From NCBI GenBank assembly GCA_963777505.1, contig CAVZQN010000005.1:1-64000 (forward strand): a stretch of 64,000 bases of DNA, read 5' to 3'. A program made the position numbers and the translations under genes. Positions 1-64,000 of this stretch are shown piece after piece. Under the pieces are notes generated by a model that saw only the letters and a program-made list of their open reading frames with translations, was not told where the DNA came from and did no database searches. Positions within the stretch are counted from its first letter, which is position 1. Every line of letters starts with the position of its first letter. Origin of the DNA: an uncultured bacterium. Lineage in GTDB: Bacteria; Acidobacteriota; HRBIN11; JAKEFK01.

Positions 1-691
1 CAGTTGTGGCTCCAAGGCCATACACGTCTGTGCGTCTGTCAAGATGATCTCGTTCACCGCTGACCTGTTCTGGCGCCATGTAGTAAGGAGTGCCAACTGC
101 TACACCAGTTCTGGTTAAACCAGGCGTTTCTTGATCACGCGCTAATCCGAAATCCAGTACATACGGTTTCGATTCATTACCTTCTGTGAGCTCCAACATA
201 ATGTTGGATGGTTTCACATCACGATGGATCAACCCATGCTTGTGAGCTGCGTGTAAAGCCTCTGCAATCTGCTTGATCACTTTAACCTTTACTTCGGTTG
301 ACATATCTTTAGAAGCCGCAGACAAGCTTTGGCCTTCAATGAATTGCATCGCAATATATTTCTTTCCGTCTACCTCACCAACTTCGTAAACCTGGCAGAC
401 ATTTTCATGTTGAACGCGAGCCTGAGCGCGTGCTTCATTTACAAAGCGCAGTGCATGATCAGGATTTTCGGTTCGAATCAGTTTTAAGGCAGCAAAGCGC
501 TTCAAGGCAGGATCATAGGCTTTGTAGACAATTCCCATTCCACCCGATCCGAGTTTCCCGGCGATTTCATAGTGTCCAAAACGTTCTTTCAGGATCTGGG
601 AGGAATCGGAAAATTCACTAACGGGACCTTCAAGCGTTTGCGCTTCTGATTGTGCGGCAGGATCCTCTGATTTATGATCTTCTTCGCTCAT
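1..691 (-). CDS. Hanks-type Ser/Thr protein kinase, N-terminal part; runs off the left edge
   Basis: Manual translation from ATG 691: MSEEDHK...LGSGGMGIVY...ALK...HRDVKPSNIML...DFGLAR...GTPYYMAPEQ...DVYGLG. Close paralog of the kinase domain at 11640-15065. Not in the ORF track. Confidence 0.93.
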   Translation of the reverse strand, partial: MSEEDHKSEDPAAQSEAQTLEGPVSEFSDSSQILKERFGHYEIAGKLGSGGMGIVYKAYDPALKRFAALKLIRTENPDHALRFVNEARAQARVQHENVCQVYEVGEVDGKKYIAMQFIEGQSLSAASKDMSTEVKVKVIKQIAEALHAAHKHGLIHRDVKPSNIMLELTEGNESKPYVLDFGLARDQETPGLTRTGVAVGTPYYMAPEQVSGERDHLDRRTDVYGLGATT

Positions 692-826
692 CGAATGAAC
701 CTGTTGAAGAGGGCATGATACCACGCTTCGAAGTCAAGGCATTTTTCTGAATGTTGGCTTAAGACGTCGATCGCAACAGCATTAAATTCAGTTGGCTATC
801 CGGATCGAATACAGCGATAGCGCGGG

Positions 827-1666
827 TCACGAAGAAGTCTGATAATCAGCAATTACCGCAGTAATGTTATCGGGTCCGCCATGATTCAACGCAGCTTGAA
901 TTAAGGCATCACATGCTTGCTGTGGATCGGAGATACGCTGGAGGATTCCCTCGATTTCAGGAAGATCTACTGGATTTGTCAGCCCATCAGTGCAAAGAAG
1001 CAAACGGTCATTATGGTTTAAAATCAGTTGATGAATTTCTCCTTTTACTCCTGCTTCCTTTCCACCAAGTACGTTCACTACAATGTTGCGCATATGATGA
1101 TGCTTCGCATCCTCTTGTGAAATAGCGCCGGAATCTACCAGCATCTGTGTAACAGTATGATCCTTTGTGATTTGCTGTAATTTATTGTTTCGGAAAAGAT
1201 ATGCGCGTGAATCGCCGACATGAGTAATGACAAGATCCGGACCAAGAATGCGCGCCACTGTAAGTGTTGCTGCCATTCCAGACAAAGATGGTTGATTCTT
1301 AGATGCTTCAATAATGGCTTGATCGATCCCTCTCAGTCCTTTTTGTAAATCCTGGATTGCTTCCTGAGTTTCTTCAGGATTTTCATACCAGCGGAAGAAC
1401 CATTTTGCCGCTTCAACCATGTAACGCTGAACTTGCTGAATTACCATGGTGCTGGCCTGTTCTCCAGCGACAACACCTCCAATCCCATCCGAGACAACCA
1501 CTAAGTAAGCTGTCTGGCCAGTAAGCTCTTTGAGTTCCTCATTTGCTAAACTGGCTTGAAGAACTTCGAATAGTTTTGAAAGGCGGGCAAGCATGTATTG
1601 ATCTTCATTTGCTCTCCGAACCATGCCTATGTGAGTTGCAGAACCAAAAGTCACGCGTGTTTGCAT
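827..1666 (-). CDS. PP2C/PPM-family Ser/Thr phosphatase (PrpC/Stp1-like)
   Basis: Motifs RRANED, VSDGIGG, HVGDSRAY, LLCTDGL, GGPDNIT; co-oriented upstream of a kinase. Confidence 0.95.
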   Translation of the reverse strand: MQTRVTFGSATHIGMVRRANEDQYMLARLSKLFEVLQASLANEELKELTGQTAYLVVVSDGIGGVVAGEQASTMVIQQVQRYMVEAAKWFFRWYENPEETQEAIQDLQKGLRGIDQAIIEASKNQPSLSGMAATLTVARILGPDLVITHVGDSRAYLFRNNKLQQITKDHTVTQMLVDSGAISQEDAKHHHMRNIVVNVLGGKEAGVKGEIHQLILNHNDRLLLCTDGLTNPVDLPEIEGILQRISDPQQACDALIQAALNHGGPDNITAVIADYQTSS

Positions 1667-1786
1667 TCTTCTATCAAGTATACCCTATTGAAGAATACGT
1701 GTTGATGATCAGTTCCTTGGTAAACGCGTTTCCTATTCGTCTAAAGCCAAAGCTTTTCTGTTCGGAAACTCAGAATGATCCATTAA

Positions 1787-1811
1787 CGTTCACCCGCGAT
1801 TTGGTGCGTCT
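1787..1811 (+). promoter_or_regulatory. Putative alternative-sigma promoter, CGTTC-N15-CGTCT family, copy 1
   Basis: CGTTCAC-CCGCGATTTG-GTGCGTCT, ending ~38 nt before ATG 1849; same spacing at four other sites. Confidence 0.7.
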
Positions 1812-1848
1812 GTATTTAATGAGAACAGACTTTTCTCGGAGGCTATGC

Positions 1849-3193
1849 ATGGCAACGACAATTGGCGACACGCAACCGCGCAATATTTCATCGAACAATA
1901 TTCCGGATACGATTGGTGCAGAAACAACGGAAACTACAGCTCCGGCAACGACCGCCGGCTGAACCAAAGGTCGATGCACGACAGGCTGAAGGATCCAAGC
2001 AGCACGCAAACGACAATAAGCCGCAATATGACGTCCGTGCTGGGCAAATTCGGCAACAATTGGATCAGGCTTATAAGAACTCGATGCCCAATACTCCGGA
2101 TACCAGTTTCGGTGCTCCGCAACAGTTCGCGGGGGATGCCAACAAAAATGGTAGCAGCGGCGGTGTTGGCGCTCAAAAAACCGCAGCACCGAAAACGACC
2201 AACGTCGACGTAAAGCAGTCCAACGTTAGCAGCAAGCCGCCCCAGACGTATGACATCACGAAAGTCACGCCTCAACAGATTCAGGAACTGCGCAACAAAA
2301 AGCAGGATCAGCTTGCGAATACGATTGAGAACGCTCAGATCGCCTACGACGATTTCGTGAAAGCGAATCCGGGCGTCAAGGTGATCGTCACCACCAGTGA
2401 AGGGAACGGTGGCAAGCCGGTGCTCGTAGTTAAGGGCGCGGCTGCAGATAAGGACGCGCACGTACATACACACTACCATGGTGACAATGCAACGGTCGGC
2501 GATCCGTTGGGTTCAAAGGCTGGACAGAACGCGCGTATCAGGGACACGCTGAAGAAGGATCCGCACGCCGTATTCGTGCTACCCGAGGCAGCGAACTCGA
2601 CTAAAAAGACTGACTCCTCTTCGAACAACAACTCTTATAGCGTCAGCTGGTCTAACGTGAAGAGCCAGGTGAAGACGACCAACGACGCGCTGGATGCTGC
2701 CGGTGTTCAGAGACCACCAAAGGAAACCGTGGTGTCGTTCCACTCTGGCGGCGGAATGGCACTGGTCAATCTGGTGAACGCGAACAAAGATAAAGGCAAC
2801 GCCACGCTTCAAGCAGACCGTCTGGAACTGTACGATTCGGTCTATCATTTCGGCAAGGAAAACAATCCTGCGTACCACTTCGAAGCACGTCTGCGCGATT
2901 GGAGCCAGACCGATAGCGGCAGGGCAGTCCAACAGGTGGTCTTCTATCGCGGTAGCAATGATATCTCACGCGCCGCGGTCATGGAGAAAGCTGTGGGAAA
3001 GGATAAATTTAAGGTGGTCGACATGTCCAAGCAGCCGCCTGTTGATGATACGATCAATCCACCAGCGGAGAATTCGAACGGCAACTGGACGGAAGTCGTG
3101 CGCAACGGCAAACAGACGGGGAAAGTCGCGCACAATTTCAACCCCGACGCCCATTACCGGACCGTCGGCCAGTTTATGGGAACCCGCCCGTGA
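1849..3193 (+). CDS. Orphan leader-motif protein with C-terminal alpha/beta-hydrolase-like domain; frameshift near 1950
   Basis: GGAGG RBS 1838-1842 then ATG 1849 (MATTIGDTQP...), stop at 1960-1962; continues in the 1862 frame (PPAEPK...). HTHYHG and VSFHSGGG (nucleophile-elbow-like) motifs. Visibly higher GC than flanks. Confidence 0.7.
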
Positions 3194-3289
3194 CGGCGCT
3201 TGATGCCGCTACCATCGCGCGGCGTAACCGCAACTGCAGTGCAGGTGTAGTCGGACTTCACTAAGAACAAGCATAGAGTCGTTTCCGAA

Positions 3290-5944
3290 TCATAGGCCCG
3301 GGACATTTTCTACGCGCACCAAACTGAAGAGGAGTTCCAATTCTGACAGTGTGATGAATTTGCCATCCGGTGAAATCGCAAAAGTTTCCGTTTGTTTAAA
3401 CGGATCGAATCCGGCAATAGCGCGTCGTGTCGCGAATGTGTCTTTACCTGGAATAAAGTCCTGCGCGAAAATTCCAAGATCTCCTTGTTCGTTCGAGTCT
3501 ATGTAAGCAAGTGATTTTCCATCCGGCATCCAGCGACAACGACCTAAGGAACCAGCCAGCGTGTTTTGCTTTTTCGTTCCGCGTTTCGCTTTCGCTTCAA
3601 ACGGAATGGCATTTCCTGTTTCGATGTTGATAACATCGATGTATGCCGTGGGTCCCACTGCAAATTGTTTATACCAGGTGTACGCGATATGTTTGCCATC
3701 CGGTGAAACTTCGGGTTGTTGTGTGAGTCCGCTAAACAATTGTGTCGCTCCGGATCCATCCGGACGAATCTTCCAAATTCCAGTTTTTTTAGTATTGTAG
3801 GATGTGTATACAATCCATTGCTGATCCGGCGTCATCGTTGGATTTTCAGCATCCAATCCATCGTTTGTAATTCTGCGCGAATCGGTGCCATCTGATTTTG
3901 CCATCCAAATTTCAAAATGACCATCACGGTTTGAGCTCCAAAGAATGTGTTTGCCGTCGGGAGTATAAGCGGGATCCCAGTCATCCGCTGCGTCTTCCGT
4001 AATGCGTCTTACGGCGCCGGTTTCAATTGTGAGTTCCACAAGATCAAGATTTCCGCTTCCAATGGAGGAATACAAAATGCTTTTGCCGTCTGGCGAATAG
4101 ACAGGCTGACGATCAATGCTGTTTCCACGCGTGAACCACCAACCGGTTGCTTGCGATTCGTCCAGAGAGACTTGACGCAAGTTTTGTCGCCTGACAGCGG
4201 ATTGGAGCAGTAGCGTGTCCTGATCCAGTCTGTCCAGAACATCACCGCACGATGGAAACCAAAACAGCTTTCGAATCTTTTCGGTATCTATATCTTGAAG
4301 TACGATCGTTCCAGCTCCGCGCGAACTTCCGCTCGCGGCTATTGACCGCGGAACACCGTAAAGAATCTGATTGTTGGAAATCCAGATTGCGGCTGTTGGC
4401 CATGTGGAACGGAGCCAGCGCTTTTCCTTTGTCTTCGTATCTACTATAAGAATGGCATCCAAATTGATAGCATTGCCCGTCCAATTTCTAGTTGCAACGA
4501 TTCGATTACCGTCAGGTGACCAGCGGGGAAATTCAACCTGAATTTTTTCAATACGAGTCACCAGTTCCACTCCAGTTCCATCTACGTTCGCTGTAAATAC
4601 TGATGATTCTCCTGATTTCCACCGTAAGAATGCGATCTGTTTCCCATTAGGAGATAGGTCTGCAGAATGAACATCATCCAATATCTTTCTTTCTTCGCCG
4701 CCAAGAACTGAAATTCTGTAAAGCGAAGTGCCTGCTCCTTGTCTGCGAAGAAAAAAAATCGAAGAGCTATCCGCAGAGAATCTTGGATAGTCATCAGGTC
4801 CAGATGAAAGAACGACTTCGTTGTCGGCTGCTATTTGTTTCAACCAGATCCTGGGAGTTCCATCCCGGTCGGAGCGAAATGCGATCAGTTTACCGTCCGG
4901 CGAAACTGCTGGTGCCGAATCCTTCCCGGTGAAAGTTACCGTGAGCATTTCTAAAAGCTCTTGTGGTTTTGGTCTGAAATACCAGTACGCTGCCGCGACT
5001 CCAGCAAGAAAGGTGATCAAAAACAGTGATAGAAGCCACGGTCGAAAACGTTTGCCTGGTTGCGGCACTGCCGAAAGGGAAACGGAGCCCAAATCAGAAA
5101 TATGATCGCGAATCAATTGAAGATCGCGCGACAGATCCTGCGTGGAAGCGTATCGTTCATCCGGATCTTTAGCCATGCAACGATCCAGAACCCAGCGCAG
5201 AGCCAGCGGTATTTCCGGGTTTAGGGTGTGCACCGGTTCCGGCTCTTCCGTGATAATCGCTGCCATGCTTTCCACACCGGAGTCACGCTGAAAAGCACGT
5301 TTTCCAGTGATCATTTCGTAAAGAATCGTTCCGAATGAAAATTGATCGGCGCGAAAATCAACATCTTTCCCACTCACTTGCTCCGGAGACATATATCCAG
5401 GGGTTCCAACAATCGCGCCTGCTGAAGTCTGTGTCTGTAGATTCGATGCTTGATTTGTTGAAACGACGGTTATTTTTGCAAGTCCGAAATCCAATATTTT
5501 CAGCAAGCCATCTTTGGAGATCATCAGGTTCTCCGGCTTGAGATCGCGATGAACAATCCCGGCAGCGTGCGCTTTGGCGAGACCGTCCGCGAGCTGTGAA
5601 GCGAGGGTCACGATTCTTCGCAAACTTATTGGTCCCGCATCGAGTACAGCACGAAGACTCTTGCCTTCTACGAGCTCCATAGAAAGATAGGAGGTGGTAT
5701 CAGCGACACCTACATTGAAAATGGTAATGATATTGGGATGATTCAGAGCAGAAGCTGAACGCGCTTCCTGTTCGAAACGAGCCAGGCGTTCGCTATTTTC
5801 TGAAAATTCCGCCGGCAAGATTTTCAAAGCAACTTCACGGTCCAATCGCGTGTCACGCGCGCGATAGACTTCACCCATCGCTCCTGCGCCAATCGAGGAA
5901 ATTACTTCATAAGGCCCGATTTTTTTGCCGGGTGAGGTTGCCAT
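3290..5944 (-). CDS. Ser/Thr kinase with TM helix and TolB/PD40 beta-propeller sensor region
   Basis: GAGAMGEVY, HRDLKPEN, DFGLAK, GTPGYMSPEQ; hydrophobic segment; repeated SPDGK/YSPDG units. Confidence 0.95.
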   Translation of the reverse strand: MATSPGKKIGPYEVISSIGAGAMGEVYRARDTRLDREVALKILPAEFSENSERLARFEQEARSASALNHPNIITIFNVGVADTTSYLSMELVEGKSLRAVLDAGPISLRRIVTLASQLADGLAKAHAAGIVHRDLKPENLMISKDGLLKILDFGLAKITVVSTNQASNLQTQTSAGAIVGTPGYMSPEQVSGKDVDFRADQFSFGTILYEMITGKRAFQRDSGVESMAAIITEEPEPVHTLNPEIPLALRWVLDRCMAKDPDERYASTQDLSRDLQLIRDHISDLGSVSLSAVPQPGKRFRPWLLSLFLITFLAGVAAAYWYFRPKPQELLEMLTVTFTGKDSAPAVSPDGKLIAFRSDRDGTPRIWLKQIAADNEVVLSSGPDDYPRFSADSSSIFFLRRQGAGTSLYRISVLGGEERKILDDVHSADLSPNGKQIAFLRWKSGESSVFTANVDGTGVELVTRIEKIQVEFPRWSPDGNRIVATRNWTGNAINLDAILIVDTKTKEKRWLRSTWPTAAIWISNNQILYGVPRSIAASGSSRGAGTIVLQDIDTEKIRKLFWFPSCGDVLDRLDQDTLLLQSAVRRQNLRQVSLDESQATGWWFTRGNSIDRQPVYSPDGKSILYSSIGSGNLDLVELTIETGAVRRITEDAADDWDPAYTPDGKHILWSSNRDGHFEIWMAKSDGTDSRRITNDGLDAENPTMTPDQQWIVYTSYNTKKTGIWKIRPDGSGATQLFSGLTQQPEVSPDGKHIAYTWYKQFAVGPTAYIDVINIETGNAIPFEAKAKRGTKKQNTLAGSLGRCRWMPDGKSLAYIDSNEQGDLGIFAQDFIPGKDTFATRRAIAGFDPFKQTETFAISPDGKFITLSELELLFSLVRVENVPGL

Positions 5945-6091
5945 CGCGACATTATACTACCCGAAAAATTGTCTTCATTTTTGACCCGGCTTTTCCTTTC
6001 GCTCGCTCTAATAGCTTAAGTATCATGCCTGTTGCCTCGCGTGAATCACTCTGTTCCATAATTTTCATCCAAACAAATACACAAGGCAGGC

Positions 6092-6126
6092 TAGCGTTTT
6101 CGCCACAAGATTTCTCTTTTTTGCCA
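6092..6126 (+). promoter_or_regulatory. Candidate tandem upstream activator site for a sigma54 enhancer-binding protein
   Basis: TAGCGTTTTCGCCA-CAAGATT-TCTCTTTTTTGCCA; aligns with 10184-10217 and lies at the same distance from a -24/-12 promoter. Confidence 0.6.
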
Positions 6127-6169
6127 ATTTCTTATGTGTTCATCTTCCGATTCCCGACTGAATGTCATA

Positions 6170-6185
6170 TGGCACATGCATTGCT
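6170..6185 (+). promoter_or_regulatory. Sigma54 (RpoN) -24/-12 promoter
   Basis: TGGCAC-ATGCA-TTGCT, an exact TGGCAC-N5-TTGCW match, just upstream of RBS GGAGG 6201-6205. Confidence 0.85.
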
Positions 6186-6211
6186 CATACGAGAAGTGCA
6201 GGAGGAACATG

Positions 6212-6661
6212 ATGAACACAATTTCGCACGATACTGTTGCAGAAGTTCTTGGTTTGAAGACCCGGCAAATGGCGGCACTGGTGCTTACTGGATATCGACT
6301 CTATCAACAAGGACACACTCAGGATGCTGCAAGAATATTTGAAGGGATTGCAGTTTTAGACAGCAGTAACCCTTACGTTCAAGGTATTCTCGGATCGATT
6401 TACCAAAAGCTGGAGGAATTTGAGCCTGCAATAGTCCGCTATAACAACGCGTTGAGCATTTTCCCCGGTGATATCAATTCGCTTACAAATCGCGGAGAGA
6501 TTTATTTGAAGCTTGGAAGATTTCAAGAAGCAGCGGAAGATTTCAAACATGCGATTCAACTTGATCCGGAACGGCAACATCCTGCTGCAAACCGCGCACG
6601 TCTTCTGATAGCGCTGGTTCAAGATGCTCTTACAGTGGCGAAAAAGAAAGAGCAGCAGTGA
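6212..6661 (+). CDS. Small TPR protein, SycD/LcrH (class II T3SS chaperone)-like
   Basis: ~150 aa with three TPRs (GYRLYQQG...AARIFEG...LD; LGSIYQ; NRGEIYLKLGRFQEA). Start re-called at RBS-supported ATG (6209 or 6212). Confidence 0.75.
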   Translation: MNTISHDTVAEVLGLKTRQMAALVLTGYRLYQQGHTQDAARIFEGIAVLDSSNPYVQGILGSIYQKLEEFEPAIVRYNNALSIFPGDINSLTNRGEIYLKLGRFQEAAEDFKHAIQLDPERQHPAANRARLLIALVQDALTVAKKKEQQ

Positions 6662-6716
6662 TTGAAATATTCCCAAGCAATAGGAAAAAACAAAATAAGC
6701 AAAATGGAGAATTCAA

Positions 6717-8314
6717 ATGGAAATTATTGGAAGGAACATACCATCATTTCAGACTGCAATTGCATCGGTAGCTTCAGGAATTCAAGAAAGCACGCAGGTA
6801 AAAGGACTGGCAGCAATCAACAGTGCGTTTGAAACGTTTTCCGCACCAAGTTTTGGCGCTCTCGGTGCTCCGGAGTCATTGACAAGTGTTGCTGATGTTG
6901 CGCAATTTCCAGAGCCCACTCAATATTTTCAAGCGAACTCATCTGCTTCAGCTAATCCCAAATTTGATTCGCGGGAATTTGCAGCCGTCATCAACGACAA
7001 AAATTTTAGTCCGCTAAATGAGCTCTCGCGTTTGGGAGAAAACAGCTTATTTCAACGTGGAATTATCATTGTTGGTGGTAAAAGTTCCAGGCGCCGATAA
7101 TATCGATCATTTAAGCTTTCCGCCGGATCCAATCGTTCCACACCCTCAGCCAGCCAAGCTGACCTCAACAAATTCTGGATCCAATGCGGCATATGCATAC
7201 GGTCCCGAATTGAACGGGAGCGTAAAACCGAATGAAGTAATTCAGGAAGCAATGGAAAAAGGTAAGCAGCCACTTACGCAAAAAGAACCCGAGTATGTCT
7301 ATGCGAATGGCCAACTTCCTGGAGTGAACCCAGAAACCTTTGAGAAGCTTAAAGATTTCTTCAAATCTTATGCAGAAAAGTCAGGTGCTGTATTGGAAGG
7401 ACGAGCCGATCAGACTGAAACAATTAAAAAGGCCTCAGAAAAGGCAGGCAATGCAGGTGTAAACAAAGATTTGCTTGACCAATTTCCGCCAATTCCTTCT
7501 TTAGAAAATCCATTGCTGAATTTAAGAGTGCAAGGGAGTACAGAGCAAAACGGACCAGTGCAGAATGCAATGGAAAAAGCGAAACCTTCATATACTCCAA
7601 AAGAGCCGGAATATCTTTACCCAACACCTCAGGGAATTAAACCTGGCGGCAACTCTCCCGGTGGAGTTCTTAACGAGCACCTTAGCGATCCTAAGTTTGG
7701 AGAGCCAAATCCACTGCTTAATATACCGTTGCAAGGTAGTGCTCAGCAAAATGAAACAGTGCAGGATGCAACGGAAAAAGCGAAACATCCTTTTGAATCA
7801 GGTGAACCGGAATATCTTGATCCGAGACATGAAATACACAAAGCCGGATGGGGAGTACATGTATTCACAGCACGAAATCGATGATTTTTATAAGAAATTC
7901 AATCCGCTCTCTCCTGAAAGGCTTGATGGAATGATGAAGGGAGAACTGCATGACAGCGCCAAACAAAATGAATCAATAGCAAATGAAATGGAAAAAGCAA
8001 AACCTTCCTACGTTCCAAAGGAACCCGAATACTTACAAGGTGACCTGCCACCGGCGAACCATTCTCAAAGTACGTCCGCGAGTGATGCAGATCAGCGAGG
8101 AATCATTATTGTAGGAGGGAAGAGCCAGGGCACATATTTCGAGACAATTGATGACACGCTCGCGAAAATGAATCAGAACCCGCAACCTGAGACGGTTCAG
8201 CTTTATCAGCAGCAAGTTGGCGCATTGCAAGATTTGTCCGCAACAGTTCAGCAGTCGATTCAAATGAATCAACAGCTAACGTCTGCGACATTAATGAGCA
8301 GATTCCGGGTGTGA
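6717..8314 (+). CDS. Orphan repeat protein of ~530 aa, split by two frameshifts (~7081 and ~7826); candidate chaperone client
   Basis: Three overlapping ORFs join into one reading: GIIIVGGK|VPGADN and EPEYLDP|DMKYTK. Four EKAKxxxxxKEPEY repeats, two QRGIIIVGGK motifs, Q-rich helical C-terminus. Confidence 0.7.
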
Positions 8315-8315
8315 T

Positions 8316-10151
8316 TTACTTTTTTAAAAGGTTCGTAAGTTTCAATTCGCGGACCAAACGATAAAGATGGGCTGTATGAATTCCAAGTTTTGCTGCAGCT
8401 GAGTTAAAGTTGGAATCGGTCTCTTCAAGAGCTTTTAGAATTAATGCCTTTTTGTGTTCGTTGACAGACTCATGCAGGTTTTTTGCAGTGCTCGAAGAAG
8501 ATTCTTCCACTGCCATCATTGATTCCGGTAGATCTTCGGGAAGAATCATTTCTGTGGAGCCGAGCAGAATGGCGCGTTCGATCACATTTTCCAATTCACG
8601 TACATTCCCCGGCCAGGGATAATGCAGCAAAAGTTGCTGTGCTTCTGGTGAAATCCCGCCAACCTGGCGTGTTAGTTTTTTATTGAATTTTGAAATCAGG
8701 TACCGTGCAAGAAGTAAAATGTCATCTCCAAGTGCGCGCAATGGCGGCATCTTTAATCCAACCACATTGAGCCTGTAATAAAGATCCTGCCGGAATTGTC
8801 CATCTTTTGATGACTTTTCAAGATCTCGATTCGTGGCAGCAAGCAAACGGATGTCAGTTTTAATGGTTCGAGTGCCGCCAACACGTTCAAACTCGCGTTC
8901 CTGCAAAACGCGCAATAATTTTGCCTGAAGATTGGAATTGAGTTCGCCAATTTCATCAAGAAAAAGAGTGCCTCCATCGGCCAGTTCCAGTTTCCCCTGC
9001 TTTTGTGAAATAGCTCCCGTAAAAGCGCCCTTTTCGTGTCCAAATAATTCGCTTTCTATTAACCCTTCCGGAAGGGCAGCACAGTTAATCGCAACAAAGG
9101 GCTGATTCGCTCGCGGACTATTTTCATGAATGGCACGCGCCGCAACTTCCTTTCCTGTTCCACTCTCACCGGTAATCAAAACAGTCGTGTCTGCTGCAGC
9201 GATTTTGCTAATCATATCGATTACTTGTTTCATCGGCTTACTTTCTCCGATGAGCTCTCGCTCCATCCTTAGTTCTCCCACGAGCTGTTTTGTTTTCTCT
9301 TTTAATGCCTGGAGATCTTGAATATTTTTGATCGCCGGTGCGGCAATACCAGCAATTGCAGTGACTATCTGCAAATGGTTTTCATCCAATTGCACAGGAA
9401 TTCCGAAAGTATCCAGATAGAGCACTCCCAATATTTTTTCGAAAAGAACGAAGGGTGCACAAACCACTGATGATAATGGTGCAGCGTTATCGGATAACTG
9501 TAGGTCAGCGAGCAATCCATTTTTCTTTTCAATCACCTGCTCAATAGTTTGTTTATTGATTCGAAATGCTTTCTGTTCTTTTTGCTTTTGTTTCTGGCAC
9601 AACAATTCCAATTCTTCTGAATGATTTTTCTTAAGCAGGATCGCTCCACGCGTGCACGGGAGGTTATCAAATATCAGATCCAATAATTTATTTCCCAATG
9701 AATCCAGATCTTGAATGAAGGCAATCGTATTGCTAATGCTCAGCAACAAGCTGAGTTCTTGTGGACTTCTAACGCGGCTCGGCGTGCTGTCCCATCGAGT
9801 TGTTACGATTGATCTTGCACTGAGCGCTTCATCTGAAAAGGAAAGATCGGCCCGCGCTAACTCTTCATGTTCTACGAACAACAACAAGGATGCACCGAAT
9901 TCAATGCGATCTCCGTGTTGAAGTACTCGATGCCTGACAGGGATACCGTTCAGCAAAACACCATTGGTGCTATTCAAGTCAACCAGGGCATAAGTGTTAC
10001 CTTCTTTCTGAATCGAACAATGTCTGCGGGAAAGACGGAGGTCTGCAATCCTCAGGCGATTCGAACTGTCGCGACCAATCGTGATTTCGTCTTCGTTCAG
10101 TTCAACTGTTGTTCCTTTTAATGGTCCAAGAACAGCATAAAGTGCAGGCAT
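8316..10151 (-). CDS. Sigma54-dependent enhancer-binding protein, FHA-GAF-AAA+-HTH
   Basis: FHA (IGR...SRRH...DLNSTNG), GAF-like middle, [38 protein letters not shown], Fis-type HTH. Confidence 0.96.
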
Positions 10152-10183
10152 AACGATCTAAGCTCATTATAGCCTGCGGTCTC

Positions 10184-10217
10184 TGGCATAAATGCCACAA
10201 ATTTCGCAATTTTGCTA
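10184..10217 (+). promoter_or_regulatory. Candidate tandem upstream activator site
   Basis: TGGCATAAATGCCA-CAAATT-TCGCAATTTTGCTA; first half is a near-perfect palindrome. Confidence 0.6.
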
Positions 10218-10261
10218 TTAATCACGTATATACTCTGGTGCTCCCTCGACGTGAACTATCC

Positions 10262-10277
10262 TGGCTAATCATTTGCT
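10262..10277 (+). promoter_or_regulatory. Sigma54 -24/-12 promoter
   Basis: TGGCTA-ATCAT-TTGCT (GG-N10-GC), ~50 nt upstream of ATG 10327. Confidence 0.75.
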
Positions 10278-10326
10278 ATTTCCTCTTGCGGAAAGAAACC
10301 ACCCATAAGGTTGAGGAGGAGTTACG

Positions 10327-11643
10327 ATGATCCGGAATATTTCAGGAGAGGCATTTAAACAGTCCGAAATTTTGAAACAATCACCCGAACCGCAACCCGA
10401 TCAAGGCGTATTACAACGCAGTGAGAAAGTCGCAATCGAGAATCCTATGATCCAAGCAGCTTCGCAACAAACGGTTTTCCAAAGAAAGAATGAAATCAAT
10501 ATTGCAAGTTCAAATCAATCAAGAATTTTGCATTCAGTTCTGGACAAGATTAAGCCTCAAACCAAACCCGAGATCTCAGTACCTAAAACCCTTCCGGGCG
10601 GCGTTGAAGGAACGGACAAATCAACCGGTGTGGCGACCCAGCAACTGGGTCCTGGCAGCAAAGGCCCTGATGTAGAGAAGCTTCAAAAGGATCTACAACG
10701 CTGGCGTGCAATGAATGGACAGGATTTCTCCGTTCCTGCGATCACCGGTGAATATAACAAAGAAACCCAGGATGCCGTCCGTGAATTTCAAGCTGCCACT
10801 GGATTGACAACCGATGGATTAGCCGGTGAAGCGACATTGGCAAGAATGCGATTAGAAAGCGATAACAAGTTTATCGGTTTGAACAAAGATGTACAAAATG
10901 AAATCCGTGCAACATTCAATGAATCTGTAAACAATCCGGAACTTCGCGAAAAGCAGATAGATCTCCGGATGAAAATGGAAACGGATAGATACTTTTCGAA
11001 ACTAGATCCACTGGTCCAAAAGGACCTTCGTACTACATTTCATGAGTTCAGAAATAACCCGGCAGCAATGGAAAATCTCGTAAACCTATCTTCCAGTCGT
11101 GACTTTGCATTGTATGCAGGTGAGCAGGCACAATTCAAAGCAATTGAAACGTTCAAAAAGAATCCTGGAGATAGTAAACACGTTTCCAATATTAAGGATA
11201 CCCTGGCCGATTTTTACCAGTTGGAGCACTTCCCATCCAGTGTGCGGTACGTGGGTAACTTAAACCCATTTCTTGATGCAATGTTTTCGTACACTGAAAA
11301 TCCAATCGGACGTCAGGGGCTTCTCAACCTGGCCCAAAATCCACGTTTTAACCAACTAGGTGCGTTCCAACAAAATCAATTGATCGAAGATCTCGAAACT
11401 AACCCCAATGATGACAGTCCTGAATTGATGAATGGAGTATTCCTCAGTGGAGCTTATGGAAACATGACACCCCAATTGAAAAATTTCACTTTGAAGACAG
11501 CAGGTGAACTTGCAAGTGATCCAGAACGATTGAGAGCGTTAAACGATTTGTTAAATGATCCAACTTTTGCGAATGCTCCAAAAGAAGATCAACAAGCGCA
11601 GATCAACGCACTTCGTTCGCGGAACAAGGAAATAGAATTTTAA
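10327..11643 (+). CDS. Leader-motif protein with PG_binding_1 domain and ~35 aa helical repeats
   Basis: LGPGSKGPDVEKLQKDL...TGEYNKETQDAVREFQAATGLTTDGLAGEAT is a peptidoglycan-binding domain; GAGGAGG RBS; paralog of 58606-60045. Confidence 0.85.
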   Translation: MIRNISGEAFKQSEILKQSPEPQPDQGVLQRSEKVAIENPMIQAASQQTVFQRKNEINIASSNQSRILHSVLDKIKPQTKPEISVPKTLPGGVEGTDKSTGVATQQLGPGSKGPDVEKLQKDLQRWRAMNGQDFSVPAITGEYNKETQDAVREFQAATGLTTDGLAGEATLARMRLESDNKFIGLNKDVQNEIRATFNESVNNPELREKQIDLRMKMETDRYFSKLDPLVQKDLRTTFHEFRNNPAAMENLVNLSSSRDFALYAGEQAQFKAIETFKKNPGDSKHVSNIKDTLADFYQLEHFPSSVRYVGNLNPFLDAMFSYTENPIGRQGLLNLAQNPRFNQLGAFQQNQLIEDLETNPNDDSPELMNGVFLSGAYGNMTPQLKNFTLKTAGELASDPERLRALNDLLNDPTFANAPKEDQQAQINALRSRNKEIEF

Positions 11644-14600
11644 TTTGTTCGTTGATTGAAGTTCTCAGCTTGCTTTAGCAGCGGTTCATATTCTCTTTTC
11701 AAAAATGGATTCGCTGTTATGGCCTTACTGAGTAGTTGCGATGCTTCTTTCGCGACATCCGATTTGTGATCCTTGCGTGCGGCTAATAATCTCAAAGCTC
11801 CATGAATTGCCATTGTTTCAGGATCCGTGGCAGACAGTTTTGACGCATTCTCGATCGCTTCAAACGCATGAGCGATCGAATCGGCAGCGTTTTGGTTTTG
11901 TGCGATACGCCATTCTGCTTGAAATTTGTGAATAAGCGCAAGATCACGTAACACTTCAATGTTGTCTCTGTTCAATTCATCCGCTTTTCTTGCGTTAGAA
12001 AGTGCGCGATCAAAATTGGATTCGGGCGAACTACCGTTCTGAATTTTCCAGCGCGCTTCCAGTAATTCAACAGCGCTTCTGATTCGAAAAGCCTCGTAGT
12101 GCGACTGATCGATTTTGATGTAAGTGTCCAATTCTTTTCTCGCAGAATTCAACTCTGAAGTTGGGTTTTTTCCAGAATTGAATAAATCCGTCGCAGATAA
12201 GAAGTGCAATGACCCTATACTAATATGAGGAATCGTCAATTCGGAATTGATTCGCAGGGCATTATTGTATGAAGACATCGCATCTGCAAGATCCGATGTT
12301 GGATCAATGCCAAGTCTAATTTTATGCTGAGCTCTTAAAAGAAAAACTGAACCTCTATCATGGTGTGCGAAGGCATTCGTGCTACTAATAACGATGGCAC
12401 GATCGTACTGCTGAATGGACTGTATAAAAGTTGCTGAAGGATCGGTTCCGTGATTCATTTCATATTTTGCAATGTCCAGATAAGCAAGACCCATATTTGC
12501 GGAAACCATAGAAGCATTAGGATTGATCTTCAATCCTGCTTGATAAGACTCAATTGCTTGAAGGAGATCAGGTCGTGGATCTTCTCCGCGCTTCAGCCGG
12601 TATTCACCGATATCGAGATGTGTCAGGCCAAGTAAGTTATAAGCATATTCATCAAGACGAAACGTTGCTAAATTTTTCTCCAAAATTTCTATGACTTTTT
12701 TTAAAGAAGGAATCGGATCTTCACCATGACTTAGCTCATATTCTCCCATCCAGAAGTAAGCGCTTGCTAAATTGATATGAGCATCTGCATACTGTGGATC
12801 GAGTTGAATTGCTTTTTGTGATTCGACAATCGCTTCTTTAAAAGATGCCCGCGGGTCCAGGCTGTTGGCGGTTTCATATTCAGCAAGACGCAAAAATGCA
12901 TGTCCTGCTGTTGCGTGTGGATCCGGAATCCTTGGATTCTTATTGGCCGCTATACGCGCAAGCCTAATCGCTTCGAGAAAAAAAGGCCTGGCATCGCCTG
13001 AAGAGTACAGTTGATTGATGCCGTGCTGAATGTTTATCTCCGATTTATAGAGATAGGATCGTTCTTTGTCAGGTTGAATACGAATTGCTTTATCGCAAAC
13101 ATCCAGCGCAGTTTTTAAAGAAGCTATCTTTTCTCCCTTCTGAGTTTGTACAAAAGAAGTACGGATCCAACGTTCCGCATCTGCAAGGTAAATATCCTGA
13201 TCGCTTCTAGCAATTTCGGAGGCTTGCTTGTATGCATCGCCAGCTGAGCGATAGGCTTTAAGTGCGGCATCGTAATCGCTTCGTTCTACGGCTTCTTGAC
13301 CGATTTCAAAATAAATATCGCCTTGCAGTTTCAAAACTTCGTATGGACGACTGGAGATTTCCAATGCTTGAAGGCTTTTTACAAATGCTTCTTTGTGATT
13401 TTTCTCGTAAAGAAAAATGAGAGCCTCTACATACGCAGGTGATTCGGCATGTTCGCGAGCATTCTTCAGAAGTTGAATCGCGGGCGTACGCAATTTCTCA
13501 TCGGCTTTCTTCTTTGCTGCTACTTGTAATGCTTTAGTCGTAAGACGATCCGCATCGACGAGCGCCTGGCGCCATAGAATTCCTTTGACCTTTCCTAGAG
13601 CATAGGCTGTTGAAGGACTGTGATAGCCCGAGTTCCACGCCTTTTCAAGAAATTCTTGGGCGCGTTCATATTCTTTTAGCATTAAATAACCTTGTCCAAG
13701 TGCATTGTTGCCCGGACCAAAGGCCCACTTTCCGCCCTGAGTTGTTCTCCGTTCGATCTGTTGAAGTCTCTCGCGCGCAAGATCTAATTTTGGTCTTACA
13801 TCATGCAGAGGTGACGTGTAGGCACTTAATAGCATTGTTTCGATATAACGAATTTCTTCGGCAAAATCATTCGCATATTGCGTTTGAATTTTTCCCTTCC
13901 ACTGTGCCAGTAGCAATAAAATAATTAGCCCGACTGTCACAACCAATGCAGCACTTGATATTACAGTTGCAACACGGTTCTTCTTGGCCTTCTTCCAAAT
14001 TCGTGTTGAAAGACTGACAGGACGGGCCGCAATCGGTTCACCATCAAGGTATCTTTCAAGATCATTCGCCAATGCCTTTGCTGATTGATAGCGTGCGAAA
14101 GGTTCTTTTTCTAAACACTTCATGACAATGGTTTCGAGGTCTGGGGAAATTTGCTTTACAATTTTGTGAAGCGAAACGGGATCTGCATTTATGACTTGTA
14201 AAATTACTTCTGGTGTTGTACCAGTGAACGGTGGTTTGTTAGCGATCAATTCATAAAGCGTCGCACCAAGCGAATAAACATCGCTACGCGTATCGATCGG
14301 CTCGCTCTTCGCTTGCTCTGGCGGCATGTAATGTGGAGTGCCGATCACAACTCCTTTCTGAGTAATTCCAGGCGCTGTTTGCATCCGTGCCAAACCAAAA
14401 TCCAGGATGTAAGGCTTCCATGATCCTGACTCAGTTTTTTCGAGCATGATGTTTCCTGGCTTGATGTCACGATGCACAAGCCCTTGTTTATGCGCGGCAT
14501 GAACTGCATCTGAAATTTTTCTCATTACTTCTACTTTTTCAGTAAGATTCATTTCTTGCGCGGCCTCAGCAAGGGTCTGGCCTTCAACATGCTGCATGCA

Positions 14601-15065
14601 GATATATTTCTTACCTTCAACTTCTCCCACCTCGAATACCTTACAAACATTTTCATGTTCAACTCTTGCCTGACTTCGCGCTTCCAACATCAACCTTTCA
14701 CTTTCATCATTCAAAAGCTTTAAAGCTACTGTTCTTCCTAATGTCGGATCGTAACCACGATACACACGCGCCATCCCGCCTCGCCCGATCAATCGCAATT
14801 GAACATAACGGCCGAAAACAGGAATTAAGATTTCATCTATCCGGTCTTCTTTCATAGTTTCAGGGAGTGGCCAATTCTGATCCGCTAGAGTTTTCATTTC
14901 ATCCAACACCTCAGCATTTAGTGAATCCAGATCTGTGTTGGTTAATTTGCCCTGTTTAACCAGAGTTGCGAGGAGATCAGTTGTGTTGGCGGTTGCTAAT
15001 TCGTCAGGATGGAGTAAACCTTTCTTAACCGCTAGTTTAAGAATTTCTTCTTCGACTGAATTCAT
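11640..15065 (-). CDS. Ser/Thr kinase with TM helix and long TPR region
   Basis: GRGGMARVY, HRDIKPGN, DFGLAR, GTPHYMPPEQ; TM segment; TPR-like repeats with GxDP motifs. Confidence 0.95.
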   Translation of the reverse strand: MNSVEEEILKLAVKKGLLHPDELATANTTDLLATLVKQGKLTNTDLDSLNAEVLDEMKTLADQNWPLPETMKEDRIDEILIPVFGRYVQLRLIGRGGMARVYRGYDPTLGRTVALKLLNDESERLMLEARSQARVEHENVCKVFEVGEVEGKKYICMQHVEGQTLAEAAQEMNLTEKVEVMRKISDAVHAAHKQGLVHRDIKPGNIMLEKTESGSWKPYILDFGLARMQTAPGITQKGVVIGTPHYMPPEQAKSEPIDTRSDVYSLGATLYELIANKPPFTGTTPEVILQVINADPVSLHKIVKQISPDLETIVMKCLEKEPFARYQSAKALANDLERYLDGEPIAARPVSLSTRIWKKAKKNRVATVISSAALVVTVGLIILLLLAQWKGKIQTQYANDFAEEIRYIETMLLSAYTSPLHDVRPKLDLARERLQQIERRTTQGGKWAFGPGNNALGQGYLMLKEYERAQEFLEKAWNSGYHSPSTAYALGKVKGILWRQALVDADRLTTKALQVAAKKKADEKLRTPAIQLLKNAREHAESPAYVEALIFLYEKNHKEAFVKSLQALEISSRPYEVLKLQGDIYFEIGQEAVERSDYDAALKAYRSAGDAYKQASEIARSDQDIYLADAERWIRTSFVQTQKGEKIASLKTALDVCDKAIRIQPDKERSYLYKSEINIQHGINQLYSSGDARPFFLEAIRLARIAANKNPRIPDPHATAGHAFLRLAEYETANSLDPRASFKEAIVESQKAIQLDPQYADAHINLASAYFWMGEYELSHGEDPIPSLKKVIEILEKNLATFRLDEYAYNLLGLTHLDIGEYRLKRGEDPRPDLLQAIESYQAGLKINPNASMVSANMGLAYLDIAKYEMNHGTDPSATFIQSIQQYDRAIVISSTNAFAHHDRGSVFLLRAQHKIRLGIDPTSDLADAMSSYNNALRINSELTIPHISIGSLHFLSATDLFNSGKNPTSELNSARKELDTYIKIDQSHYEAFRIRSAVELLEARWKIQNGSSPESNFDRALSNARKADELNRDNIEVLRDLALIHKFQAEWRIAQNQNAADSIAHAFEAIENASKLSATDPETMAIHGALRLLAARKDHKSDVAKEASQLLSKAITANPFLKREYEPLLKQAENFNQRTN

Positions 15066-15320
15066 TGGACCTCAAACAAGGTACCGGTTTATATCAAAAA
15101 GCGGAGTTGCATTCAGTATACCAATTCTGCGAATCAACAATCTGGGTTCGAGTCCATCAACCTCGGACTTTCTTCGAGAGCATCGTGCGACACTGGACGC
15201 CGGGGCAGGGAAGCACACTGATGATGTCATTGATAGTTCACATAATTCCCATATTTTTTATGTTGGAAGAACTGATAACAGCGGGCTGCATCCAGGCGGC
15301 CTGGTATTAAGGAGAAAACA

Positions 15321-15746
15321 ATGAATGAACAAAAAAATACTGCATTAATACGGAAGGCTTATCAATATATGAGCGAAGGCGAGATTCAATCGTTTTTGAA
15401 TTTGTTCGCCGATGATACTGAATGGGAATTACCTGAAATGGAAAATGTACCTTTTGCCGGAAAATGGAAAGGACGCGAAGGAGTCGGACAATTTTTCAAA
15501 ACGGTTCTCGATTTGCAGGACATCGTCGAATTTGAACCACACGAATATTTTGCGAATGGTGACAGCGTTGTCGTTTTAGGGCATTTTATTATGCGAATTA
15601 AATCTGCAGCCAAAGACTTCGGCTCAAAGTGGGCACATGTTTGGACTGTAAAAAACGACAAAATTACTTATTTCTACGAATATGTCGACACCGCTGTTGT
15701 GAGTAAGGCTCACACCGCTGCCAGAACGCCCACAACGCGCATGTAA
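15321..15746 (+). CDS. SnoaL/NTF2-like (ketosteroid isomerase-like) protein
   Basis: PFAGKWKGREGVGQFF, WAHVWTVKNDKI...YVDT; AAGGAG RBS. Confidence 0.88.
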   Translation: MNEQKNTALIRKAYQYMSEGEIQSFLNLFADDTEWELPEMENVPFAGKWKGREGVGQFFKTVLDLQDIVEFEPHEYFANGDSVVVLGHFIMRIKSAAKDFGSKWAHVWTVKNDKITYFYEYVDTAVVSKAHTAARTPTTRM

Positions 15747-15814
15747 AGTAAAGTTAACTTCGTTCGTTTCACAATGTGAAACTCGTTCCACCATTTAAAA
15801 TAACGCTGTTGCTC

Positions 15815-15839
15815 CGTTCACACCCTATTTTGTACGTCT
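15815..15839 (+). promoter_or_regulatory. CGTTC-N15-CGTCT promoter motif, copy 2
   Basis: CGTTCAC-ACCCTATTTT-GTACGTCT upstream of ATG 15894. Confidence 0.7.
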
Positions 15840-15893
15840 TTGATTACTGATTGCCGGATCTTATCGCGCAAATCATAAAAGGAGAATACGAAA

Positions 15894-16966
15894 ATGAGAG
15901 TTGGAGGATATGCTTCACCCTCGGGAGTTTCTGGAAATACAGGTGTTATTGATCAACCGGTAGATGCTCAAAAGGATCCAGTACGCACTCAGGATCATAA
16001 AACTGAAGAAACGCTAAGCCAGCCCAAGTACCCACCGGCACAGCACAGCGATCTGAAGTTGAACTCGCAGGACAAAGCCGTGCGGCGGAACTTTCAAAAG
16101 AACTGGCAAAGAACCCGGTATCAAAGAACCGTATTTTTAAAGATGGAATAACCGATCCGGAAAAAGTTGCCAGTTCAACGAAATACACGGATGCGGAAAA
16201 AACGGAATTTTATAAAAATTATGTGAAGACAGCCAGCTCTGATGATTTTAGAAAGCTTATTTCTAATTCAGAAAAATGGCACACCGATGAGAGCGGACTT
16301 CTTGATGACGCTATTGCTTCTACTCCGGAGGCAGCTAAACGCGCTGCAACTGAATTAGGACGCGGTCAGCATCTGGACATGCTGGACAGAATTTTCCGCG
16401 CTAATTCCGGCAATTCATATCAAGCAATTCGTGAATACATGTCGAATCTGGATACTCCGTCATTGAACCATGTAGCGCAAAATCTCAAGAATTTAGAGAT
16501 TTTAGAATCTCCGGATATTAAAGGCCGCATGATGAATGCAGCATCTGTGCTTCGCGGACTTGCAGACCGCTCCGGCGAACTCACAGGAGACGCTCGACTT
16601 TCTTTAACTCAAGAAACTTTGAGAGTTCAGCTAGATTATAAGAAAGATAAATATGCTGAGGTTGAGCAAGCTATAACGTTGCAAACAATTTTTGCGAATA
16701 GCAGTCCTGAACAAAAGAATCAATTGTTTGATGATCTTCAGGATCGCGGAAAAATTGATGATCTGGCTCAAAGCTTGAAAGAGCTCAAAGAAATTGATGT
16801 GAACGTTTTGAATGGACTCAATGCGCAGAATGTCGATGCCTTACGTGAAACTTTCAAACAACTTGCAAAAGAATCGAACAAAAAGGATGAGACCCATACG
16901 TACGAAAGATTGATTCTTCAACTGAATGGTTGGATGGAGAATCATTTTCCTGAGCATCGCAAATAA
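15894..16966 (+). CDS. Orphan alpha-helical leader-motif protein of ~357 aa; frameshift near 16010
   Basis: AAGGAG RBS, MRVGGYASP... Adding one A in GAAGAAACG joins it to the 16223 frame, which is open from 16007 and reads AKPAQVPTGTAQRSEVELAGQSRAAELSKEL. Confidence 0.75.
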
Positions 16967-17121
16967 ATATTAAGGAAGCCGGCGCCAGAGCAGTAGGTTG
17001 ATGCAGTTCTGGCTCCGAGCCTCTTTATCTGAGAATCGAGTTGAAGATTCTGATCAGATGGATAAATGAAAGCGTTCCTGCAGAATACAGGCGCTTAAAA
17101 TAATCAGATGAGCCCGCGGCT

Positions 17122-18018
17122 TCAATCGACCTGTCTGCTGTATTCCATTTGTCTTAAATTCGAAGCATCTCGCGCAGGTGGCGCGCCAAAGAACCTGGAA
17201 TATTCGCGGTTAAACTGCGATGTACTTTCGTAGCCAACATCAAAAGCTGCATCCGATACGGAATGACCGCTAAAAACCAAAAGCTTTCTTGCCTCAAGTA
17301 GTCGCAATTGTTTTTGGAATTGGATTGGGCTTAGGCCGGTAATTTGTTTGAATTGACGGTGAAATGTCGTAACACCCATTTTAGACTTTGCCGCGGCTTG
17401 TTTTATATCGATTGATTTGGCGTAATTCTCCCGAATCCACTGAATAGCCTGACGTATTCTTGAAGCACCGCCGCTTGCAAAACAAAGTTGCCTTAAGCGC
17501 CATCCCTGCGGACCAAGAAGAACTCTGTAGAGGATTTCGCGTTCATACACAGGGGCAAGTACAGGAATATGTTTTGGCGTATTCAAAAGTCGCAACAGAC
17601 GTAACCATGCATCAATGAAATCAGTTGTAGCGGTACAAGCAGAAAACTTATTTGAAACTCTGTCTTCTTGAAAATCATCGGGAAGATCCTTTAGCAAATC
17701 TACAACCGAAGTTTGATTCAAAAAAAGACCCACTGATAAATAAGGCAGCCCATTTGGACCTTGATGTACGCGCGCTGTCGCCGGAATTTCTGTGCCAATT
17801 ACGAAGTATGACGGCGCTTTAGCGTGGACAACCTGGTCACCAACCGAAATCGTTTTGCTTCCTTGAACAATGAATCCAATCATTGGTACATACATTGCCG
17901 CAAGCTGATGTTGAGGTACCTCGCCCTTGATAATCACGACTCCGGGCAGATCCGTTTCAGTGGGTTGAGTAGTAGCTTTAATTGTCAGTTCGGCGATCTC
18001 GTTCAGACTATCTTTCAT
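17122..18018 (-). CDS. AraC-family regulator (AraC_N / YqhC-like)
   Basis: IVQGSK, REILYRVLLGPQG, SPIQFQKQLRLLEAR, VGYESTSQFNREYSRFFG; divergent from SDR. Confidence 0.95.
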   Translation of the reverse strand: MKDSLNEIAELTIKATTQPTETDLPGVVIIKGEVPQHQLAAMYVPMIGFIVQGSKTISVGDQVVHAKAPSYFVIGTEIPATARVHQGPNGLPYLSVGLFLNQTSVVDLLKDLPDDFQEDRVSNKFSACTATTDFIDAWLRLLRLLNTPKHIPVLAPVYEREILYRVLLGPQGWRLRQLCFASGGASRIRQAIQWIRENYAKSIDIKQAAAKSKMGVTTFHRQFKQITGLSPIQFQKQLRLLEARKLLVFSGHSVSDAAFDVGYESTSQFNREYSRFFGAPPARDASNLRQMEYSRQVD

Positions 18019-18198
18019 TTCCTATGCAGCCCGGAAGGCACTTTTAGGCTCTTCCAAAGCGAACCTTCCAACATTGATCAATTTGATCTTAGCTAAAAGC
18101 GGCATTATTAGGCAATAAAAAGGTAGGATCTGATCTTCACTCGCTTACTGAGACTTCGCATAATTGTTATTGATCAAAACCTGATCTAAGGAGGTTTT

Positions 18199-18954
18199 AT
18201 GAAAGTAGCAATTGTTACAGGTGGAAGTAACGGCATCGGAAAAAGTACCGCGATTGGACTTGGCAAGCGTGGAATCGGCGTCATTCTTACTTATCATTCC
18301 GATAAAAAAGGCGCTGAAGATGTCATTAGAGAAATTGAACAAAACAAGTCAGTTCGTGCTGTCGCACTAAAATTAGATCTCAGCCAAAAATCGACTTTTG
18401 AGGATTTCGCGCAGCTTGTAAAAAAGAATCTCGAAGAAATTTGGCAAAGAAGGACTTTCGATTATTTGGTTAATAACGGTGGCATTGGTGGCGGTATGAT
18501 GTTTGCCGATATGACCGAAGAGTACTTTGACAAAATACTCAACACAAACTTCAAAGGCCCTTTTTTCTTAACTCAACAACTGGTCAAGTTGATGGAAGAC
18601 GGCGGACGAATTGTGAATACTTCAAGCTCATCAAGCCGCACAGCGCCTCCAGGATATTCCGCTTACGGACCATCAAAAGCCGCACTGTCTTCCTGGACCC
18701 GCTACCTGGCAAAGGAACTTGCGCCACGACAAATCCGCGTGAATGCAGTTTCTCCTGGCCCGGTTCACACGAATCTTTCAGATGGAGCATTCGATAAACA
18801 TCCAGAATTTATTAAGCCTCTGGCGGAACAAACCGCTCTCGGACGAATCGGTTCCCCGCAAGACGTAGGAGATGTTATCGTCAATCTGCTATCTGATGAA
18901 TTCGGCTGGGTCACTGCTCAAGACATAGAAGTATCTGGTGGATTCCTACTGTAG
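18199..18954 (+). CDS. Short-chain dehydrogenase/reductase
   Basis: TGGSNGIG, LVNNGG, YGPSK (YxxxK), RVNAVSPG. Confidence 0.95.
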   Translation: MKVAIVTGGSNGIGKSTAIGLGKRGIGVILTYHSDKKGAEDVIREIEQNKSVRAVALKLDLSQKSTFEDFAQLVKKNLEEIWQRRTFDYLVNNGGIGGGMMFADMTEEYFDKILNTNFKGPFFLTQQLVKLMEDGGRIVNTSSSSSRTAPPGYSAYGPSKAALSSWTRYLAKELAPRQIRVNAVSPGPVHTNLSDGAFDKHPEFIKPLAEQTALGRIGSPQDVGDVIVNLLSDEFGWVTAQDIEVSGGFLL

Positions 18955-19020
18955 TTATGAGTTCGTTAGGTGAATTGTGACACCTGCCGCTGGAAATGTT
19001 CACCACGGGCAGTGTTACTT

Positions 19021-20200
19021 CTATGGATCCAGAATATCTGATTTATTTCGGCGTTTCACATCTTCGTTTGGCCTGAATTCAACTTCAATATTTCCATTAT
19101 CCCGCAATGTCCCATCGAGTTTGCCAATTTTATATCCGAGTTCAGCCTGGCTTCGCAAATGGAAAGCGGAAAACGTTAATACATGTTCACCGAAATAGAA
19201 TGCCTGTCCACTATCCGTTAAAACAAGCGCGCTTTTGAATTTATCTTTGTGGCCCTCTTCAAGCATAAATCGGCCGGCATTGCGAAGATTAGTCGTAGAA
19301 TGGTGTGCTTTTCCTTCCACAATGATACGTTCTTCGGGTACACCCATCTGCATGAGTTTCCTTTTCATTTCAACGGCTTCATTGAATTGGGTATCAGGTG
19401 GATGAACATTTCCGCCGCTAACCATAATGAAAGGCGCTCTGCCATTCTTATACTCAGTCAACGCCATCTTGCATCGTTCTTCTGCTGTCGGATGCAATTT
19501 TAGCGGCTCTTTTTGTCCGAGCGGTGTATACCCGGGAACAATGATTAATGGGTATTTATCTGGAGGCTTATTATATTTATCCCATTCTTTAAAATTTTGG
19601 ATGGCTGCTCGACTCTTTACATTTTCTTTGATCGAAGGATCCGGAAGCACTTTATCAACGATTTCATTCGTTCTATTTAGCCGTTCTGGTTTTTCCTGAA
19701 TAAATTTGTTCAAATCTTTATCTGTCTGCAAGCGCTCCTTGAAGAGCGTTGGCCATCTCTTCCTTTTGTTTTGGGGATGCGTTCTCGTAATTTTTCATGA
19801 ACAAACCCTTAGGTGTGCCAGCCACATCTGCCTTAAACATGGATGTTATGGTCTTTTTGTAATGCTGTTTATCCAGCGCTGTTTCCGGAGATTTGAGTCC
19901 GTCAACATCTTTGAATGTATGGTCCGGCGGCTCTTCAATTTTTACTTCCTGCGATTTTTTTCCGGACTTATCTCCGTATTTACGAAGTTCCTTATCAAGA
20001 TCCTCGCTCCGCTTTTTACTTTCAACTTCAAGATCCGCTTTTTGTCTGAGCGGCTGCGGTGTTTTCGCAAAACTTCCTACCTCGGGTTCCTGGGATGCTG
20101 TTGATGGATCCTTTGTTTCCGATTTGTCCGTAGCTGCTTCAGTAGATTGCGTTTGGATTTCTGACGGCGGACTGTATGCATTTCCAGCTGGTCTAACCAT
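19021..20200 (-). CDS. Leader-motif protein with C-terminal DUF218 (YdcF/ElyC-like) domain; frameshift near 19745
   Basis: AGGAGG RBS, MVRPAGNAYSPP... joins KERLQTDKDLNKF...IIVPGY...MVSGGNVHP...EAVEM...GVPEERIIVEGKAHHSTTNLRN. Confidence 0.8.
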
Positions 20201-20346
20201 TTCAAGCCCTCCTTTACATTGTGAGCTTGATTATGGTGATTTTTTGATGCTTTGTCCCCGCCTACACAGGTAGGCTTGTATTACAACGATCGGTTATTCA
20301 CGTTCAAACATTGAGTATGCTATCGTAATTGTATAGAGGACAACTG

Positions 20347-21085
20347 ATGCTAGAGATAGAAAACATTGCATCTTCATCCACCGCAGAAGAATCTACGCCT
20401 GAAAGAATTTCCCTTTTCAGTGAAACAGAATGCGAGGAAATCAGAAATAGAGTACATGAACTGCGCCATCTCTGGATACGCCGCCATCCGTATGTTCCGT
20501 TTTACACTCTTGGAACAGCGAGTTATCTTGACGGCTTTCTTTTACCGAATTATCTGAGTCTTGCTCAGATGTTTAATAACACCTTGAGAGAAGAGTTGGG
20601 ATGGATGTACACGAAATTGTTTGAAGCTCTGGAAAATCATTTGCAGGGTCCAATCGTTTATTCAGAAAAGTTTTGCGGTACCGGGATTCCATGTGCTATT
20701 GAGTCATCCTGCTTTTGAAATGAACTTTGCATCCTTTCATTTTGATTTGCAATACGATTTTCTTTATCGCAATTACAAGGGAGCTGATTTGTCACAGCCA
20801 TTTTCCTTCACTCTGGCAATCACTTTACCTATTTCCGGCGCCGGCATGACAATGTGCGACCTCCGATATTCCGAAGTAAAAGACGTCGCGCCTGGTCAAG
20901 TTTTACAGATTGCTGCGAAACGAAAACAGAGCATGATTTCATACAAGGTAGGATCAATGCTTGTTCATTCCGGCCATCATTACCATAAACTTTCCGCCAT
21001 GTCAGACCTGCAGCCAGAGGATGAAAGAATCACATTGCAAGGGCACGCAATTTGTTGTGACGGCAACTGGCAAATCTACTGGTAA
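20347..21085 (+). CDS. Putative 2OG-Fe(II) oxygenase-fold protein; frameshift in T-run 20671-20674
   Basis: Joined reading FYTLGTASYLD...FAVPGFHV...HFDLQY (HxD)...HSGHHYH...RITLQGH; GAGGA RBS. Confidence 0.65.
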
Positions 21086-21093
21086 ACGATTTC

Positions 21094-21858
21094 TTATTGC
21101 TGCTTTCTAGCAACAAAATGAACATATCGCAATAAACCTGTGGAAAAAAACATATGGTTTGTTGTGCCAACCACTGCGGCTGAAGTGAGGAATAGCGGTT
21201 GCAATGGAGCTGGAAAGTGTTTTCTTATTAACGCCGCCATCATCGGGCTGTCAAGGTTCAGAGCATGAAGGACGTTTTTGCTAATATCTGTTTCTGTGAT
21301 GATTTTAAGCCCTGCATCCGCAAATTTTTTCAGTAATGCAGGAATCAAATACCGTAAGCGAAAATCTGCAAAGAGGAAAAATCCATCAGGTTTCAACACA
21401 CGCGCTACACTTTGCAAAAACTTATTTTCATTCGGATAGCAATGCGACGATTCAATATTGATGACTGCATCAAAAGTTCCAGTATGGAATGGCAAATCCG
21501 ACGCATCTGCATTAAGAAATTGCAACCCTTGAATTGAGTGATTTCTACTGCAAAATTGAATGCAATGCGGTGAGTGATCGACACCAATTAGACTTCGCGG
21601 ATGACAAACTCGTGAAACATACGCAGCGCCGCCTCCGCGGCCGCAGCCTATCTCCAGAACATTCAAGCCATCAAGTGGAACGCAGCCCACAACCTGAGCG
21701 TACAACGCTTCAAAGTGATTCAGGTTGTGGGTTTCCGTTGATTCATTCAGGTTTGCATAGCCATAGTTCATGAAAGTCCATTCATGAAGTTCGGCATATT
21801 CTTTTGCTGCCAAATCATAGAAGAAGAAATTAATAGATTGGTTTCCTGTGTAACCCAT
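21094..21858 (-). CDS. Class I SAM-dependent methyltransferase
   Basis: FMNYGY, VLEIGCGRGGG, FDAVINIESSHCY. Confidence 0.92.
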   Translation of the reverse strand: MGYTGNQSINFFFYDLAAKEYAELHEWTFMNYGYANLNESTETHNLNHFEALYAQVVGCVPLDGLNVLEIGCGRGGGAAYVSRVCHPRSLIGVDHSPHCIQFCSRNHSIQGLQFLNADASDLPFHTGTFDAVINIESSHCYPNENKFLQSVARVLKPDGFFLFADFRLRYLIPALLKKFADAGLKIITETDISKNVLHALNLDSPMMAALIRKHFPAPLQPLFLTSAAVVGTTNHMFFSTGLLRYVHFVARKQQ

Positions 21859-21913
21859 AGATTTGAATCAAAGTAAGTGTATCACCGGGCTCTTTGAGCG
21901 ATGATGCGAGCTG

Positions 21914-23213
21914 TCAGTTTTTTTCGTGCGTGACAGATCTTTCGGGCGGTTCCTGAGAGGGAGTGGCAACCGCGGCGAACCGCGGCAGTGCGGATTCAAA
22001 ATCCTTGCGCAATTCATCCACATTGCGATATCGATAGATTGGATTTTTTTCCAGAGCTTTCAAAATGATCTTTTCTACCTCTTCTGGAATTTGGGGATTG
22101 ATCGAACGCGGAGATGGAGGCGGATCTTTCAACTGCTGAAATCCCACGGCAATCGGAGAGTCACCGGTAAATGGCACACGTCCGGTCAGCATTTCAAAAA
22201 GAATCACTCCCAGGGAATAAATGTCGGCTCTCTCATCCACATGTTTTCCAGACACCTGTTCGGGAGCCATGTATTCCGGCGTGCCCATGATCAAACCTGT
22301 CGCAGTCATTCCTTCCAGATGAATAGAACGCGCGAGACCAAAATCGATGATTTTGATTTGACCGGTAGTACCAACGATAACATTCTGAGATTTCAGATCA
22401 CGATGAATGACTCCTTGAGAATGAGCAGCCTCCAGGCCATTACATATTTGCGAAAGGATCTGATACGCATTCAAAAGCGACAGCGGGCCGCTTTTCTTCA
22501 AATGCTCTTTCAAGTTCATCCCGCCGAAATATTCCATGGAAACATAATGAAGAGTATTCACTTCGGCGATATCGTGAATCCGAATGACGTTAGGGTGAGT
22601 TACCCGGCGGGCTAGCGAGACCTCACGCGTGAGTCTTTCGAGCGCTTCGTTATCTGTACTCAACAATGGAGACAACAATTTGATTGCGACCTGCTCTTTC
22701 AGTTGCTTGTCGTAGGCTTGATAAACGATTCCCATTCCTCCACGGCCTAGCTCGGAGAGTACTTGATAGCGTCCTTCGAGCGCGGCGGACAAACTCAATA
22801 GGGTTGTCGGCATCGCGCTTCCACCCATCTGAGCCGGTGCCGCAAACATTCTGGTCGATATTAACGACCGTTCCATCTGCTGATTCCGTTCTGAATCCAG
22901 CCGGCAAACAAGCGCTTCCAGATTTGTGATCCGTTCTTCCATTCGAGTCGATTTTGCGGTTTCTTCGGGGTTCAATTCCTTTAGTTTCTGTTTGTTCAGT
23001 TCGTGACGATGACGCATCCAGATCCAGAAAGGCGACATCAAAATTGCAAATACAGGAATTGCGATCAATGACTCAGTCCTGGATGCGAATGCAACAGAAA
23101 AAAACGAGTCCGAAAATGCCGATTGGGATTATCCACTTCGTAGGAGAATTCTCAGAATCCTTGGACTTGCTGTCAAACACTTTCATCCAGCTAGAGTTTG
23201 AGTCTTTAGCCAT
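21914..23213 (-). CDS. Membrane-anchored Ser/Thr kinase (N-terminal TM hairpin, coiled coil, C-terminal kinase); frameshift in A-run 23098-23104
   Basis: GRGGMGIVY, HRDLKSQN, DFGLAR, GTPEYMAPEQ. Upstream ATG 23213 (MAKDSNSSW...IIPIGIFGLVF) joins SVAFASRTESLIAIPVF after removing one base. Confidence 0.88.
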
Positions 23214-23222
23214 ATTAATCCA

Positions 23223-23248
23223 TAGACGACAGAGAAAGACATAAGTTC
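23223..23248 (-). promoter_or_regulatory. Possible ECF (sigmaE-like) promoter for a near-leaderless kinase transcript
   Basis: Minus strand GAACTT-ATGTCTTTCTCTGT-CGTCTA, 9 nt before ATG 23213; no RBS. Confidence 0.45.
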
Positions 23249-23354
23249 GCTACATATCTTAACTATATATGATATGGCTGCGGAGGTTTATTGGTGAGGC
23301 GTCTATTTTATCCCTTGATGTTCGATCGAAGCTGTCGTGTCAGAAGTTGAAATG

Positions 23355-23630
23355 TCACACCTGTATCTTCGACTTCTTTTCTTTGACAACATCAGATTCC
23401 GGATTTTCGATAGCCCGTGGGTCGGCACCGATGTCAATTTTTGGATCCCTATCGAATGCGTCTTTTTCGCCAACCGTATATTTTGGTAGGGTGCCACGTA
23501 CGACTTCAATTCCAAACGTACGTCCTCTCATGTCATCTATATCGTCTTTGAATAATTCAGTTTCTATTTTGTATTCATTTGATAACGGATTCTTACTACC
23601 AGACCCTGGTCCCTCATTGATTTTAGCCAT
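23355..23630 (-). CDS. Small acidic orphan protein
   Basis: AAGGAGG RBS; preceded by a CGTTC-N15-CGTCT motif. Confidence 0.7.
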   Translation of the reverse strand: MAKINEGPGSGSKNPLSNEYKIETELFKDDIDDMRGRTFGIEVVRGTLPKYTVGEKDAFDRDPKIDIGADPRAIENPESDVVKEKKSKIQV

Positions 23631-23666
23631 CGAGCCTCCTTATTGATGAAACCGTACTATTAACAA

Positions 23667-23691
23667 AGACGTGTCAGAAAAGGATTGAACG
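23667..23691 (-). promoter_or_regulatory. CGTTC-N15-CGTCT promoter motif, copy 3
   Basis: Minus strand CGTTCAA-TCCTTTTCTG-ACACGTCT. Confidence 0.7.
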
Positions 23692-23740
23692 ATCGTGGCG
23701 TCAAGTTGCTGTCAGCAAAGGCTTTACTCTTCATGGAGTA

Positions 23741-24310
23741 TTATGGTTTTATGATGGTGCTCTGCATAATTGTTGAATAAGCATCTGCTGCTTTTTGCAA
23801 GTTTGAGTTCACACGGCTTTCCTGTTCCTGTCGGCTTTGGATACTTTCTTTTACCTGATCTTCGTTCTGCTGAAGTTTTTCTATTTCACTGAGAAGTGCC
23901 TTAATCTTAATATCCACTTCTGCGAGCTGTGACTTCAATTGTTCAAGCTGAGCCTGAGCCGCTGCTAACCCGGTTTGGTTGCCTGCCGATTCAGCGCCCA
24001 TTATTTTGGCCGAAGTAGCCACAATCTGTGCTTTTAGTCCATTTTTCTGTTCCTTCAATGATTCCAACTGTTGACCGAGTTGTTCCAGTTTTTTATCGTT
24101 GTCCGGCTTTATCAAACTCTGGAGTTCCGCTGCACGTGAATTAGCAATCATTGATTGTTCCGACTTCACGCTCGTTGCAAGTTGTCCAGAAAGTTGATGA
24201 TTTTTCGTGTCTGATACAACTTCTTTCGCGATGTTAGATGTTACGGAAGCATTAGAATCTTGTTGAATGATACTCGTTTCGGTTGGAACAGAAGTAGATC
24301 GTATCTTCAT
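23741..24310 (-). CDS. Orphan coiled-coil leader-motif protein
   Basis: S/T-rich leader, KSEQSMIANSRAAELQSLI, long heptad repeats; GAGGTG RBS. Confidence 0.8.
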   Translation of the reverse strand: MKIRSTSVPTETSIIQQDSNASVTSNIAKEVVSDTKNHQLSGQLATSVKSEQSMIANSRAAELQSLIKPDNDKKLEQLGQQLESLKEQKNGLKAQIVATSAKIMGAESAGNQTGLAAAQAQLEQLKSQLAEVDIKIKALLSEIEKLQQNEDQVKESIQSRQEQESRVNSNLQKAADAYSTIMQSTIIKP

Positions 24311-24370
24311 AAGGCGAGCACCTCACCGCTGATTCTCGCACGTGTACAAAATGAGTGCAAATGGCAGGGA

Positions 24371-24595
24371 TTACTTCATCAGTTCGTCTGGACTCAATGC
24401 GAAAGTCAGATCCTCAGTTTTTGCGAGACAGCTCGTATCCAGTCCGTCCACACTTCCAGCATTCACATAAGCCGTGATAATTTCCGAAACACAAGGATCT
24501 GTATCGTTATGTCCACGATTGGGCAACACGATATTGCGCGCATTTGTGAGCGGGCGCGCCACACGCTCCCCTCTGTGATAGGGCTTTTTAACGCC
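24371..24595 (-). pseudogene. Remnant C-terminus of a TAP-like alpha/beta hydrolase
   Basis: GERVARPLTNARNIVLPNRGH...PCVSEIITAYVNAG...LDTSCL; the upstream part of the ORF is translated repeat DNA. Confidence 0.6.
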
Positions 24596-24624
24596 GAGTA
24601 CGCCGATTTTAATGAAATAAGAAC

Positions 24625-24806
24625 TCACCACCAAGTCACAAAGACACAGAGTTTCACAAAGTTCTTTGTGAAAACTTGGTGACTTAGTGTCTTTGTGGTT
24701 AATCTTCTGTTTTACGGATAAACACGGATTTTTCTTCATAAATAAATAAGATCCGTGTTCATCCGTGTCTATCCGTGGTTAAACTACTCCGTGTTCATTT
24801 GTGGTT
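24625..24806. repeat. Cluster of REP-like hairpins with short tandem units
   Basis: CACCAAGTCACAAAGACACAGAG...CTTGGTGACTTAGTGTCTTTGTGGT followed by ACGGATAAACACGGAT...ATCCGTGTTCATCCGTGTCTATCCGTGGTT. Confidence 0.7.
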
Positions 24807-24901
24807 ATTGTAAAAACGTCCGATTCGGAAGCCATCAATTGGGTGTACGTGCCTATCTGGAATTCCATTCTTACGGTAGAATTTTTCGGGGTTAATAAAA
24901 G

Positions 24902-27181
24902 ATGCCGCATAAAAGTATCCATTTCGCAATGATAGCTCTCGTTCTATTGTGCAGTGGTTTTGATTCTCCCGCGAGCGAAAAGCCTGATGAGATGTTTGGC
25001 TTTACGGCAAATAGTACAGCATCTCAGCAAAAGATCGAAGCTCAATTCGACGCATTGCTTGTTGGTTCGCCTTTTCGCGAATGGATGCAGCGAATCACAG
25101 CAAGGCCGCATCATGTTGGCTCTGCTTACGCCCGCGAAAATGCGGAATGGATGGAACAACAATTCCGTTCATGGGGTTTTGATGCAAGAATCGAATCTTT
25201 TCCGATGCTTCTTCCAACACCACGGATTCGACGTGTAGAACTTCTTTCGCCAAATTCTTATGTGGCAAAATTAGAAGAACCGGTATTAACACCATCAGAA
25301 GCAAAATTGCGAACAGTAGCCGAAGAGCTTCCTCCTTACGGTGCTTTTTCTATTGGCGGCGACGTCACTGCTGAACTTGTATATGTGAATTATGGAATGC
25401 CTGATGATTTCACTGAATTGGAACGACGCGGAATCGATGTAAAAGGGAAGATTACCCTGGCACGATTCGGTGGTGGTTGGCGCGGCATTGCACCACGGGA
25501 ATCGGCTGAACACGGAGCAGTGGGATGCATCATGTATATGGATCCGGAAGATTATGGTTGGCCGTATGGCGATTCATATCCTGAAGGCGGTCTTTACAAT
25601 GGATGGGCAGTAGAGCGAGGTTCGATCACTGACTTTTCAAAATTTGGTGGTGATCCTTTATCCATTGGAATAGGTGCGCCGGCATCGCTGGCTTTGCCTC
25701 CATTAGAAGAAATTAAGCGCCTTCCAGGATTTATTACGATTCCGGTTTTGCCGATTGGTTGGAATGATGCTCAACCCCTGATCGCATCACTGAAGGGACT
25801 GATCTCTCCACCGGAATGGAAAGGCGGATTGCCGCTTCCATATTATTTAGGACCTGGCCCTGGAAGAGTCAGGCTTCAAGTAGAATTCGATTGGAAAATA
25901 GTTGAAACCCACAATGTGATCGCTGTGTTGACCGGTAAAAGCGAACCAGATCGTTGGGTAATCCGCGGCAATCATCATGATGCGTGGGTTTATGGTGCGG
26001 GCGATCCGGTAAGCGCTATGGTAGCGCTTCTTGCAGAAGCGCGAGGAATCGGACGTCTTGCATCGCAAGGATGGCGTCCGAAGCGAACTTTGATTTATGC
26101 CGCATGGGATGGTGAAGAGTTTGGACTTCGTGGCGCAGTAGAATGGGCCGAAACTCATGCATCCGAACTCAACAAAAAAGCAGTCGCATATCTTAATACG
26201 GATGGCTACACTCGTGGCGTTTTTAATGCAAGCGGATCTCCGATCCTGGAACTTCTTGTCAATCAGGTCGCGCGAGATGTCAATGATCCGGTGAAAAATG
26301 TAAGCGTTTTGAAAAGACATCTTGCAACTCAGATCGTTAACGGTGCTCCGCCGCGAGCAAAAGCAGCAAGAGATGGCAAGCTCTGGCTGAGTCCAGCCAG
26401 CGGCGGTTCGGATCATGTTCCTTTTATTCACCATCTAGGGATTCCTTCACTCTTTGTTTTGACTAGTGGTGATGAAAACGCCGAACTATCGCACACCAGT
26501 TACGACACAGTCGAAACGTACGAACGTTATATGGATCCAGGTTTTCGTTACGGTATAACGATGGCTCAAGCCAACGGACGTCTTGCGATGCGGCTCGCAT
26601 CCGCTGATGTACTTCCATTTGATCCACTCGCATTTGCCGGAACGATGGCAAGGTCAATCGATTCTGTTAATAACAAAATCGAGGAATTGCGTTCTGAAGC
26701 TGAGGAGCACAATCGAAGACTTGCGGATGGAATTTTTGAGATGACCGCTGATCCGAACTTGCCGTTTGTAAAACCATCAAAACTGAGTGAAGTCCCTGAG
26801 TTTGATTTAACTTCTTTAACGCAGGCATCTGAACGCCTTCAAGAAGCGGCGAAAAATTATCATGAACGAATACAAGAAGCGCTTGATAATCAACGTCTCG
26901 ATGCGGATACTTCCTCAAAACTGAATTCAATCTTGATGCATCTTGAGCCTTCGTTGTTGCGCTCCGAAGGTTTGCCGGATCGACCGTGGTATCGTCATCA
27001 AATTTGGGCCCCCGGTGTTAACACAGGATATTCTGGTTTTGCATTTCCTGGAGTCCATGAAGCAATCGTGTTAAGGGATTGGAAAGTAGCGCAGGATCAA
27101 GTGAAAGTGATTGCAGCCACCCTGGATCAATTTACTTCTACACTCCAAAATGCAACGGCTGTGCTGTCAACAAAGGATTGA
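24902..27181 (+). CDS. M28 peptidase, glutamate carboxypeptidase II-like (PA, M28 and TfR-dimer domains)
   Basis: Signal peptide; PHHVGS, YVNYG, GNHHDAW, GAGDPVS, WDGEEFGL, GSDH, RPWYRH. Confidence 0.95.
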   Translation: MPHKSIHFAMIALVLLCSGFDSPASEKPDEMFGFTANSTASQQKIEAQFDALLVGSPFREWMQRITARPHHVGSAYARENAEWMEQQFRSWGFDARIESFPMLLPTPRIRRVELLSPNSYVAKLEEPVLTPSEAKLRTVAEELPPYGAFSIGGDVTAELVYVNYGMPDDFTELERRGIDVKGKITLARFGGGWRGIAPRESAEHGAVGCIMYMDPEDYGWPYGDSYPEGGLYNGWAVERGSITDFSKFGGDPLSIGIGAPASLALPPLEEIKRLPGFITIPVLPIGWNDAQPLIASLKGLISPPEWKGGLPLPYYLGPGPGRVRLQVEFDWKIVETHNVIAVLTGKSEPDRWVIRGNHHDAWVYGAGDPVSAMVALLAEARGIGRLASQGWRPKRTLIYAAWDGEEFGLRGAVEWAETHASELNKKAVAYLNTDGYTRGVFNASGSPILELLVNQVARDVNDPVKNVSVLKRHLATQIVNGAPPRAKAARDGKLWLSPASGGSDHVPFIHHLGIPSLFVLTSGDENAELSHTSYDTVETYERYMDPGFRYGITMAQANGRLAMRLASADVLPFDPLAFAGTMARSIDSVNNKIEELRSEAEEHNRRLADGIFEMTADPNLPFVKPSKLSEVPEFDLTSLTQASERLQEAAKNYHERIQEALDNQRLDADTSSKLNSILMHLEPSLLRSEGLPDRPWYRHQIWAPGVNTGYSGFAFPGVHEAIVLRDWKVAQDQVKVIAATLDQFTSTLQNATAVLSTKD

Positions 27182-27298
27182 TACCTGTCCAATTTGCTTG
27201 AGCGTTAGAAAACATTGCCAAATGTAATCGAAAATACTATTCTCTGAACTCTCATTTTTTAACCCCACCAAGATCTACTGCTGCACAAGGAGTATGCC

Positions 27299-27517
27299 TT
27301 GGAAAGGAAATGGATCAGTGTGAAGGAGAGTCTGCCTGGAAAGGCGAAGCATTTAGTGATCGTTTATGATCCGGAGTTAATTCATGGTGTGACAGCTGCA
27401 CTATTTGATGGAAAAGAGTTCAGGTCCATTGCGGATAGACAGGAAATTTTTAAGAGTGTCACACATTGGATGCTGCTTCCAGAAGGCCCAATTCAGGAAG
27501 AAGACGAGAATTTCTAG
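27299..27517 (+). CDS. Small DUF551-like protein
   Basis: WISVKESLP...VTHWMLLPEGP; AAGGAG RBS, TTG start. Confidence 0.8.
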   Translation: MERKWISVKESLPGKAKHLVIVYDPELIHGVTAALFDGKEFRSIADRQEIFKSVTHWMLLPEGPIQEEDENF

Positions 27518-27564
27518 CTAAAAAGATTGATCATCAATTGGGTTAATAGGCTAATTGGACGTTT

Positions 27565-28311
27565 TTATTTTGTGCAATAGTAAATTTCACCGCTTGCAGC
27601 ACTTAGACCCATTAGCTTTGCTTCGTTGTTACTAACCAGGTCTTTCACTACCGTGACTTCTACTTTGAATCCTGCTTCGCGAAGTCGATCAACATAGTCT
27701 GGGCCGTACCTCCGAACATGATCTTTTTGGCCAAATACCTTAAGTCGTTGTTCAGGATCAATAATGGATGGATCCTCAAACGTCCTATCAGCAGTAATCG
27801 GTACGAGCAAAATTGCCCAACCATTTTCCTTTAAGACTCTGTGAAACTCTTTGAGCGCCTTCTTGTCATTGTCAACATGTTCCAACACATGGCTGCAATA
27901 AATGACATCAAATGATTGATCAGTGTGTTTGATATCTGTAACGTCCATTTTCTCCATCGCGCGAGGATTCTCTAAATCAGCGGTAACATAGTTATTTCCA
28001 AGGAGTTGCTTGAGCCTCTTTTCAAGGCAGTTTTCCGGTGAAACGTGGAGCATCTTTTGGGATGTGCTGGTAAAAAGATTTGTCTTCTCTTTTAAATAGA
28101 GCCACAACAACCGATGTCGTTCGAGCGATCCGCAATAATAGCATTTGGCATCTTTCCGCTTCATAAGTCCATAGCCAAGAAATCGTCGAGATGATCTTCC
28201 GCAAACTGGACAATACCTTTGTCTTCCAGAGCAGTACTTTACAAAGATGAATGCATCTTCCAGCACATATTTGAACTTGTTTGGGAGAATCGCACCGGTA
28301 AATCTTTTCAT
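27565..28311 (-). CDS. SAM-dependent methyltransferase with N-terminal Cys cluster
   Basis: CPVCG...CYYCGSLERHR, FDVIYCSHVLEHV, FGQKDHVRRYG. Confidence 0.9.
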   Translation of the reverse strand: MKRFTGAILPNKFKYVLEDAFIFVKYCSGRQRYCPVCGRSSRRFLGYGLMKRKDAKCYYCGSLERHRLLWLYLKEKTNLFTSTSQKMLHVSPENCLEKRLKQLLGNNYVTADLENPRAMEKMDVTDIKHTDQSFDVIYCSHVLEHVDNDKKALKEFHRVLKENGWAILLVPITADRTFEDPSIIDPEQRLKVFGQKDHVRRYGPDYVDRLREAGFKVEVTVVKDLVSNNEAKLMGLSAASGEIYYCTK

Positions 28312-28546
28312 TGGTACTGGCCCGGTATTGGTTGAAGGCGACGCTTACTTCAGCATCATCTTAATTTTATGATCAACAACCTGAAAAGCAAAGGATCATT
28401 CCCGATATAAGCCTCCGGAAATATTCGATCAGGAAAAAGACTGTGCAAAAGTCATACCGCCCATCATCATACTTGCACTGATACTTGCTTCCTATAGATA
28501 TTGGAAGAATGAATTAAATATAACCGCAATTAAAGGAGTATCAATA

Positions 28547-29023
28547 ATGGAACAGAGAATTAGTGCTATTTACGAAAAAGGTCACCCGGCGTTGAAGGCC
28601 TTATTTGGTTTGGGATCGTATCTGGCGAAATCATCAATCGAAGAATCGCTTCAGAACTTAATCCATTTTCGAGTTTCGCAAATTAATGGTTGTGCGTATT
28701 GTCTTGATATGCACTCAAAAGATTTGCGTGCAAGAGGAGAAAGCGAACAACGTCTGTATGTTTTGGATGCATGGCGTGAAGCACCGTTTTACACAGACCG
28801 GGAACGTGCAGCACTTGCCTGGGCGGAAGCGGTTACGAACGTAACAGAGGGTCACGTTCCGGATGAAGTTTTTGAAGAAGTGCGAAAGGTGTTTTCTGAA
28901 CAAGAGATAATTGATTTAACGATGACTGTTATTACGATTAACTGTTGGAATCGCATTAACATTGCCTTCCGCACCACTGCAGGAACGTATCAGCCGAATC
29001 AATTTGCCGCGCAAACGAAATAG
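28547..29023 (+). CDS. AhpD/carboxymuconolactone decarboxylase family protein
   Basis: RVSQINGCAYCLDMH, AWREA, ERAALAWAE, INCWNRI. Confidence 0.95.
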   Translation: MEQRISAIYEKGHPALKALFGLGSYLAKSSIEESLQNLIHFRVSQINGCAYCLDMHSKDLRARGESEQRLYVLDAWREAPFYTDRERAALAWAEAVTNVTEGHVPDEVFEEVRKVFSEQEIIDLTMTVITINCWNRINIAFRTTAGTYQPNQFAAQTK

Positions 29024-29057
29024 AGTTCACTAACAGGATCTTCATTGGTTAATCAAA

Positions 29058-29084
29058 CGGGCGGGTCTTAGACCCGCCCCGTAC
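29058..29084 (-). repeat. GTAG-type REP-like palindrome
   Basis: GGGCGGGTCTTAGACCCGCCC hairpin between convergent genes; same core as 41601-41626. Confidence 0.75.
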
Positions 29085-29091
29085 ACTGTGA

Positions 29092-29610
29092 TTACATTTG
29101 AGATTGCTTCAGTGAAGCAACAAAGTCCACTACCTTATGTTGGGTAGCTTCAGGCAATGAGTCTAAATGATCAGACAGGGTTTGCCGTTCGAGTGTCAGA
29201 ATCCTGGAGTTTTGAACTGCTTCTACTTTCCATTCTCCATTGTGTTTGGCGACAACAAATAACTGCATCGAGTCTCGGCCAGGCAAAGGTTTGGATTCTC
29301 CAGGCATTGTTACACGAACGACACTATGCATGTATGCTAATTCTGGATTTAGAAGCCTGACGAATTTTACTTCGGCTTCGAGATGTGACCCCTTAACGAC
29401 CGTATCAAAAATCTGCTGATGGAATGAATTAATTTCGCTGCGACCTTTTATATGCGTGCCCTCGAATGCAACAAAATCAGCGTCATCGGTGAATGGAGCA
29501 GCAAAACCTTTGCCGCTTCCTTCATTCCAAGCTTCCATCAATTGATAAGGAATCGAACGGATGGCAGCTTCATCAGCAATACTCATCTCTTGAGTTGATT
29601 GCACTTCCAT
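29092..29610 (-). CDS. SgcJ/EcaC-like NTF2/SnoaL protein
   Basis: AWNEGSGKGFAAPFTDDADFVAFEG, WKVEAVQN; start re-called after AAGGAG. Confidence 0.85.
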   Translation of the reverse strand: MEVQSTQEMSIADEAAIRSIPYQLMEAWNEGSGKGFAAPFTDDADFVAFEGTHIKGRSEINSFHQQIFDTVVKGSHLEAEVKFVRLLNPELAYMHSVVRVTMPGESKPLPGRDSMQLFVVAKHNGEWKVEAVQNSRILTLERQTLSDHLDSLPEATQHKVVDFVASLKQSQM

Positions 29611-29743
29611 AACATGCTCCTTTCTTCTCAAAAATCATCGTTACTTCGAAACTATTCTTTTAATAAAGCGTTTTCAAGATTGCCTCTTGAATCGGGGTGG
29701 AATCAAGCATACTGAATGTATATATATGGATATGAGGTGATTT

Positions 29744-30256
29744 ATGAGAATGATCAATCTAAGAAAACTCGGCACAATGCTCGTTTTGATTTGCTTAGGT
29801 TTTGTACCTGTTTCGTTGAACGCTCAGGAAACAGAATCGGCAAGAGAAGAGCAGGATGCATGCAAGATGATCATGGAGGAGAATATTGGAGCCATCCTCG
29901 GTGAACCAGTTAAGAAATCAGAACGGACTTTACCCGCAGAGGGTTTGAAGGGCATTTCTCCTTTTACTCAATGCCGGTTTATGTCCACTGAATCGGACAA
30001 ACAAGCCAGCATATTGGTCCGTCAAGGACAGGTTAATCAAAGTGAACCCGCCGAAGTCCGTAGCTCGCTAGAATCGATGGGTAATGTACAGGATGTCTCA
30101 GGCGTTGGAGATAAGGCTTTCTGGGGTTCCCAACAACTGAATGTTTTTCGTGGAGATGACCTGTATATCGTAGTCACTGTCTCAGGATTGTCTGATGATG
30201 TTGCTTTGGAAAAAGCAAAAGCAATCGGTCAGGAAGTCCTTAAACAGATTCCCTAA
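29744..30256 (+). CDS. Secreted hypothetical protein
   Basis: Sec-type signal peptide; VSGVGDKAFW motif; two Cys. Confidence 0.75.
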   Translation: MRMINLRKLGTMLVLICLGFVPVSLNAQETESAREEQDACKMIMEENIGAILGEPVKKSERTLPAEGLKGISPFTQCRFMSTESDKQASILVRQGQVNQSEPAEVRSSLESMGNVQDVSGVGDKAFWGSQQLNVFRGDDLYIVVTVSGLSDDVALEKAKAIGQEVLKQIP

Positions 30257-30332
30257 ATAGTTTTTCCGAAAGTTTTGAAGTTTATAGGAATATCCGGGTA
30301 CTGTCCGCATCTTCAAGTTCTGGAGGTGCGTT

Positions 30333-30938
30333 ATGGTTCACTCAAAACTTTGGAAAATATTCGCATTCATGTTTCTCATTGCGGTTCCAGTGTGTTTTGG
30401 TGCTTCAACACACATGGGTGTTGAGCCGCAAGAATTAGTTTCATTAATCCGGCATTGTTACGTGAATGATACGCCGCCCTTGTTTGATTGCTTCATGAGA
30501 CGGACGTTTGCGACTGGAGAGCTTGAAGATAATTTCAAGATACCGGAAGGCAAGATGCTGATTGTCACAGATTATGAATGGAAGTACGTCAACACTGAAC
30601 CGAATGATCTGGCTGGTACACTTCTTCGAATTTCGATTCATCGAAGCTGTCTGGATCCTCAAGATGCATGTCTTACAAGTCATTTTCAACCTGCAAGTTC
30701 GTTCGCTGAGGCCAACGAATTTGGTCCGATTCTTGGAGGCGGAATTTATGCATCAGGAAACGCTCAAATGACAACCGGGTTTGCGGTAGCTTCAAATCGA
30801 AAGCTATCCGTGCACATGGAAGATATGTTAGGAGGTTTCCTTCCAACTTCAGGAGAGTTCATCAAATTGGAACTAATGGTTCGTGGTTATCTGGTTGCAT
30901 CGACTTGTGGAATTCCAGGAACACCTGCTTGCCGTTAG
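30333..30938 (+). CDS. Secreted Cys-containing hypothetical protein
   Basis: GGAGG RBS, signal peptide, paired cysteines. Confidence 0.7.
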   Translation: MVHSKLWKIFAFMFLIAVPVCFGASTHMGVEPQELVSLIRHCYVNDTPPLFDCFMRRTFATGELEDNFKIPEGKMLIVTDYEWKYVNTEPNDLAGTLLRISIHRSCLDPQDACLTSHFQPASSFAEANEFGPILGGGIYASGNAQMTTGFAVASNRKLSVHMEDMLGGFLPTSGEFIKLELMVRGYLVASTCGIPGTPACR

Positions 30939-30989
30939 GGCAAAATTGAGGTGCTTGATTCAGCAAAAATTAGCAACTTATAAGTTGCT

Positions 30990-31015
30990 GGGCGGCCTGT
31001 AAAGACCGCCCCTAC
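30990..31015 (-). repeat. GTAG-type REP-like palindrome, variant
   Basis: Minus strand GTAGGGGCGGTCTTTACAGGCCGCCC; adjacent palindrome AGCAACTTATAAGTTGCT. Confidence 0.65.
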
Positions 31016-31026
31016 AAGTTTTCGGA

Positions 31027-31329
31027 CTATTCAATAATTTGGTAAATCTCCCTGCGGCCGCTGATATACATTTCAGTATAATTCGACATCTCCTTAGCGA
31101 CGTCAGGATCCATCTTGGGATCTGGTTTCCCTGATTTATAGTCTTCCATTTGCTTTTCGAATTCTGCCAAACTGTTAACCTGCATCTCTGCTATGACAGT
31201 GTTATAGTCCCCTACAAAATCGGTCATTATGCGCGTGTTTGCGTCGTCTCCGAAGGCCTTTCTAAATAACTTGGCAAGCTTGGATGCCTGTCCGGGTTTT
31301 GCTGTAAATACTTCACGAATGATGAGCAT
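31027..31329 (-). CDS. Small hypothetical protein (dimeric alpha/beta-barrel, NIPSNAP-like)
   Basis: REVFTAKPGQA...RIMTD...GRREIY; AAGGAG RBS. Confidence 0.75.
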   Translation of the reverse strand: MLIIREVFTAKPGQASKLAKLFRKAFGDDANTRIMTDFVGDYNTVIAEMQVNSLAEFEKQMEDYKSGKPDPKMDPDVAKEMSNYTEMYISGRREIYQIIE

Positions 31330-31374
31330 ATCAATTCTCCTTTGTCAGTGATTTTTGAAAACTCCAATCATTAA

Positions 31375-31403
31375 TAATCGTTCTGAAATGACCAAAATCG
31401 ACA
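31375..31403 (-). promoter_or_regulatory. ECF42-type promoter TGTCGA-N17-CGA(T/C)TA
   Basis: TGTCGA-TTTTGGTCATTTCAGAA-CGATTA. Confidence 0.7.
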
Positions 31404-31486
31404 CTGAAACGCGGTGCAAATGACCATTAAATTTGAAATTGCTTATTGTAAATAGAAACCCTACAATTCAGCGCAGGTAAAAATCT

Positions 31487-33160
31487 ATGGCAAAGCCTAC
31501 TTTATTAACCGTAGATGACGATCCAGATGTACTACGGTCAATCGAAAGAGATTTAAAACGACAATACAGTGCCGAATATCGTGTCTTGCGTGCGGAATCC
31601 GGCGCAGCCGCTCTTGAAATTTTACGTCAACTGAAAGAACGCAACGATTCTGTGGCTTTGATGCTTGTGGATCAGCGGATGCCACAAATGGATGGTGTCA
31701 GTTTTCTTTCGGAAGCGATCAAAATCTTTCCGGACGCAAAACGAGCTCTGTTGACCGCTTATGCCGATACAAATGCCGCAATAGCTGCAATCAATTTGGT
31801 TCATGTTCATCAATATCTTCTGAAGCCCTGGCATCCACCAGAGGAGAATCTATATCCAGTGTTGGATGAACTTCTGGAAGACTGGCAAGCTGATTATGTA
31901 CGTCCTTTTGAAGGCATCCGTGTATTGGGGAATCGATGGTCAGCACTTTCACATGCCGTGAAAGATTTTCTTGCTCGTTACAATCAGCCTTATCGCTGGC
32001 TGGATATTGAAACAAAAGATCGTGATAGTGAAGTTCGAAGTCTTGTGGAAGTTTTGGATGAGAGTGAACTAAACAAATTACCGGTAGTGTTTTTTGCAGA
32101 TGGATCGAAATTGTATGCGCCATCGCCGGCCGAAATTGCGGACCGGATCGGATTGCAAACAAGAGCCGAGACGGACTTCTATGATCTTGTAATCATAGGG
32201 AGTGGCCCTTCCGGCCTTGCCGCTGCAGTTTATGGTGCGTCTGAAGGACTTCGCACAGTGATGATTGAACGTGAAGCTCCCGGCGGACAAGCGGCGCAGA
32301 GTTCCAAAATAGAAAATTATCTGGGATTTCCGGCAGGGCTGACCGGTTCAGATTTAACTCGCAGAGGTGTGATGCAAGCCCGCCGTTTTGGAGTAGAAAT
32401 TCTTGCGCCGCAAGAAGCAACTCGTGTGCGTGTTGATGGTTCTTACAAAATCATTGAGCTCGCAAATGGAACAGAAATTCGATGTCATGCACTGTTGATC
32501 GCTACAGGTGTGCAATGGCGGAAATTGCAAGTGCCTGGGATCGAACGTCTGAATGGAGCAGGAATTTACTATGGCGCTGCCATGGCTGAAGCACTCGAAT
32601 GCCGCGGTGAAACTGTTTACATGGTAGGTGGCGCGAATTCGGCAGGGCAAGCCGCAGTTCATTTCGCAGGCCATGCAGAACGTGTTGTCATGTTGGTTCG
32701 CGGCAATTCACTCAAAAGCAGCATGTCTCAGTATTTAATCGACCGGATACAGCGTACTGAAAAAATTACCGTTCAATACAATTCCGAAATTGTTGAAGTT
32801 CATGGAAATGATCATCTGGAAGCAATTTCCATTCACTGCTCCACAACTGGTGAAAAGCAAACGGTTCCCACAAACTATCTCTTCATATTTATTGGTGCGA
32901 AACCTCACGCGTTTTGCGTAGAAGGACTTCTGGAATGTGATGAACGAGGCTTCATTCTTTCTGGTCCTGATCTAATTCGCAACGGCGAACATCCTAAAGG
33001 TTGGCCCTTAGAGCGAGATCCGGGTTTGCTGGAAGCAAGCGTCCCAGGAATATTTGTTGTTGGAGATGTGCGGCACGGATCCATCAAACGAGTTGCTTCG
33101 GGAGTAGGTGAGGGCTCGATTGCTGTTCAACTTATTCATCAATATTTGAGTAAATTGTAA
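31487..33160 (+). CDS. Response-regulator receiver fused to thioredoxin reductase (TrxB-like)
   Basis: VDDD...DQRMP...LLTAY...KPW receiver; IGSGPSG, GGQA...IENYLGFP, GGANSAG, GDVR. Confidence 0.95.
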   Translation: MAKPTLLTVDDDPDVLRSIERDLKRQYSAEYRVLRAESGAAALEILRQLKERNDSVALMLVDQRMPQMDGVSFLSEAIKIFPDAKRALLTAYADTNAAIAAINLVHVHQYLLKPWHPPEENLYPVLDELLEDWQADYVRPFEGIRVLGNRWSALSHAVKDFLARYNQPYRWLDIETKDRDSEVRSLVEVLDESELNKLPVVFFADGSKLYAPSPAEIADRIGLQTRAETDFYDLVIIGSGPSGLAAAVYGASEGLRTVMIEREAPGGQAAQSSKIENYLGFPAGLTGSDLTRRGVMQARRFGVEILAPQEATRVRVDGSYKIIELANGTEIRCHALLIATGVQWRKLQVPGIERLNGAGIYYGAAMAEALECRGETVYMVGGANSAGQAAVHFAGHAERVVMLVRGNSLKSSMSQYLIDRIQRTEKITVQYNSEIVEVHGNDHLEAISIHCSTTGEKQTVPTNYLFIFIGAKPHAFCVEGLLECDERGFILSGPDLIRNGEHPKGWPLERDPGLLEASVPGIFVVGDVRHGSIKRVASGVGEGSIAVQLIHQYLSKL

Positions 33161-33162
33161 AC

Positions 33163-34576
33163 ATGACAGACACGAAGTCTAAGAAAATTGCACAAGAACT
33201 GAAAATCGTTCCTGAAATCGCTGATGTTCCTGACGATGAGCTAATTTGGTTAGCCGATCGCGTTAAAGAAACTACGTTAAGCATCGGAGAAATTGTATCG
33301 AAGGAAGGGGAGCCTGCAGATACATTTGCTATTTTGCTTGAAGGAAATCTTCAGTTTCGCCGTGAATCCGATTCTCATGAGTTTCGTGTATGGGACATGG
33401 AGCCCGGTGAGATCACAGGCAAGCTTCCATATTCACGGCTGACACATTGGCCTGGCACCGTGCGAGCAGCCGCTTTAAGCAGAGTGCTTGTAGGAAGCAT
33501 CGATCTTTTTCCTGAAATGATCCGCGAGGCACCAATATTGACACAACGTTTGGTCGGCATGATGAGTGACCGCATACGTTGGGTAGCGAGAGAAGATCAA
33601 CAAAGAGATAAACTTGCTTCGCTTGGAAAATTATCAGCAGGACTGGCTCATGAATTAAATAATCCTGCCGCTTCAGCAAAACGAGCCGCCGTTGCACTCA
33701 GTGAAGCACAGGAATCTTTGCGTGAAGCAACTTCGCAGCTGGAAAATCGAAATTTAAGCGCTGAACAGCGGAAAGCGATTCTACATTTAGAACGTCAAGC
33801 CTTGCTCAACAACACAGGCCCCGATCTTGATGGATTCTCTTACTCAAAGTGAGAAAGAGGAAGAGATCACATCATGGTTTGAGAATCAACATATCCAGGA
33901 AGGATGGAAGTTTGCTTCCGTATTAGCGGAAACCGCGCTGGAAGTTTCATGGCTCGAATCATTGCAACAGCAAGCGGGTGATGAAGCATTTGGGGATGCT
34001 CTGAAGCGTATCGTTTCTCAAGTACTCGCACGAAAGCTAACAAAAGAAATTGAATCAAGCGTCGAACGGATTTCTGAACTGGTGAAAGCGATCAAAGAAT
34101 ATACGTTTATGGATCAAGCCCCTATTCAAGAAGTCGATATACATCATGGGCTTGAAAGTACACTTATTATGTTGAAATACAAACTCAAGCACGGAATTAC
34201 AATCGAAAAGCAGTTTGATAAAACATTGCCGCTTGTAAACATATATGGAAGCGAGCTGAATCAGGTATGGACCAACTTAATTGACAATGCTGCGGATGCG
34301 ATGAAAAACGGTGGGAAGCTAACAATCCGTACGGCAATGGAGCAGAATTGTATATTAGTAGAGATTTTCGATACGGGTTCAGGAATCCCAGAGGAAATCA
34401 AAGGCAAAATTTTCGAACCATTTTTTACGACAAAGAAGATGGGTGAAGGAACAGGACTTGGATTAGATACAGTCTACCGAATCATTCGTAGACATCATGG
34501 GAATATTAGTGTTGATTCCCGGCCTGGGAATACACGTTTCCAAGTCCGTTTGCCTTTAAAACAATCTGTATCCTGA
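33163..34576 (+). CDS. cNMP-binding-domain sensor histidine kinase; frameshift near 33820
   Basis: H-box AHELNNP in the first ORF; N box [11 protein letters not shown] and G boxes DTGSGIP, PFFTTK, GTGLGL in the second; shift at GGCCCCG. Confidence 0.9.
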
Positions 34577-34599
34577 TCGACCGAACCAGTCGCAAAGAC

Positions 34600-36255
34600 T
34601 CAGTCTTCGTAAAATGCTGGTTTTCCTGCTTTTATCAAAACGCCTTCGCGAGCTAGCGTTAGAATTTTTTCCGCATAACCACCGATTTCATGATATTTCG
34701 CTTCAGCAATCGCTGGAAATTCTTTGCTGGTTGCGGCATAGAGCGGAGATTTGGTTGGATTATCCCGAGGTTCCAACAAATTTTCCCACTTAGTCGCAAA
34801 GTCTGATGAATATTGAGCCGCAGCCTGGTCGTCCATTCCCTGAGCTTTTGCGTCCGCGTACGCATTATTGTAGGCAGTTGACATCGCAATAGTCACCGCT
34901 TTCTCTCCGCCGTTGTACGCTGCGGTTACATATTTCCAATACTGATCTCCCTGAGGCGTGCCATATTTTGAGAAAGCCATTGTTTCAAGTTTTTCCGATT
35001 TGTCTTTCAAATGGCGAGCAGCGGCTGGAATTGCTTTTTCAGGCTCTTTCCGTTCATCCACATTGCCATCCACAATCAGACCTGAGCTGGCAGCTGCGGG
35101 ACGACCAAATTGAGCAATTCCAGTAAACCCTGAGGCATTGACTACTTGTGTTTCAAATTTGCTTTCAGAAACTAAGAGCGCTTTAAGCACTTTGGGTTCC
35201 AAGCCAGGAAATTCTTTGACTCCAACTGAAATTGCATCGTTGTATTTGTTTTGCAAAACTTCCTTATTGCTTTCCTTCACTTCATTCAAAATTCTTTTAT
35301 ATTCTTTTTGTTCTTTAGAACCAGATTCGATGTCTTTGCCTTTCATGTCTGGAAACTCTTTGTAAAAGAGCTCATCTACTTTTGCAAAAACCGAACTATC
35401 ATTGTGCAATTCGACATTCCACTTTGTATCTACATCAGCAGCTCGAACGTCTTGTGCTTCCTTGAGGCGCGGTTCAACGATTCCCGTTTTGATTTTTTGC
35501 CATTCTGCATATTCCGGGCTGTCACTGGTAATCGAAGTATCTTTCAACGCATCCGGATGACGTTCAGAAAAAATCTGATCGGTAAGTTTGTCGGCATCCC
35601 ATTTTGTGTTTTCCTTGAGCAACTGATCAACACGCTTCTGTTCAGATGAGAGATTTGTTTGTGAAGGGGCTGATTGCGCTCCAAGCATTTTTTGAAGCTC
35701 TGCAGCGCGGAGATCAGCTTGAAGTTTAGTCTCCACACCCGGATCACACTGCTGTGGGCCATCCGCTTTCGAAGTGCTCTTATTGATTTTCAATTTAGGC
35801 GGAGCTTTTTCGGTGGCTGGCATTCGGGGGTCAACAATGTCTCTCTTAATTTCCTTCCATGTCTCGGCTTCTGGACTTCCAGCTGTAAGGTTGGCTCCTT
35901 TTAATGTTGGAAACCGGTTATAAAATATTTCGTCCGTAATTTTGTCGGCACTTAGTTTTTGACCGCTGGCGATCAATTCATCCACTTTTTTCTGTTCGTC
36001 TGTGAGCGCCTCTTTTTGAGTGCTTCCTTCTTTCTTATCTACCTGTCCGTGAAGTTCTGCTGCTTTGGTGTCGGCTTGTAATTTATCTTCTGCCAGTTGT
36101 GATGGCCCCGATGACGTTGGCGTGGAAGCAGGCGCTTGAGCAGGAGTGCTTGCTGCAGGCGTAACTTCTGTTTTCTTAGGTTCAGTTACCGGGGTTTCTA
36201 CTGGCGGAATTGGAGCAGGCGTTGTAGGTGTGCTTGAAATTCTTGGTGATGACAT
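34600..36255 (-). CDS. Leader-motif protein with three helical repeats and C-terminal SLT lytic transglycosylase domain
   Basis: LKALLVSESKF (catalytic Glu), GIAQF, AAARHL, AAYNGG; repeats TD(E/Q)IF..R(F/H)P...SPE...W..IK; no signal peptide. Confidence 0.85.
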   Translation of the reverse strand: MSSPRISSTPTTPAPIPPVETPVTEPKKTEVTPAASTPAQAPASTPTSSGPSQLAEDKLQADTKAAELHGQVDKKEGSTQKEALTDEQKKVDELIASGQKLSADKITDEIFYNRFPTLKGANLTAGSPEAETWKEIKRDIVDPRMPATEKAPPKLKINKSTSKADGPQQCDPGVETKLQADLRAAELQKMLGAQSAPSQTNLSSEQKRVDQLLKENTKWDADKLTDQIFSERHPDALKDTSITSDSPEYAEWQKIKTGIVEPRLKEAQDVRAADVDTKWNVELHNDSSVFAKVDELFYKEFPDMKGKDIESGSKEQKEYKRILNEVKESNKEVLQNKYNDAISVGVKEFPGLEPKVLKALLVSESKFETQVVNASGFTGIAQFGRPAAASSGLIVDGNVDERKEPEKAIPAAARHLKDKSEKLETMAFSKYGTPQGDQYWKYVTAAYNGGEKAVTIAMSTAYNNAYADAKAQGMDDQAAAQYSSDFATKWENLLEPRDNPTKSPLYAATSKEFPAIAEAKYHEIGGYAEKILTLAREGVLIKAGKPAFYED

Positions 36256-36381
36256 TTTGATTTCTCCTAATTTTCAGAATGGAAGCAACTTTTATGTTGA
36301 TAAGTCCATCAACACAACATGCGTAAGAATTGGTCTTTAGGGATCAAAATAGATGGAGTATGGAGAGAAAACAGCCTATTT

Positions 36382-37116
36382 CTATTTTTCGTTTCTTAAG
36401 GCATGGGAAATAATCCAACGCCTTTGAGGTGTTGGATTATTGCGCCATTCAGCGAGCAGTTTTCGTGTCTCGGCAGGGTTTTCTTTCAAATAATCGTTGA
36501 TGTTATTTCCTACCGACTTTTGAACAAATCTCGATGAATCATCTTTCAAATGTTCAAGAATTTTGAAAACAGGGGAGGGGTCGTCAATAAAAAGAGATAG
36601 CTTTTGTGCCCAGGGAAGCCTCGGTCTAATTCCTTCACTCGCAAGCCTCCTGACATGAACATTTTTGTCCTGGGCCCAGCGATTCATAATCCGTAAGGTC
36701 TTTTCTGGATATTTCTTTATGAAAGGACGTATCGCGTATTCACCTGTATGGCGTTTTGTTATTTCATAAATTGCATCGACTGATAATTTGTAATCTTCGA
36801 GTCCGTACACTTCCACAAATTTAGCAACGGGCATTAGCCAGTATCCTGTCGCAAACATTCCGGTTTCTTTTTTATTTTCCGGCCCAAGGATTTTATGAAG
36901 AATTGAAAGTGCTTTCGGATATTCCTCTGGCAGAAATTTGCGAAGCCCTTCCGCAATAAGGCTTACTCTGGCCTTAAGCTCCAGATGGTTGATAGACCTT
37001 TTAGTTTCCTTGCAAAAAACTTCAGCCTTGAATTCTGGATATACAACCTTTAGCTTTTCTGACAAGAGCAAGGCGAGGCTACTTCCGAAGTATGCTTTGT
37101 ATCCTGTTTCACCCAT
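36382..37116 (-). CDS. DNA alkylation repair protein (AlkC-like HEAT glycosylase)
   Basis: TGEYAIRPFI, HVRRLASEGIRPRLPW, LKDDSSRFVQKSVGNNIND. Confidence 0.9.
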   Translation of the reverse strand: MGETGYKAYFGSSLALLLSEKLKVVYPEFKAEVFCKETKRSINHLELKARVSLIAEGLRKFLPEEYPKALSILHKILGPENKKETGMFATGYWLMPVAKFVEVYGLEDYKLSVDAIYEITKRHTGEYAIRPFIKKYPEKTLRIMNRWAQDKNVHVRRLASEGIRPRLPWAQKLSLFIDDPSPVFKILEHLKDDSSRFVQKSVGNNINDYLKENPAETRKLLAEWRNNPTPQRRWIISHALRNEK

Positions 37117-37303
37117 ATGGTTTCTAGTTCATGATCTTTCGTATGTCGGGTCCCACTCTCCGAGTGTCAAATATTTCAAGAAAAGAGGGAAGCAAAATCA
37201 TGGGCGCGAAGTCATTGAAAGAACGTGGAGGCCTGCTTAGGGCTTCTTTGACATTCCTCTCCATCCAACTATTCAATATATAATTTTTTAGGGAGGCTTT
37301 ACT

Positions 37304-37690
37304 ATGCCAGTGATCAAACATAATCCAAAGGAATTATTTCCGCAGTATCGATGCTATAGCCACGCAATCGAGATATCCGGGAACTCGCGGATCTTAATCA
37401 TCAGCGGCCTAAATGGATATTTGTCTGATGGAAAGACGATGCCGGAATCGTTCGAAGAGCAGGCCGAAATTATCTGGACCCACATTCGAACACTCCTTCG
37501 GTCTGCCGATATGGACTTTCACAATCTGGTTTCGCTTCGGATGTATCTCGCTGATCCAAAGTACGACGAACCCAATGTGCGCATGCGAGTCAGGTTTCTT
37601 GGCTCGCACGAACCAGCATTAACAGTGATCTGTTGCCAACTTTTGGATCCAAAATGGAAACTGGAAATTGAGGCAATGGCCGCGACATAA
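37304..37690 (+). CDS. RidA/YjgF/UK114 family protein
   Basis: YSHA, ISG, PALT, EIEAMA; GGAGG RBS. Confidence 0.9.
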   Translation: MPVIKHNPKELFPQYRCYSHAIEISGNSRILIISGLNGYLSDGKTMPESFEEQAEIIWTHIRTLLRSADMDFHNLVSLRMYLADPKYDEPNVRMRVRFLGSHEPALTVICCQLLDPKWKLEIEAMAAT

Positions 37691-37790
37691 GTGCTTATCG
37701 CTTAAAAATTCCAACAGATCTGCGTCGCACAAGTCTTTTAGGACTCAACTGCGTTTACACTATAATGGGGTCAACGGGGGCGGGCGGACG

Positions 37791-39476
37791 ATGAATCCTA
37801 AGTGGATCATAGTTTTTTTCTTTGTTAGCTTTGTTATTTATTATCCAGCCTACAGCCAGCCCTCTGAGCGAATGCTTCCACAGGATAAGGCCAGACTCGA
37901 TAGTCATCTCGAAAAGTTGAAATCACAGAATCCAGTGGATCGCGAGAATGCTGCCATCGCAATATTCCATTTTGCCGCTTCTGGACATCCCATGCCCCCA
38001 TATCCAAAATTTCAGGACATGGCCGATTTTAATATTGTCGTTGAACCTTTAATTAACGCGCTGGGTGATTCCAATTGGCGCGTCCGTGCAAACGTTGTTA
38101 CTGCGTTGGGCCGTATCAAGGACGAGCGTGCTCTAGTGGCTCTTGAACAGAAGGTAAACGACGAAAATGCAAACGTGCGCAAAAGCATAATCCATGCGTT
38201 TGGTGATCAGGACGATGAACGTGTAATCAGCCATATGATTGATCGTCTTGTAGACATCGATCCAGAAGTTCGCTGGACTGCGGCTTATGAGCTTGGTAGA
38301 AAAAAAAGTCGTGCAGCGATTGTTCCTTTGATCATGGTTCTTGAATCGGAAGAGAAAACACAAGTACGGCAGGGGGCAAGACATGCATTGATGAATATCG
38401 CAAACGGTCTTGATTTTGGTAACGATCATTCGGAATGGCAGACGTGGCTTTTGCAGACTTTGCAAAAACGGGACGGCCGTATTTCAGGCACGACCATACA
38501 GGAAGATTCGAGTCCAATCGCACAACTCATGAACAGCGCCGTCAATGACGAAGATCCCAAAGTAAGAATGAGATCAGAAGAAGAATTAATTCAAATGCGA
38601 GATCAGGCTTTTGATTACCTGTTTGAAATGCTCAAGCACAATGATTGGCGGTTTCGGCGAAGTGCAGCAAGGATTTTGGGCCCTTCGCAAAATTCGCTCG
38701 CCATCGATCCACTCATGAGCGCAACAAAAGACGAAAACGAAGACGTTCGGGAGACAGCCAAAGGATCGTTGGAAACATTGAGATTAAACATCAGGTTAAG
38801 CGGCGATCGTAAGTTAATCGGCGAGCAAGATTTCAGCAATCTTGAGTCGCTTAAGCAAGCAGTACACCACGAAGAAGTATTGGTTCGGCAGAAGGCAGCA
38901 ATTGAGCTTGGAAAGATTGAAGACCGTGAAGCGATCGATGTACTGATTATTCCCCTTTTAGATGATAACGCCAATGTCGCGGTTGCGGCTCGTGATGCTC
39001 TGCGTCAAAGAAAGGAGGAATCAAGAGTTGTAGAAGTGCTCAGTGGAGTTTTGAAATATGAAAAGACACAGGCAAATGTTCGACTCACCACAGACATTAT
39101 TGGAATACTCGCACAAAAGAAGGATCCCGCATCGACGAATGTTTTGATTGATTTGCTGAGTCATAAAGACATGTCTGTGAGACAGCATGCTATTGCAGCA
39201 TTGGGATCCATTGGTACGGAGAAAGCGTTAGCATCGCTGGTTGTCTGTCTTCATGATGAAGTAGACTTTGTGCGCAGAACTGCCGCCGCTATTCTGGCCA
39301 ATTCAAGAGATCCGAATTTGGTGGAACCACTTCTTGATGCACTCAGCGATTCTGATTCATTCGTGCAAGATTCTGCCTTAAAGGCGCTTATCAATATCAC
39401 AGGTGAAAATTTTCAGCTTGATGCAGCAAGATGGGAAGAATGGTGGATTGAAAATAGGGATCGGTTAACACAATGA
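37791..39476 (+). CDS. Exported HEAT/PBS-lyase repeat protein
   Basis: Signal peptide from ATG 37791; many LxDxxxxVRxxAAxxLG repeats; ITG...W..WW caps. Confidence 0.9.
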   Translation: MNPKWIIVFFFVSFVIYYPAYSQPSERMLPQDKARLDSHLEKLKSQNPVDRENAAIAIFHFAASGHPMPPYPKFQDMADFNIVVEPLINALGDSNWRVRANVVTALGRIKDERALVALEQKVNDENANVRKSIIHAFGDQDDERVISHMIDRLVDIDPEVRWTAAYELGRKKSRAAIVPLIMVLESEEKTQVRQGARHALMNIANGLDFGNDHSEWQTWLLQTLQKRDGRISGTTIQEDSSPIAQLMNSAVNDEDPKVRMRSEEELIQMRDQAFDYLFEMLKHNDWRFRRSAARILGPSQNSLAIDPLMSATKDENEDVRETAKGSLETLRLNIRLSGDRKLIGEQDFSNLESLKQAVHHEEVLVRQKAAIELGKIEDREAIDVLIIPLLDDNANVAVAARDALRQRKEESRVVEVLSGVLKYEKTQANVRLTTDIIGILAQKKDPASTNVLIDLLSHKDMSVRQHAIAALGSIGTEKALASLVVCLHDEVDFVRRTAAAILANSRDPNLVEPLLDALSDSDSFVQDSALKALINITGENFQLDAARWEEWWIENRDRLTQ

Positions 39477-40282
39477 GGTTTAAAGCGCCCATTATTTCTT
39501 TGTCCATATTCGCAGCAATCCTTATTTATTACGCGTGGAAACATCCTTCACCTGTAAAGGAATTCATGACGCCTCAAATTCAACGCCTCCACAATAGAGT
39601 AGAAACTCTAGAACTTAGAGAGAATGATGCCACGGCGATCAGGATGGCTTTAGGGGAAGAAGCCGTAGATATTTTGTTGCCAATTCTTGTGGATCAAAGT
39701 GAGCCAATCGAACTACGATGCACAGTTGCTTATGAATTGAAACAATTGAAAGATGCTCGCGTTAAGAATGTATTTGAAAAGATGAAACAGCAAAGCAAAG
39801 ATATGGAACGATGTGGAAATGACTTAGAAATTTCTGCGTCTAGAGATCCTGTAAAAGCTCGTAATGCTCTAGTATCAGAAAAGCTTCAAGGGGCACAACA
39901 TTCGATGGAATCACTCTTTGCTTTATTGAAAGATCAGTATCCGGAAGTACGGCAAGCGGCTTGTGAAGCTTTGGGGAATACTCATAGTGTCCACGCAATC
40001 AAGCCGCTCGCAGCAACTCTGAACGACAAAAACAAGAATGTCCGCCACGCTGCCGCGAGAGGATTGATTAAAATACGGCATCCGGATGTAGTCAGGGAAT
40101 TCGTATTCGTTCTAAAAGATGAAAATTCTCCCGCAGGGGATCTTGCTCATCTGGCACTTCTTGAATTGACAGGAACAGGGATTCCGAAAGATTTCACGAT
40201 GTGGATGGAATGGTTTCAGCAGAATGAGCAAGTCCTGAACTTCTTTCTCGAAGTAAACTCCAAAAACGCATTTTCAAACTGA
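39473..40282 (+). CDS. Membrane-anchored HEAT repeat protein
   Basis: N-terminal TM, HEAT repeats; overlaps the previous stop (ATGA). Confidence 0.85.
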   Translation: MRFKAPIISLSIFAAILIYYAWKHPSPVKEFMTPQIQRLHNRVETLELRENDATAIRMALGEEAVDILLPILVDQSEPIELRCTVAYELKQLKDARVKNVFEKMKQQSKDMERCGNDLEISASRDPVKARNALVSEKLQGAQHSMESLFALLKDQYPEVRQAACEALGNTHSVHAIKPLAATLNDKNKNVRHAAARGLIKIRHPDVVREFVFVLKDENSPAGDLAHLALLELTGTGIPKDFTMWMEWFQQNEQVLNFFLEVNSKNAFSN

Positions 40283-40292
40283 GCCTGATGCA

Positions 40293-40316
40293 CTAGTACT
40301 ATGGATATAGTACTAC
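40293..40316. repeat. Tandem ATAGTACTAT palindromes, 14-bp period, copy 1
   Basis: CTAGTACTAT-GGAT-ATAGTACTAC between convergent stops. Confidence 0.7.
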
Positions 40317-40318
40317 TA

Positions 40319-40777
40319 TCAACGGATTGCGTAGATATCGTATAGCGCATTGTTGCTGGCTTTTCGAAACTCGCCGATTCCGACACATTGCAGCCGGTTC
40401 ATCCAGAGGTAGTCTGGATGACTGGTAGAAAATTGAGGTGACGTCCGAATTTGTGCTGTATCAGGCATATCGCCACGGAGAAACATTTCGAAAGCATCTT
40501 CTCCAAAATCGATAATTCCTTTGTAGGTTGCCAGGATTAAAGCCCCATCACTTGATTCAAAGGTTGTGCGAACATCGAGAAGCCCAATTCCATCCCGGCG
40601 TACGATGAACCAATCACCTCCCACCGCCAGCACTCTACCCTTGAGCTTGGGTCCAGTGATTTCGCCACCAGCGGAATAGAAATTGATGCGAATTCCTTCC
40701 GCCACTGGGCCGATCATTTCAGGGTTGGCCAGGTTTCCGTTGAATGAAAAAATGTGTTCCAGTTTGAATTCTAGCAT
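40319..40777 (-). CDS. DUF3237 family protein
   Basis: GGEITGPKLKGRVL..GGDW, LDVR...DGALI...Y.G, F.TS...Y.WMN. Confidence 0.9.
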   Translation of the reverse strand: MLEFKLEHIFSFNGNLANPEMIGPVAEGIRINFYSAGGEITGPKLKGRVLAVGGDWFIVRRDGIGLLDVRTTFESSDGALILATYKGIIDFGEDAFEMFLRGDMPDTAQIRTSPQFSTSHPDYLWMNRLQCVGIGEFRKASNNALYDIYAIR

Positions 40778-40998
40778 CCTACTTTAGATAACATTTCCTC
40801 AACATGAAACCAAAAGCAATGTCTCAATCGGGAGAAAGCGCAGCACGAAGTGGAGATTTTTGAACAGCAAATTCAAGCTCGATGCTGCGGATTTGAATTC
40901 AGGAATTGCATTTGCGCAGGGAATCGGTTTTTATTTTTGCGCGTTGGCTGTTGTTGCAGCCATCCGATTCCCGAGTCAACAAGCTACGATTTGAAATT

Positions 40999-41481
40999 CT
41001 ATCGCTTAAACAATTCAAGAGCTGAGGTCGTTGCAGTAGATGTTTGAAAGAATTGTTTCTCGTTCGCTTTAATTCTTTTTAGCGCATCGGTAAGGCTGAA
41101 TTCAATCGGCAAGAGTTCTTCGAGCCCCGCTATTCGAATCACTTTTTCAACGCGGGGTTGTGGATTCAGCAAAATCATTATTTTGCCGTGAGCCTTTAGT
41201 GTATTTGCATTTCTAATGAGCAGACCAAGCCCAACGGAAACGATTAATTCCACATCACGAAGATCAACAATCACTGACTTCCTTTGCGTTGCTGTCAAGG
41301 TTGTAAACTTCAGATCGATTTTTTCTACACCGAGCATATCCAGACGTCCATTCAAATGGATCGATGCGATACCTGATCCAATATCTTCATATTTCATTTG
41401 TATTCTTTGGATTTTGCTATTCCTACTTTGACTCGAAGAAGGTGCTTTGGTTTCAATTGTCGATATTTGTGCCAGGCTCAT
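40999..41481 (-). CDS. STAS-domain anti-sigma factor antagonist with N-terminal extension
   Basis: LNGRLD, VIVDLRDVELIVSVGLGLL, LLNPQPRVEKVIRIAGL. Confidence 0.88.
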   Translation of the reverse strand: MSLAQISTIETKAPSSSQSRNSKIQRIQMKYEDIGSGIASIHLNGRLDMLGVEKIDLKFTTLTATQRKSVIVDLRDVELIVSVGLGLLIRNANTLKAHGKIMILLNPQPRVEKVIRIAGLEELLPIEFSLTDALKRIKANEKQFFQTSTATTSALELFKR

Positions 41482-41515
41482 AACATTTCTCCTTTTCATT
41501 AGGTATCGACAACTA

Positions 41516-41540
41516 AGACGGTCGAAATTGGGAGTGAACG
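41516..41540 (-). promoter_or_regulatory. CGTTC-N15-CGTCT promoter motif, copy 4
   Basis: Minus strand CGTTCAC-TCCCAATTTC-GACCGTCT. Confidence 0.7.
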
Positions 41541-41600
41541 AAGATTTTGCCGCTGAATCGCTGAGATTATGCGAACTCCCTCAGCTGCCGTCGGATTCTG

Positions 41601-41626
41601 CGGGCGGGTCTTAGACCCGCCCCTAC
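41601..41626 (-). repeat. GTAG-type REP palindrome
   Basis: Minus strand GTAGGGGCGGGTCTAAGACCCGCCCG just after the Fpg/Nei stop. Confidence 0.8.
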
Positions 41627-41637
41627 ATGCAAAGGAA

Positions 41638-42543
41638 TCACTTCAGTTTTGCGTGGCGGAGTTCCAGTTCATCAAGCGATTTTGGCCAGTCTTCCTTTAA
41701 AAGACGCGACAAAGCGCGATCAGCAAGAAGCCGGCCGCCAGTCTGGCAGGTTGGGCAATAGTTCGTTTCATTAGAAGCATACCGGATGCGTTGAATCATC
41801 GTATTACAGCGTGGGCAAGGTTTTTTATATCGTCCATGAACCGCCATTCCATCGCGAAACGCGGTTACTTTTTCCGGAAATTTCTCCCCATAATGTTCAC
41901 GGAGCCGGTGAATCCATTGTGTGAGCGTTGATTGAACTGCCTCGAACAATCGTTTTATTTCTTCAGAAGTGAGCTTTTGCGTCATTTTGATAGGTGAGAG
42001 TTTGGCTTCGAACAAAATTTCATCGGAGTATGCATTACCGATTCCGCTAAAAAATCTAGGATCGGTGAGAGAACGCTTAAGAGTATGATTTGCTGAAAGC
42101 AAAATTTTTGAAAAATCTTCCAGGCTGCATTGCAAGACATCCACGCCGCCTGGATCCATGGTGCGAAGACCCTCTTCTCCTGCGACAACATGAAGCGAGG
42201 CACGCTTTTTTGAACCAGCTTCACTCCAAAGAAGGCTTCCTGTGGAAAAATCGAATGCAGCAAAATTGCGATGTGGTGAAATTTCGGCTCCACGCTGATG
42301 CCAGTGCAATCGCCCGGCAATCATCAGATGCAATACCAACCAGTGATCGTTTTCCAGGCCAATACAAATGCGTTTGCCAATCCTTCGAAGATGCAGAACC
42401 TTCTTTTGCTCAACGCTGCTGATAGGTGGGATTGCCGTACGCAACAAAAAAGGGCTCACGATACGCACTGCATCAAGCGTTTCGCCTAGAATCCTTTTCT
42501 GTAAGGCTTCAATGTAAATGACAACGTCTGGCAATTCCGGCAT
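41638..42543 (-). CDS. Fpg/Nei family DNA glycosylase
   Basis: N-terminal [23 protein letters not shown] (H2TH), C-terminal CPRC...CPTCQ zinc finger. Confidence 0.95.
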
Positions 42544-42571
42544 GATCTAACCTGGTAGGACACGGTGCCGC

Positions 42572-45500
42572 TCAAGCGCCCTGGTGCTGCCCATCAATCT
42601 GTAATGCTTCGCTTTGAATTTCTTCATTCTCCGCTATTTTTGTGTGATGTGCAGCAATCAAAGAATAGAAAACTGGCACTACGAATAAAGTAAAAATCGT
42701 GCCCAGAGTCATTCCCGAGACAAGAACGGTTCCGATACTGTTCCGAGCTTCGGCTCCAGGACCTGATACAAGTACGAGTGGAAGATGCCCGAAGACAGTG
42801 GCGGCTGACGTCATCAGTACCGGCCGAAGCCGTGTTAATGCAGCTTCGCGCAAAGCAACTTCTTTTGGAGCCCCGTTGGTTTGCAGGGTATTAGCGAACT
42901 GAACGATCAGGATACCGTTCTTAGCAATCAAACCGACAAGTGTGATGAGTCCAACTTGCGAATAAATATTAATCGTAGTCAGATCAAGAAAGCTAAAGAT
43001 CAATGCTCCTGAGATTGCGAGTGGGACTGAACCTAAAAGTACAATCAAGGGATCCCGGAAACTGCTGAACTGTGCAGCAAGTACGAGATATATAAGGATA
43101 ACAGCGAAGCCTAATGTTGTTGTGAGCGCTGAACCTTCGAGCCGGATCTGACGAGACTCGCCAGCATAATCGATATCAATGCCTGATCCAGCTGCGATAG
43201 CAGCTTTTTCCAGAACTTGAAGTCCTTCTTCTTTAGTAACGCCTGGTTGGACACCGCCAAAAACGCGTACAGCATTTCGCTGCTGAAAACGATTTAATGC
43301 GCGAGGGGCTGTACTTGTTTCAATGCTCGTAAATGTTGATACAGGCACCAACTGTCCATCTGGTGTTTTGATTTTCAGATCAAGAAGCGGACCTAGAGTC
43401 GTACGATTTTCATCTCCGATTTGAGGAATGACTTTATAGCTGCGATCGTAAAAATTAAATCGATTTACATATGCTCCGCCTAACAATGTACCCAGTTCAC
43501 GCCCAACACCTGCCAAATCTAATCCAAGATCGGCAATCTTTTCGCGATCAATTAAGACACGAGCTTCAGGTAGATCAATTTTCAAATCCGTATCAACGTA
43601 TAAAAATTTTCCACTCTGCCAGCCGGCCGCAAGAACTGAGTTTGCAGTTTCAAGCATTTCTTCGGATGAGGCATCACTCTGCAAAACAAGTTCGACATCA
43701 TACTGTCCTGGAGTAGGCAATGGAGGATCAAGCCGCGGAAAAACACGTAAACCCGGAGATTGCGAAACGGTGCCAAACACTTCTCCATACATTTCTTCAG
43801 TTGATCGCGGTCGTTCCTTCCAATCCTTCGTGACCATACCACCGAAACCACCCCATGCGGCAGTCAGCGACCACATAAAGTCAGCTTCTTTGAACGATGT
43901 GATTTTATTTATTACGTCCAATGATTCTTTGTTTGTTGCAGCAAGTGTGGAATCAGGTGAAGCTTCCATGAAGAGACTGATATGGCTTTGATCTTCTACC
44001 GGTGCAAGCTCTTTACGCGAGAATTGATACAACGGCCACGCTGCAATCATGATTAACAACGAGGCAACAACAATTGCCCATCGCATCTTGAGTGCGCCGT
44101 CAAGCAATCGTGCGTAACCAAAACGGATTAAATCAAAAACATGATTCACGAATGAGGTGAGTCGTCCTTCTTTTCCGCGTGAATGAACGAAACGTGAGCT
44201 CATCACCGGAGAAAGTGTAACGGCTACAATACCGGAGACAATGACGGCTGCTGCAAGTGTGATTGCAAATTCCAAAAACAACGATCCGGTTAATCCGCCT
44301 TGAAATCCGATTGGTGTATACACGGCTGCAAGCGTGATTGTCATTGCAATGATGGGACCAACAAGTTCACGCGCGCCAATCAAAGCTGCGTCAATACGGC
44401 GTTTTCCAAGACGTACATGGCGTTCAACATTTTCAACAACAACGATTGCATCATCTACGACAAGACCGACGGACAGTACGATTGCTAAAATTGTAAGAAG
44501 ATTCAGACTGAAACCGAATGCGACCATCACAATTGCAGCGCCTACAAGTGATATCGGCATCGCAACAAGAGGAACGAGTGCTGTGCGGATTGATCCCATA
44601 AATAAAAACACTGCAATACCCACAATGAGAATGGTTTCAAGAAGCGTCTTTGTAATTTCTTTTAATGCGTCTTCCATGAACATCGTTCCATCCCAAACAA
44701 GACGCATATCGACGTCTTTGGGTAACGTAGGCCGGATCCGTTCCATTTCATCACGGAGCCGGTGTGCAACTTCGATTTCATTCACACCAGCAAGCGGCCA
44801 TACTCCGAGATACACTCCCTCTTTCTCGCTGACTTTCGCAACAAAACTTCCTTCTTCGGCTCCAAGCTCAACTCGCGCAACATCAGTGAGGCGAACAATC
44901 GCACCGTTACGATCTGCAACGATTAACTTTGCGAATTCATCAACAGAACGCAGATCCGTATTTGCAAGCAAGTTGACTTGCACAAGGTTTCCTTTCGTTT
45001 GACCAACAGCAGCAAGATAATTGTTGCGTTGCAATGCTGCGTGAACATCGCCAGGTGAAAGGTTCAGCGCTGCAAGACGATCCGGATCGATCCAAACGCG
45101 CATCGCGATCTGCCGTCCACCTTCGATCGTCACACGTTGCACGCCTGTGAGTGTCGCAAGTTGCGGTTGAAGTGTACGTAACAGCCAGTCGGTGATTGCC
45201 GGAACATCTCGTTCTGTGGATGTGAAGCTAATATAAAAAGTTGCATAAGGCCGGTCAGAACGTTGGACTTCAACAATCGGCGGCTCGGCTTCTGCTGGAA
45301 GTTCAGCACGCACCTCTTGAAGCCGTGCATTAATTTCCGCTAACGCTGCAGTGCTGCTGTGATTCAATTTTAATCGGACAGTAATCGTGCTGATGCCGGC
45401 TCGGCTTGTGGACTCGATGTAGTCCACGCCGCTGATTGCTGAAACAACACGTTCGATCGGTGTCGTTAAGAAGCCACGAACTGTCTCAGCACTCGCACCG

Positions 45501-45658
45501 TAATAAACAGTCGTGATGATGACTGAAGAACTTTCGATCGTTGGATATTGTTGAACTGGTAAGGTCGATATCGCGCGCCAACCAACGAGCAAAATCACAA
45601 GGTTGACTACAATTGCAATGACTGGATGCTTTATGAAGGTATCTGTAAATGAGCGCAT
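42572..45658 (-). CDS. RND efflux permease (AcrB/MexW-like)
   Basis: LPVQQYP, GLVVDDAIVVVENV, GLIAKNGILIV, RLRPVLMT. Confidence 0.97.
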   Translation of the reverse strand: MRSFTDTFIKHPVIAIVVNLVILLVGWRAISTLPVQQYPTIESSSVIITTVYYGASAETVRGFLTTPIERVVSAISGVDYIESTSRAGISTITVRLKLNHSSTAALAEINARLQEVRAELPAEAEPPIVEVQRSDRPYATFYISFTSTERDVPAITDWLLRTLQPQLATLTGVQRVTIEGGRQIAMRVWIDPDRLAALNLSPGDVHAALQRNNYLAAVGQTKGNLVQVNLLANTDLRSVDEFAKLIVADRNGAIVRLTDVARVELGAEEGSFVAKVSEKEGVYLGVWPLAGVNEIEVAHRLRDEMERIRPTLPKDVDMRLVWDGTMFMEDALKEITKTLLETILIVGIAVFLFMGSIRTALVPLVAMPISLVGAAIVMVAFGFSLNLLTILAIVLSVGLVVDDAIVVVENVERHVRLGKRRIDAALIGARELVGPIIAMTITLAAVYTPIGFQGGLTGSLFLEFAITLAAAVIVSGIVAVTLSPVMSSRFVHSRGKEGRLTSFVNHVFDLIRFGYARLLDGALKMRWAIVVASLLIMIAAWPLYQFSRKELAPVEDQSHISLFMEASPDSTLAATNKESLDVINKITSFKEADFMWSLTAAWGGFGGMVTKDWKERPRSTEEMYGEVFGTVSQSPGLRVFPRLDPPLPTPGQYDVELVLQSDASSEEMLETANSVLAAGWQSGKFLYVDTDLKIDLPEARVLIDREKIADLGLDLAGVGRELGTLLGGAYVNRFNFYDRSYKVIPQIGDENRTTLGPLLDLKIKTPDGQLVPVSTFTSIETSTAPRALNRFQQRNAVRVFGGVQPGVTKEEGLQVLEKAAIAAGSGIDIDYAGESRQIRLEGSALTTTLGFAVILIYLVLAAQFSSFRDPLIVLLGSVPLAISGALIFSFLDLTTINIYSQVGLITLVGLIAKNGILIVQFANTLQTNGAPKEVALREAALTRLRPVLMTSAATVFGHLPLVLVSGPGAEARNSIGTVLVSGMTLGTIFTLFVVPVFYSLIAAHHTKIAENEEIQSEALQIDGQHQGA

Positions 45659-45705
45659 ACTGAAATCCTTGTTGTGTGACTATGATTTCCTCTTAGTGTC
45701 CATTG

Positions 45706-46812
45706 TTATTGACTTCCATTTGATTCACCGGGATCGTTCGTTAATGCTACCAGCGCTGCTTCACGCAATTTAAAGGAGCCGGACGCAGCAACGTAGTCTC
45801 CGGCAGATAATCCTTTGAGTATTAGAACTTCATCGCCCAGCATCGCTCCGCTTACAACTTGACGTATGTGTGCACGTTTCTTGCCGTCCTTTTCGGATTG
45901 AATGACAAACACATGGTCTCCGTCAGGACCTTTCCGCAGCGAACTCACAGGAATTGAAACAGCTGTTAGCTGTTGTCCAACTGAAACTTGAACGCGCACT
46001 GAAGCACCAGGTGCTGGGGCGTCCTCTGCATTTGCAATCTTCGCGCGGACTGTCGCATTGCGTGTTGTTGGATCCACACGTGAATCAATTGCAACGATTG
46101 AAGCCGAAGTAGCAGGGGAGTTGGCTGCAGAAAATATTTGGACTGCATCTCCGTGGCGTAAGGTTGCAGCGACCTGCTGTGCAACCGCAAAATCAACATG
46201 AACAGCTTCATCCACACCTTGAAGCGTGGTCAGCTGAGTTCCTTCAACGAGATATTGACCTGGATGAACATCAGAGATTCCAACGCGCGAACGGAAGGGT
46301 GCACGAATGATTTTTCGATCGATTACAGCTTTCGTGCGTTCCACTTGGGCTTTTGCAACATCAAGCTCAGCACGGGCTCGATCAAGATCAGTTTTTGAAA
46401 TTGCACGGCTCTCACCAACAGCTTCGATCCGTTGAAGTAATGTTTCTGCGAGTGATGCACGCGCTACTTGCTCACTCAACTCTGCTTGTTCAACAGATAC
46501 ATCCAGTGTAACAAGCACTGTTCCTGCTTCCACAACGCGGCCGGAAGCAAGATTCACTTGTCGAACTGTGCCAGGAACTTCATTTTGTAACGTAATGGAT
46601 CGAAGTGCTATGATCGTCCCGATTGATGTTGTCGTTTGTGTATGTTTTCGATTTTTTGCAATGGCAACAGTTGCAGTTTCCATCGGTTCAGGCAATTTGG
46701 CTGATGCTGCGCTCGCTTCTTGAATCGATTTGTACTTCCAGGACGCCAGGCCGAAACCAATACCAATAACTACGATCAGCAAAGAAAATCCTATTAAACG
46801 ATGAATGCTCAT
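45706..46812 (-). CDS. RND efflux membrane fusion protein
   Basis: N-terminal TM, IRAPF, biotinyl-like halves, GLSAGDYV..G..KL. Confidence 0.95.
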   Translation of the reverse strand: MSIHRLIGFSLLIVVIGIGFGLASWKYKSIQEASAASAKLPEPMETATVAIAKNRKHTQTTTSIGTIIALRSITLQNEVPGTVRQVNLASGRVVEAGTVLVTLDVSVEQAELSEQVARASLAETLLQRIEAVGESRAISKTDLDRARAELDVAKAQVERTKAVIDRKIIRAPFRSRVGISDVHPGQYLVEGTQLTTLQGVDEAVHVDFAVAQQVAATLRHGDAVQIFSAANSPATSASIVAIDSRVDPTTRNATVRAKIANAEDAPAPGASVRVQVSVGQQLTAVSIPVSSLRKGPDGDHVFVIQSEKDGKKRAHIRQVVSGAMLGDEVLILKGLSAGDYVAASGSFKLREAALVALTNDPGESNGSQ

Positions 46813-47432
46813 ACGCTGCGCCCTCCTGCGCGTCTCTTCTTTTGAACTTTGCCTTTGCGTTTGGATAGTTTCTGTGTGCGAAGGTAACTCGCTAATATAT
46901 TTTCTATAGCAATATGCACACGATCAAGAAGCTCTTTCTCAACTTTAGCCAAACCCAGAACCCAGTACAGCCATAAACCATCGATCGCTGCAGCAATCAT
47001 TTCGCCAACTCCGGGGGGAAGTCCATCTTTTTTTATCAGCTGATTGAGATCGTTATACGCTTCGCGCATTGGCTGGATTAAGGAAGGATTTTGTGCGAGT
47101 GCTGAAAACACCGCAGAAGAGCCCTGCCGGACTTGTTCACTCCAACCTTCAGACAGACAATGACTCAACAATGCCCGTGACATTCTTCCGGGTCCTTCCG
47201 GTGTGTTTCTATAACGTTCCATATAACAATTCCGCCAATTATCTGCAGAACGTTGGACCATCGCTTCTATAAGCAGGTCTTTGGAAGGGAAATGATGCAA
47301 TAATCCGCCTTTACTCATCCCAGCTTCAGCAGCGACAGCATCGAGAGTTAAGTTGCCAATTCCCTGACGCACAACTGCCGCTTCCGCAGCGTCCAACAGC
47401 TTGTCTTTTAAATTAGTTTTCAAAATAGCCAT
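46809..47432 (-). CDS. TetR family regulator of the efflux operon
   Basis: LTLDAVAAEAGMSKGGLLHHFPSK. Confidence 0.95.
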   Translation of the reverse strand: MAILKTNLKDKLLDAAEAAVVRQGIGNLTLDAVAAEAGMSKGGLLHHFPSKDLLIEAMVQRSADNWRNCYMERYRNTPEGPGRMSRALLSHCLSEGWSEQVRQGSSAVFSALAQNPSLIQPMREAYNDLNQLIKKDGLPPGVGEMIAAAIDGLWLYWVLGLAKVEKELLDRVHIAIENILASYLRTQKLSKRKGKVQKKRRAGGRSV

Positions 47433-47440
47433 AAACAAGG

Positions 47441-47482
47441 AATTTACCGTCCGGACGGTCGGTTGTCAACCGTCTGGACGGT
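47441..47482 (-). promoter_or_regulatory. Sigma70 promoter overlapped by two TetR operators
   Basis: TTGACA (47469-47464)-N17-TAAATT; palindromes ACCGTCCGGACGGT (47446-47459) and ACCGTCTGGACGGT (47469-47482). Confidence 0.85.
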
Positions 47483-47511
47483 TTTTCTATGTTATTTTCT
47501 ATATTCTTGAA

Positions 47512-47540
47512 TAGTCGAATTTCAATCACGAAATTCGACA
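47512..47540 (-). promoter_or_regulatory. ECF42-type promoter motif that is also an inverted repeat
   Basis: TGTCGA-ATTTCGTGATTGAAATT-CGACTA; GTCGAATTTC-N6-GAAATTCGAC. Confidence 0.55.
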
Positions 47541-47641
47541 AATATCATGATGTAAAATCTTTGTAAACGACAATTGCGTGCTCAATCTTTTGTTTTTTAT
47601 TATTATATTTTCGTTCTAGCAGTGTTTAGAAGGTTAACGGA

Positions 47642-49945
47642 ATGCCTATAGAAAAAGGTACCTTATTAGGGCCCTACGAAATCTCCTCCTTTATTGGTGG
47701 AGGTGGGATGGGAGACGTCTATCGAGCGATCGATACCCGCCTTGGAAGAGATGTTGCGCTAAAAGTTTTATCGAAACATCTTGCTGAAGACATAAAATTT
47801 GTTGATCGTTTTGAAAAAGAAACTCGCGCACTAGCAGCGCTGTCGCATCAAAACATTCTTTCAATATTTGATGTCGGAAAAGATCAGGATTCTATTTTTG
47901 CGGTAATGGAGTTGCTTGATGGCATGACGCTGCGAGCGCGGATGAATCAAGGCGCACTTGGCTGGGAAAAAGCTCTGGAGATCGCCGTTGAAATCGCCTA
48001 TGGTTTGGTAGCGGCTCATTCAAAAGGAATTGTTCACAGAGATCTGAAGCCGGAAAATATTTATCTGATCACCGATGATCGTGTAAAAATTCTGGATTTC
48101 GGTCTGGCTCAGCTTAGACTTGAAGCGTTTTCTGACGCGGTCTCTCAGTTAAGAACGATCGCGGATGATACAAAACCTGGAATGCTCCTGGGTACGGTTG
48201 GATATATGTCTCCTGAGCAGATAAAAGGTATTGAAGTCGATGCGACTTCAGACATCTTTTCATTTGGCAGTCTTTTTCATGAGATGTTAACAGGGAAGCC
48301 TCCTTTCTTGCGGAATACTCCAGTGGAAACGTTCGCAGCAATTCTTCACGATTCAACGCCAGATCTTGGTACAAATAGTGGTCCGGTGCCAGTAGAGCTT
48401 CAACGTATCATCATGTTCTGCTTAGAAAAAAATCCAGCAGATCGGTTTCAATCAGCGAAAGATCTTTATCTTGCTCTGAAAACAGTTCCACGATCGCCCA
48501 GTCTTCTAACCTCTAACTTTCCGGAATTTGATTTGGTGAAAACCAAACGGCGCCGTTCGAAAAAAAGTGTGGATTCTTTGGCTGTACTTCCATTTTCGAC
48601 AGAGGGATCCAAGCCTGAAATGGAATATCTGGGTGGTGTTGCAGAGACAATTATTAATGCTCTTTCTCAAATTCCAAAGCTCCGAGTTATGGCCTACAGC
48701 ACTGTGTTGCGTTATGCCGGGACGAACGTGGAACCATTGCGGGCAGGAAGAGAATTGAATGTTCGAGCGGTACTAAATGGAAGAGCTGTTAAGCGTGATG
48801 ATGCAGTGGAACTGCAAGTCGAATTAATCGATGTCACGGATGGCGCTTTGCTGTGGGGAGAACATTACAGTGCAGATTTATGCGAAGTTTGTAATCTCGA
48901 AGAAGAAATTGCGAAACAAATCTCGGATAAATTGAAAATTCAGCTCACGCGTTCCGAAGAAAAACGCATGAACCGCAAAATGACTTCAAATAGGAAAGCC
49001 TATGATCTCTATCTGAAAGGAAGATTTTTTTGGAATAAGAGAACGGAAGAAGGGCTCCGGATGGCAAAGGATTATTTTGAACAAGCGATTCTTGAAGATT
49101 CTAATTTTGCATTGGCCTATTCCGGATTGGCTGATAGTTTTTGGATTCTTGGAAGCTATGGCTTTCTGCCGCCGAAGGATTCGTATCCATTAGCAAAACA
49201 ATATGCTTTGCGTGCGTTGGATTTGGAGCCAGGGCTTGCGGAAGCACATTGTTCGCTTGCTGAGTTTTTATTCCGTTACGATTGGAATTTTGTAGAAGCG
49301 GAAAAAGAGTTTGAAATCTCTTTGAAATTAAATCCTGGATATGCAACGGCTCATCACTGGTATGCAGTTTTATTAGCAACTCTTGGAAAATTTCAACAGG
49401 CAGTGGATGAAGTTCATAAAGCCAGGGATCTCGATCCCTTTTCACCGGTGGTTCACTGGACTATGGGTTACATTTATCATTACGCACGTCAATATGATAA
49501 AGCGATTGAACAGTATAGATACACAACGCTTTTAGATCCTTCTTTCATTCGTCCCTCAGTGGATATGGCGCTGGCATTCATAAAAAAATCAATGTTTCAG
49601 GAAGCTCTAGTCGAAATGGATAAATTAATTGCTGCAAAGATTACAACTCCATCGGTACTTGCGACAATTGGTTATACAAATGCAATGGCAGGACGCACTG
49701 AAGAGGCCGAAAAAATTCTTGAAGATTTAAAGAATCCTAATCGATTGCCTTATCGTTCAAACTACAGCGTTGCCGTTGTGTATGTTGGCTTAGGAAGAGT
49801 GGAAGACGCGATTGATTGGCTGGAACGTGCTTACAATGATCGAGAGGATGCAATGACCAGCATTAAGGTGAATCCCCGGCTTGATCCTTTGCGATCCAAC
49901 CCCCGTTTTGAAAGTCTGATGCAGCGAATGAATTTTCCGCAATAG
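47642..49945 (+). CDS. Ser/Thr kinase with TolB-N-like domain and TPR repeats
   Basis: GGGGMGDVY, HRDLKPEN, DFGLA, SLAVLPF, AYDLYLKGRFFWNKR, DPLRSNPRF. Confidence 0.95.
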   Translation: MPIEKGTLLGPYEISSFIGGGGMGDVYRAIDTRLGRDVALKVLSKHLAEDIKFVDRFEKETRALAALSHQNILSIFDVGKDQDSIFAVMELLDGMTLRARMNQGALGWEKALEIAVEIAYGLVAAHSKGIVHRDLKPENIYLITDDRVKILDFGLAQLRLEAFSDAVSQLRTIADDTKPGMLLGTVGYMSPEQIKGIEVDATSDIFSFGSLFHEMLTGKPPFLRNTPVETFAAILHDSTPDLGTNSGPVPVELQRIIMFCLEKNPADRFQSAKDLYLALKTVPRSPSLLTSNFPEFDLVKTKRRRSKKSVDSLAVLPFSTEGSKPEMEYLGGVAETIINALSQIPKLRVMAYSTVLRYAGTNVEPLRAGRELNVRAVLNGRAVKRDDAVELQVELIDVTDGALLWGEHYSADLCEVCNLEEEIAKQISDKLKIQLTRSEEKRMNRKMTSNRKAYDLYLKGRFFWNKRTEEGLRMAKDYFEQAILEDSNFALAYSGLADSFWILGSYGFLPPKDSYPLAKQYALRALDLEPGLAEAHCSLAEFLFRYDWNFVEAEKEFEISLKLNPGYATAHHWYAVLLATLGKFQQAVDEVHKARDLDPFSPVVHWTMGYIYHYARQYDKAIEQYRYTTLLDPSFIRPSVDMALAFIKKSMFQEALVEMDKLIAAKITTPSVLATIGYTNAMAGRTEEAEKILEDLKNPNRLPYRSNYSVAVVYVGLGRVEDAIDWLERAYNDREDAMTSIKVNPRLDPLRSNPRFESLMQRMNFPQ

Positions 49946-50000
49946 AAGGATTAACTGAGTGGTTCCGCGAAGCGGTAATCGATTACTTCGACGTCTACAC

Positions 50001-50981
50001 CTATATTGCTGAAGCGGACGTTTTTCGTTTTCGCCATTCGGCAGGGGAGACGCCGACAAATTTTTTAAATGCGCGGCTGAACGCAGCTTCCGAATCATAC
50101 CCAGCTTCATCAGCTACTTGCGCAATTTTGGAAGAGCCACGAGCGAGCAATCCAGATGCGATCTGCATCCGCCAATGAGTTAGATATTGCATGGGAGGCT
50201 GTCCAACAAGATGCATAAATCGTTCTGCGAGTACTGACCGCGAGATTCCTACTTCATGTGCTAATTCTTCCAAACCCCAGCCATGCGTTGGACGTTCGTG
50301 CAATAAACCAAGTGCTTGTCCTATGAAAGGATCGCGTAATCCGGCTAACCAACCTGTCTGTTCCGCCGGCAACGAATCCAAATAAATTCGCACTACTTCA
50401 ACAAACAGAAGTTCACTCAACTGCGCCAGAACAGCTTCTCCACCTGCTCTTTTTTCTTTGGACTCCATCGCAGCATAATGTGTGAAATTATTCAGCCATA
50501 CTGCTTTCGGCTCGGTACTGGCTTTCACATGCAGGACCCTGGGTAATGTGGAAAGCAGTGGATTGAACGGACGCGCATCACATCCCAGGTAACCACAAAC
50601 AAGCGTTGTCTTCGCAGATTGATTCTCTGGTCCCTCTTTCAACACAAAGGGACGTTGAGTATGCGGAGGAGTTGGATGTTCAACTTCGGGAGGTTCAATT
50701 GCAGGATCACTGGTCATAACATGCGAATCGCCGTGTGGAAACACAATCACATCGCCTGCTTCCATATGAACCGGTGGTAGTCCTTTTACAGTGCCAAAAC
50801 ATTCTCCGCGTGTAACAACATGATACGGAATTAAGTGCCCGGCGTCAGGCATAACCTGCGGTATGTACTTATGTGTCGGAGAAGTAATGGCAGACCACGG
50901 GTGAGATGCTTCGACATAAAAAAAGACTGCTCCGGTAAGCCTGACCGTTCGAAGCACGTTCGAAAGAACGTCTGTAGCCAT
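50001..50981 (-). CDS. AraC-family regulator with Cupin_6 domain
   Basis: DVLSNVL, YHVVTRG, GWLAGLRDP, PPMQYLTHWRM, GYDSEAAFSRAFK. Confidence 0.95.
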   Translation of the reverse strand: MATDVLSNVLRTVRLTGAVFFYVEASHPWSAITSPTHKYIPQVMPDAGHLIPYHVVTRGECFGTVKGLPPVHMEAGDVIVFPHGDSHVMTSDPAIEPPEVEHPTPPHTQRPFVLKEGPENQSAKTTLVCGYLGCDARPFNPLLSTLPRVLHVKASTEPKAVWLNNFTHYAAMESKEKRAGGEAVLAQLSELLFVEVVRIYLDSLPAEQTGWLAGLRDPFIGQALGLLHERPTHGWGLEELAHEVGISRSVLAERFMHLVGQPPMQYLTHWRMQIASGLLARGSSKIAQVADEAGYDSEAAFSRAFKKFVGVSPAEWRKRKTSASAI

Positions 50982-51146
50982 TTTTATTTTTCCTCAGTAT
51001 CTATGATCAACGATTCCGGACGTTTGATCAACCGAACATCTTCTTTAGGATTTCGAATCATGAAGTACGGACGCGGAATCATAGAGAGCGCGTTTGAGCA
51101 TCGTTACCATTGTTGTGTAGCAGAAAAATTCTAGGAGGAAAACAAA

Positions 51147-52058
51147 ATGTATCACAACTACACATACAGTGGAGCGTTAGCAGCATCAGAAAAGGTAAAG
51201 TGGACAATTCAAGATGTTATTGGCGAAAAAAACAAACTTGATTTCAGCAAGCCGTTTCTGCCGGAATCTCTGGCACGAGTAGAACCTCTTTCATTTCTGA
51301 CACCACAAGAGAAATTAATTTTAAATCAGATTCGCGGCCATGCCTATCTAACCTTATTCGGAACTGTGGAAGAGTTCATTCTCCCATTTGTGATGGATAA
51401 TGCACGTCCACGGCTCAATGGTGACGATACCATGGTTAGAGCACTTCTTGCGTTTGCCGGTGAAGAGGCAAAGCATATTCACCTGTTCAAGATGTTTCGC
51501 GAAGAATTCCAGAAAGGATTTGCGACATCCTGCCAGGTGATTGGCCCGCCAAGCGAGATAGCCGCAGCCGTTCTGTCACATCACCCACTGGCAGTCGCAT
51601 TGTTAACTTTGCACATCGAGTGGTTTACTCAACTTCACTACACTGATAGCGTTCGCGATACAAACAACCTGGATCCGCAGTTTAAGCGGCTGTTGAAATA
51701 TCATTGGATCGATGAGGCTCAGCATACGAAGCTGGATACACTCATGATAGAAGCGCTCGCAGAGAATTACACCAAAGAAGAAATTAGGAACGCGTTTGAA
51801 GAATATGTCGCAATGGGAGGATTCCTCGATCGCGGTTTAGTGCAGCAAGTACAGTTCGATCTGGATAGCTTTATCCGAGCAACAGGGCGGAAGTTGACTG
51901 AGGATCAAATTCAAGAATTTAATGAGGTGCAACTGCAGGCAAATCGATGGACTTACATCGGTTCGGGAATGTCTCATCCAAATTTTCTTGCAACTGTTGG
52001 ATTTCTTGATCCGGAATGGAAAGAAAAGTTAGAAAAAATGTCGCCCATCTTTTCCTAA
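51147..52058 (+). CDS. Ferritin-like diiron protein (AurF-like)
   Basis: VEE, EEAKH, HIE...HY, HWIDEAQH diiron motifs. Confidence 0.75.
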   Translation: MYHNYTYSGALAASEKVKWTIQDVIGEKNKLDFSKPFLPESLARVEPLSFLTPQEKLILNQIRGHAYLTLFGTVEEFILPFVMDNARPRLNGDDTMVRALLAFAGEEAKHIHLFKMFREEFQKGFATSCQVIGPPSEIAAAVLSHHPLAVALLTLHIEWFTQLHYTDSVRDTNNLDPQFKRLLKYHWIDEAQHTKLDTLMIEALAENYTKEEIRNAFEEYVAMGGFLDRGLVQQVQFDLDSFIRATGRKLTEDQIQEFNEVQLQANRWTYIGSGMSHPNFLATVGFLDPEWKEKLEKMSPIFS

Positions 52059-52218
52059 GAATAGACTCGTTAGTCTGAGCAGCAAATTGCTTTTTCGGAC
52101 TTACAGGCATGAAATGCGGACGCTGAGTCATGGAGAGCGCCATTGTATAGGGTTACTATTTTTGTGTTATTGAAAAAATAATGTATGTGCGATAACAACG
52201 AACAAACGAAGGTGCAAC

Positions 52219-53607
52219 ATGGCTGAATTAAATCAAAAGATTGAGCAGTTCAAAGGAAAAATCAAAGGCAGGACTGTACTACCGGAGGACTCGGATTATA
52301 ACGACATTCGAAAGATTTGGAATGCAATGATCGATCGGCGTCCCGCAGTCATTGTGCGATGTGGCGGCGCCGAAGATGTTCAACAGGCAATTGCCTTTGC
52401 GAAAGAGAACAGACTTGACTTGACCGTTCGTGGAGCCGGTCACAACATTGCAGGAAATGCAGTTTCGGACAACGGCCTTATGATCGATCTTTCAACTCTA
52501 AAAAATGTCAGAGTGGATTCAACGAAGAGGCGTGCGTATGTCGATCCGGGAGCAACACTTCGCGATTTTGATGAAGCGGTTCAGGCTCACGGACTGGCTA
52601 CGCCTGTCGGTATTAATTCCACAACAGGGATTGCAGGTTTAACACTTGGCGGTGGATTCGGCTGGCTTACTCGCAAGCATGGATTTACGATCGATAATCT
52701 CATTTCTGCAGAAGTAATCACAGCGGACGGTCAAAAGAGACAGGCGAGTGAAACAGAAAACGCAGATCTGTTCTGGGCTCTTCGTGGTGGTGGCGGGAAT
52801 TTCGGAGTTGTAACTCAATTCGAATTGGGACTTCATCCTGTCGGTCCGGAAATTCTGGCCGGTCTCCTCGTTTTTCCTTTCGATCAAGCAAAACAAGTCT
52901 TGTCGAACTATCGAGAATTCATGAAATCCGCACCGGAAGATTTAAATGTTTGGGTCGTGATGCGTCAAGCCCCTCCGCTGCCTTTTCTTCCTGAAAATGT
53001 ACATGGAAAAGAAGTTGTTGTGCTGGCAGTGTTTTATCGAGGCGATTCTGCCGCGGGCCAAAAACTGATCGACGGTATTCGAGCGTTCGGAACTCTGCAC
53101 GGTGAACACGTTGGAACACAACCCTATGCACAATGGCAGCAAGCCTTTGATCCTTTGCTGACACCCGGTGCCAGAAATTATTGGAAATCACATAATTTTA
53201 CCGACCTCAGTGATGGCGCCTTCGATACCATGATTGATTACGCTGGAAAACTGCCATCTCCCCAATGTGAAATTTTTGTTGCTTGTGTATCAGGCGCCGC
53301 GAATCGCGTTTCGCCTGATGCAATGGCATATCGTTACCGCGACGCAAAGTTCATTCTCAACGTTCACGGGCGATGGGAAACTGCAGCGGATGATCAGAAA
53401 ATCATCGGTTGGGCTCGTGAATTTTTTAAAGCCTCCGCCCCTTTTGCGTCCGCCGGTGCATATGTGAACTTCATGACTGAAGATGAAGGTGAACGCGTTT
53501 CAGCAGTGTATGGGCCAAACTATAAACGGCTGGCGGAAATAAAACAGAAGTACGATCCGGACAACTTGTTTCATTTCAATCAGAACATTCGTCCGAATAG
53601 GACTTAA
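52219..53607 (+). CDS. FAD-binding oxidoreductase, berberine-bridge / 6-HDNO family
   Basis: RGAGHN, GLTLGGGFG, LFWALRGGGGNFG, YVNF, KYDPDNLF. Confidence 0.95.
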   Translation: MAELNQKIEQFKGKIKGRTVLPEDSDYNDIRKIWNAMIDRRPAVIVRCGGAEDVQQAIAFAKENRLDLTVRGAGHNIAGNAVSDNGLMIDLSTLKNVRVDSTKRRAYVDPGATLRDFDEAVQAHGLATPVGINSTTGIAGLTLGGGFGWLTRKHGFTIDNLISAEVITADGQKRQASETENADLFWALRGGGGNFGVVTQFELGLHPVGPEILAGLLVFPFDQAKQVLSNYREFMKSAPEDLNVWVVMRQAPPLPFLPENVHGKEVVVLAVFYRGDSAAGQKLIDGIRAFGTLHGEHVGTQPYAQWQQAFDPLLTPGARNYWKSHNFTDLSDGAFDTMIDYAGKLPSPQCEIFVACVSGAANRVSPDAMAYRYRDAKFILNVHGRWETAADDQKIIGWAREFFKASAPFASAGAYVNFMTEDEGERVSAVYGPNYKRLAEIKQKYDPDNLFHFNQNIRPNRT

Positions 53608-53633
53608 TGCTAACTTTGGTTATCATATGGGAC

Positions 53634-53657
53634 ATAGTACTATATGTATAGTACTAT
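53634..53657. repeat. Tandem ATAGTACTAT palindromes, copy 2
   Basis: ATAGTACTAT-ATGT-ATAGTACTAT. Confidence 0.75.
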
Positions 53658-53709
53658 TCACTGTAAACAGATTTCCATGACAGCGGTACTTTGGATTTTC
53701 TAGAAGGCC

Positions 53710-53736
53710 GGATGGAGAATGAATGATTCTCCATCC
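53710..53736. terminator. Hairpin between convergent genes, possible terminator
   Basis: GGATGGAGAAT-GAATG-ATTCTCCATCC; no clear U-tract. Confidence 0.45.
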
Positions 53737-53762
53737 TGAATGTTCATGATAATTCTCTTGCC

Positions 53763-54116
53763 TTAAACTTCAGTGCTGTTCGGAAGGTGAATGCTTAATC
53801 CAGCGACTTTATTGGAATCGACCGTAAAGTGAAAATCCAATACGAGTGGATCAGGTAGGCCTGTTTTATCGAAGGTGCCATCTACCCTGGCGGTTACAAT
53901 GGTCTTTCCACTCTGCTCAACAGATTTGATTGGTTCAAGCGTGACTTTTGCGCCGATTATTTTTTCGTCGCTCCATTTTTTGATTTCGCCTATTCCACGA
54001 TAGTCATGGCCTTCATCATTGATGACGGCGGTTTCAGTCAAGGTGCCAAGAAAGGCCTCGGTGTTGTGCTGATTGGTTGCGTCTATGAAAGCTACGATTG
54101 GATTTGGTATCTTCAT
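53763..54116 (-). CDS. SnoaL-like protein
   Basis: FIDATNQHN...A.I.DEG..YRG...I..W, V.G.FD...LP; AAGGAG RBS. Confidence 0.85.
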   Translation of the reverse strand: MKIPNPIVAFIDATNQHNTEAFLGTLTETAVINDEGHDYRGIGEIKKWSDEKIIGAKVTLEPIKSVEQSGKTIVTARVDGTFDKTGLPDPLVLDFHFTVDSNKVAGLSIHLPNSTEV

Positions 54117-54261
54117 TGTTATACTCCTTTTTACTTTTCCAAAATCAATTATTGTTTGGCGGCTGAGTTTCATCAATACGGAAAATGAAATCCAATACGG
54201 ATAAATTAATCCCTATGGTGTATTACAATGATTGATAGAACATTCTTCTGAGTTTTGGGTT

Positions 54262-54612
54262 ATGTACCAGCGAAAGAATCCGATTAAACTGAATTGTGGA
54301 CTCGATCTTGTCAGGGAAGTGATCTATGGCAAGTGGAAAATTCACCTGATCTATTTCATTTCACAAGGTGTAAAGCGTCCGGGCGATCTACAAAGACGTA
54401 TCCCGGGAGCCACGCGAAGAGTATTAAACGTTCAATTGAATCAACTGGAACAACACGGGCTTGTTGCCAAGAAAATATATGCGGAGCTGCCGCCAAGAGT
54501 TGAATATGCTTTGACTGTATTAGGGCGCACCGTTCTGCCAGTCATTAATGCATTAGGGAAATGGGGAGATGATCATCAGGAAGAATTACGCCGCGTAATT
54601 TCCGGTTCATAG
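54262..54612 (+). CDS. HxlR family winged-helix regulator
   Basis: GKWK, LNVQLNQLE..GLV, YAELPPRVEYALT. Confidence 0.93.
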   Translation: MYQRKNPIKLNCGLDLVREVIYGKWKIHLIYFISQGVKRPGDLQRRIPGATRRVLNVQLNQLEQHGLVAKKIYAELPPRVEYALTVLGRTVLPVINALGKWGDDHQEELRRVISGS

Positions 54613-54622
54613 TAGATTTCAA

Positions 54623-55162
54623 TTATGGATTCTTGGAACGTAATTTGTTGTAAAGTGCCTGGGAATTGGGATCGACAAAATAGTTATCATGTTGCATACA
54701 AATTTCGGCAAATTCTTCTTCACTGACTTTACGACCTGCAGCAATTTCAGCGAGTGCTTGAAAATATCCTTCGCGTGGTGCGCCGGGTGCGAAAAGAATC
54801 AGCATTGATGCCGGCTCATCAGACTCATTTCCGAACCCGTGTAATCCACCTTCAGGCACGTAAAGAAAATCTCCGGCAGTTGCATCGATCCAGCGTTCTC
54901 CATTAAACATTCGCACTCTTCCTGATAGCACGAAGAAGGATTCCGACATCGTTCTGTGAAAGTGTGGATTCGCTCCTGGTGTATTCGGTTTCACTTCCCA
55001 TTTATACAATCCGAATTGTCCGTGCGTGGATTCGCCACTAGCTAAGTAACTTATAACTGCACGTGAACCAATTTTCAGATCCGGTTCATGATCGTGTGCA
55101 GGACGGAAAATTGCACTAATCTGCCCGTCATCATCTAAATAGCGCGGATCAGGATATGACAT
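54623..55162 (-). CDS. Cupin domain protein
   Basis: PHFHRTMSESFFVLSG, GDFLYVPEGGLHGF. Confidence 0.9.
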   Translation of the reverse strand: MSYPDPRYLDDDGQISAIFRPAHDHEPDLKIGSRAVISYLASGESTHGQFGLYKWEVKPNTPGANPHFHRTMSESFFVLSGRVRMFNGERWIDATAGDFLYVPEGGLHGFGNESDEPASMLILFAPGAPREGYFQALAEIAAGRKVSEEEFAEICMQHDNYFVDPNSQALYNKLRSKNP

Positions 55163-55264
55163 GGATGGCTCCTTTTTTTGATTATTGAATATCGTCACTT
55201 AAAGAATATCCAGACCTGCCTATACTGCAACTTTTGTTACACGAAAAATGACGGTGTTGGCTAG

Positions 55265-55300
55265 ATAATACTATAAATATAGTACTATATCTATAGTGAT
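55265..55300. repeat. Tandem ATAGTACTAT palindromes, copy 3
   Basis: ATAATACTAT-AAAT-ATAGTACTAT-ATCT-ATAGTGAT. Confidence 0.7.
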
Positions 55301-55303
55301 TCG

Positions 55304-56290
55304 CTAGCCTTTTGCTGAATACCAGTCCAACACCCGTAACGCTCGCAGCGTGTTCCACCGGCTCGGCCGGCCTTCGCCTTCGTCCACCTCAATTGGCATC
55401 GTTCCAGGGTGCTGGTTCTCGAGCGGCCACAGACCGTTGGTGTCGCGCTTCGACTCGACCAGCTCAATTGCCTCGGCTACGCGCTCGTCCGGCGTGACGT
55501 CGGCCCTGCGTAGGTACTCAAGTGCACGAAGCACGTCGTAGTGCCACCAGGTCGGGAAGGAGAAGCGCATCCAGGCTGGATCAATGATCTCACCGGTCGT
55601 CTGCCGCCGGAGGAGTCGGCGTTGGAGGAGGTACTCCTGGCCGCGGAGGCGAGCCTCGATCACCTCGATGCTGCGACCGCCGGCTAGTTCGTATTCAAGC
55701 AAAGCTTCCAGCACGCAGATCGTGGTGTTAAATGATGACCGCGTCGAGCCATTGGCGGACTCGCAGTTCCAGCCGCCGTCGAGTAGTTGCTCGCTGAGCA
55801 GGCGGTCGATGATCCGCTTAACGTCTTGCCTGAAGTACGCACCGCTCGCCGCCACCTGGCCATTGATGCATGGCTCAACCTCGCCTGCGAAGAATGGTGT
55901 GCCGCTAAATTCCACACCCCGCCACGTGCCATCCCAGTCCCAACCTCGCCATGTCACGTGGTCGCGAACCGAGCTCATTGCATGACGCGCCTCGTCGCTC
56001 GCAGGATCGAGACCGAATTCTCGCAACAACATCAGGACGTGCATTGTGGAGTCCCACCCATGGTTCCACGCCGCGCCGGCCCACGATCCGTCGGTTCCCT
56101 GAAGTGCGAGCAGCCTTGCGCCTTTTCCCTCGGTGGCGACTCGTCTGCGCTCGCCTGCGACCTCCTCCGCCGGTGCACCGATCAAGTCTTGCATCGTCTG
56201 CCAACGGATCGAAGGGTCAGAATCAAGAAGCCACTGGATGACAGATTTGTTTAGCTTGGAAGCTTGTCGTTTAGGTGCGTTGGTAGACAT
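55304..56290 (-). CDS. Prenyltransferase/squalene-cyclase-repeat-like conserved protein
   Basis: WLLDSDPSIRWQ, QxxDGSW, EPCING, DGGWNCE, PSRWNTLRALRVL; visibly high GC. Confidence 0.8.
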   Translation of the reverse strand: MSTNAPKRQASKLNKSVIQWLLDSDPSIRWQTMQDLIGAPAEEVAGERRRVATEGKGARLLALQGTDGSWAGAAWNHGWDSTMHVLMLLREFGLDPASDEARHAMSSVRDHVTWRGWDWDGTWRGVEFSGTPFFAGEVEPCINGQVAASGAYFRQDVKRIIDRLLSEQLLDGGWNCESANGSTRSSFNTTICVLEALLEYELAGGRSIEVIEARLRGQEYLLQRRLLRRQTTGEIIDPAWMRFSFPTWWHYDVLRALEYLRRADVTPDERVAEAIELVESKRDTNGLWPLENQHPGTMPIEVDEGEGRPSRWNTLRALRVLDWYSAKG

Positions 56291-56299
56291 TTGCTGCGT

Positions 56300-56716
56300 T
56301 TACGAACGAACATTCACAATAGTTGCCTGCATGATCGCAATCAATTTAGAGTCCGCTCCCACAAAAGCTCGGACTTCTCCTGTGCAAATAGTGAGAAGCT
56401 TGCCCGAACTTTGTACCTTCCCGATTGCTAAGAATCTTTCGCCAATCGCAGGTCGCACGAAGTTGATCTTGAACTCGGCTGTGACAACCTCGCACTCGGG
56501 CGGCGCCTTAGTCAGCGCTGCATATCCACATGCACTGTCAACAATACTGGTTATTGCGCCTGCATGAACATAGCCGTGCTGTTGGGAAAGGTGTTCGGAA
56601 AATGGCAATAATATTTGAACCTCACCATCTTCTACCGTCAGGAGGTGCGCGCCGAGGGTTGTCATCAGACGCTGTGATTTGAAGCTGATTGCAATTCGTT
56701 CGTGGTTGTCATTCAT
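56300..56716 (-). CDS. PaaI family hotdog thioesterase
   Basis: QQHGYVHAG...DSACGYAA, EFKINF. Confidence 0.93.
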   Translation of the reverse strand: MNDNHERIAISFKSQRLMTTLGAHLLTVEDGEVQILLPFSEHLSQQHGYVHAGAITSIVDSACGYAALTKAPPECEVVTAEFKINFVRPAIGERFLAIGKVQSSGKLLTICTGEVRAFVGADSKLIAIMQATIVNVRS

Positions 56717-56847
56717 GATTTCATGACGTTCATTCAATCGGATTAGCCAACTAGCACATAGTATCGTAGCCGCTGCGGATATCACAATATTTCATGAGGG
56801 CTTTTCCCCATAATTGGTGCGTTAGTAAGTGGAGGAAGTTTTGTGAG

Positions 56848-57150
56848 ATGGAATCACTTATGGACATTTATCAAAAACAAAAGCAATACGAGGCGGCCCT
56901 AACACGTTACAACAATACTCTGGAAAAGTTTGCGTATGACACAAATGCTCTCGTGAATCGTGGCGAGACGCTTCTGAGACTTGGCCGATTTCAAGAGGCT
57001 GAAGAAGATTTTCAACAAGCCATTCAGCTCGATCCAAAAGGAAAAGATCCGGCTGGAAATCGTGCCCGTGTGCTCGTAAGCATAGTTCAAGAGGCTATAA
57101 CGCTCGCGAAAGAAGAAGGGATTGAGACCTTAGATCAAGCAAAAAAGTGA
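56848..57150 (+). CDS. Short TPR protein, N-terminally truncated paralog of the 6212-6661 chaperone-like protein
   Basis: NRGETLLRLGRFQEAEEDFQQAIQLDP...PAGNRAR vs NRGEIYLKLGRFQEAAEDFKHAIQLDP...PAANRAR; GGAGG RBS. Confidence 0.8.
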   Translation: MESLMDIYQKQKQYEAALTRYNNTLEKFAYDTNALVNRGETLLRLGRFQEAEEDFQQAIQLDPKGKDPAGNRARVLVSIVQEAITLAKEEGIETLDQAKK

Positions 57151-57154
57151 CTGG

Positions 57155-57709
57155 TCAGATAGCGTAATAGAGCATCACATTTCCATTGTTGAAGGTTCGC
57201 GTCTTTGTAAGCTTCAGTGGCAACTTTTCCGTAACACCTTCGAACAGTGTCCTGCCCTGGCCAAGAACGATTGGAATCAGCGCAAAATGATATTCATCGA
57301 TTAAACGCTCTTGCGATAATTGCGAAACAATTGTGCCGCTTCCAAGAATAGTGATGTCGTCGTTGAGCTCTTTTTTCAGTTTTCGTACCTCGTCAGCCAA
57401 TCCTTCCTTCACAAGTCTCGTATTGTTCCACGTTACCTTATTCAAGGTTTTCGAAAACACAATTTTCGGCATTTGATTCATGCCCTCTGCTGTAACTGGA
57501 TCATTTTTCATCGCATGAGAGGTTGGCCAATAGCTTGCCATCAGCTCATATGTAATCCTGCCAAACAAGAGAGTGCCCTCACCGCTTGCATTTTGCGAAG
57601 CAAATTCGTTCCACTCGGGATCGGATTTGTGAGCCCAACTCATATCATTATTTTTATCTGTAAAATATCCGTCAAGCGTCACACTATCGAAAACAACTAA
57701 TTTCGCCAT
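57155..57709 (-). CDS. Dihydrofolate reductase / RibD C-terminal family protein
   Basis: TLDGY, LLFGRITY, KIVFSKTL, GSGTIV, P.VLGQG..LF. Confidence 0.93.
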   Translation of the reverse strand: MAKLVVFDSVTLDGYFTDKNNDMSWAHKSDPEWNEFASQNASGEGTLLFGRITYELMASYWPTSHAMKNDPVTAEGMNQMPKIVFSKTLNKVTWNNTRLVKEGLADEVRKLKKELNDDITILGSGTIVSQLSQERLIDEYHFALIPIVLGQGRTLFEGVTEKLPLKLTKTRTFNNGNVMLYYAI

Positions 57710-57728
57710 GGGATTCTCCAGTCCAGTA

Positions 57729-57755
57729 CGTTCGGGTCTTAGACCCACGCGCTAC
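57729..57755 (-). repeat. Degenerate GTAG-type REP
   Basis: Minus strand GTAGCGCGTGGGTCTAAGACCCGAACG, inside an operon spacer. Confidence 0.6.
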
Positions 57756-57756
57756 G

Positions 57757-58134
57757 CTACTTTGCCGATTCATCCGCCTGGAAGATTCCAAACGTGTTTC
57801 CTTCCGTATCCAGAAAATATCCTTGCCAGCAAACGCCAGGTACTGCAAACTTTGGCAGCGCAACTTGACCACCGGCACCTAAGATTTTTTTTGCTGTTGC
57901 GTCAAAATTATCCATTTCGATCGAACAAACGAATGCGTTTGTTCCACACTCCGTCGGTGGAGTTTTCGCAGGACGTTTGAGTAATCCACCTCTTGTACCA
58001 CCTGTTTCTATGCGCCAGTATTCAACAGGTAATCCTTCTGCTTTTTCAAACTTCCAATCGAAGATTTGTTTATAAAAATTAGTTGCTCGACCTGGATCGT
58101 CAGCTTGTATTTCGAAATAAAGATGTCCATTCAT
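57757..58134 (-). CDS. VOC/glyoxalase family protein
   Basis: YFEI.ADD..RA..FY, GG.L.R, DTEGNTFG. Confidence 0.93.
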   Translation of the reverse strand: MNGHLYFEIQADDPGRATNFYKQIFDWKFEKAEGLPVEYWRIETGGTRGGLLKRPAKTPPTECGTNAFVCSIEMDNFDATAKKILGAGGQVALPKFAVPGVCWQGYFLDTEGNTFGIFQADESAK

Positions 58135-58144
58135 ATAATTATCC

Positions 58145-58423
58145 TCACTTTTTCACTCGATATTTTTGTGGTTTTGAAGAAGTACGTTCGATTATTTTTC
58201 TGGCCTCCAAATCAAGTTTGACTGTTTCTGCATACCAGCTAATATTTTGCTCGAACGTTTCTTTCAAATCCTTGTTGATCCTCTTCATGAGTTCTGTATG
58301 AGTCAAATCTTCTTTTCTCAACGTCTTTAAAATGGCTTTTTTCATCGTTTCATAATTTTTGACACTGATGTTTCGTCCCGTTTTACCCTGAGGGTGTTTT
58401 GTTAATATTTTTTCTTCTGCCAT
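58145..58423 (-). CDS. Small conserved hypothetical protein (DUF6958-like)
   Basis: HPQGKTG, SWY..TVKLDLEAR; GAGG RBS. Confidence 0.8.
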   Translation of the reverse strand: MAEEKILTKHPQGKTGRNISVKNYETMKKAILKTLRKEDLTHTELMKRINKDLKETFEQNISWYAETVKLDLEARKIIERTSSKPQKYRVKK

Positions 58424-58467
58424 GTTATTTCCTCATGCTTTCGTTGAGTTTTTTAAGCCCTCAATAA

Positions 58468-58496
58468 TAGTCGTCTGAGGGAGCTCGAAATCGACA
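58468..58496 (-). promoter_or_regulatory. ECF42-type promoter
   Basis: TGTCGA-TTTCGAGCTCCCTCAGA-CGACTA upstream of the hypothetical-VOC-RibD operon. Confidence 0.75.
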
Positions 58497-58605
58497 AAGT
58501 TGAATTAGAAGAGAACTAAAAAAGGATGGACTATTTAATTATAGGCGCTAATGTGGTTGCGGATCGCTTCAATCGTTTGATCTTAGCATGCTTACACTGC
58601 TGAGA

Positions 58606-60045
58606 TCAGCGAATGCTTTCGTCGACCTTCATGATGGTCTGTCTTGCCGAGCGTTTATCGTCACGAAATTTTGCGGAGTTGGCGAGTTCCGCTAAGGCTT
58701 CTGCGAGTTGAACATTATCAGGGCGAAGAGCTAACGCATTCAACATATCCTGGCGAATGCTTTCATTGAGTTTTTCAAACCCGGGCGCTGATGCAAGTTT
58801 CATCAAATTATTTATTTTGACGGAGTCCAGTTTTACATCTTGAAACATGTGAGGAACACTTGTGAGAATCTGATCCCGAACGCCAAGTGAAACGTCCTGG
58901 AGTTTGGGCGTCATCATCAATTCCATTAAATTATCAACGGCTCCAAAGTCTCGCGGCGGATAGTTGCGTACATGATTCAACATTTCCTCTTGCAACGGTT
59001 GCGGCATGTTGCGGAAGTTCTGACTGTTTGTAGCGTGACGTAAAGTGTCGCCAAGTACAGCATTATCCGGGTTCTGAATGTGAGAACGAATTAGAAAATC
59101 GCGAGTCTTTTTCGGAAGTTCAGCAAACTTCTGCGTTTCAGTAATTAAGTCTTCAAGATTTTCGATTTTGTTAGAATTGCCGCCGTAGCGTTCAAAGCGT
59201 TTCAACAATAAATCCTGTGTAGGTGGATCTAAGTCGCGGAAGTTCGGACTTCCAGCAATCTGAAGCAAATTATTTCCAACAGTCGAATCCCCTGGACGCG
59301 CCGCGAGAATTTTTAACATATGATCCTTGCTCTGCGGCGATAGACGATCAAAACCTGGTTCTGCAACAAGGTTTTTCAGAAGAGTAACGTTACCAGCCGT
59401 TGATGGACTTCCTGCATAACTCAAAACCTGATTTAGCATTTTTGTTTGTCCTGGCTCACCAAGACTTTTGAAGCCAGAACTACGAAGCAATTCGATGACA
59501 TTATTATTAAGTGCGGTATTTTTAGGTTGCTTACCTAAAATATCAAGCGCAAGCGTTAATCGTTTTTGAGTTTCAATGCCGGCTTTTCCATCTGGATTCA
59601 GACCTGTAGCACCCTGGAACTTTTCGATCGCCTCTTTTGTGTCTTGATCCATAGTCCCGCTGGTATTGATTGCACCTTGACCGTTTTCCATTCGCCATTT
59701 ATTCAAGGATTCCTGCAGCGATTTAATCTCAGCAGGTGTTGAGGGTATCTTGATTGCCCCAACTTGTGTATTTGCCGGAGCCGCAAAAACAGAATTTGAA
59801 GATGCCGAAAATTGAATGCTCCTCAGGTTCATCTCTTGAACCTGACCTCTGATTTTCATTTCTGAAACTTTTGCTGTGCTTGAACTCTTTTCTGTCCTTG
59901 GGTTTCCATCTGATGGTGTGCCGGTTTCTTTCGGTTGCGGCGATGGTTCTTCTTTTTGAACAGCAGGCGCTTCGATTTCGGCAGACTGTGGCACCGTCTG
60001 TAATCCAATAGAAGAACCGCCGATTTTAGGATCTCCAATACCCAT
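58606..60045 (-). CDS. Leader-motif protein with PG_binding_1 domain and ~35 aa helical repeats
   Basis: GGAGGA RBS then MGIGDPKIGG; IKSLQESLNKW...SGTMDQDTKEAIEKFQGATGLNPDGKAG; F..L....Q..L repeats. Confidence 0.85.
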   Translation of the reverse strand: MGIGDPKIGGSSIGLQTVPQSAEIEAPAVQKEEPSPQPKETGTPSDGNPRTEKSSSTAKVSEMKIRGQVQEMNLRSIQFSASSNSVFAAPANTQVGAIKIPSTPAEIKSLQESLNKWRMENGQGAINTSGTMDQDTKEAIEKFQGATGLNPDGKAGIETQKRLTLALDILGKQPKNTALNNNVIELLRSSGFKSLGEPGQTKMLNQVLSYAGSPSTAGNVTLLKNLVAEPGFDRLSPQSKDHMLKILAARPGDSTVGNNLLQIAGSPNFRDLDPPTQDLLLKRFERYGGNSNKIENLEDLITETQKFAELPKKTRDFLIRSHIQNPDNAVLGDTLRHATNSQNFRNMPQPLQEEMLNHVRNYPPRDFGAVDNLMELMMTPKLQDVSLGVRDQILTSVPHMFQDVKLDSVKINNLMKLASAPGFEKLNESIRQDMLNALALRPDNVQLAEALAELANSAKFRDDKRSARQTIMKVDESIR

Positions 60046-60077
60046 TCTCATTCCTCCGATTAATAGCTCTTTAACCA

Positions 60078-60102
60078 AGACGTACGACGGGATCAGAGAA
60101 CG
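60078..60102 (-). promoter_or_regulatory. CGTTC-N15-CGTCT promoter motif, copy 5
   Basis: Minus strand CGTTCTC-TGATCCCGTC-GTACGTCT. Confidence 0.7.
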
Positions 60103-60122
60103 GGTTAAAATAGATCCTCTTT

Positions 60123-61376
60123 ATGATGAGCTTTCGCCATGTTGTATTGATTTCGTTTGCAATCGTTGGCTGGATCGTTCCAATCTGCGCTGAAACCAAC
60201 CTCGTTCTTTCAGGTGGCACGATTTACACGAGCCCGATGGAAGACCCAATCGCGAATGGAGTTGTTGTCATTCGTGATGGAAAGATTACTGCAGTCGCAA
60301 AAACAGAATCGATTCGGATTCCCAAAGACACCACAATCCTGGATTGTACCGGCCTTACAGTTGTTGCGGGGTTTTGGAACAGCCATGTTCATTTTAGTGA
60401 ACGAAGATGGTCAGCTGCTGAGAGTATTCCAGCACCTGAACTTACCCGGCAGCTTCAAGATATGCTAACGCGATATGGATTCACCAGTGTTTTTGATTTG
60501 AGTTCGCCGTGGGAAAACACTCGCAAGATCCGTGATCGTATAGAGTCCGGCGAAATCGCGGGTCCGCGAATTCGCTCCACTGGAGAAGCGTTGCTTAACA
60601 AAGGTTGGATGCCACCTGATCAGACGATGAAGGCTCTTGGTTTGATGCAAGTTCAAATGTATGAAGTGACGAATGCGGCCGAAGCGCTCACAGCGTCGAA
60701 GAAATTGTTGGATGCCGGCACAGATGGTCTAAAGTTATTTGCTGCTGCTTCATTTCCGCCTTTTGCTGTTCTTCCGGATGAAGTGATTAAGGCCGCAGTC
60801 AACGAAGCGCATCGCAGAAACAAGCCAGTGTTCGCACATCCTACGAGTCTCGATGGATTGCTGGCCGCTGTAAACGGGGGAGTGGACATCATTGCACACA
60901 CTACGCCTCAAGCAGGCGGTCCGTGGAATGAATCAGTCATAACAAAGATGTTGGAAGCAAAAGTTGCTCTCATTCCAACGTTGAAAGTCTGGCGGCACGT
61001 GCTGCGCCACGATCGTGTTTCGTTGAGTGATCAATGGGGAAAAACGACAACCGAACAATTGCGAGCCTGGCTTGCAGCCGATGGTCTGATTTTGTTTGGT
61101 AACGATGTTGGTGGCGCTGTTGATGATGATACTCAAGTCGATGAGTATCGGCTTCTGGCCGATGCCGGTATGACGTTTCAACAAATTCTGGCTTCGCTTA
61201 CAACCGCGCCTGCAGAAAAATTTGGAGATTCAGCCCAGCTTGGCCGCATCGCTCCTGGTTTTGCCGCAGATCTTGTCGTATTAAAGGGTGATCCATCACA
61301 GGATGTAGAAACATTTGGTAGTGTTATTTATACAATCAGAAACGGAAAAATAATTTACCAAGCAACGCGCCGCTGA
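60123..61376 (+). CDS. Secreted amidohydrolase family protein
   Basis: Signal peptide; GFWNSHVH, FAH, IAH, FGND, IAPGFAADLV. Confidence 0.92.
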   Translation: MMSFRHVVLISFAIVGWIVPICAETNLVLSGGTIYTSPMEDPIANGVVVIRDGKITAVAKTESIRIPKDTTILDCTGLTVVAGFWNSHVHFSERRWSAAESIPAPELTRQLQDMLTRYGFTSVFDLSSPWENTRKIRDRIESGEIAGPRIRSTGEALLNKGWMPPDQTMKALGLMQVQMYEVTNAAEALTASKKLLDAGTDGLKLFAAASFPPFAVLPDEVIKAAVNEAHRRNKPVFAHPTSLDGLLAAVNGGVDIIAHTTPQAGGPWNESVITKMLEAKVALIPTLKVWRHVLRHDRVSLSDQWGKTTTEQLRAWLAADGLILFGNDVGGAVDDDTQVDEYRLLADAGMTFQQILASLTTAPAEKFGDSAQLGRIAPGFAADLVVLKGDPSQDVETFGSVIYTIRNGKIIYQATRR

Positions 61377-61403
61377 AGAGGATCTTGATGTCGAAAATCA
61401 ATG

Positions 61404-61491
61404 AAGATTTACCACGGAGTCACGGAGAACACGGAGTTAATTCAGAAATTAATAAGCTCTCCGTGCCCTCCGTGACTCCGTGGTGAATCTT
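61404..61491. repeat. Long REP-like hairpin with 9-nt CACGGAG units
   Basis: AAGATTTACCACGGAGTCACGGAGAACACGGAG...CTCCGTGCCCTCCGTGACTCCGTGGTGAATCTT between convergent genes. Confidence 0.8.
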
Positions 61492-61577
61492 GGATTCCAC
61501 TTCGGAAAATCTTCTTCATATTTGCCGAATTCTGCTGGTGAGCGATTTACGCGAAGGAACCTGGTATTAGATAATAC

Positions 61578-62282
61578 TTAATCACGACTCCACGGTTTTC
61601 TGAAAGTCATCATGTTGGTAAATGAGCGGGTCGGATTCAGGAAAATCGCCAGAACATTACCCCAGTTAGGATGGTTAACATAAACGCGATCGATGACATG
61701 GTGTCGAAGCGCATCCTCACCGACAGACCATGCAATTCCCAGGGTTGGTGTGATAACCAAGTCACCCCATCCTTGCTTTATGTTTCCCAGCGAACTTTCA
61801 GAAATTGGACCGATCTCAAATAGAAGAGTATCTACAACTGCAAATCCAAATTGTCTCTTCTTTGCGCGGAAATATCCTTCATTCCAACCGAATTTGGCTT
61901 TTCTTGAAATCGGATCATTCAACCTGAAGATATTTGCAGCTCCCGATCCCTGCATTGGATGTGCAATGTAGTTGGTAAAGAATTTGCCGCCATCATCAAA
62001 ACGGGGCTTATTAAAAAGAAAGTTGACAGAATCGAACCAATCCTCTACAAATGGGCCGCTTAGCTGGTCGCGAGTTTTCTCTTCCGTTAATCGAAAGCCC
62101 TGTCGCAAACCAATAAACATCATGTGATCTGCAAACAGCTTGCTGTAATCTATCTTGTCACTAACAAGTTGGTCGGCGGTAATACTGAGATCGGATTGAG
62201 ATAACTCCGAATCTTCAGACCAAATGTTTGATGCACATATCGATAGACACACCACCATTATCAAAAGTTTCTTCTGTTTCAT
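61578..62282 (-). CDS. Exported or membrane hypothetical protein (DUF3943-like)
   Basis: Signal peptide; DGGKFFTNYIAHPMQG, FEIGPISES, DLVITP. Confidence 0.75.
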   Translation of the reverse strand: MKQKKLLIMVVCLSICASNIWSEDSELSQSDLSITADQLVSDKIDYSKLFADHMMFIGLRQGFRLTEEKTRDQLSGPFVEDWFDSVNFLFNKPRFDDGGKFFTNYIAHPMQGSGAANIFRLNDPISRKAKFGWNEGYFRAKKRQFGFAVVDTLLFEIGPISESSLGNIKQGWGDLVITPTLGIAWSVGEDALRHHVIDRVYVNHPNWGNVLAIFLNPTRSFTNMMTFRKPWSRD

Positions 62283-62521
62283 TACACACCCCCAAAGCGT
62301 TATGAAAGTGAGACAAGGCGAGATATTTTCGTTAAGCAAGTCATCTCAGATTCGCACTAATGCAACTACAATTCAACTAACCTCTACTGAAAAGGCAGAC
62401 CTCACCTCTATATGATTATTGCTCAACTCGGGGAGTGGAAGCGATCAGTATTATTCCCAGGGGAACAATCCTGAGGCTTTTCAGGTCCTTTAAGATAGGG
62501 TATTTTTGATTTTTTAGACGG

Positions 62522-62992
62522 TTATCCTTCGTAGGCACGTCTTAAAGTTTTGATGTCGAGTTTAGTCATTTTGAGGAGCGCATCCATGACTCTTTTCGAC
62601 CTCTCGGTATCCTTGCTTGTCATCATTTCATCCAGGCCTGATGGGACAATCTGCCATGATAGGCCATATTTATCTTTCACCCAGCCACAAGGCTGTTTTT
62701 CTCCGCCTTCAGAAAGTTGCTCCCACAGTTTGTCGATTTCTTCCTGTGTCTCGCAATTGACTAGAAGCGAAAAGCCTTCGTTGAACTTAAAATGTGGACC
62801 ACCATCCATTGCCATAAATTCGCGTCCATCGAGTTGGAATGTTGCATTGAGTAAGGATCCCTTCGGAAGCGGTCCACCGTCTCCCCAATGTACGATGTTT
62901 ACAACCTTTGAATTTGGAAAAAGCGAAACATAGAAATTAACTGCTTCTTCTGCGCGATCCTTAAACGTTAAGAATGTTGTAACCTTTTGCAT
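62522..62992 (-). CDS. VOC family PhnB / 3-demethylubiquinone-methyltransferase-like protein
   Basis: QKVTTFL, AEEAVNFY, CETQEEID, CGWVKDKYGLSWQ. Confidence 0.93.
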   Translation of the reverse strand: MQKVTTFLTFKDRAEEAVNFYVSLFPNSKVVNIVHWGDGGPLPKGSLLNATFQLDGREFMAMDGGPHFKFNEGFSLLVNCETQEEIDKLWEQLSEGGEKQPCGWVKDKYGLSWQIVPSGLDEMMTSKDTERSKRVMDALLKMTKLDIKTLRRAYEG

Positions 62993-63020
62993 AGAGTACT
63001 CCTTAATATCGTTCATCCTA

Positions 63021-63049
63021 TAGTCGCTCGGAATGCCATCAAATCGACA
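63021..63049 (-). promoter_or_regulatory. ECF42-type promoter
   Basis: TGTCGA-TTTGATGGCATTCCGAG-CGACTA. Confidence 0.75.
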
Positions 63050-63113
63050 AAATCTTTGACCACCAATACCAATATTTGGTGATTCATGCACTCTTCTTCA
63101 ATAGAGGTGAGTT

Positions 63114-63437
63114 ATGCCGATCAGACCTATAGGTACACCGACGTCTATCAATACAAACATTGAAACCAATGAACCATCAACAAAGGCAGTATCAAAAGGA
63201 GTTGGCGATATTCCAGATTCCTTTGAACAGCTTCAAGGAACGGTTTCACAACCCATCATTGGAATGATGATTGGAAACGCTGTTGGGGAGGGGTCAAATA
63301 ATGGAGATGAAGCGCCGGTCAAGTCACAGAGTGCGAATGAACAGGCAATGGAGGGAGCAAAGAAACAAAAGGAACTGATTGAGGATCAGAAAGAGCCGCG
63401 ACGCCAAACGTATTCTTTAAAACGCGATCCTGATTAA
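63114..63437 (+). CDS. Small disordered orphan protein with export-like N-terminus
   Basis: GAGGTG RBS; MPIRPIGTPTS...KGVGDIPDSFE; resembles segments of the 6717 protein. Confidence 0.7.
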   Translation: MPIRPIGTPTSINTNIETNEPSTKAVSKGVGDIPDSFEQLQGTVSQPIIGMMIGNAVGEGSNNGDEAPVKSQSANEQAMEGAKKQKELIEDQKEPRRQTYSLKRDPD

Positions 63438-63493
63438 CCTGGCTAGAACGATGTTTTCTCCACGACTTCAATGTGGGAATGTACAATCAGAAG

Positions 63494-64000
63494 ATGGTGG
63501 ATTCGGCCAGTGACGCAGTTCTTCTTGAATTGTTGAAAGCAGGGATGAAGAGAGAGAATCTTGCCTTTCAAAATTAATCTCCACTCATGCCGAACCCGTA
63601 ATAAAAAAAATTGTCTACTATCGTTTAAATGTTTCATCCGATTATTCCAACACGAACGAATCATGGGATGCGGCAGATGTTTGTGGCAATGCTCTAACCC
63701 AGGTGTTGTCTCAGGTATCCAAATTCAGTGAGAATCCAGAAAAATATCCGATCAGAGATTTTCGTGCTTACACCGCAGTCGTTGCCCATCATGCATGCAA
63801 TCAATATTTTCGACAAAAATTTCCCAAACGAACTCAGCTCAGCAATAGACTGAGATATTTAATGAACCATAAAGACCAATTTGCTTCATGGACAATCGAT
63901 GACAGGCTTGTTTGCGGTTTCCAACGCTATCGAGAAAGCTCCCCCATTGCTCTTACACAAGAAACAATCAATACAAACAAATTAGGCCTGAATACAACGG
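63494..64000 (+). CDS. Divergent sigma70/ECF-like factor, N-terminal part; frameshift near 63543, runs off the right edge
   Basis: MVDSASDAVLLELLKA| DEERESCLSKLISTHAEPVIKKIV...DAADV...IRDFRAYTAVVAHHACNQYFRQK resembles sigma region 2; frame open from 63529 to the window end. Confidence 0.6.

Follow-up and report, generated by a model that had tools for sequence, protein, structure and literature searches.

A shared N-terminal leader on otherwise unrelated proteins of an Acidobacteriota-affiliated lineage: candidate address tag for a non-flagellar type III secretion system

Background

Substrates of type III secretion systems (T3SS) generally have a disordered signal at the N-terminus and, behind it, a region that binds a chaperone. 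These signals normally follow no consensus and the effectors of uncultured bacteria can therefore not be listed from sequence. The SPI-2 effectors of Salmonella (SifA, SseJ, SspH2, SseI and others) are said, from work of Miao and Miller in 2000, to share an N-terminal translocation domain with the motif WEK(I/M)xxFF. The shared region has about 100 residues and directs type III translocation; the joining of one N-terminus to new C-termini is called 'terminal reassortment'. Marker domains are known for effectors of other machines too: MIX and FIX (T6SS), LXG (T7SS) and the N-terminal packaging signals of eCIS/PVC cargo. For the 'needleless' T3SS* of Myxococcus xanthus we know of no defined substrates or signal. 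This T3SS* serves contact-dependent prey killing (PMC12075869). Among the matches listed for literature on Acidobacteria type III effectors, none was, by title or abstract, on effectors of such lineages.

Here we describe one N-terminal leader of about 75 residues that heads many otherwise unrelated proteins in a soil-type bacterium and its closest relatives. The leader forms a family, is fixed in position, is restricted to one lineage and is joined to its cargo in a modular way. Like SPI-2 effectors, the leader proteins are unrelated and genome-dispersed proteins with a common conserved N-terminus; unlike in SPI-2 effectors, this N-terminus has a single helix after a disordered stretch, with no sequence similarity to the Salmonella domain, the host is uncultured and Acidobacteriota-affiliated, the cargo is largely peptidoglycan-directed and secretion is putative. 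With generic T3SS substrates, the leader proteins have in common a disordered Ser/Thr/Pro-rich, Leu-poor N-terminus and a conserved segment within the first 50-80 residues, but the classical signals have no sequence consensus and the leader is recognisable by a profile. A soil bacterium with a non-flagellar T3SS-like machine and bacterial envelopes as target would resemble M. xanthus and would fit peptidoglycan-directed cargo, although the two belong to different phyla.

Results

The leader starts with a conserved M-[VI]-[RK]-P-[VI]-x-G, continues with about 45 disordered residues in which S, T, P and Q abound and Leu is scarce, and ends with one amphipathic helix (consensus close to K-x-A-E-H-S-[ML]-x-G-Q-A-R-A-A-[QE]-L-x-S-Q-L) that spans residues 48-80 or so. 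A sequence-only reading of the window (the whole stretch of DNA that was analysed, 64 kb) had described seven genes with a shared N-terminal motif; all seven, with their motifs, are present where it had placed them, and the pattern is confirmed and wider than first noted. A first HMM was built from the eight motif copies of that reading, with no positional constraint. Searched against the 63,017 six-frame ORFs of the assembly under study (G000, 95.86% complete), it found 11 matches at E<0.1, namely the seven training loci and four new ones; the reversed ORFs and the shuffled ORFs of G000 gave none. At E<1, at least 15 loci in G000 compare with none in reversed and one in shuffled ORFs. A 78-position leader model found up to nine further G000 loci at E<0.06, with a best reversed match of E 3.1. 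The family in G000 has at least 15 genes, possibly about 24.

In every new HMM match, the motif lies 45-61 residues after a Met that is preceded by a GGAGG-type ribosome-binding site, and the motif starts at this same distance in all 13 intact G000 members. In all 31 aligned leaders, the conserved Glu falls within residues 48-66. These positions, together with the unconstrained HMM matches, support the proposal of a position-fixed, signal-like N-terminal module on unrelated cargo. The sole internal motif copy among the genome matches is the second copy in the protein encoded at 36255 (window genes are named here by the position of their start).

Table 1. Leader genes, TPR genes and partner gene in the 64-kb window
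Feature	Position	Strand	Details
Leader gene, family-less cargo	1849..3193	+	leader in frame 1 (1849 to ~1950); motif (2003-2062) and cargo in the frame of ORF 1862-3193
Three-TPR protein, ~150 aa, candidate T3SS class II (SycD/LcrH-like) chaperone	6209..6661	+	NCBIfam TIGR02552
Partner gene 3' of the TPR gene	6717..8314	+	three frames, two frameshifts; begins MEIIGRNIPSFQ; internal repeats
Leader gene, PG_binding_1 and helical repeats, divergent leader	10327..11643	+	motif 10483-10542; Pfam
Leader gene, uncharacterised cargo	15894..16966	+	frameshift between 16007 and 16045; motif 16046-16105
Leader gene, DUF218 cargo	19021..20200	-	leader and motif (20044-19985) in ORF 20200-19718; cargo in ORF 19731-19021
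Leader gene, 189 aa, coiled-coil-like tail	23741..24310	-	motif 24169-24110
Leader gene, SLT lytic transglycosylase	34600..36255	-	motif 36099-36040; internal copy 35745-35686 in duplicated module; Pfam
Truncated TPR-chaperone paralog	56794..57150	+	E 5e-28 over query positions 61-147; leader gene 60045 is 1.5 kb away
Leader gene, PG_binding_1 and helical repeats	58606..60051	-	motif 59871-59812; start 60045 (GGAGG 7 nt upstream) or 60051; Pfam

Pfam confirms the cargo domains proposed for four of the seven window genes: PG_binding_1 (10327 and 60045), SLT (36255) and DUF218 (19021-19731). The one paralog pair that had been noted among the seven is 10327/60045 (BLASTP E 5e-12). The 1849 protein has no match in Pfam or NCBIfam and a 'hydrolase-like' cargo could not be substantiated. 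In both 1849 and 15894, the leader joins the motif only across a frameshift, as the sequence-only reading had claimed. The ortholog of 1849 in the same-genus genome G001 has leader and motif in a single open frame, and G000 differs from it by net 1 nt near 1950, outside any long homopolymer. The 20200 gene has an additional frameshift: a 1-nt insertion near 19724, again a net difference of 1 nt to G001 and not in a long homopolymer, parts leader and motif from the DUF218 cargo. Its G001 ortholog (DNA 81% identical) is one open frame of 409 codons from stop to stop, or about 392 aa from the Met. The 15894 gene has only distant paralogs in G001; the 36255 protein has no ortholog in 40 relatives beyond the SLT domain, and a search of this SLT protein against the genome contigs found no related locus.

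The strength of each member was estimated by leave-one-out scoring with a leader profile of 31 rows; 15894 was never in the model, and 20200 was scored with its ortholog removed too. Recovered were 36255 (E 8e-9), 15894 (E 3e-4, with a further E of 4.2e-5 for its motif segment in the leader search across 41 genomes) and 60045 (E 1.5e-3); 24310 is marginal (E 0.059), 20200 is not recovered (E 200), and 10327 and 1849 give no match. Because of these scores, the weak fits are 1849, 10327 and 20200. Of the two genes that had been named as weakest, 1849 is indeed a weak member of the family, but 60045 is not.

Distribution and signal-like properties of the leader

Of 301 genomes of the phylum, four have leader matches: G000 (16), G001 (15), G003 (9) and G005 (2); the other 297 have none. 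A search in the 41-genome set was likewise positive in four. The leader is restricted to two genera, g1 and g3, and occurs in both orthologs and non-orthologs in G001, G003 and G005. In a library of 1,835,955,588 proteins, 41 reach E<=1e-3 with the leader model: 36 of these matches begin within the first eight residues, four more are N-terminal and in register (partial matches or over-long gene calls) and one, P0041, is internal. The ESM Atlas returned no usable match to leader residues 1-85, and no Pfam or NCBIfam model covers the leader itself.

The leaders have no Sec/Tat-type signal, in agreement with the sequence-only reading: a 12-residue Kyte-Doolittle window of >=2.0 within the first 60 residues is present in 0 of 31 leaders (maximum 1.90), compared with 38% of 1,247 control N-termini. 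Over residues 2-45, the leaders contain more S (1.8x), T (1.9x), P (2.4x) and Q (1.9x) than the controls, far less Leu (0.19x) and Phe (0.14x), and no Cys. In an AlphaFold2 model of leader protein P0005, residues 1-97 have pLDDT <50 and lack secondary structure except for a helix at 60-70, which falls within the motif. The leaders thus have the unstructured, S/T/P-rich and Leu-poor N-terminus without hydrophobic signal peptide that is a trait of T3SS substrates.

Cargo domains

Pfam matches in 50 leader proteins, some of which are near-duplicates, include PG_binding_1 (8), Annexin (2), SLT (2), Hydrolase_4 (2), PG_binding_3 (2), Glucosaminidase (1) and Tse3_N (1), plus others. The C-terminal domain of the PG_binding group is modelled at pLDDT 81, has invariant Gln, Cys and His residues and shows a weak similarity to calpain cores (Foldseek E 1.7e-3, TM 0.45). 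It is a putative papain/calpain-like cysteine peptidase, as this weak resemblance suggests; a profile of the domain found nothing among PDB sequences. The best Foldseek match of the P0005 cargo, the catalytic domain of the Salmonella effector SseI, is not significant (E 0.077). Several members have only about 100 aa, consisting of the leader and a short conserved tail. A search without positive control for the cargo family of C7:82312-84486 was negative in G002, G004, G007, G008 and G010.

Peptidoglycan-directed and lipase-like domains are typical of antibacterial effectors. It is unusual for injected effectors to carry peptidoglycan-binding or lytic transglycosylase domains, and this counts against the T3SS as the route.

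Type III secretion genes in the lineage

Of 13 genomes of the class, 11 have SctV/FHIPEP (PF00771), among them all three leader-bearing genomes other than G000 (G001, G003 and G005). G001 has a non-flagellar T3SS island with SctU, SctR, SctN, SctL, SctQ-FHA, SctJ, a ruler-like protein and a FliA-like sigma factor, and also has SctV; SctR, SctN and SctL score above the NCBIfam cut-offs, SctU and SctQ just below. The island is syntenic in G002 and G003. The 'undescribed secretion system' of the sequence-only reading is not needed, because an ordinary non-flagellar T3SS island exists in relatives.

The G000 assembly has no SctV (PF00771), no SctU (PF01312) and no orthologs of the G001 island genes. 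However, it also lacks uvrB and uvrC, which in G001 are adjacent and roughly 25 kb from the T3SS island. As uvrB and uvrC are missing too, the T3SS is probably missing by an assembly gap, which is likely the best explanation for the absent core genes. The lack of sctV or flhA in the genome had been named as a refutation of the T3SS-like reading; formally the G000 assembly does lack them, but with uvrB and uvrC absent too, this is unreliable.

Eight genomes of the class have SctV and no leader (G002, G004 and six others), so type III export as such does not depend on the leader. Being narrower in distribution than the T3SS, it cannot be a general T3SS signal but is a lineage-specific module. 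None of the examined T3SS islands contains a leader gene, which counts against a T3SS link.

TPR chaperone paralogs and their partner genes

The 64-kb window has no secretion genes except TPR chaperone paralogs. The TPR gene at 6209-6661 is in line with the idea of a TPR partner: its best NCBIfam match is TIGR02552 (SycD/LcrH/IpgC chaperones; E 4.6e-17, model positions 5-128 of 136), with 62 bits, below the curated cut-off of 104.8. Size, the three TPRs, the presence of paralogs in T3SS islands and the pairing with a neighbour gene are as in SycD/LcrH/IpgC; the score below cut-off and the 4-8 dispersed copies per leader-bearing genome are not. A TPR profile found only generic TPR proteins among PDB sequences; this and the score below cut-off count against the T3SS reading. 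Every TPR paralog in G000 has a partner neighbour like the one in Table 1, for which no family match (including NCBIfam) was found, and a partner-like N-terminus is also present beside a TPR gene in G005.

TPR paralogs are part of the T3SS island in G001 (C3:86.6 kb and 91.4 kb), G003 (three, contig C187) and G005 (two, beside SctV); these are encoded with T3SS genes beside a putative substrate gene, as is typical of class II chaperones. The window copy is away from apparatus genes, but a partner gene follows it. The leader-bearing genomes G000, G001, G003 and G005 have 5, 4, 8 and 7 strong TPR paralogs (E<1e-25), respectively, versus one each in the leader-less G002 and G004. A leader gene lies within 5 kb of 5 of the 24 strong TPR loci, in three genomes; by a rough, informal estimate, ~3% per locus would be expected. 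When the TPR protein (alignment of 10 rows) was modelled in complex with leader residues 44-79 (alignment of 31 rows), the ipSAE was 0.03 in both runs, which were made without controls, against a mark of 0.32.

Other export machines

The leader resembles MIX, FIX, LXG and eCIS tags in being an N-terminal tag on polymorphic cargo that can be used for effector mining. Unlike with these tags, the sheath or tube genes that accompany T6SS effectors and eCIS/PVC cargo are largely absent: a search of 21 genomes, the four with leaders among them, found no T6SS sheath TssC/VipB (PF05943); the gp19-type tube (PF06841) was found in 0 of 7 family genomes and a contractile sheath (PF04984), within the family, only in G001. 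In the 41 genomes, PF06841 and PF04984 each total two, in both cases including G035. Some leader proteins have short C-terminal tails ending in ...PEV[DN]DEVL, and there is a gp19-like fragment, P0026. A VgrG-like or tube-like link was considered from these and rejected, as the family has no tube or sheath apart from the G001 sheath; no tail genes were found around C6:397737-398111.

Discussion

We favour, with middling confidence, the reading that the leader proteins are lineage-specific candidates for secretion and that the leader most likely addresses them to the non-flagellar T3SS of the lineage. One leader of about 75 residues would have been joined to many unrelated cargo domains; its disordered N-terminus would act as export signal, and the conserved helix would dock one shared component, for which a multi-cargo chaperone, the sorting platform and the export gate are candidates. 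Both the T3SS as the route and the helix as docking site are what we infer from the data above. The cargo may be an effector arsenal against the envelopes or membranes of other cells, with peptidoglycan-binding proteins that have a papain/calpain-like peptidase domain, lytic transglycosylase, alpha/beta hydrolases, annexin repeats and DUF218. The earlier suggestion that the seven proteins are T3SS-like substrates stands as far as the lineage has a non-flagellar T3SS and the leader is signal-like; G000 without SctV and SctU, and a leader narrower than the T3SS, speak against it, as do the three of seven window genes that leave-one-out scoring failed to recover.

A bolder version is doubtful: the leader would be an address tag that can be recognised by its sequence and belongs to a delivery route for killing bacteria, either a Myxococcus-like repurposed T3SS or an undescribed machine. 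Cell-wall hydrolases, lipases and proteases would then be carried into neighbouring bacteria.

We regard it as unlikely that the proteins leave by an undescribed, T3SS-independent route, such as a lineage-specific envelope-spanning exporter or the loading of cell-wall-active enzymes into vesicles. The many intact leader genes with strong ribosome-binding sites in G000, which has no T3SS core genes, would fit such a route, but this absence is best explained by a probable assembly gap that would also have taken uvrB and uvrC. Likewise, a leader limited to g1 and g3, narrower than the T3SS and outside all Pfam and NCBIfam models, and cargo that is mostly peptidoglycan-directed and lipase-like, would suit an exporter of its own; however, no candidate apparatus was found (no T6SS or eCIS-type tube, a sheath in G001 only), and what the window does hold of secretion genes are T3SS-type chaperone paralogs, beside which leader genes recur.

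Less probable again is a shared N-terminus with no export function, a module with a functional or regulatory role that recombination would have spread among fast-evolving paralogs; it could possibly be a localisation or interaction domain acting after delivery, a degron or an autoinhibitory pro-region. N-terminal modules of T3SS effectors can target the host (the lipid-raft-targeting motif of BteA is cited in PMC3417404), and this precedent argues for such a module, but a role after delivery would still need an export route. The internal motif copy in the duplicated module of the 36255 protein, and the members of about 100 aa with a tail that is not obviously cargo, are set against an extreme N-terminal position in 40 of 41 library proteins, predicted disorder of the leader, and its attachment to domains of extracytoplasmic type (PG_binding, SLT) that have no other export signal. 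Chance resemblance among low-complexity helical N-termini would account for the unrecovered 1849, 10327 and 20200, but is very improbable, and refuted for the family as a whole, by 11 real versus no reversed or shuffled matches at E<0.1, by new members that were found without positional constraint and are all N-terminal, and by recurrence in orthologs and non-orthologs of G001, G003 and G005 with 0 of 297 other genomes positive.

If the link of the leader to the T3SS is true, the profile, which picks ~15-24 candidate substrates in G000 and nothing in 297 other genomes of the phylum, amounts to a list of effectors, already at hand, for an environmental lineage affiliated with Acidobacteriota. 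It also supplies a defined peptide for finding the docking partner, and the peptidoglycan-directed cargo points to bacteria, not eukaryotes, as the target of this T3SS. Without such a link, the tag would belong to an unknown export route. Should it be a bacterial-killing tag, one profile could be enough to read out, from sequence alone, the complete arsenal of a predator-like lineage that is uncultured.

Upstream signals and frameshifts

A shared promoter of the leader genes was considered and rejected, as neither of two signals holds up. The sigma-28-like -10 element [GC]CGATAA is upstream of 7 of 34 leader genes versus 29 of 1,247 controls, in a post hoc comparison with orthologs counted twice, and the best unbiased upstream 7-mer would not survive multiple-testing correction. 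A sigma-54-like pattern is upstream of 3 of 34 leader genes versus 32 of 1,247 controls (p 0.06); in 10327, this -24/-12 pattern lies 49 nt upstream of the ATG. These weak, post hoc signals were counted against the T3SS reading.

Frameshifts affect three of the seven window leader genes and the TPR partner gene. That they reflect decay after the T3SS was lost is a reading we set aside: G001, which has the T3SS, also carries broken leader genes (L035 and L038) and a split sctJ, and assembly indels or general turnover explain the frameshifts equally well.

The leader is a real, modular N-terminal sequence

The shared leader is real, modular, N-terminal and restricted to one lineage, which confirms and extends the observation made by the sequence-only reading on seven window genes. 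An HMM built from the eight motif copies of that reading, with no positional constraint, had 11 matches at E<0.1 among 63,017 six-frame ORFs (40 codons or longer): seven are the training loci and four are new. Neither reversing nor shuffling these ORFs produced a match at this threshold. After two iteration rounds the set had grown to 15 loci. The distance from start codon to motif is 45-61 residues in each of the 13 intact members of the first set, and 31/31 aligned leaders from four genomes have a conserved Glu at residue 48-66. The alignment also shows a conserved start, M-[VI]-[RK]-P-[VI]-x-G, absent from the earlier list of features. A 78-position profile of 31 whole leaders found up to nine further loci (E<0.06; best match in the reversed control E 3.1).

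When window members (named by start coordinate) were left out one at a time and scored with the leader profile, 36255, 15894, 60045 and 24310 were recovered at E 8e-9, 3e-4, 1.5e-3 and 0.059, respectively; 10327 and 1849 had no match and 20200 was lost when its ortholog was also removed. The last three are most plausibly diverged copies: 10327 has paralogs among the well-scoring members, 20200 begins with the consensus-like MVRPAGN, and the ortholog of 1849 in G001, a genome of the same genus, retains the same weak motif.

Leader residues 2-45 are enriched about twofold in Ser, Thr, Pro and Gln, depleted five- to sevenfold in Leu and Phe, and free of Cys. Sec/Tat-type signals are lacking as proposed, with a hydrophobic stretch in 0/31 leaders versus 38% of control N-termini. 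AlphaFold2 models a 405-residue leader protein with pLDDT <50 across residues 1-97, a lone helix in this stretch at 60-70, within the motif, and a cargo that folds with good confidence. No Pfam or NCBIfam model covers any of the leader.

Among the 41 nearest genomes, four have matches to the leader profile: the genome under study (G000) has 14, G001 has 13, and G003 and G005, a second genus of the same family, have 10 and 1; the other 37 have none. A larger profile, searched against 301 genomes across the phylum, found the same four and no match in 297; only these negatives are informative, as the four positive genomes supplied training rows. Of 1.84 billion representative library proteins, no more than 41 match the leader profile at E<=1e-3. 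In 36 of them, whose genes were called independently, the match starts inside the first eight residues; four further matches are N-terminal in register, and the remaining one, in P0041, is a different kind of internal repeat.

Leader genes of the window and their cargo

All seven genes are present as described among the ORFs of the window. A GGAGG-type ribosome-binding site precedes the proposed ATG of every one by 5-9 nt, and this favours 60045 over 60051 as start of the last gene. Pfam agrees with PG_binding_1 in 10327 and 60045, which are distant paralogs of each other, with SLT in 36255 and with DUF218; neither Pfam nor NCBIfam has a family for the remaining window cargos. Frame breaks are found in three genes, between leader and motif in 1849 and 15894 and between motif and DUF218 cargo in 20200. 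The frameshift repairs proposed earlier are justified, because the G001 orthologs of both 1849 and 20200 are read in a single frame (DNA identity 81-83%); relative to them G000 has a net change of one base near 1950 and another near 19724, each away from long homopolymers. No ortholog of the SLT protein was found, even in G001, and the cargo of leader proteins is evolving fast. Within the SLT protein a module of about 115 residues is duplicated in tandem (residues about 53-170 and 171-290); both copies begin with the helix motif, which occurs internally nowhere else in the genome.

Coordinates of the features discussed
Sequence	Coordinates	Strand	Feature
Window	827-1666		PP2C-like gene
Window	3290-5944		Ser/Thr protein kinase
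Window	6209-6661		three-TPR protein
Window	6717-8314		TPR neighbour, three frames
Window	8316-10151	-	sigma-54 activator
Window	10270-10285		TGGCTA-N5-TTGCT
Window	11640-15065		Ser/Thr protein kinase
Window	19021-19731		DUF218
Window	20329-21085	+	two overlapping ORFs
Window	21914-23068		Ser/Thr protein kinase
Window	34600-36255	-	SLT protein
Window	47642-49945		Ser/Thr protein kinase
Window	56794-57150		shortened TPR paralog
G000 C4	364607-365821		leader protein P0005
G000 C6	397737-398042		mini-member
G000 C7	84728-85324		TPR neighbour
G000 C7	118172-118735		TPR neighbour
G000 C7	165464-166030		TPR neighbour
G000 C8	7599-8666		TPR neighbour
G001 C3	52855-56727		uvrB and uvrC
G001 C3 (L104)	about 102.1-103.0 kb (8114-8957 of L104)		split sctJ
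G005 C542 (L117)	5112-6458		TPR neighbour
G005 C542 (L117)	6926-7183		TPR neighbour

Among 50 leader proteins (10 of G000 and 40 of the library, some near-duplicates), Pfam finds PG_binding_1 in eight, Annexin, SLT, Hydrolase_4 and PG_binding_3 in two each, and Glucosaminidase, Tse3_N, other alpha/beta hydrolases and one gp19-like fragment once each. Gln, Cys and His are invariant in the C-terminal domain of the PG_binding group; its model (pLDDT 81) bears a weak resemblance to calpain protease cores (E 1.7e-3, TM 0.45), and we read the domain as a putative papain-like cysteine peptidase. A search of five leader-less relatives gave no member of this large PG_binding/peptidase family.

Several leader proteins have about 100 residues and short conserved tails. 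Such mini-members of about 90-120 residues (the one in G000 listed above, and proteins P0009, P0019, P0044, P0018, P0043, P0031 and P0037) consist of the leader and C-terminal tails like ...[LV]PEV[DN]D[EQ]VL, ...IIAILIG or ...PRMKWEV... For the P0005 cargo (residues 100-405) the fold prediction has fair confidence; the top PDB hit, to the catalytic domain of SseI, a T3SS effector of Salmonella, is not significant (E 0.077), and a conserved Cys (VDCEGYA) hints at a possible Cys-dependent enzyme.

Candidate TPR chaperone paralogs and a second candidate substrate family

A three-TPR protein of 150 residues encoded in the window has as its best NCBIfam family the SycD/LcrH T3SS chaperone, with E 4.6e-17 and a score of 62 bits that is below the cut-off of 104.8. 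A shortened paralog is also in the window, and others lie within the T3SS islands of G001, G003 and G005. The leader-bearing G000, G001, G003 and G005 have 5, 4, 8 and 7 strong paralogs (E<1e-25), and the leader-less G002 and G004 have one each. A leader gene lies within 5 kb at 5/24 strong TPR loci (three in G000, one each in G001 and G005), in non-orthologous places; the chance expectation of about 3% per locus is rough arithmetic and no formal test. Leader genes also occur in clusters. Beside every TPR copy of G000 there is a neighbour gene of 190-350 codons. The N-termini of these neighbours and of those in G005 are alike (MEIIGRNIPSFQTAIASVASGIQEST..., MEEKMEIIGRSIAHLQNQFVSGLEAV..., ...IQTVASGISSAAKSQ...) and the leader is absent from them. 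They are a second candidate substrate family, may be clients of the cognate chaperone and are possibly translocator-like.

A T3SS in the lineage and a probable gap in G000

The sequence-only reading had stated that the lack of a T3SS or flagellar export apparatus would refute its proposal of a T3SS-like route. SctV/FlhA and SctU/FlhB were indeed not found in the G000 assembly, which at face value goes against the proposal; the absence is probably uninformative, because a segment including uvrB and uvrC is apparently missing too. FHIPEP is present in 11/13 genomes of the class and missing only in G000 and G006 (73% complete). In G001 it is part of a non-flagellar T3SS island that has SctR, SctN and SctL above the NCBIfam cut-offs, SctU and an FHA-fused SctQ just below them, a short SctJ, a ruler-like protein and a FliA-like sigma factor; G002 and G003 have syntenic islands. 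No ORF in the 120 kb around this island has an ortholog in G000. The uvrB and uvrC genes, adjacent in G001 and about 25 kb from the island, were found nowhere in G000 despite its completeness score of 95.86% (5.23 Mb, 14 contigs, 44-47% GC), and UvrB was found in 4/4 family relatives tested. This is most simply explained if the G000 assembly is missing a chromosome segment, 120 kb long or more, that is present in G001.

The sctJ gene of G001 is split in two overlapping ORFs and that of G003 is one ORF of 285 codons. The split is either an indel error of a few-contig assembly or a broken gene, and frameshift-based arguments are therefore weakened.

T6SS and contractile injection systems are rejected as route, because TssC was found in 0/21 genomes, a gp19-type tube in 0/7 family genomes and a sheath, within the family, in G001 only, G000 having neither TssC nor a phage-type sheath (overall totals of the tube and sheath searches include an unpublished genome, G035). 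No other secretion apparatus was seen in the window.

Targeting of proteins to the T3SS of the lineage is the most likely function of the leader, a proposal to which we give an even chance. The disordered start would then be the signal and the helix a docking site for a shared component. There are reservations: the leader is far narrower in distribution than the T3SS, the G000 assembly is without the machine, and peptidoglycan-directed cargo is unusual among injected effectors. For such cargo there are precedents, as FlgJ goes out through the flagellar T3SS and lytic transglycosylases associated with T3SS are secreted. Salmonella SPI-2 effectors have a conserved N-terminal translocation domain, which is the closest formal analogue of the leader. 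The 'needleless' T3SS* of Myxococcus, which serves prey killing (PMC12075869), is a suggestive parallel.

Promoters, other window genes and the organism

The sigma-54 activator, with FHA and GAF domains, is divergent from 10327, and TGGCTA-N5-TTGCT, with correct -24/-12 spacing, lies 49 nt 5' of the 10327 ATG; over leader genes the -24/-12 pattern is not significantly enriched (3/34 versus 32/1,247). A sigma-28-like -10 element, [GC]CGATAA, is found 50-90 nt upstream of 7/34 leader genes versus 2.3% of controls, with the pattern picked post hoc and orthologs counted twice; examples are C4:364607, C7:66640 and C7:84447 of G000 and the loci L022, L032, L038, L039 and L047 (compare the FliA-like sigma factor of the G001 T3SS island).

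The window covers the first 64 kb of contig C5 of G000. Compared with three public MAG records the 16S gene of G000 has identities of 96.1%, 94.0% and 92.5%, and compared with Thermoanaerobaculia and Holophagales MAGs about 84%; judged by these identities, the organism is a member of a deep, uncultured, Acidobacteriota-affiliated lineage.

The remaining window content is a mixture of Ser/Thr kinases, regulators, an RND pump and metabolic genes. Signalling genes are dense in the region: the 64 kb encode four Ser/Thr protein kinases, with PD40 beta-propeller or TPR regions as fusion partners, and also hold the PP2C-like gene. The two overlapping ORFs at 20329 (129 and 154 codons, in different frames) look like one more frameshifted gene, unrelated to the leader family.
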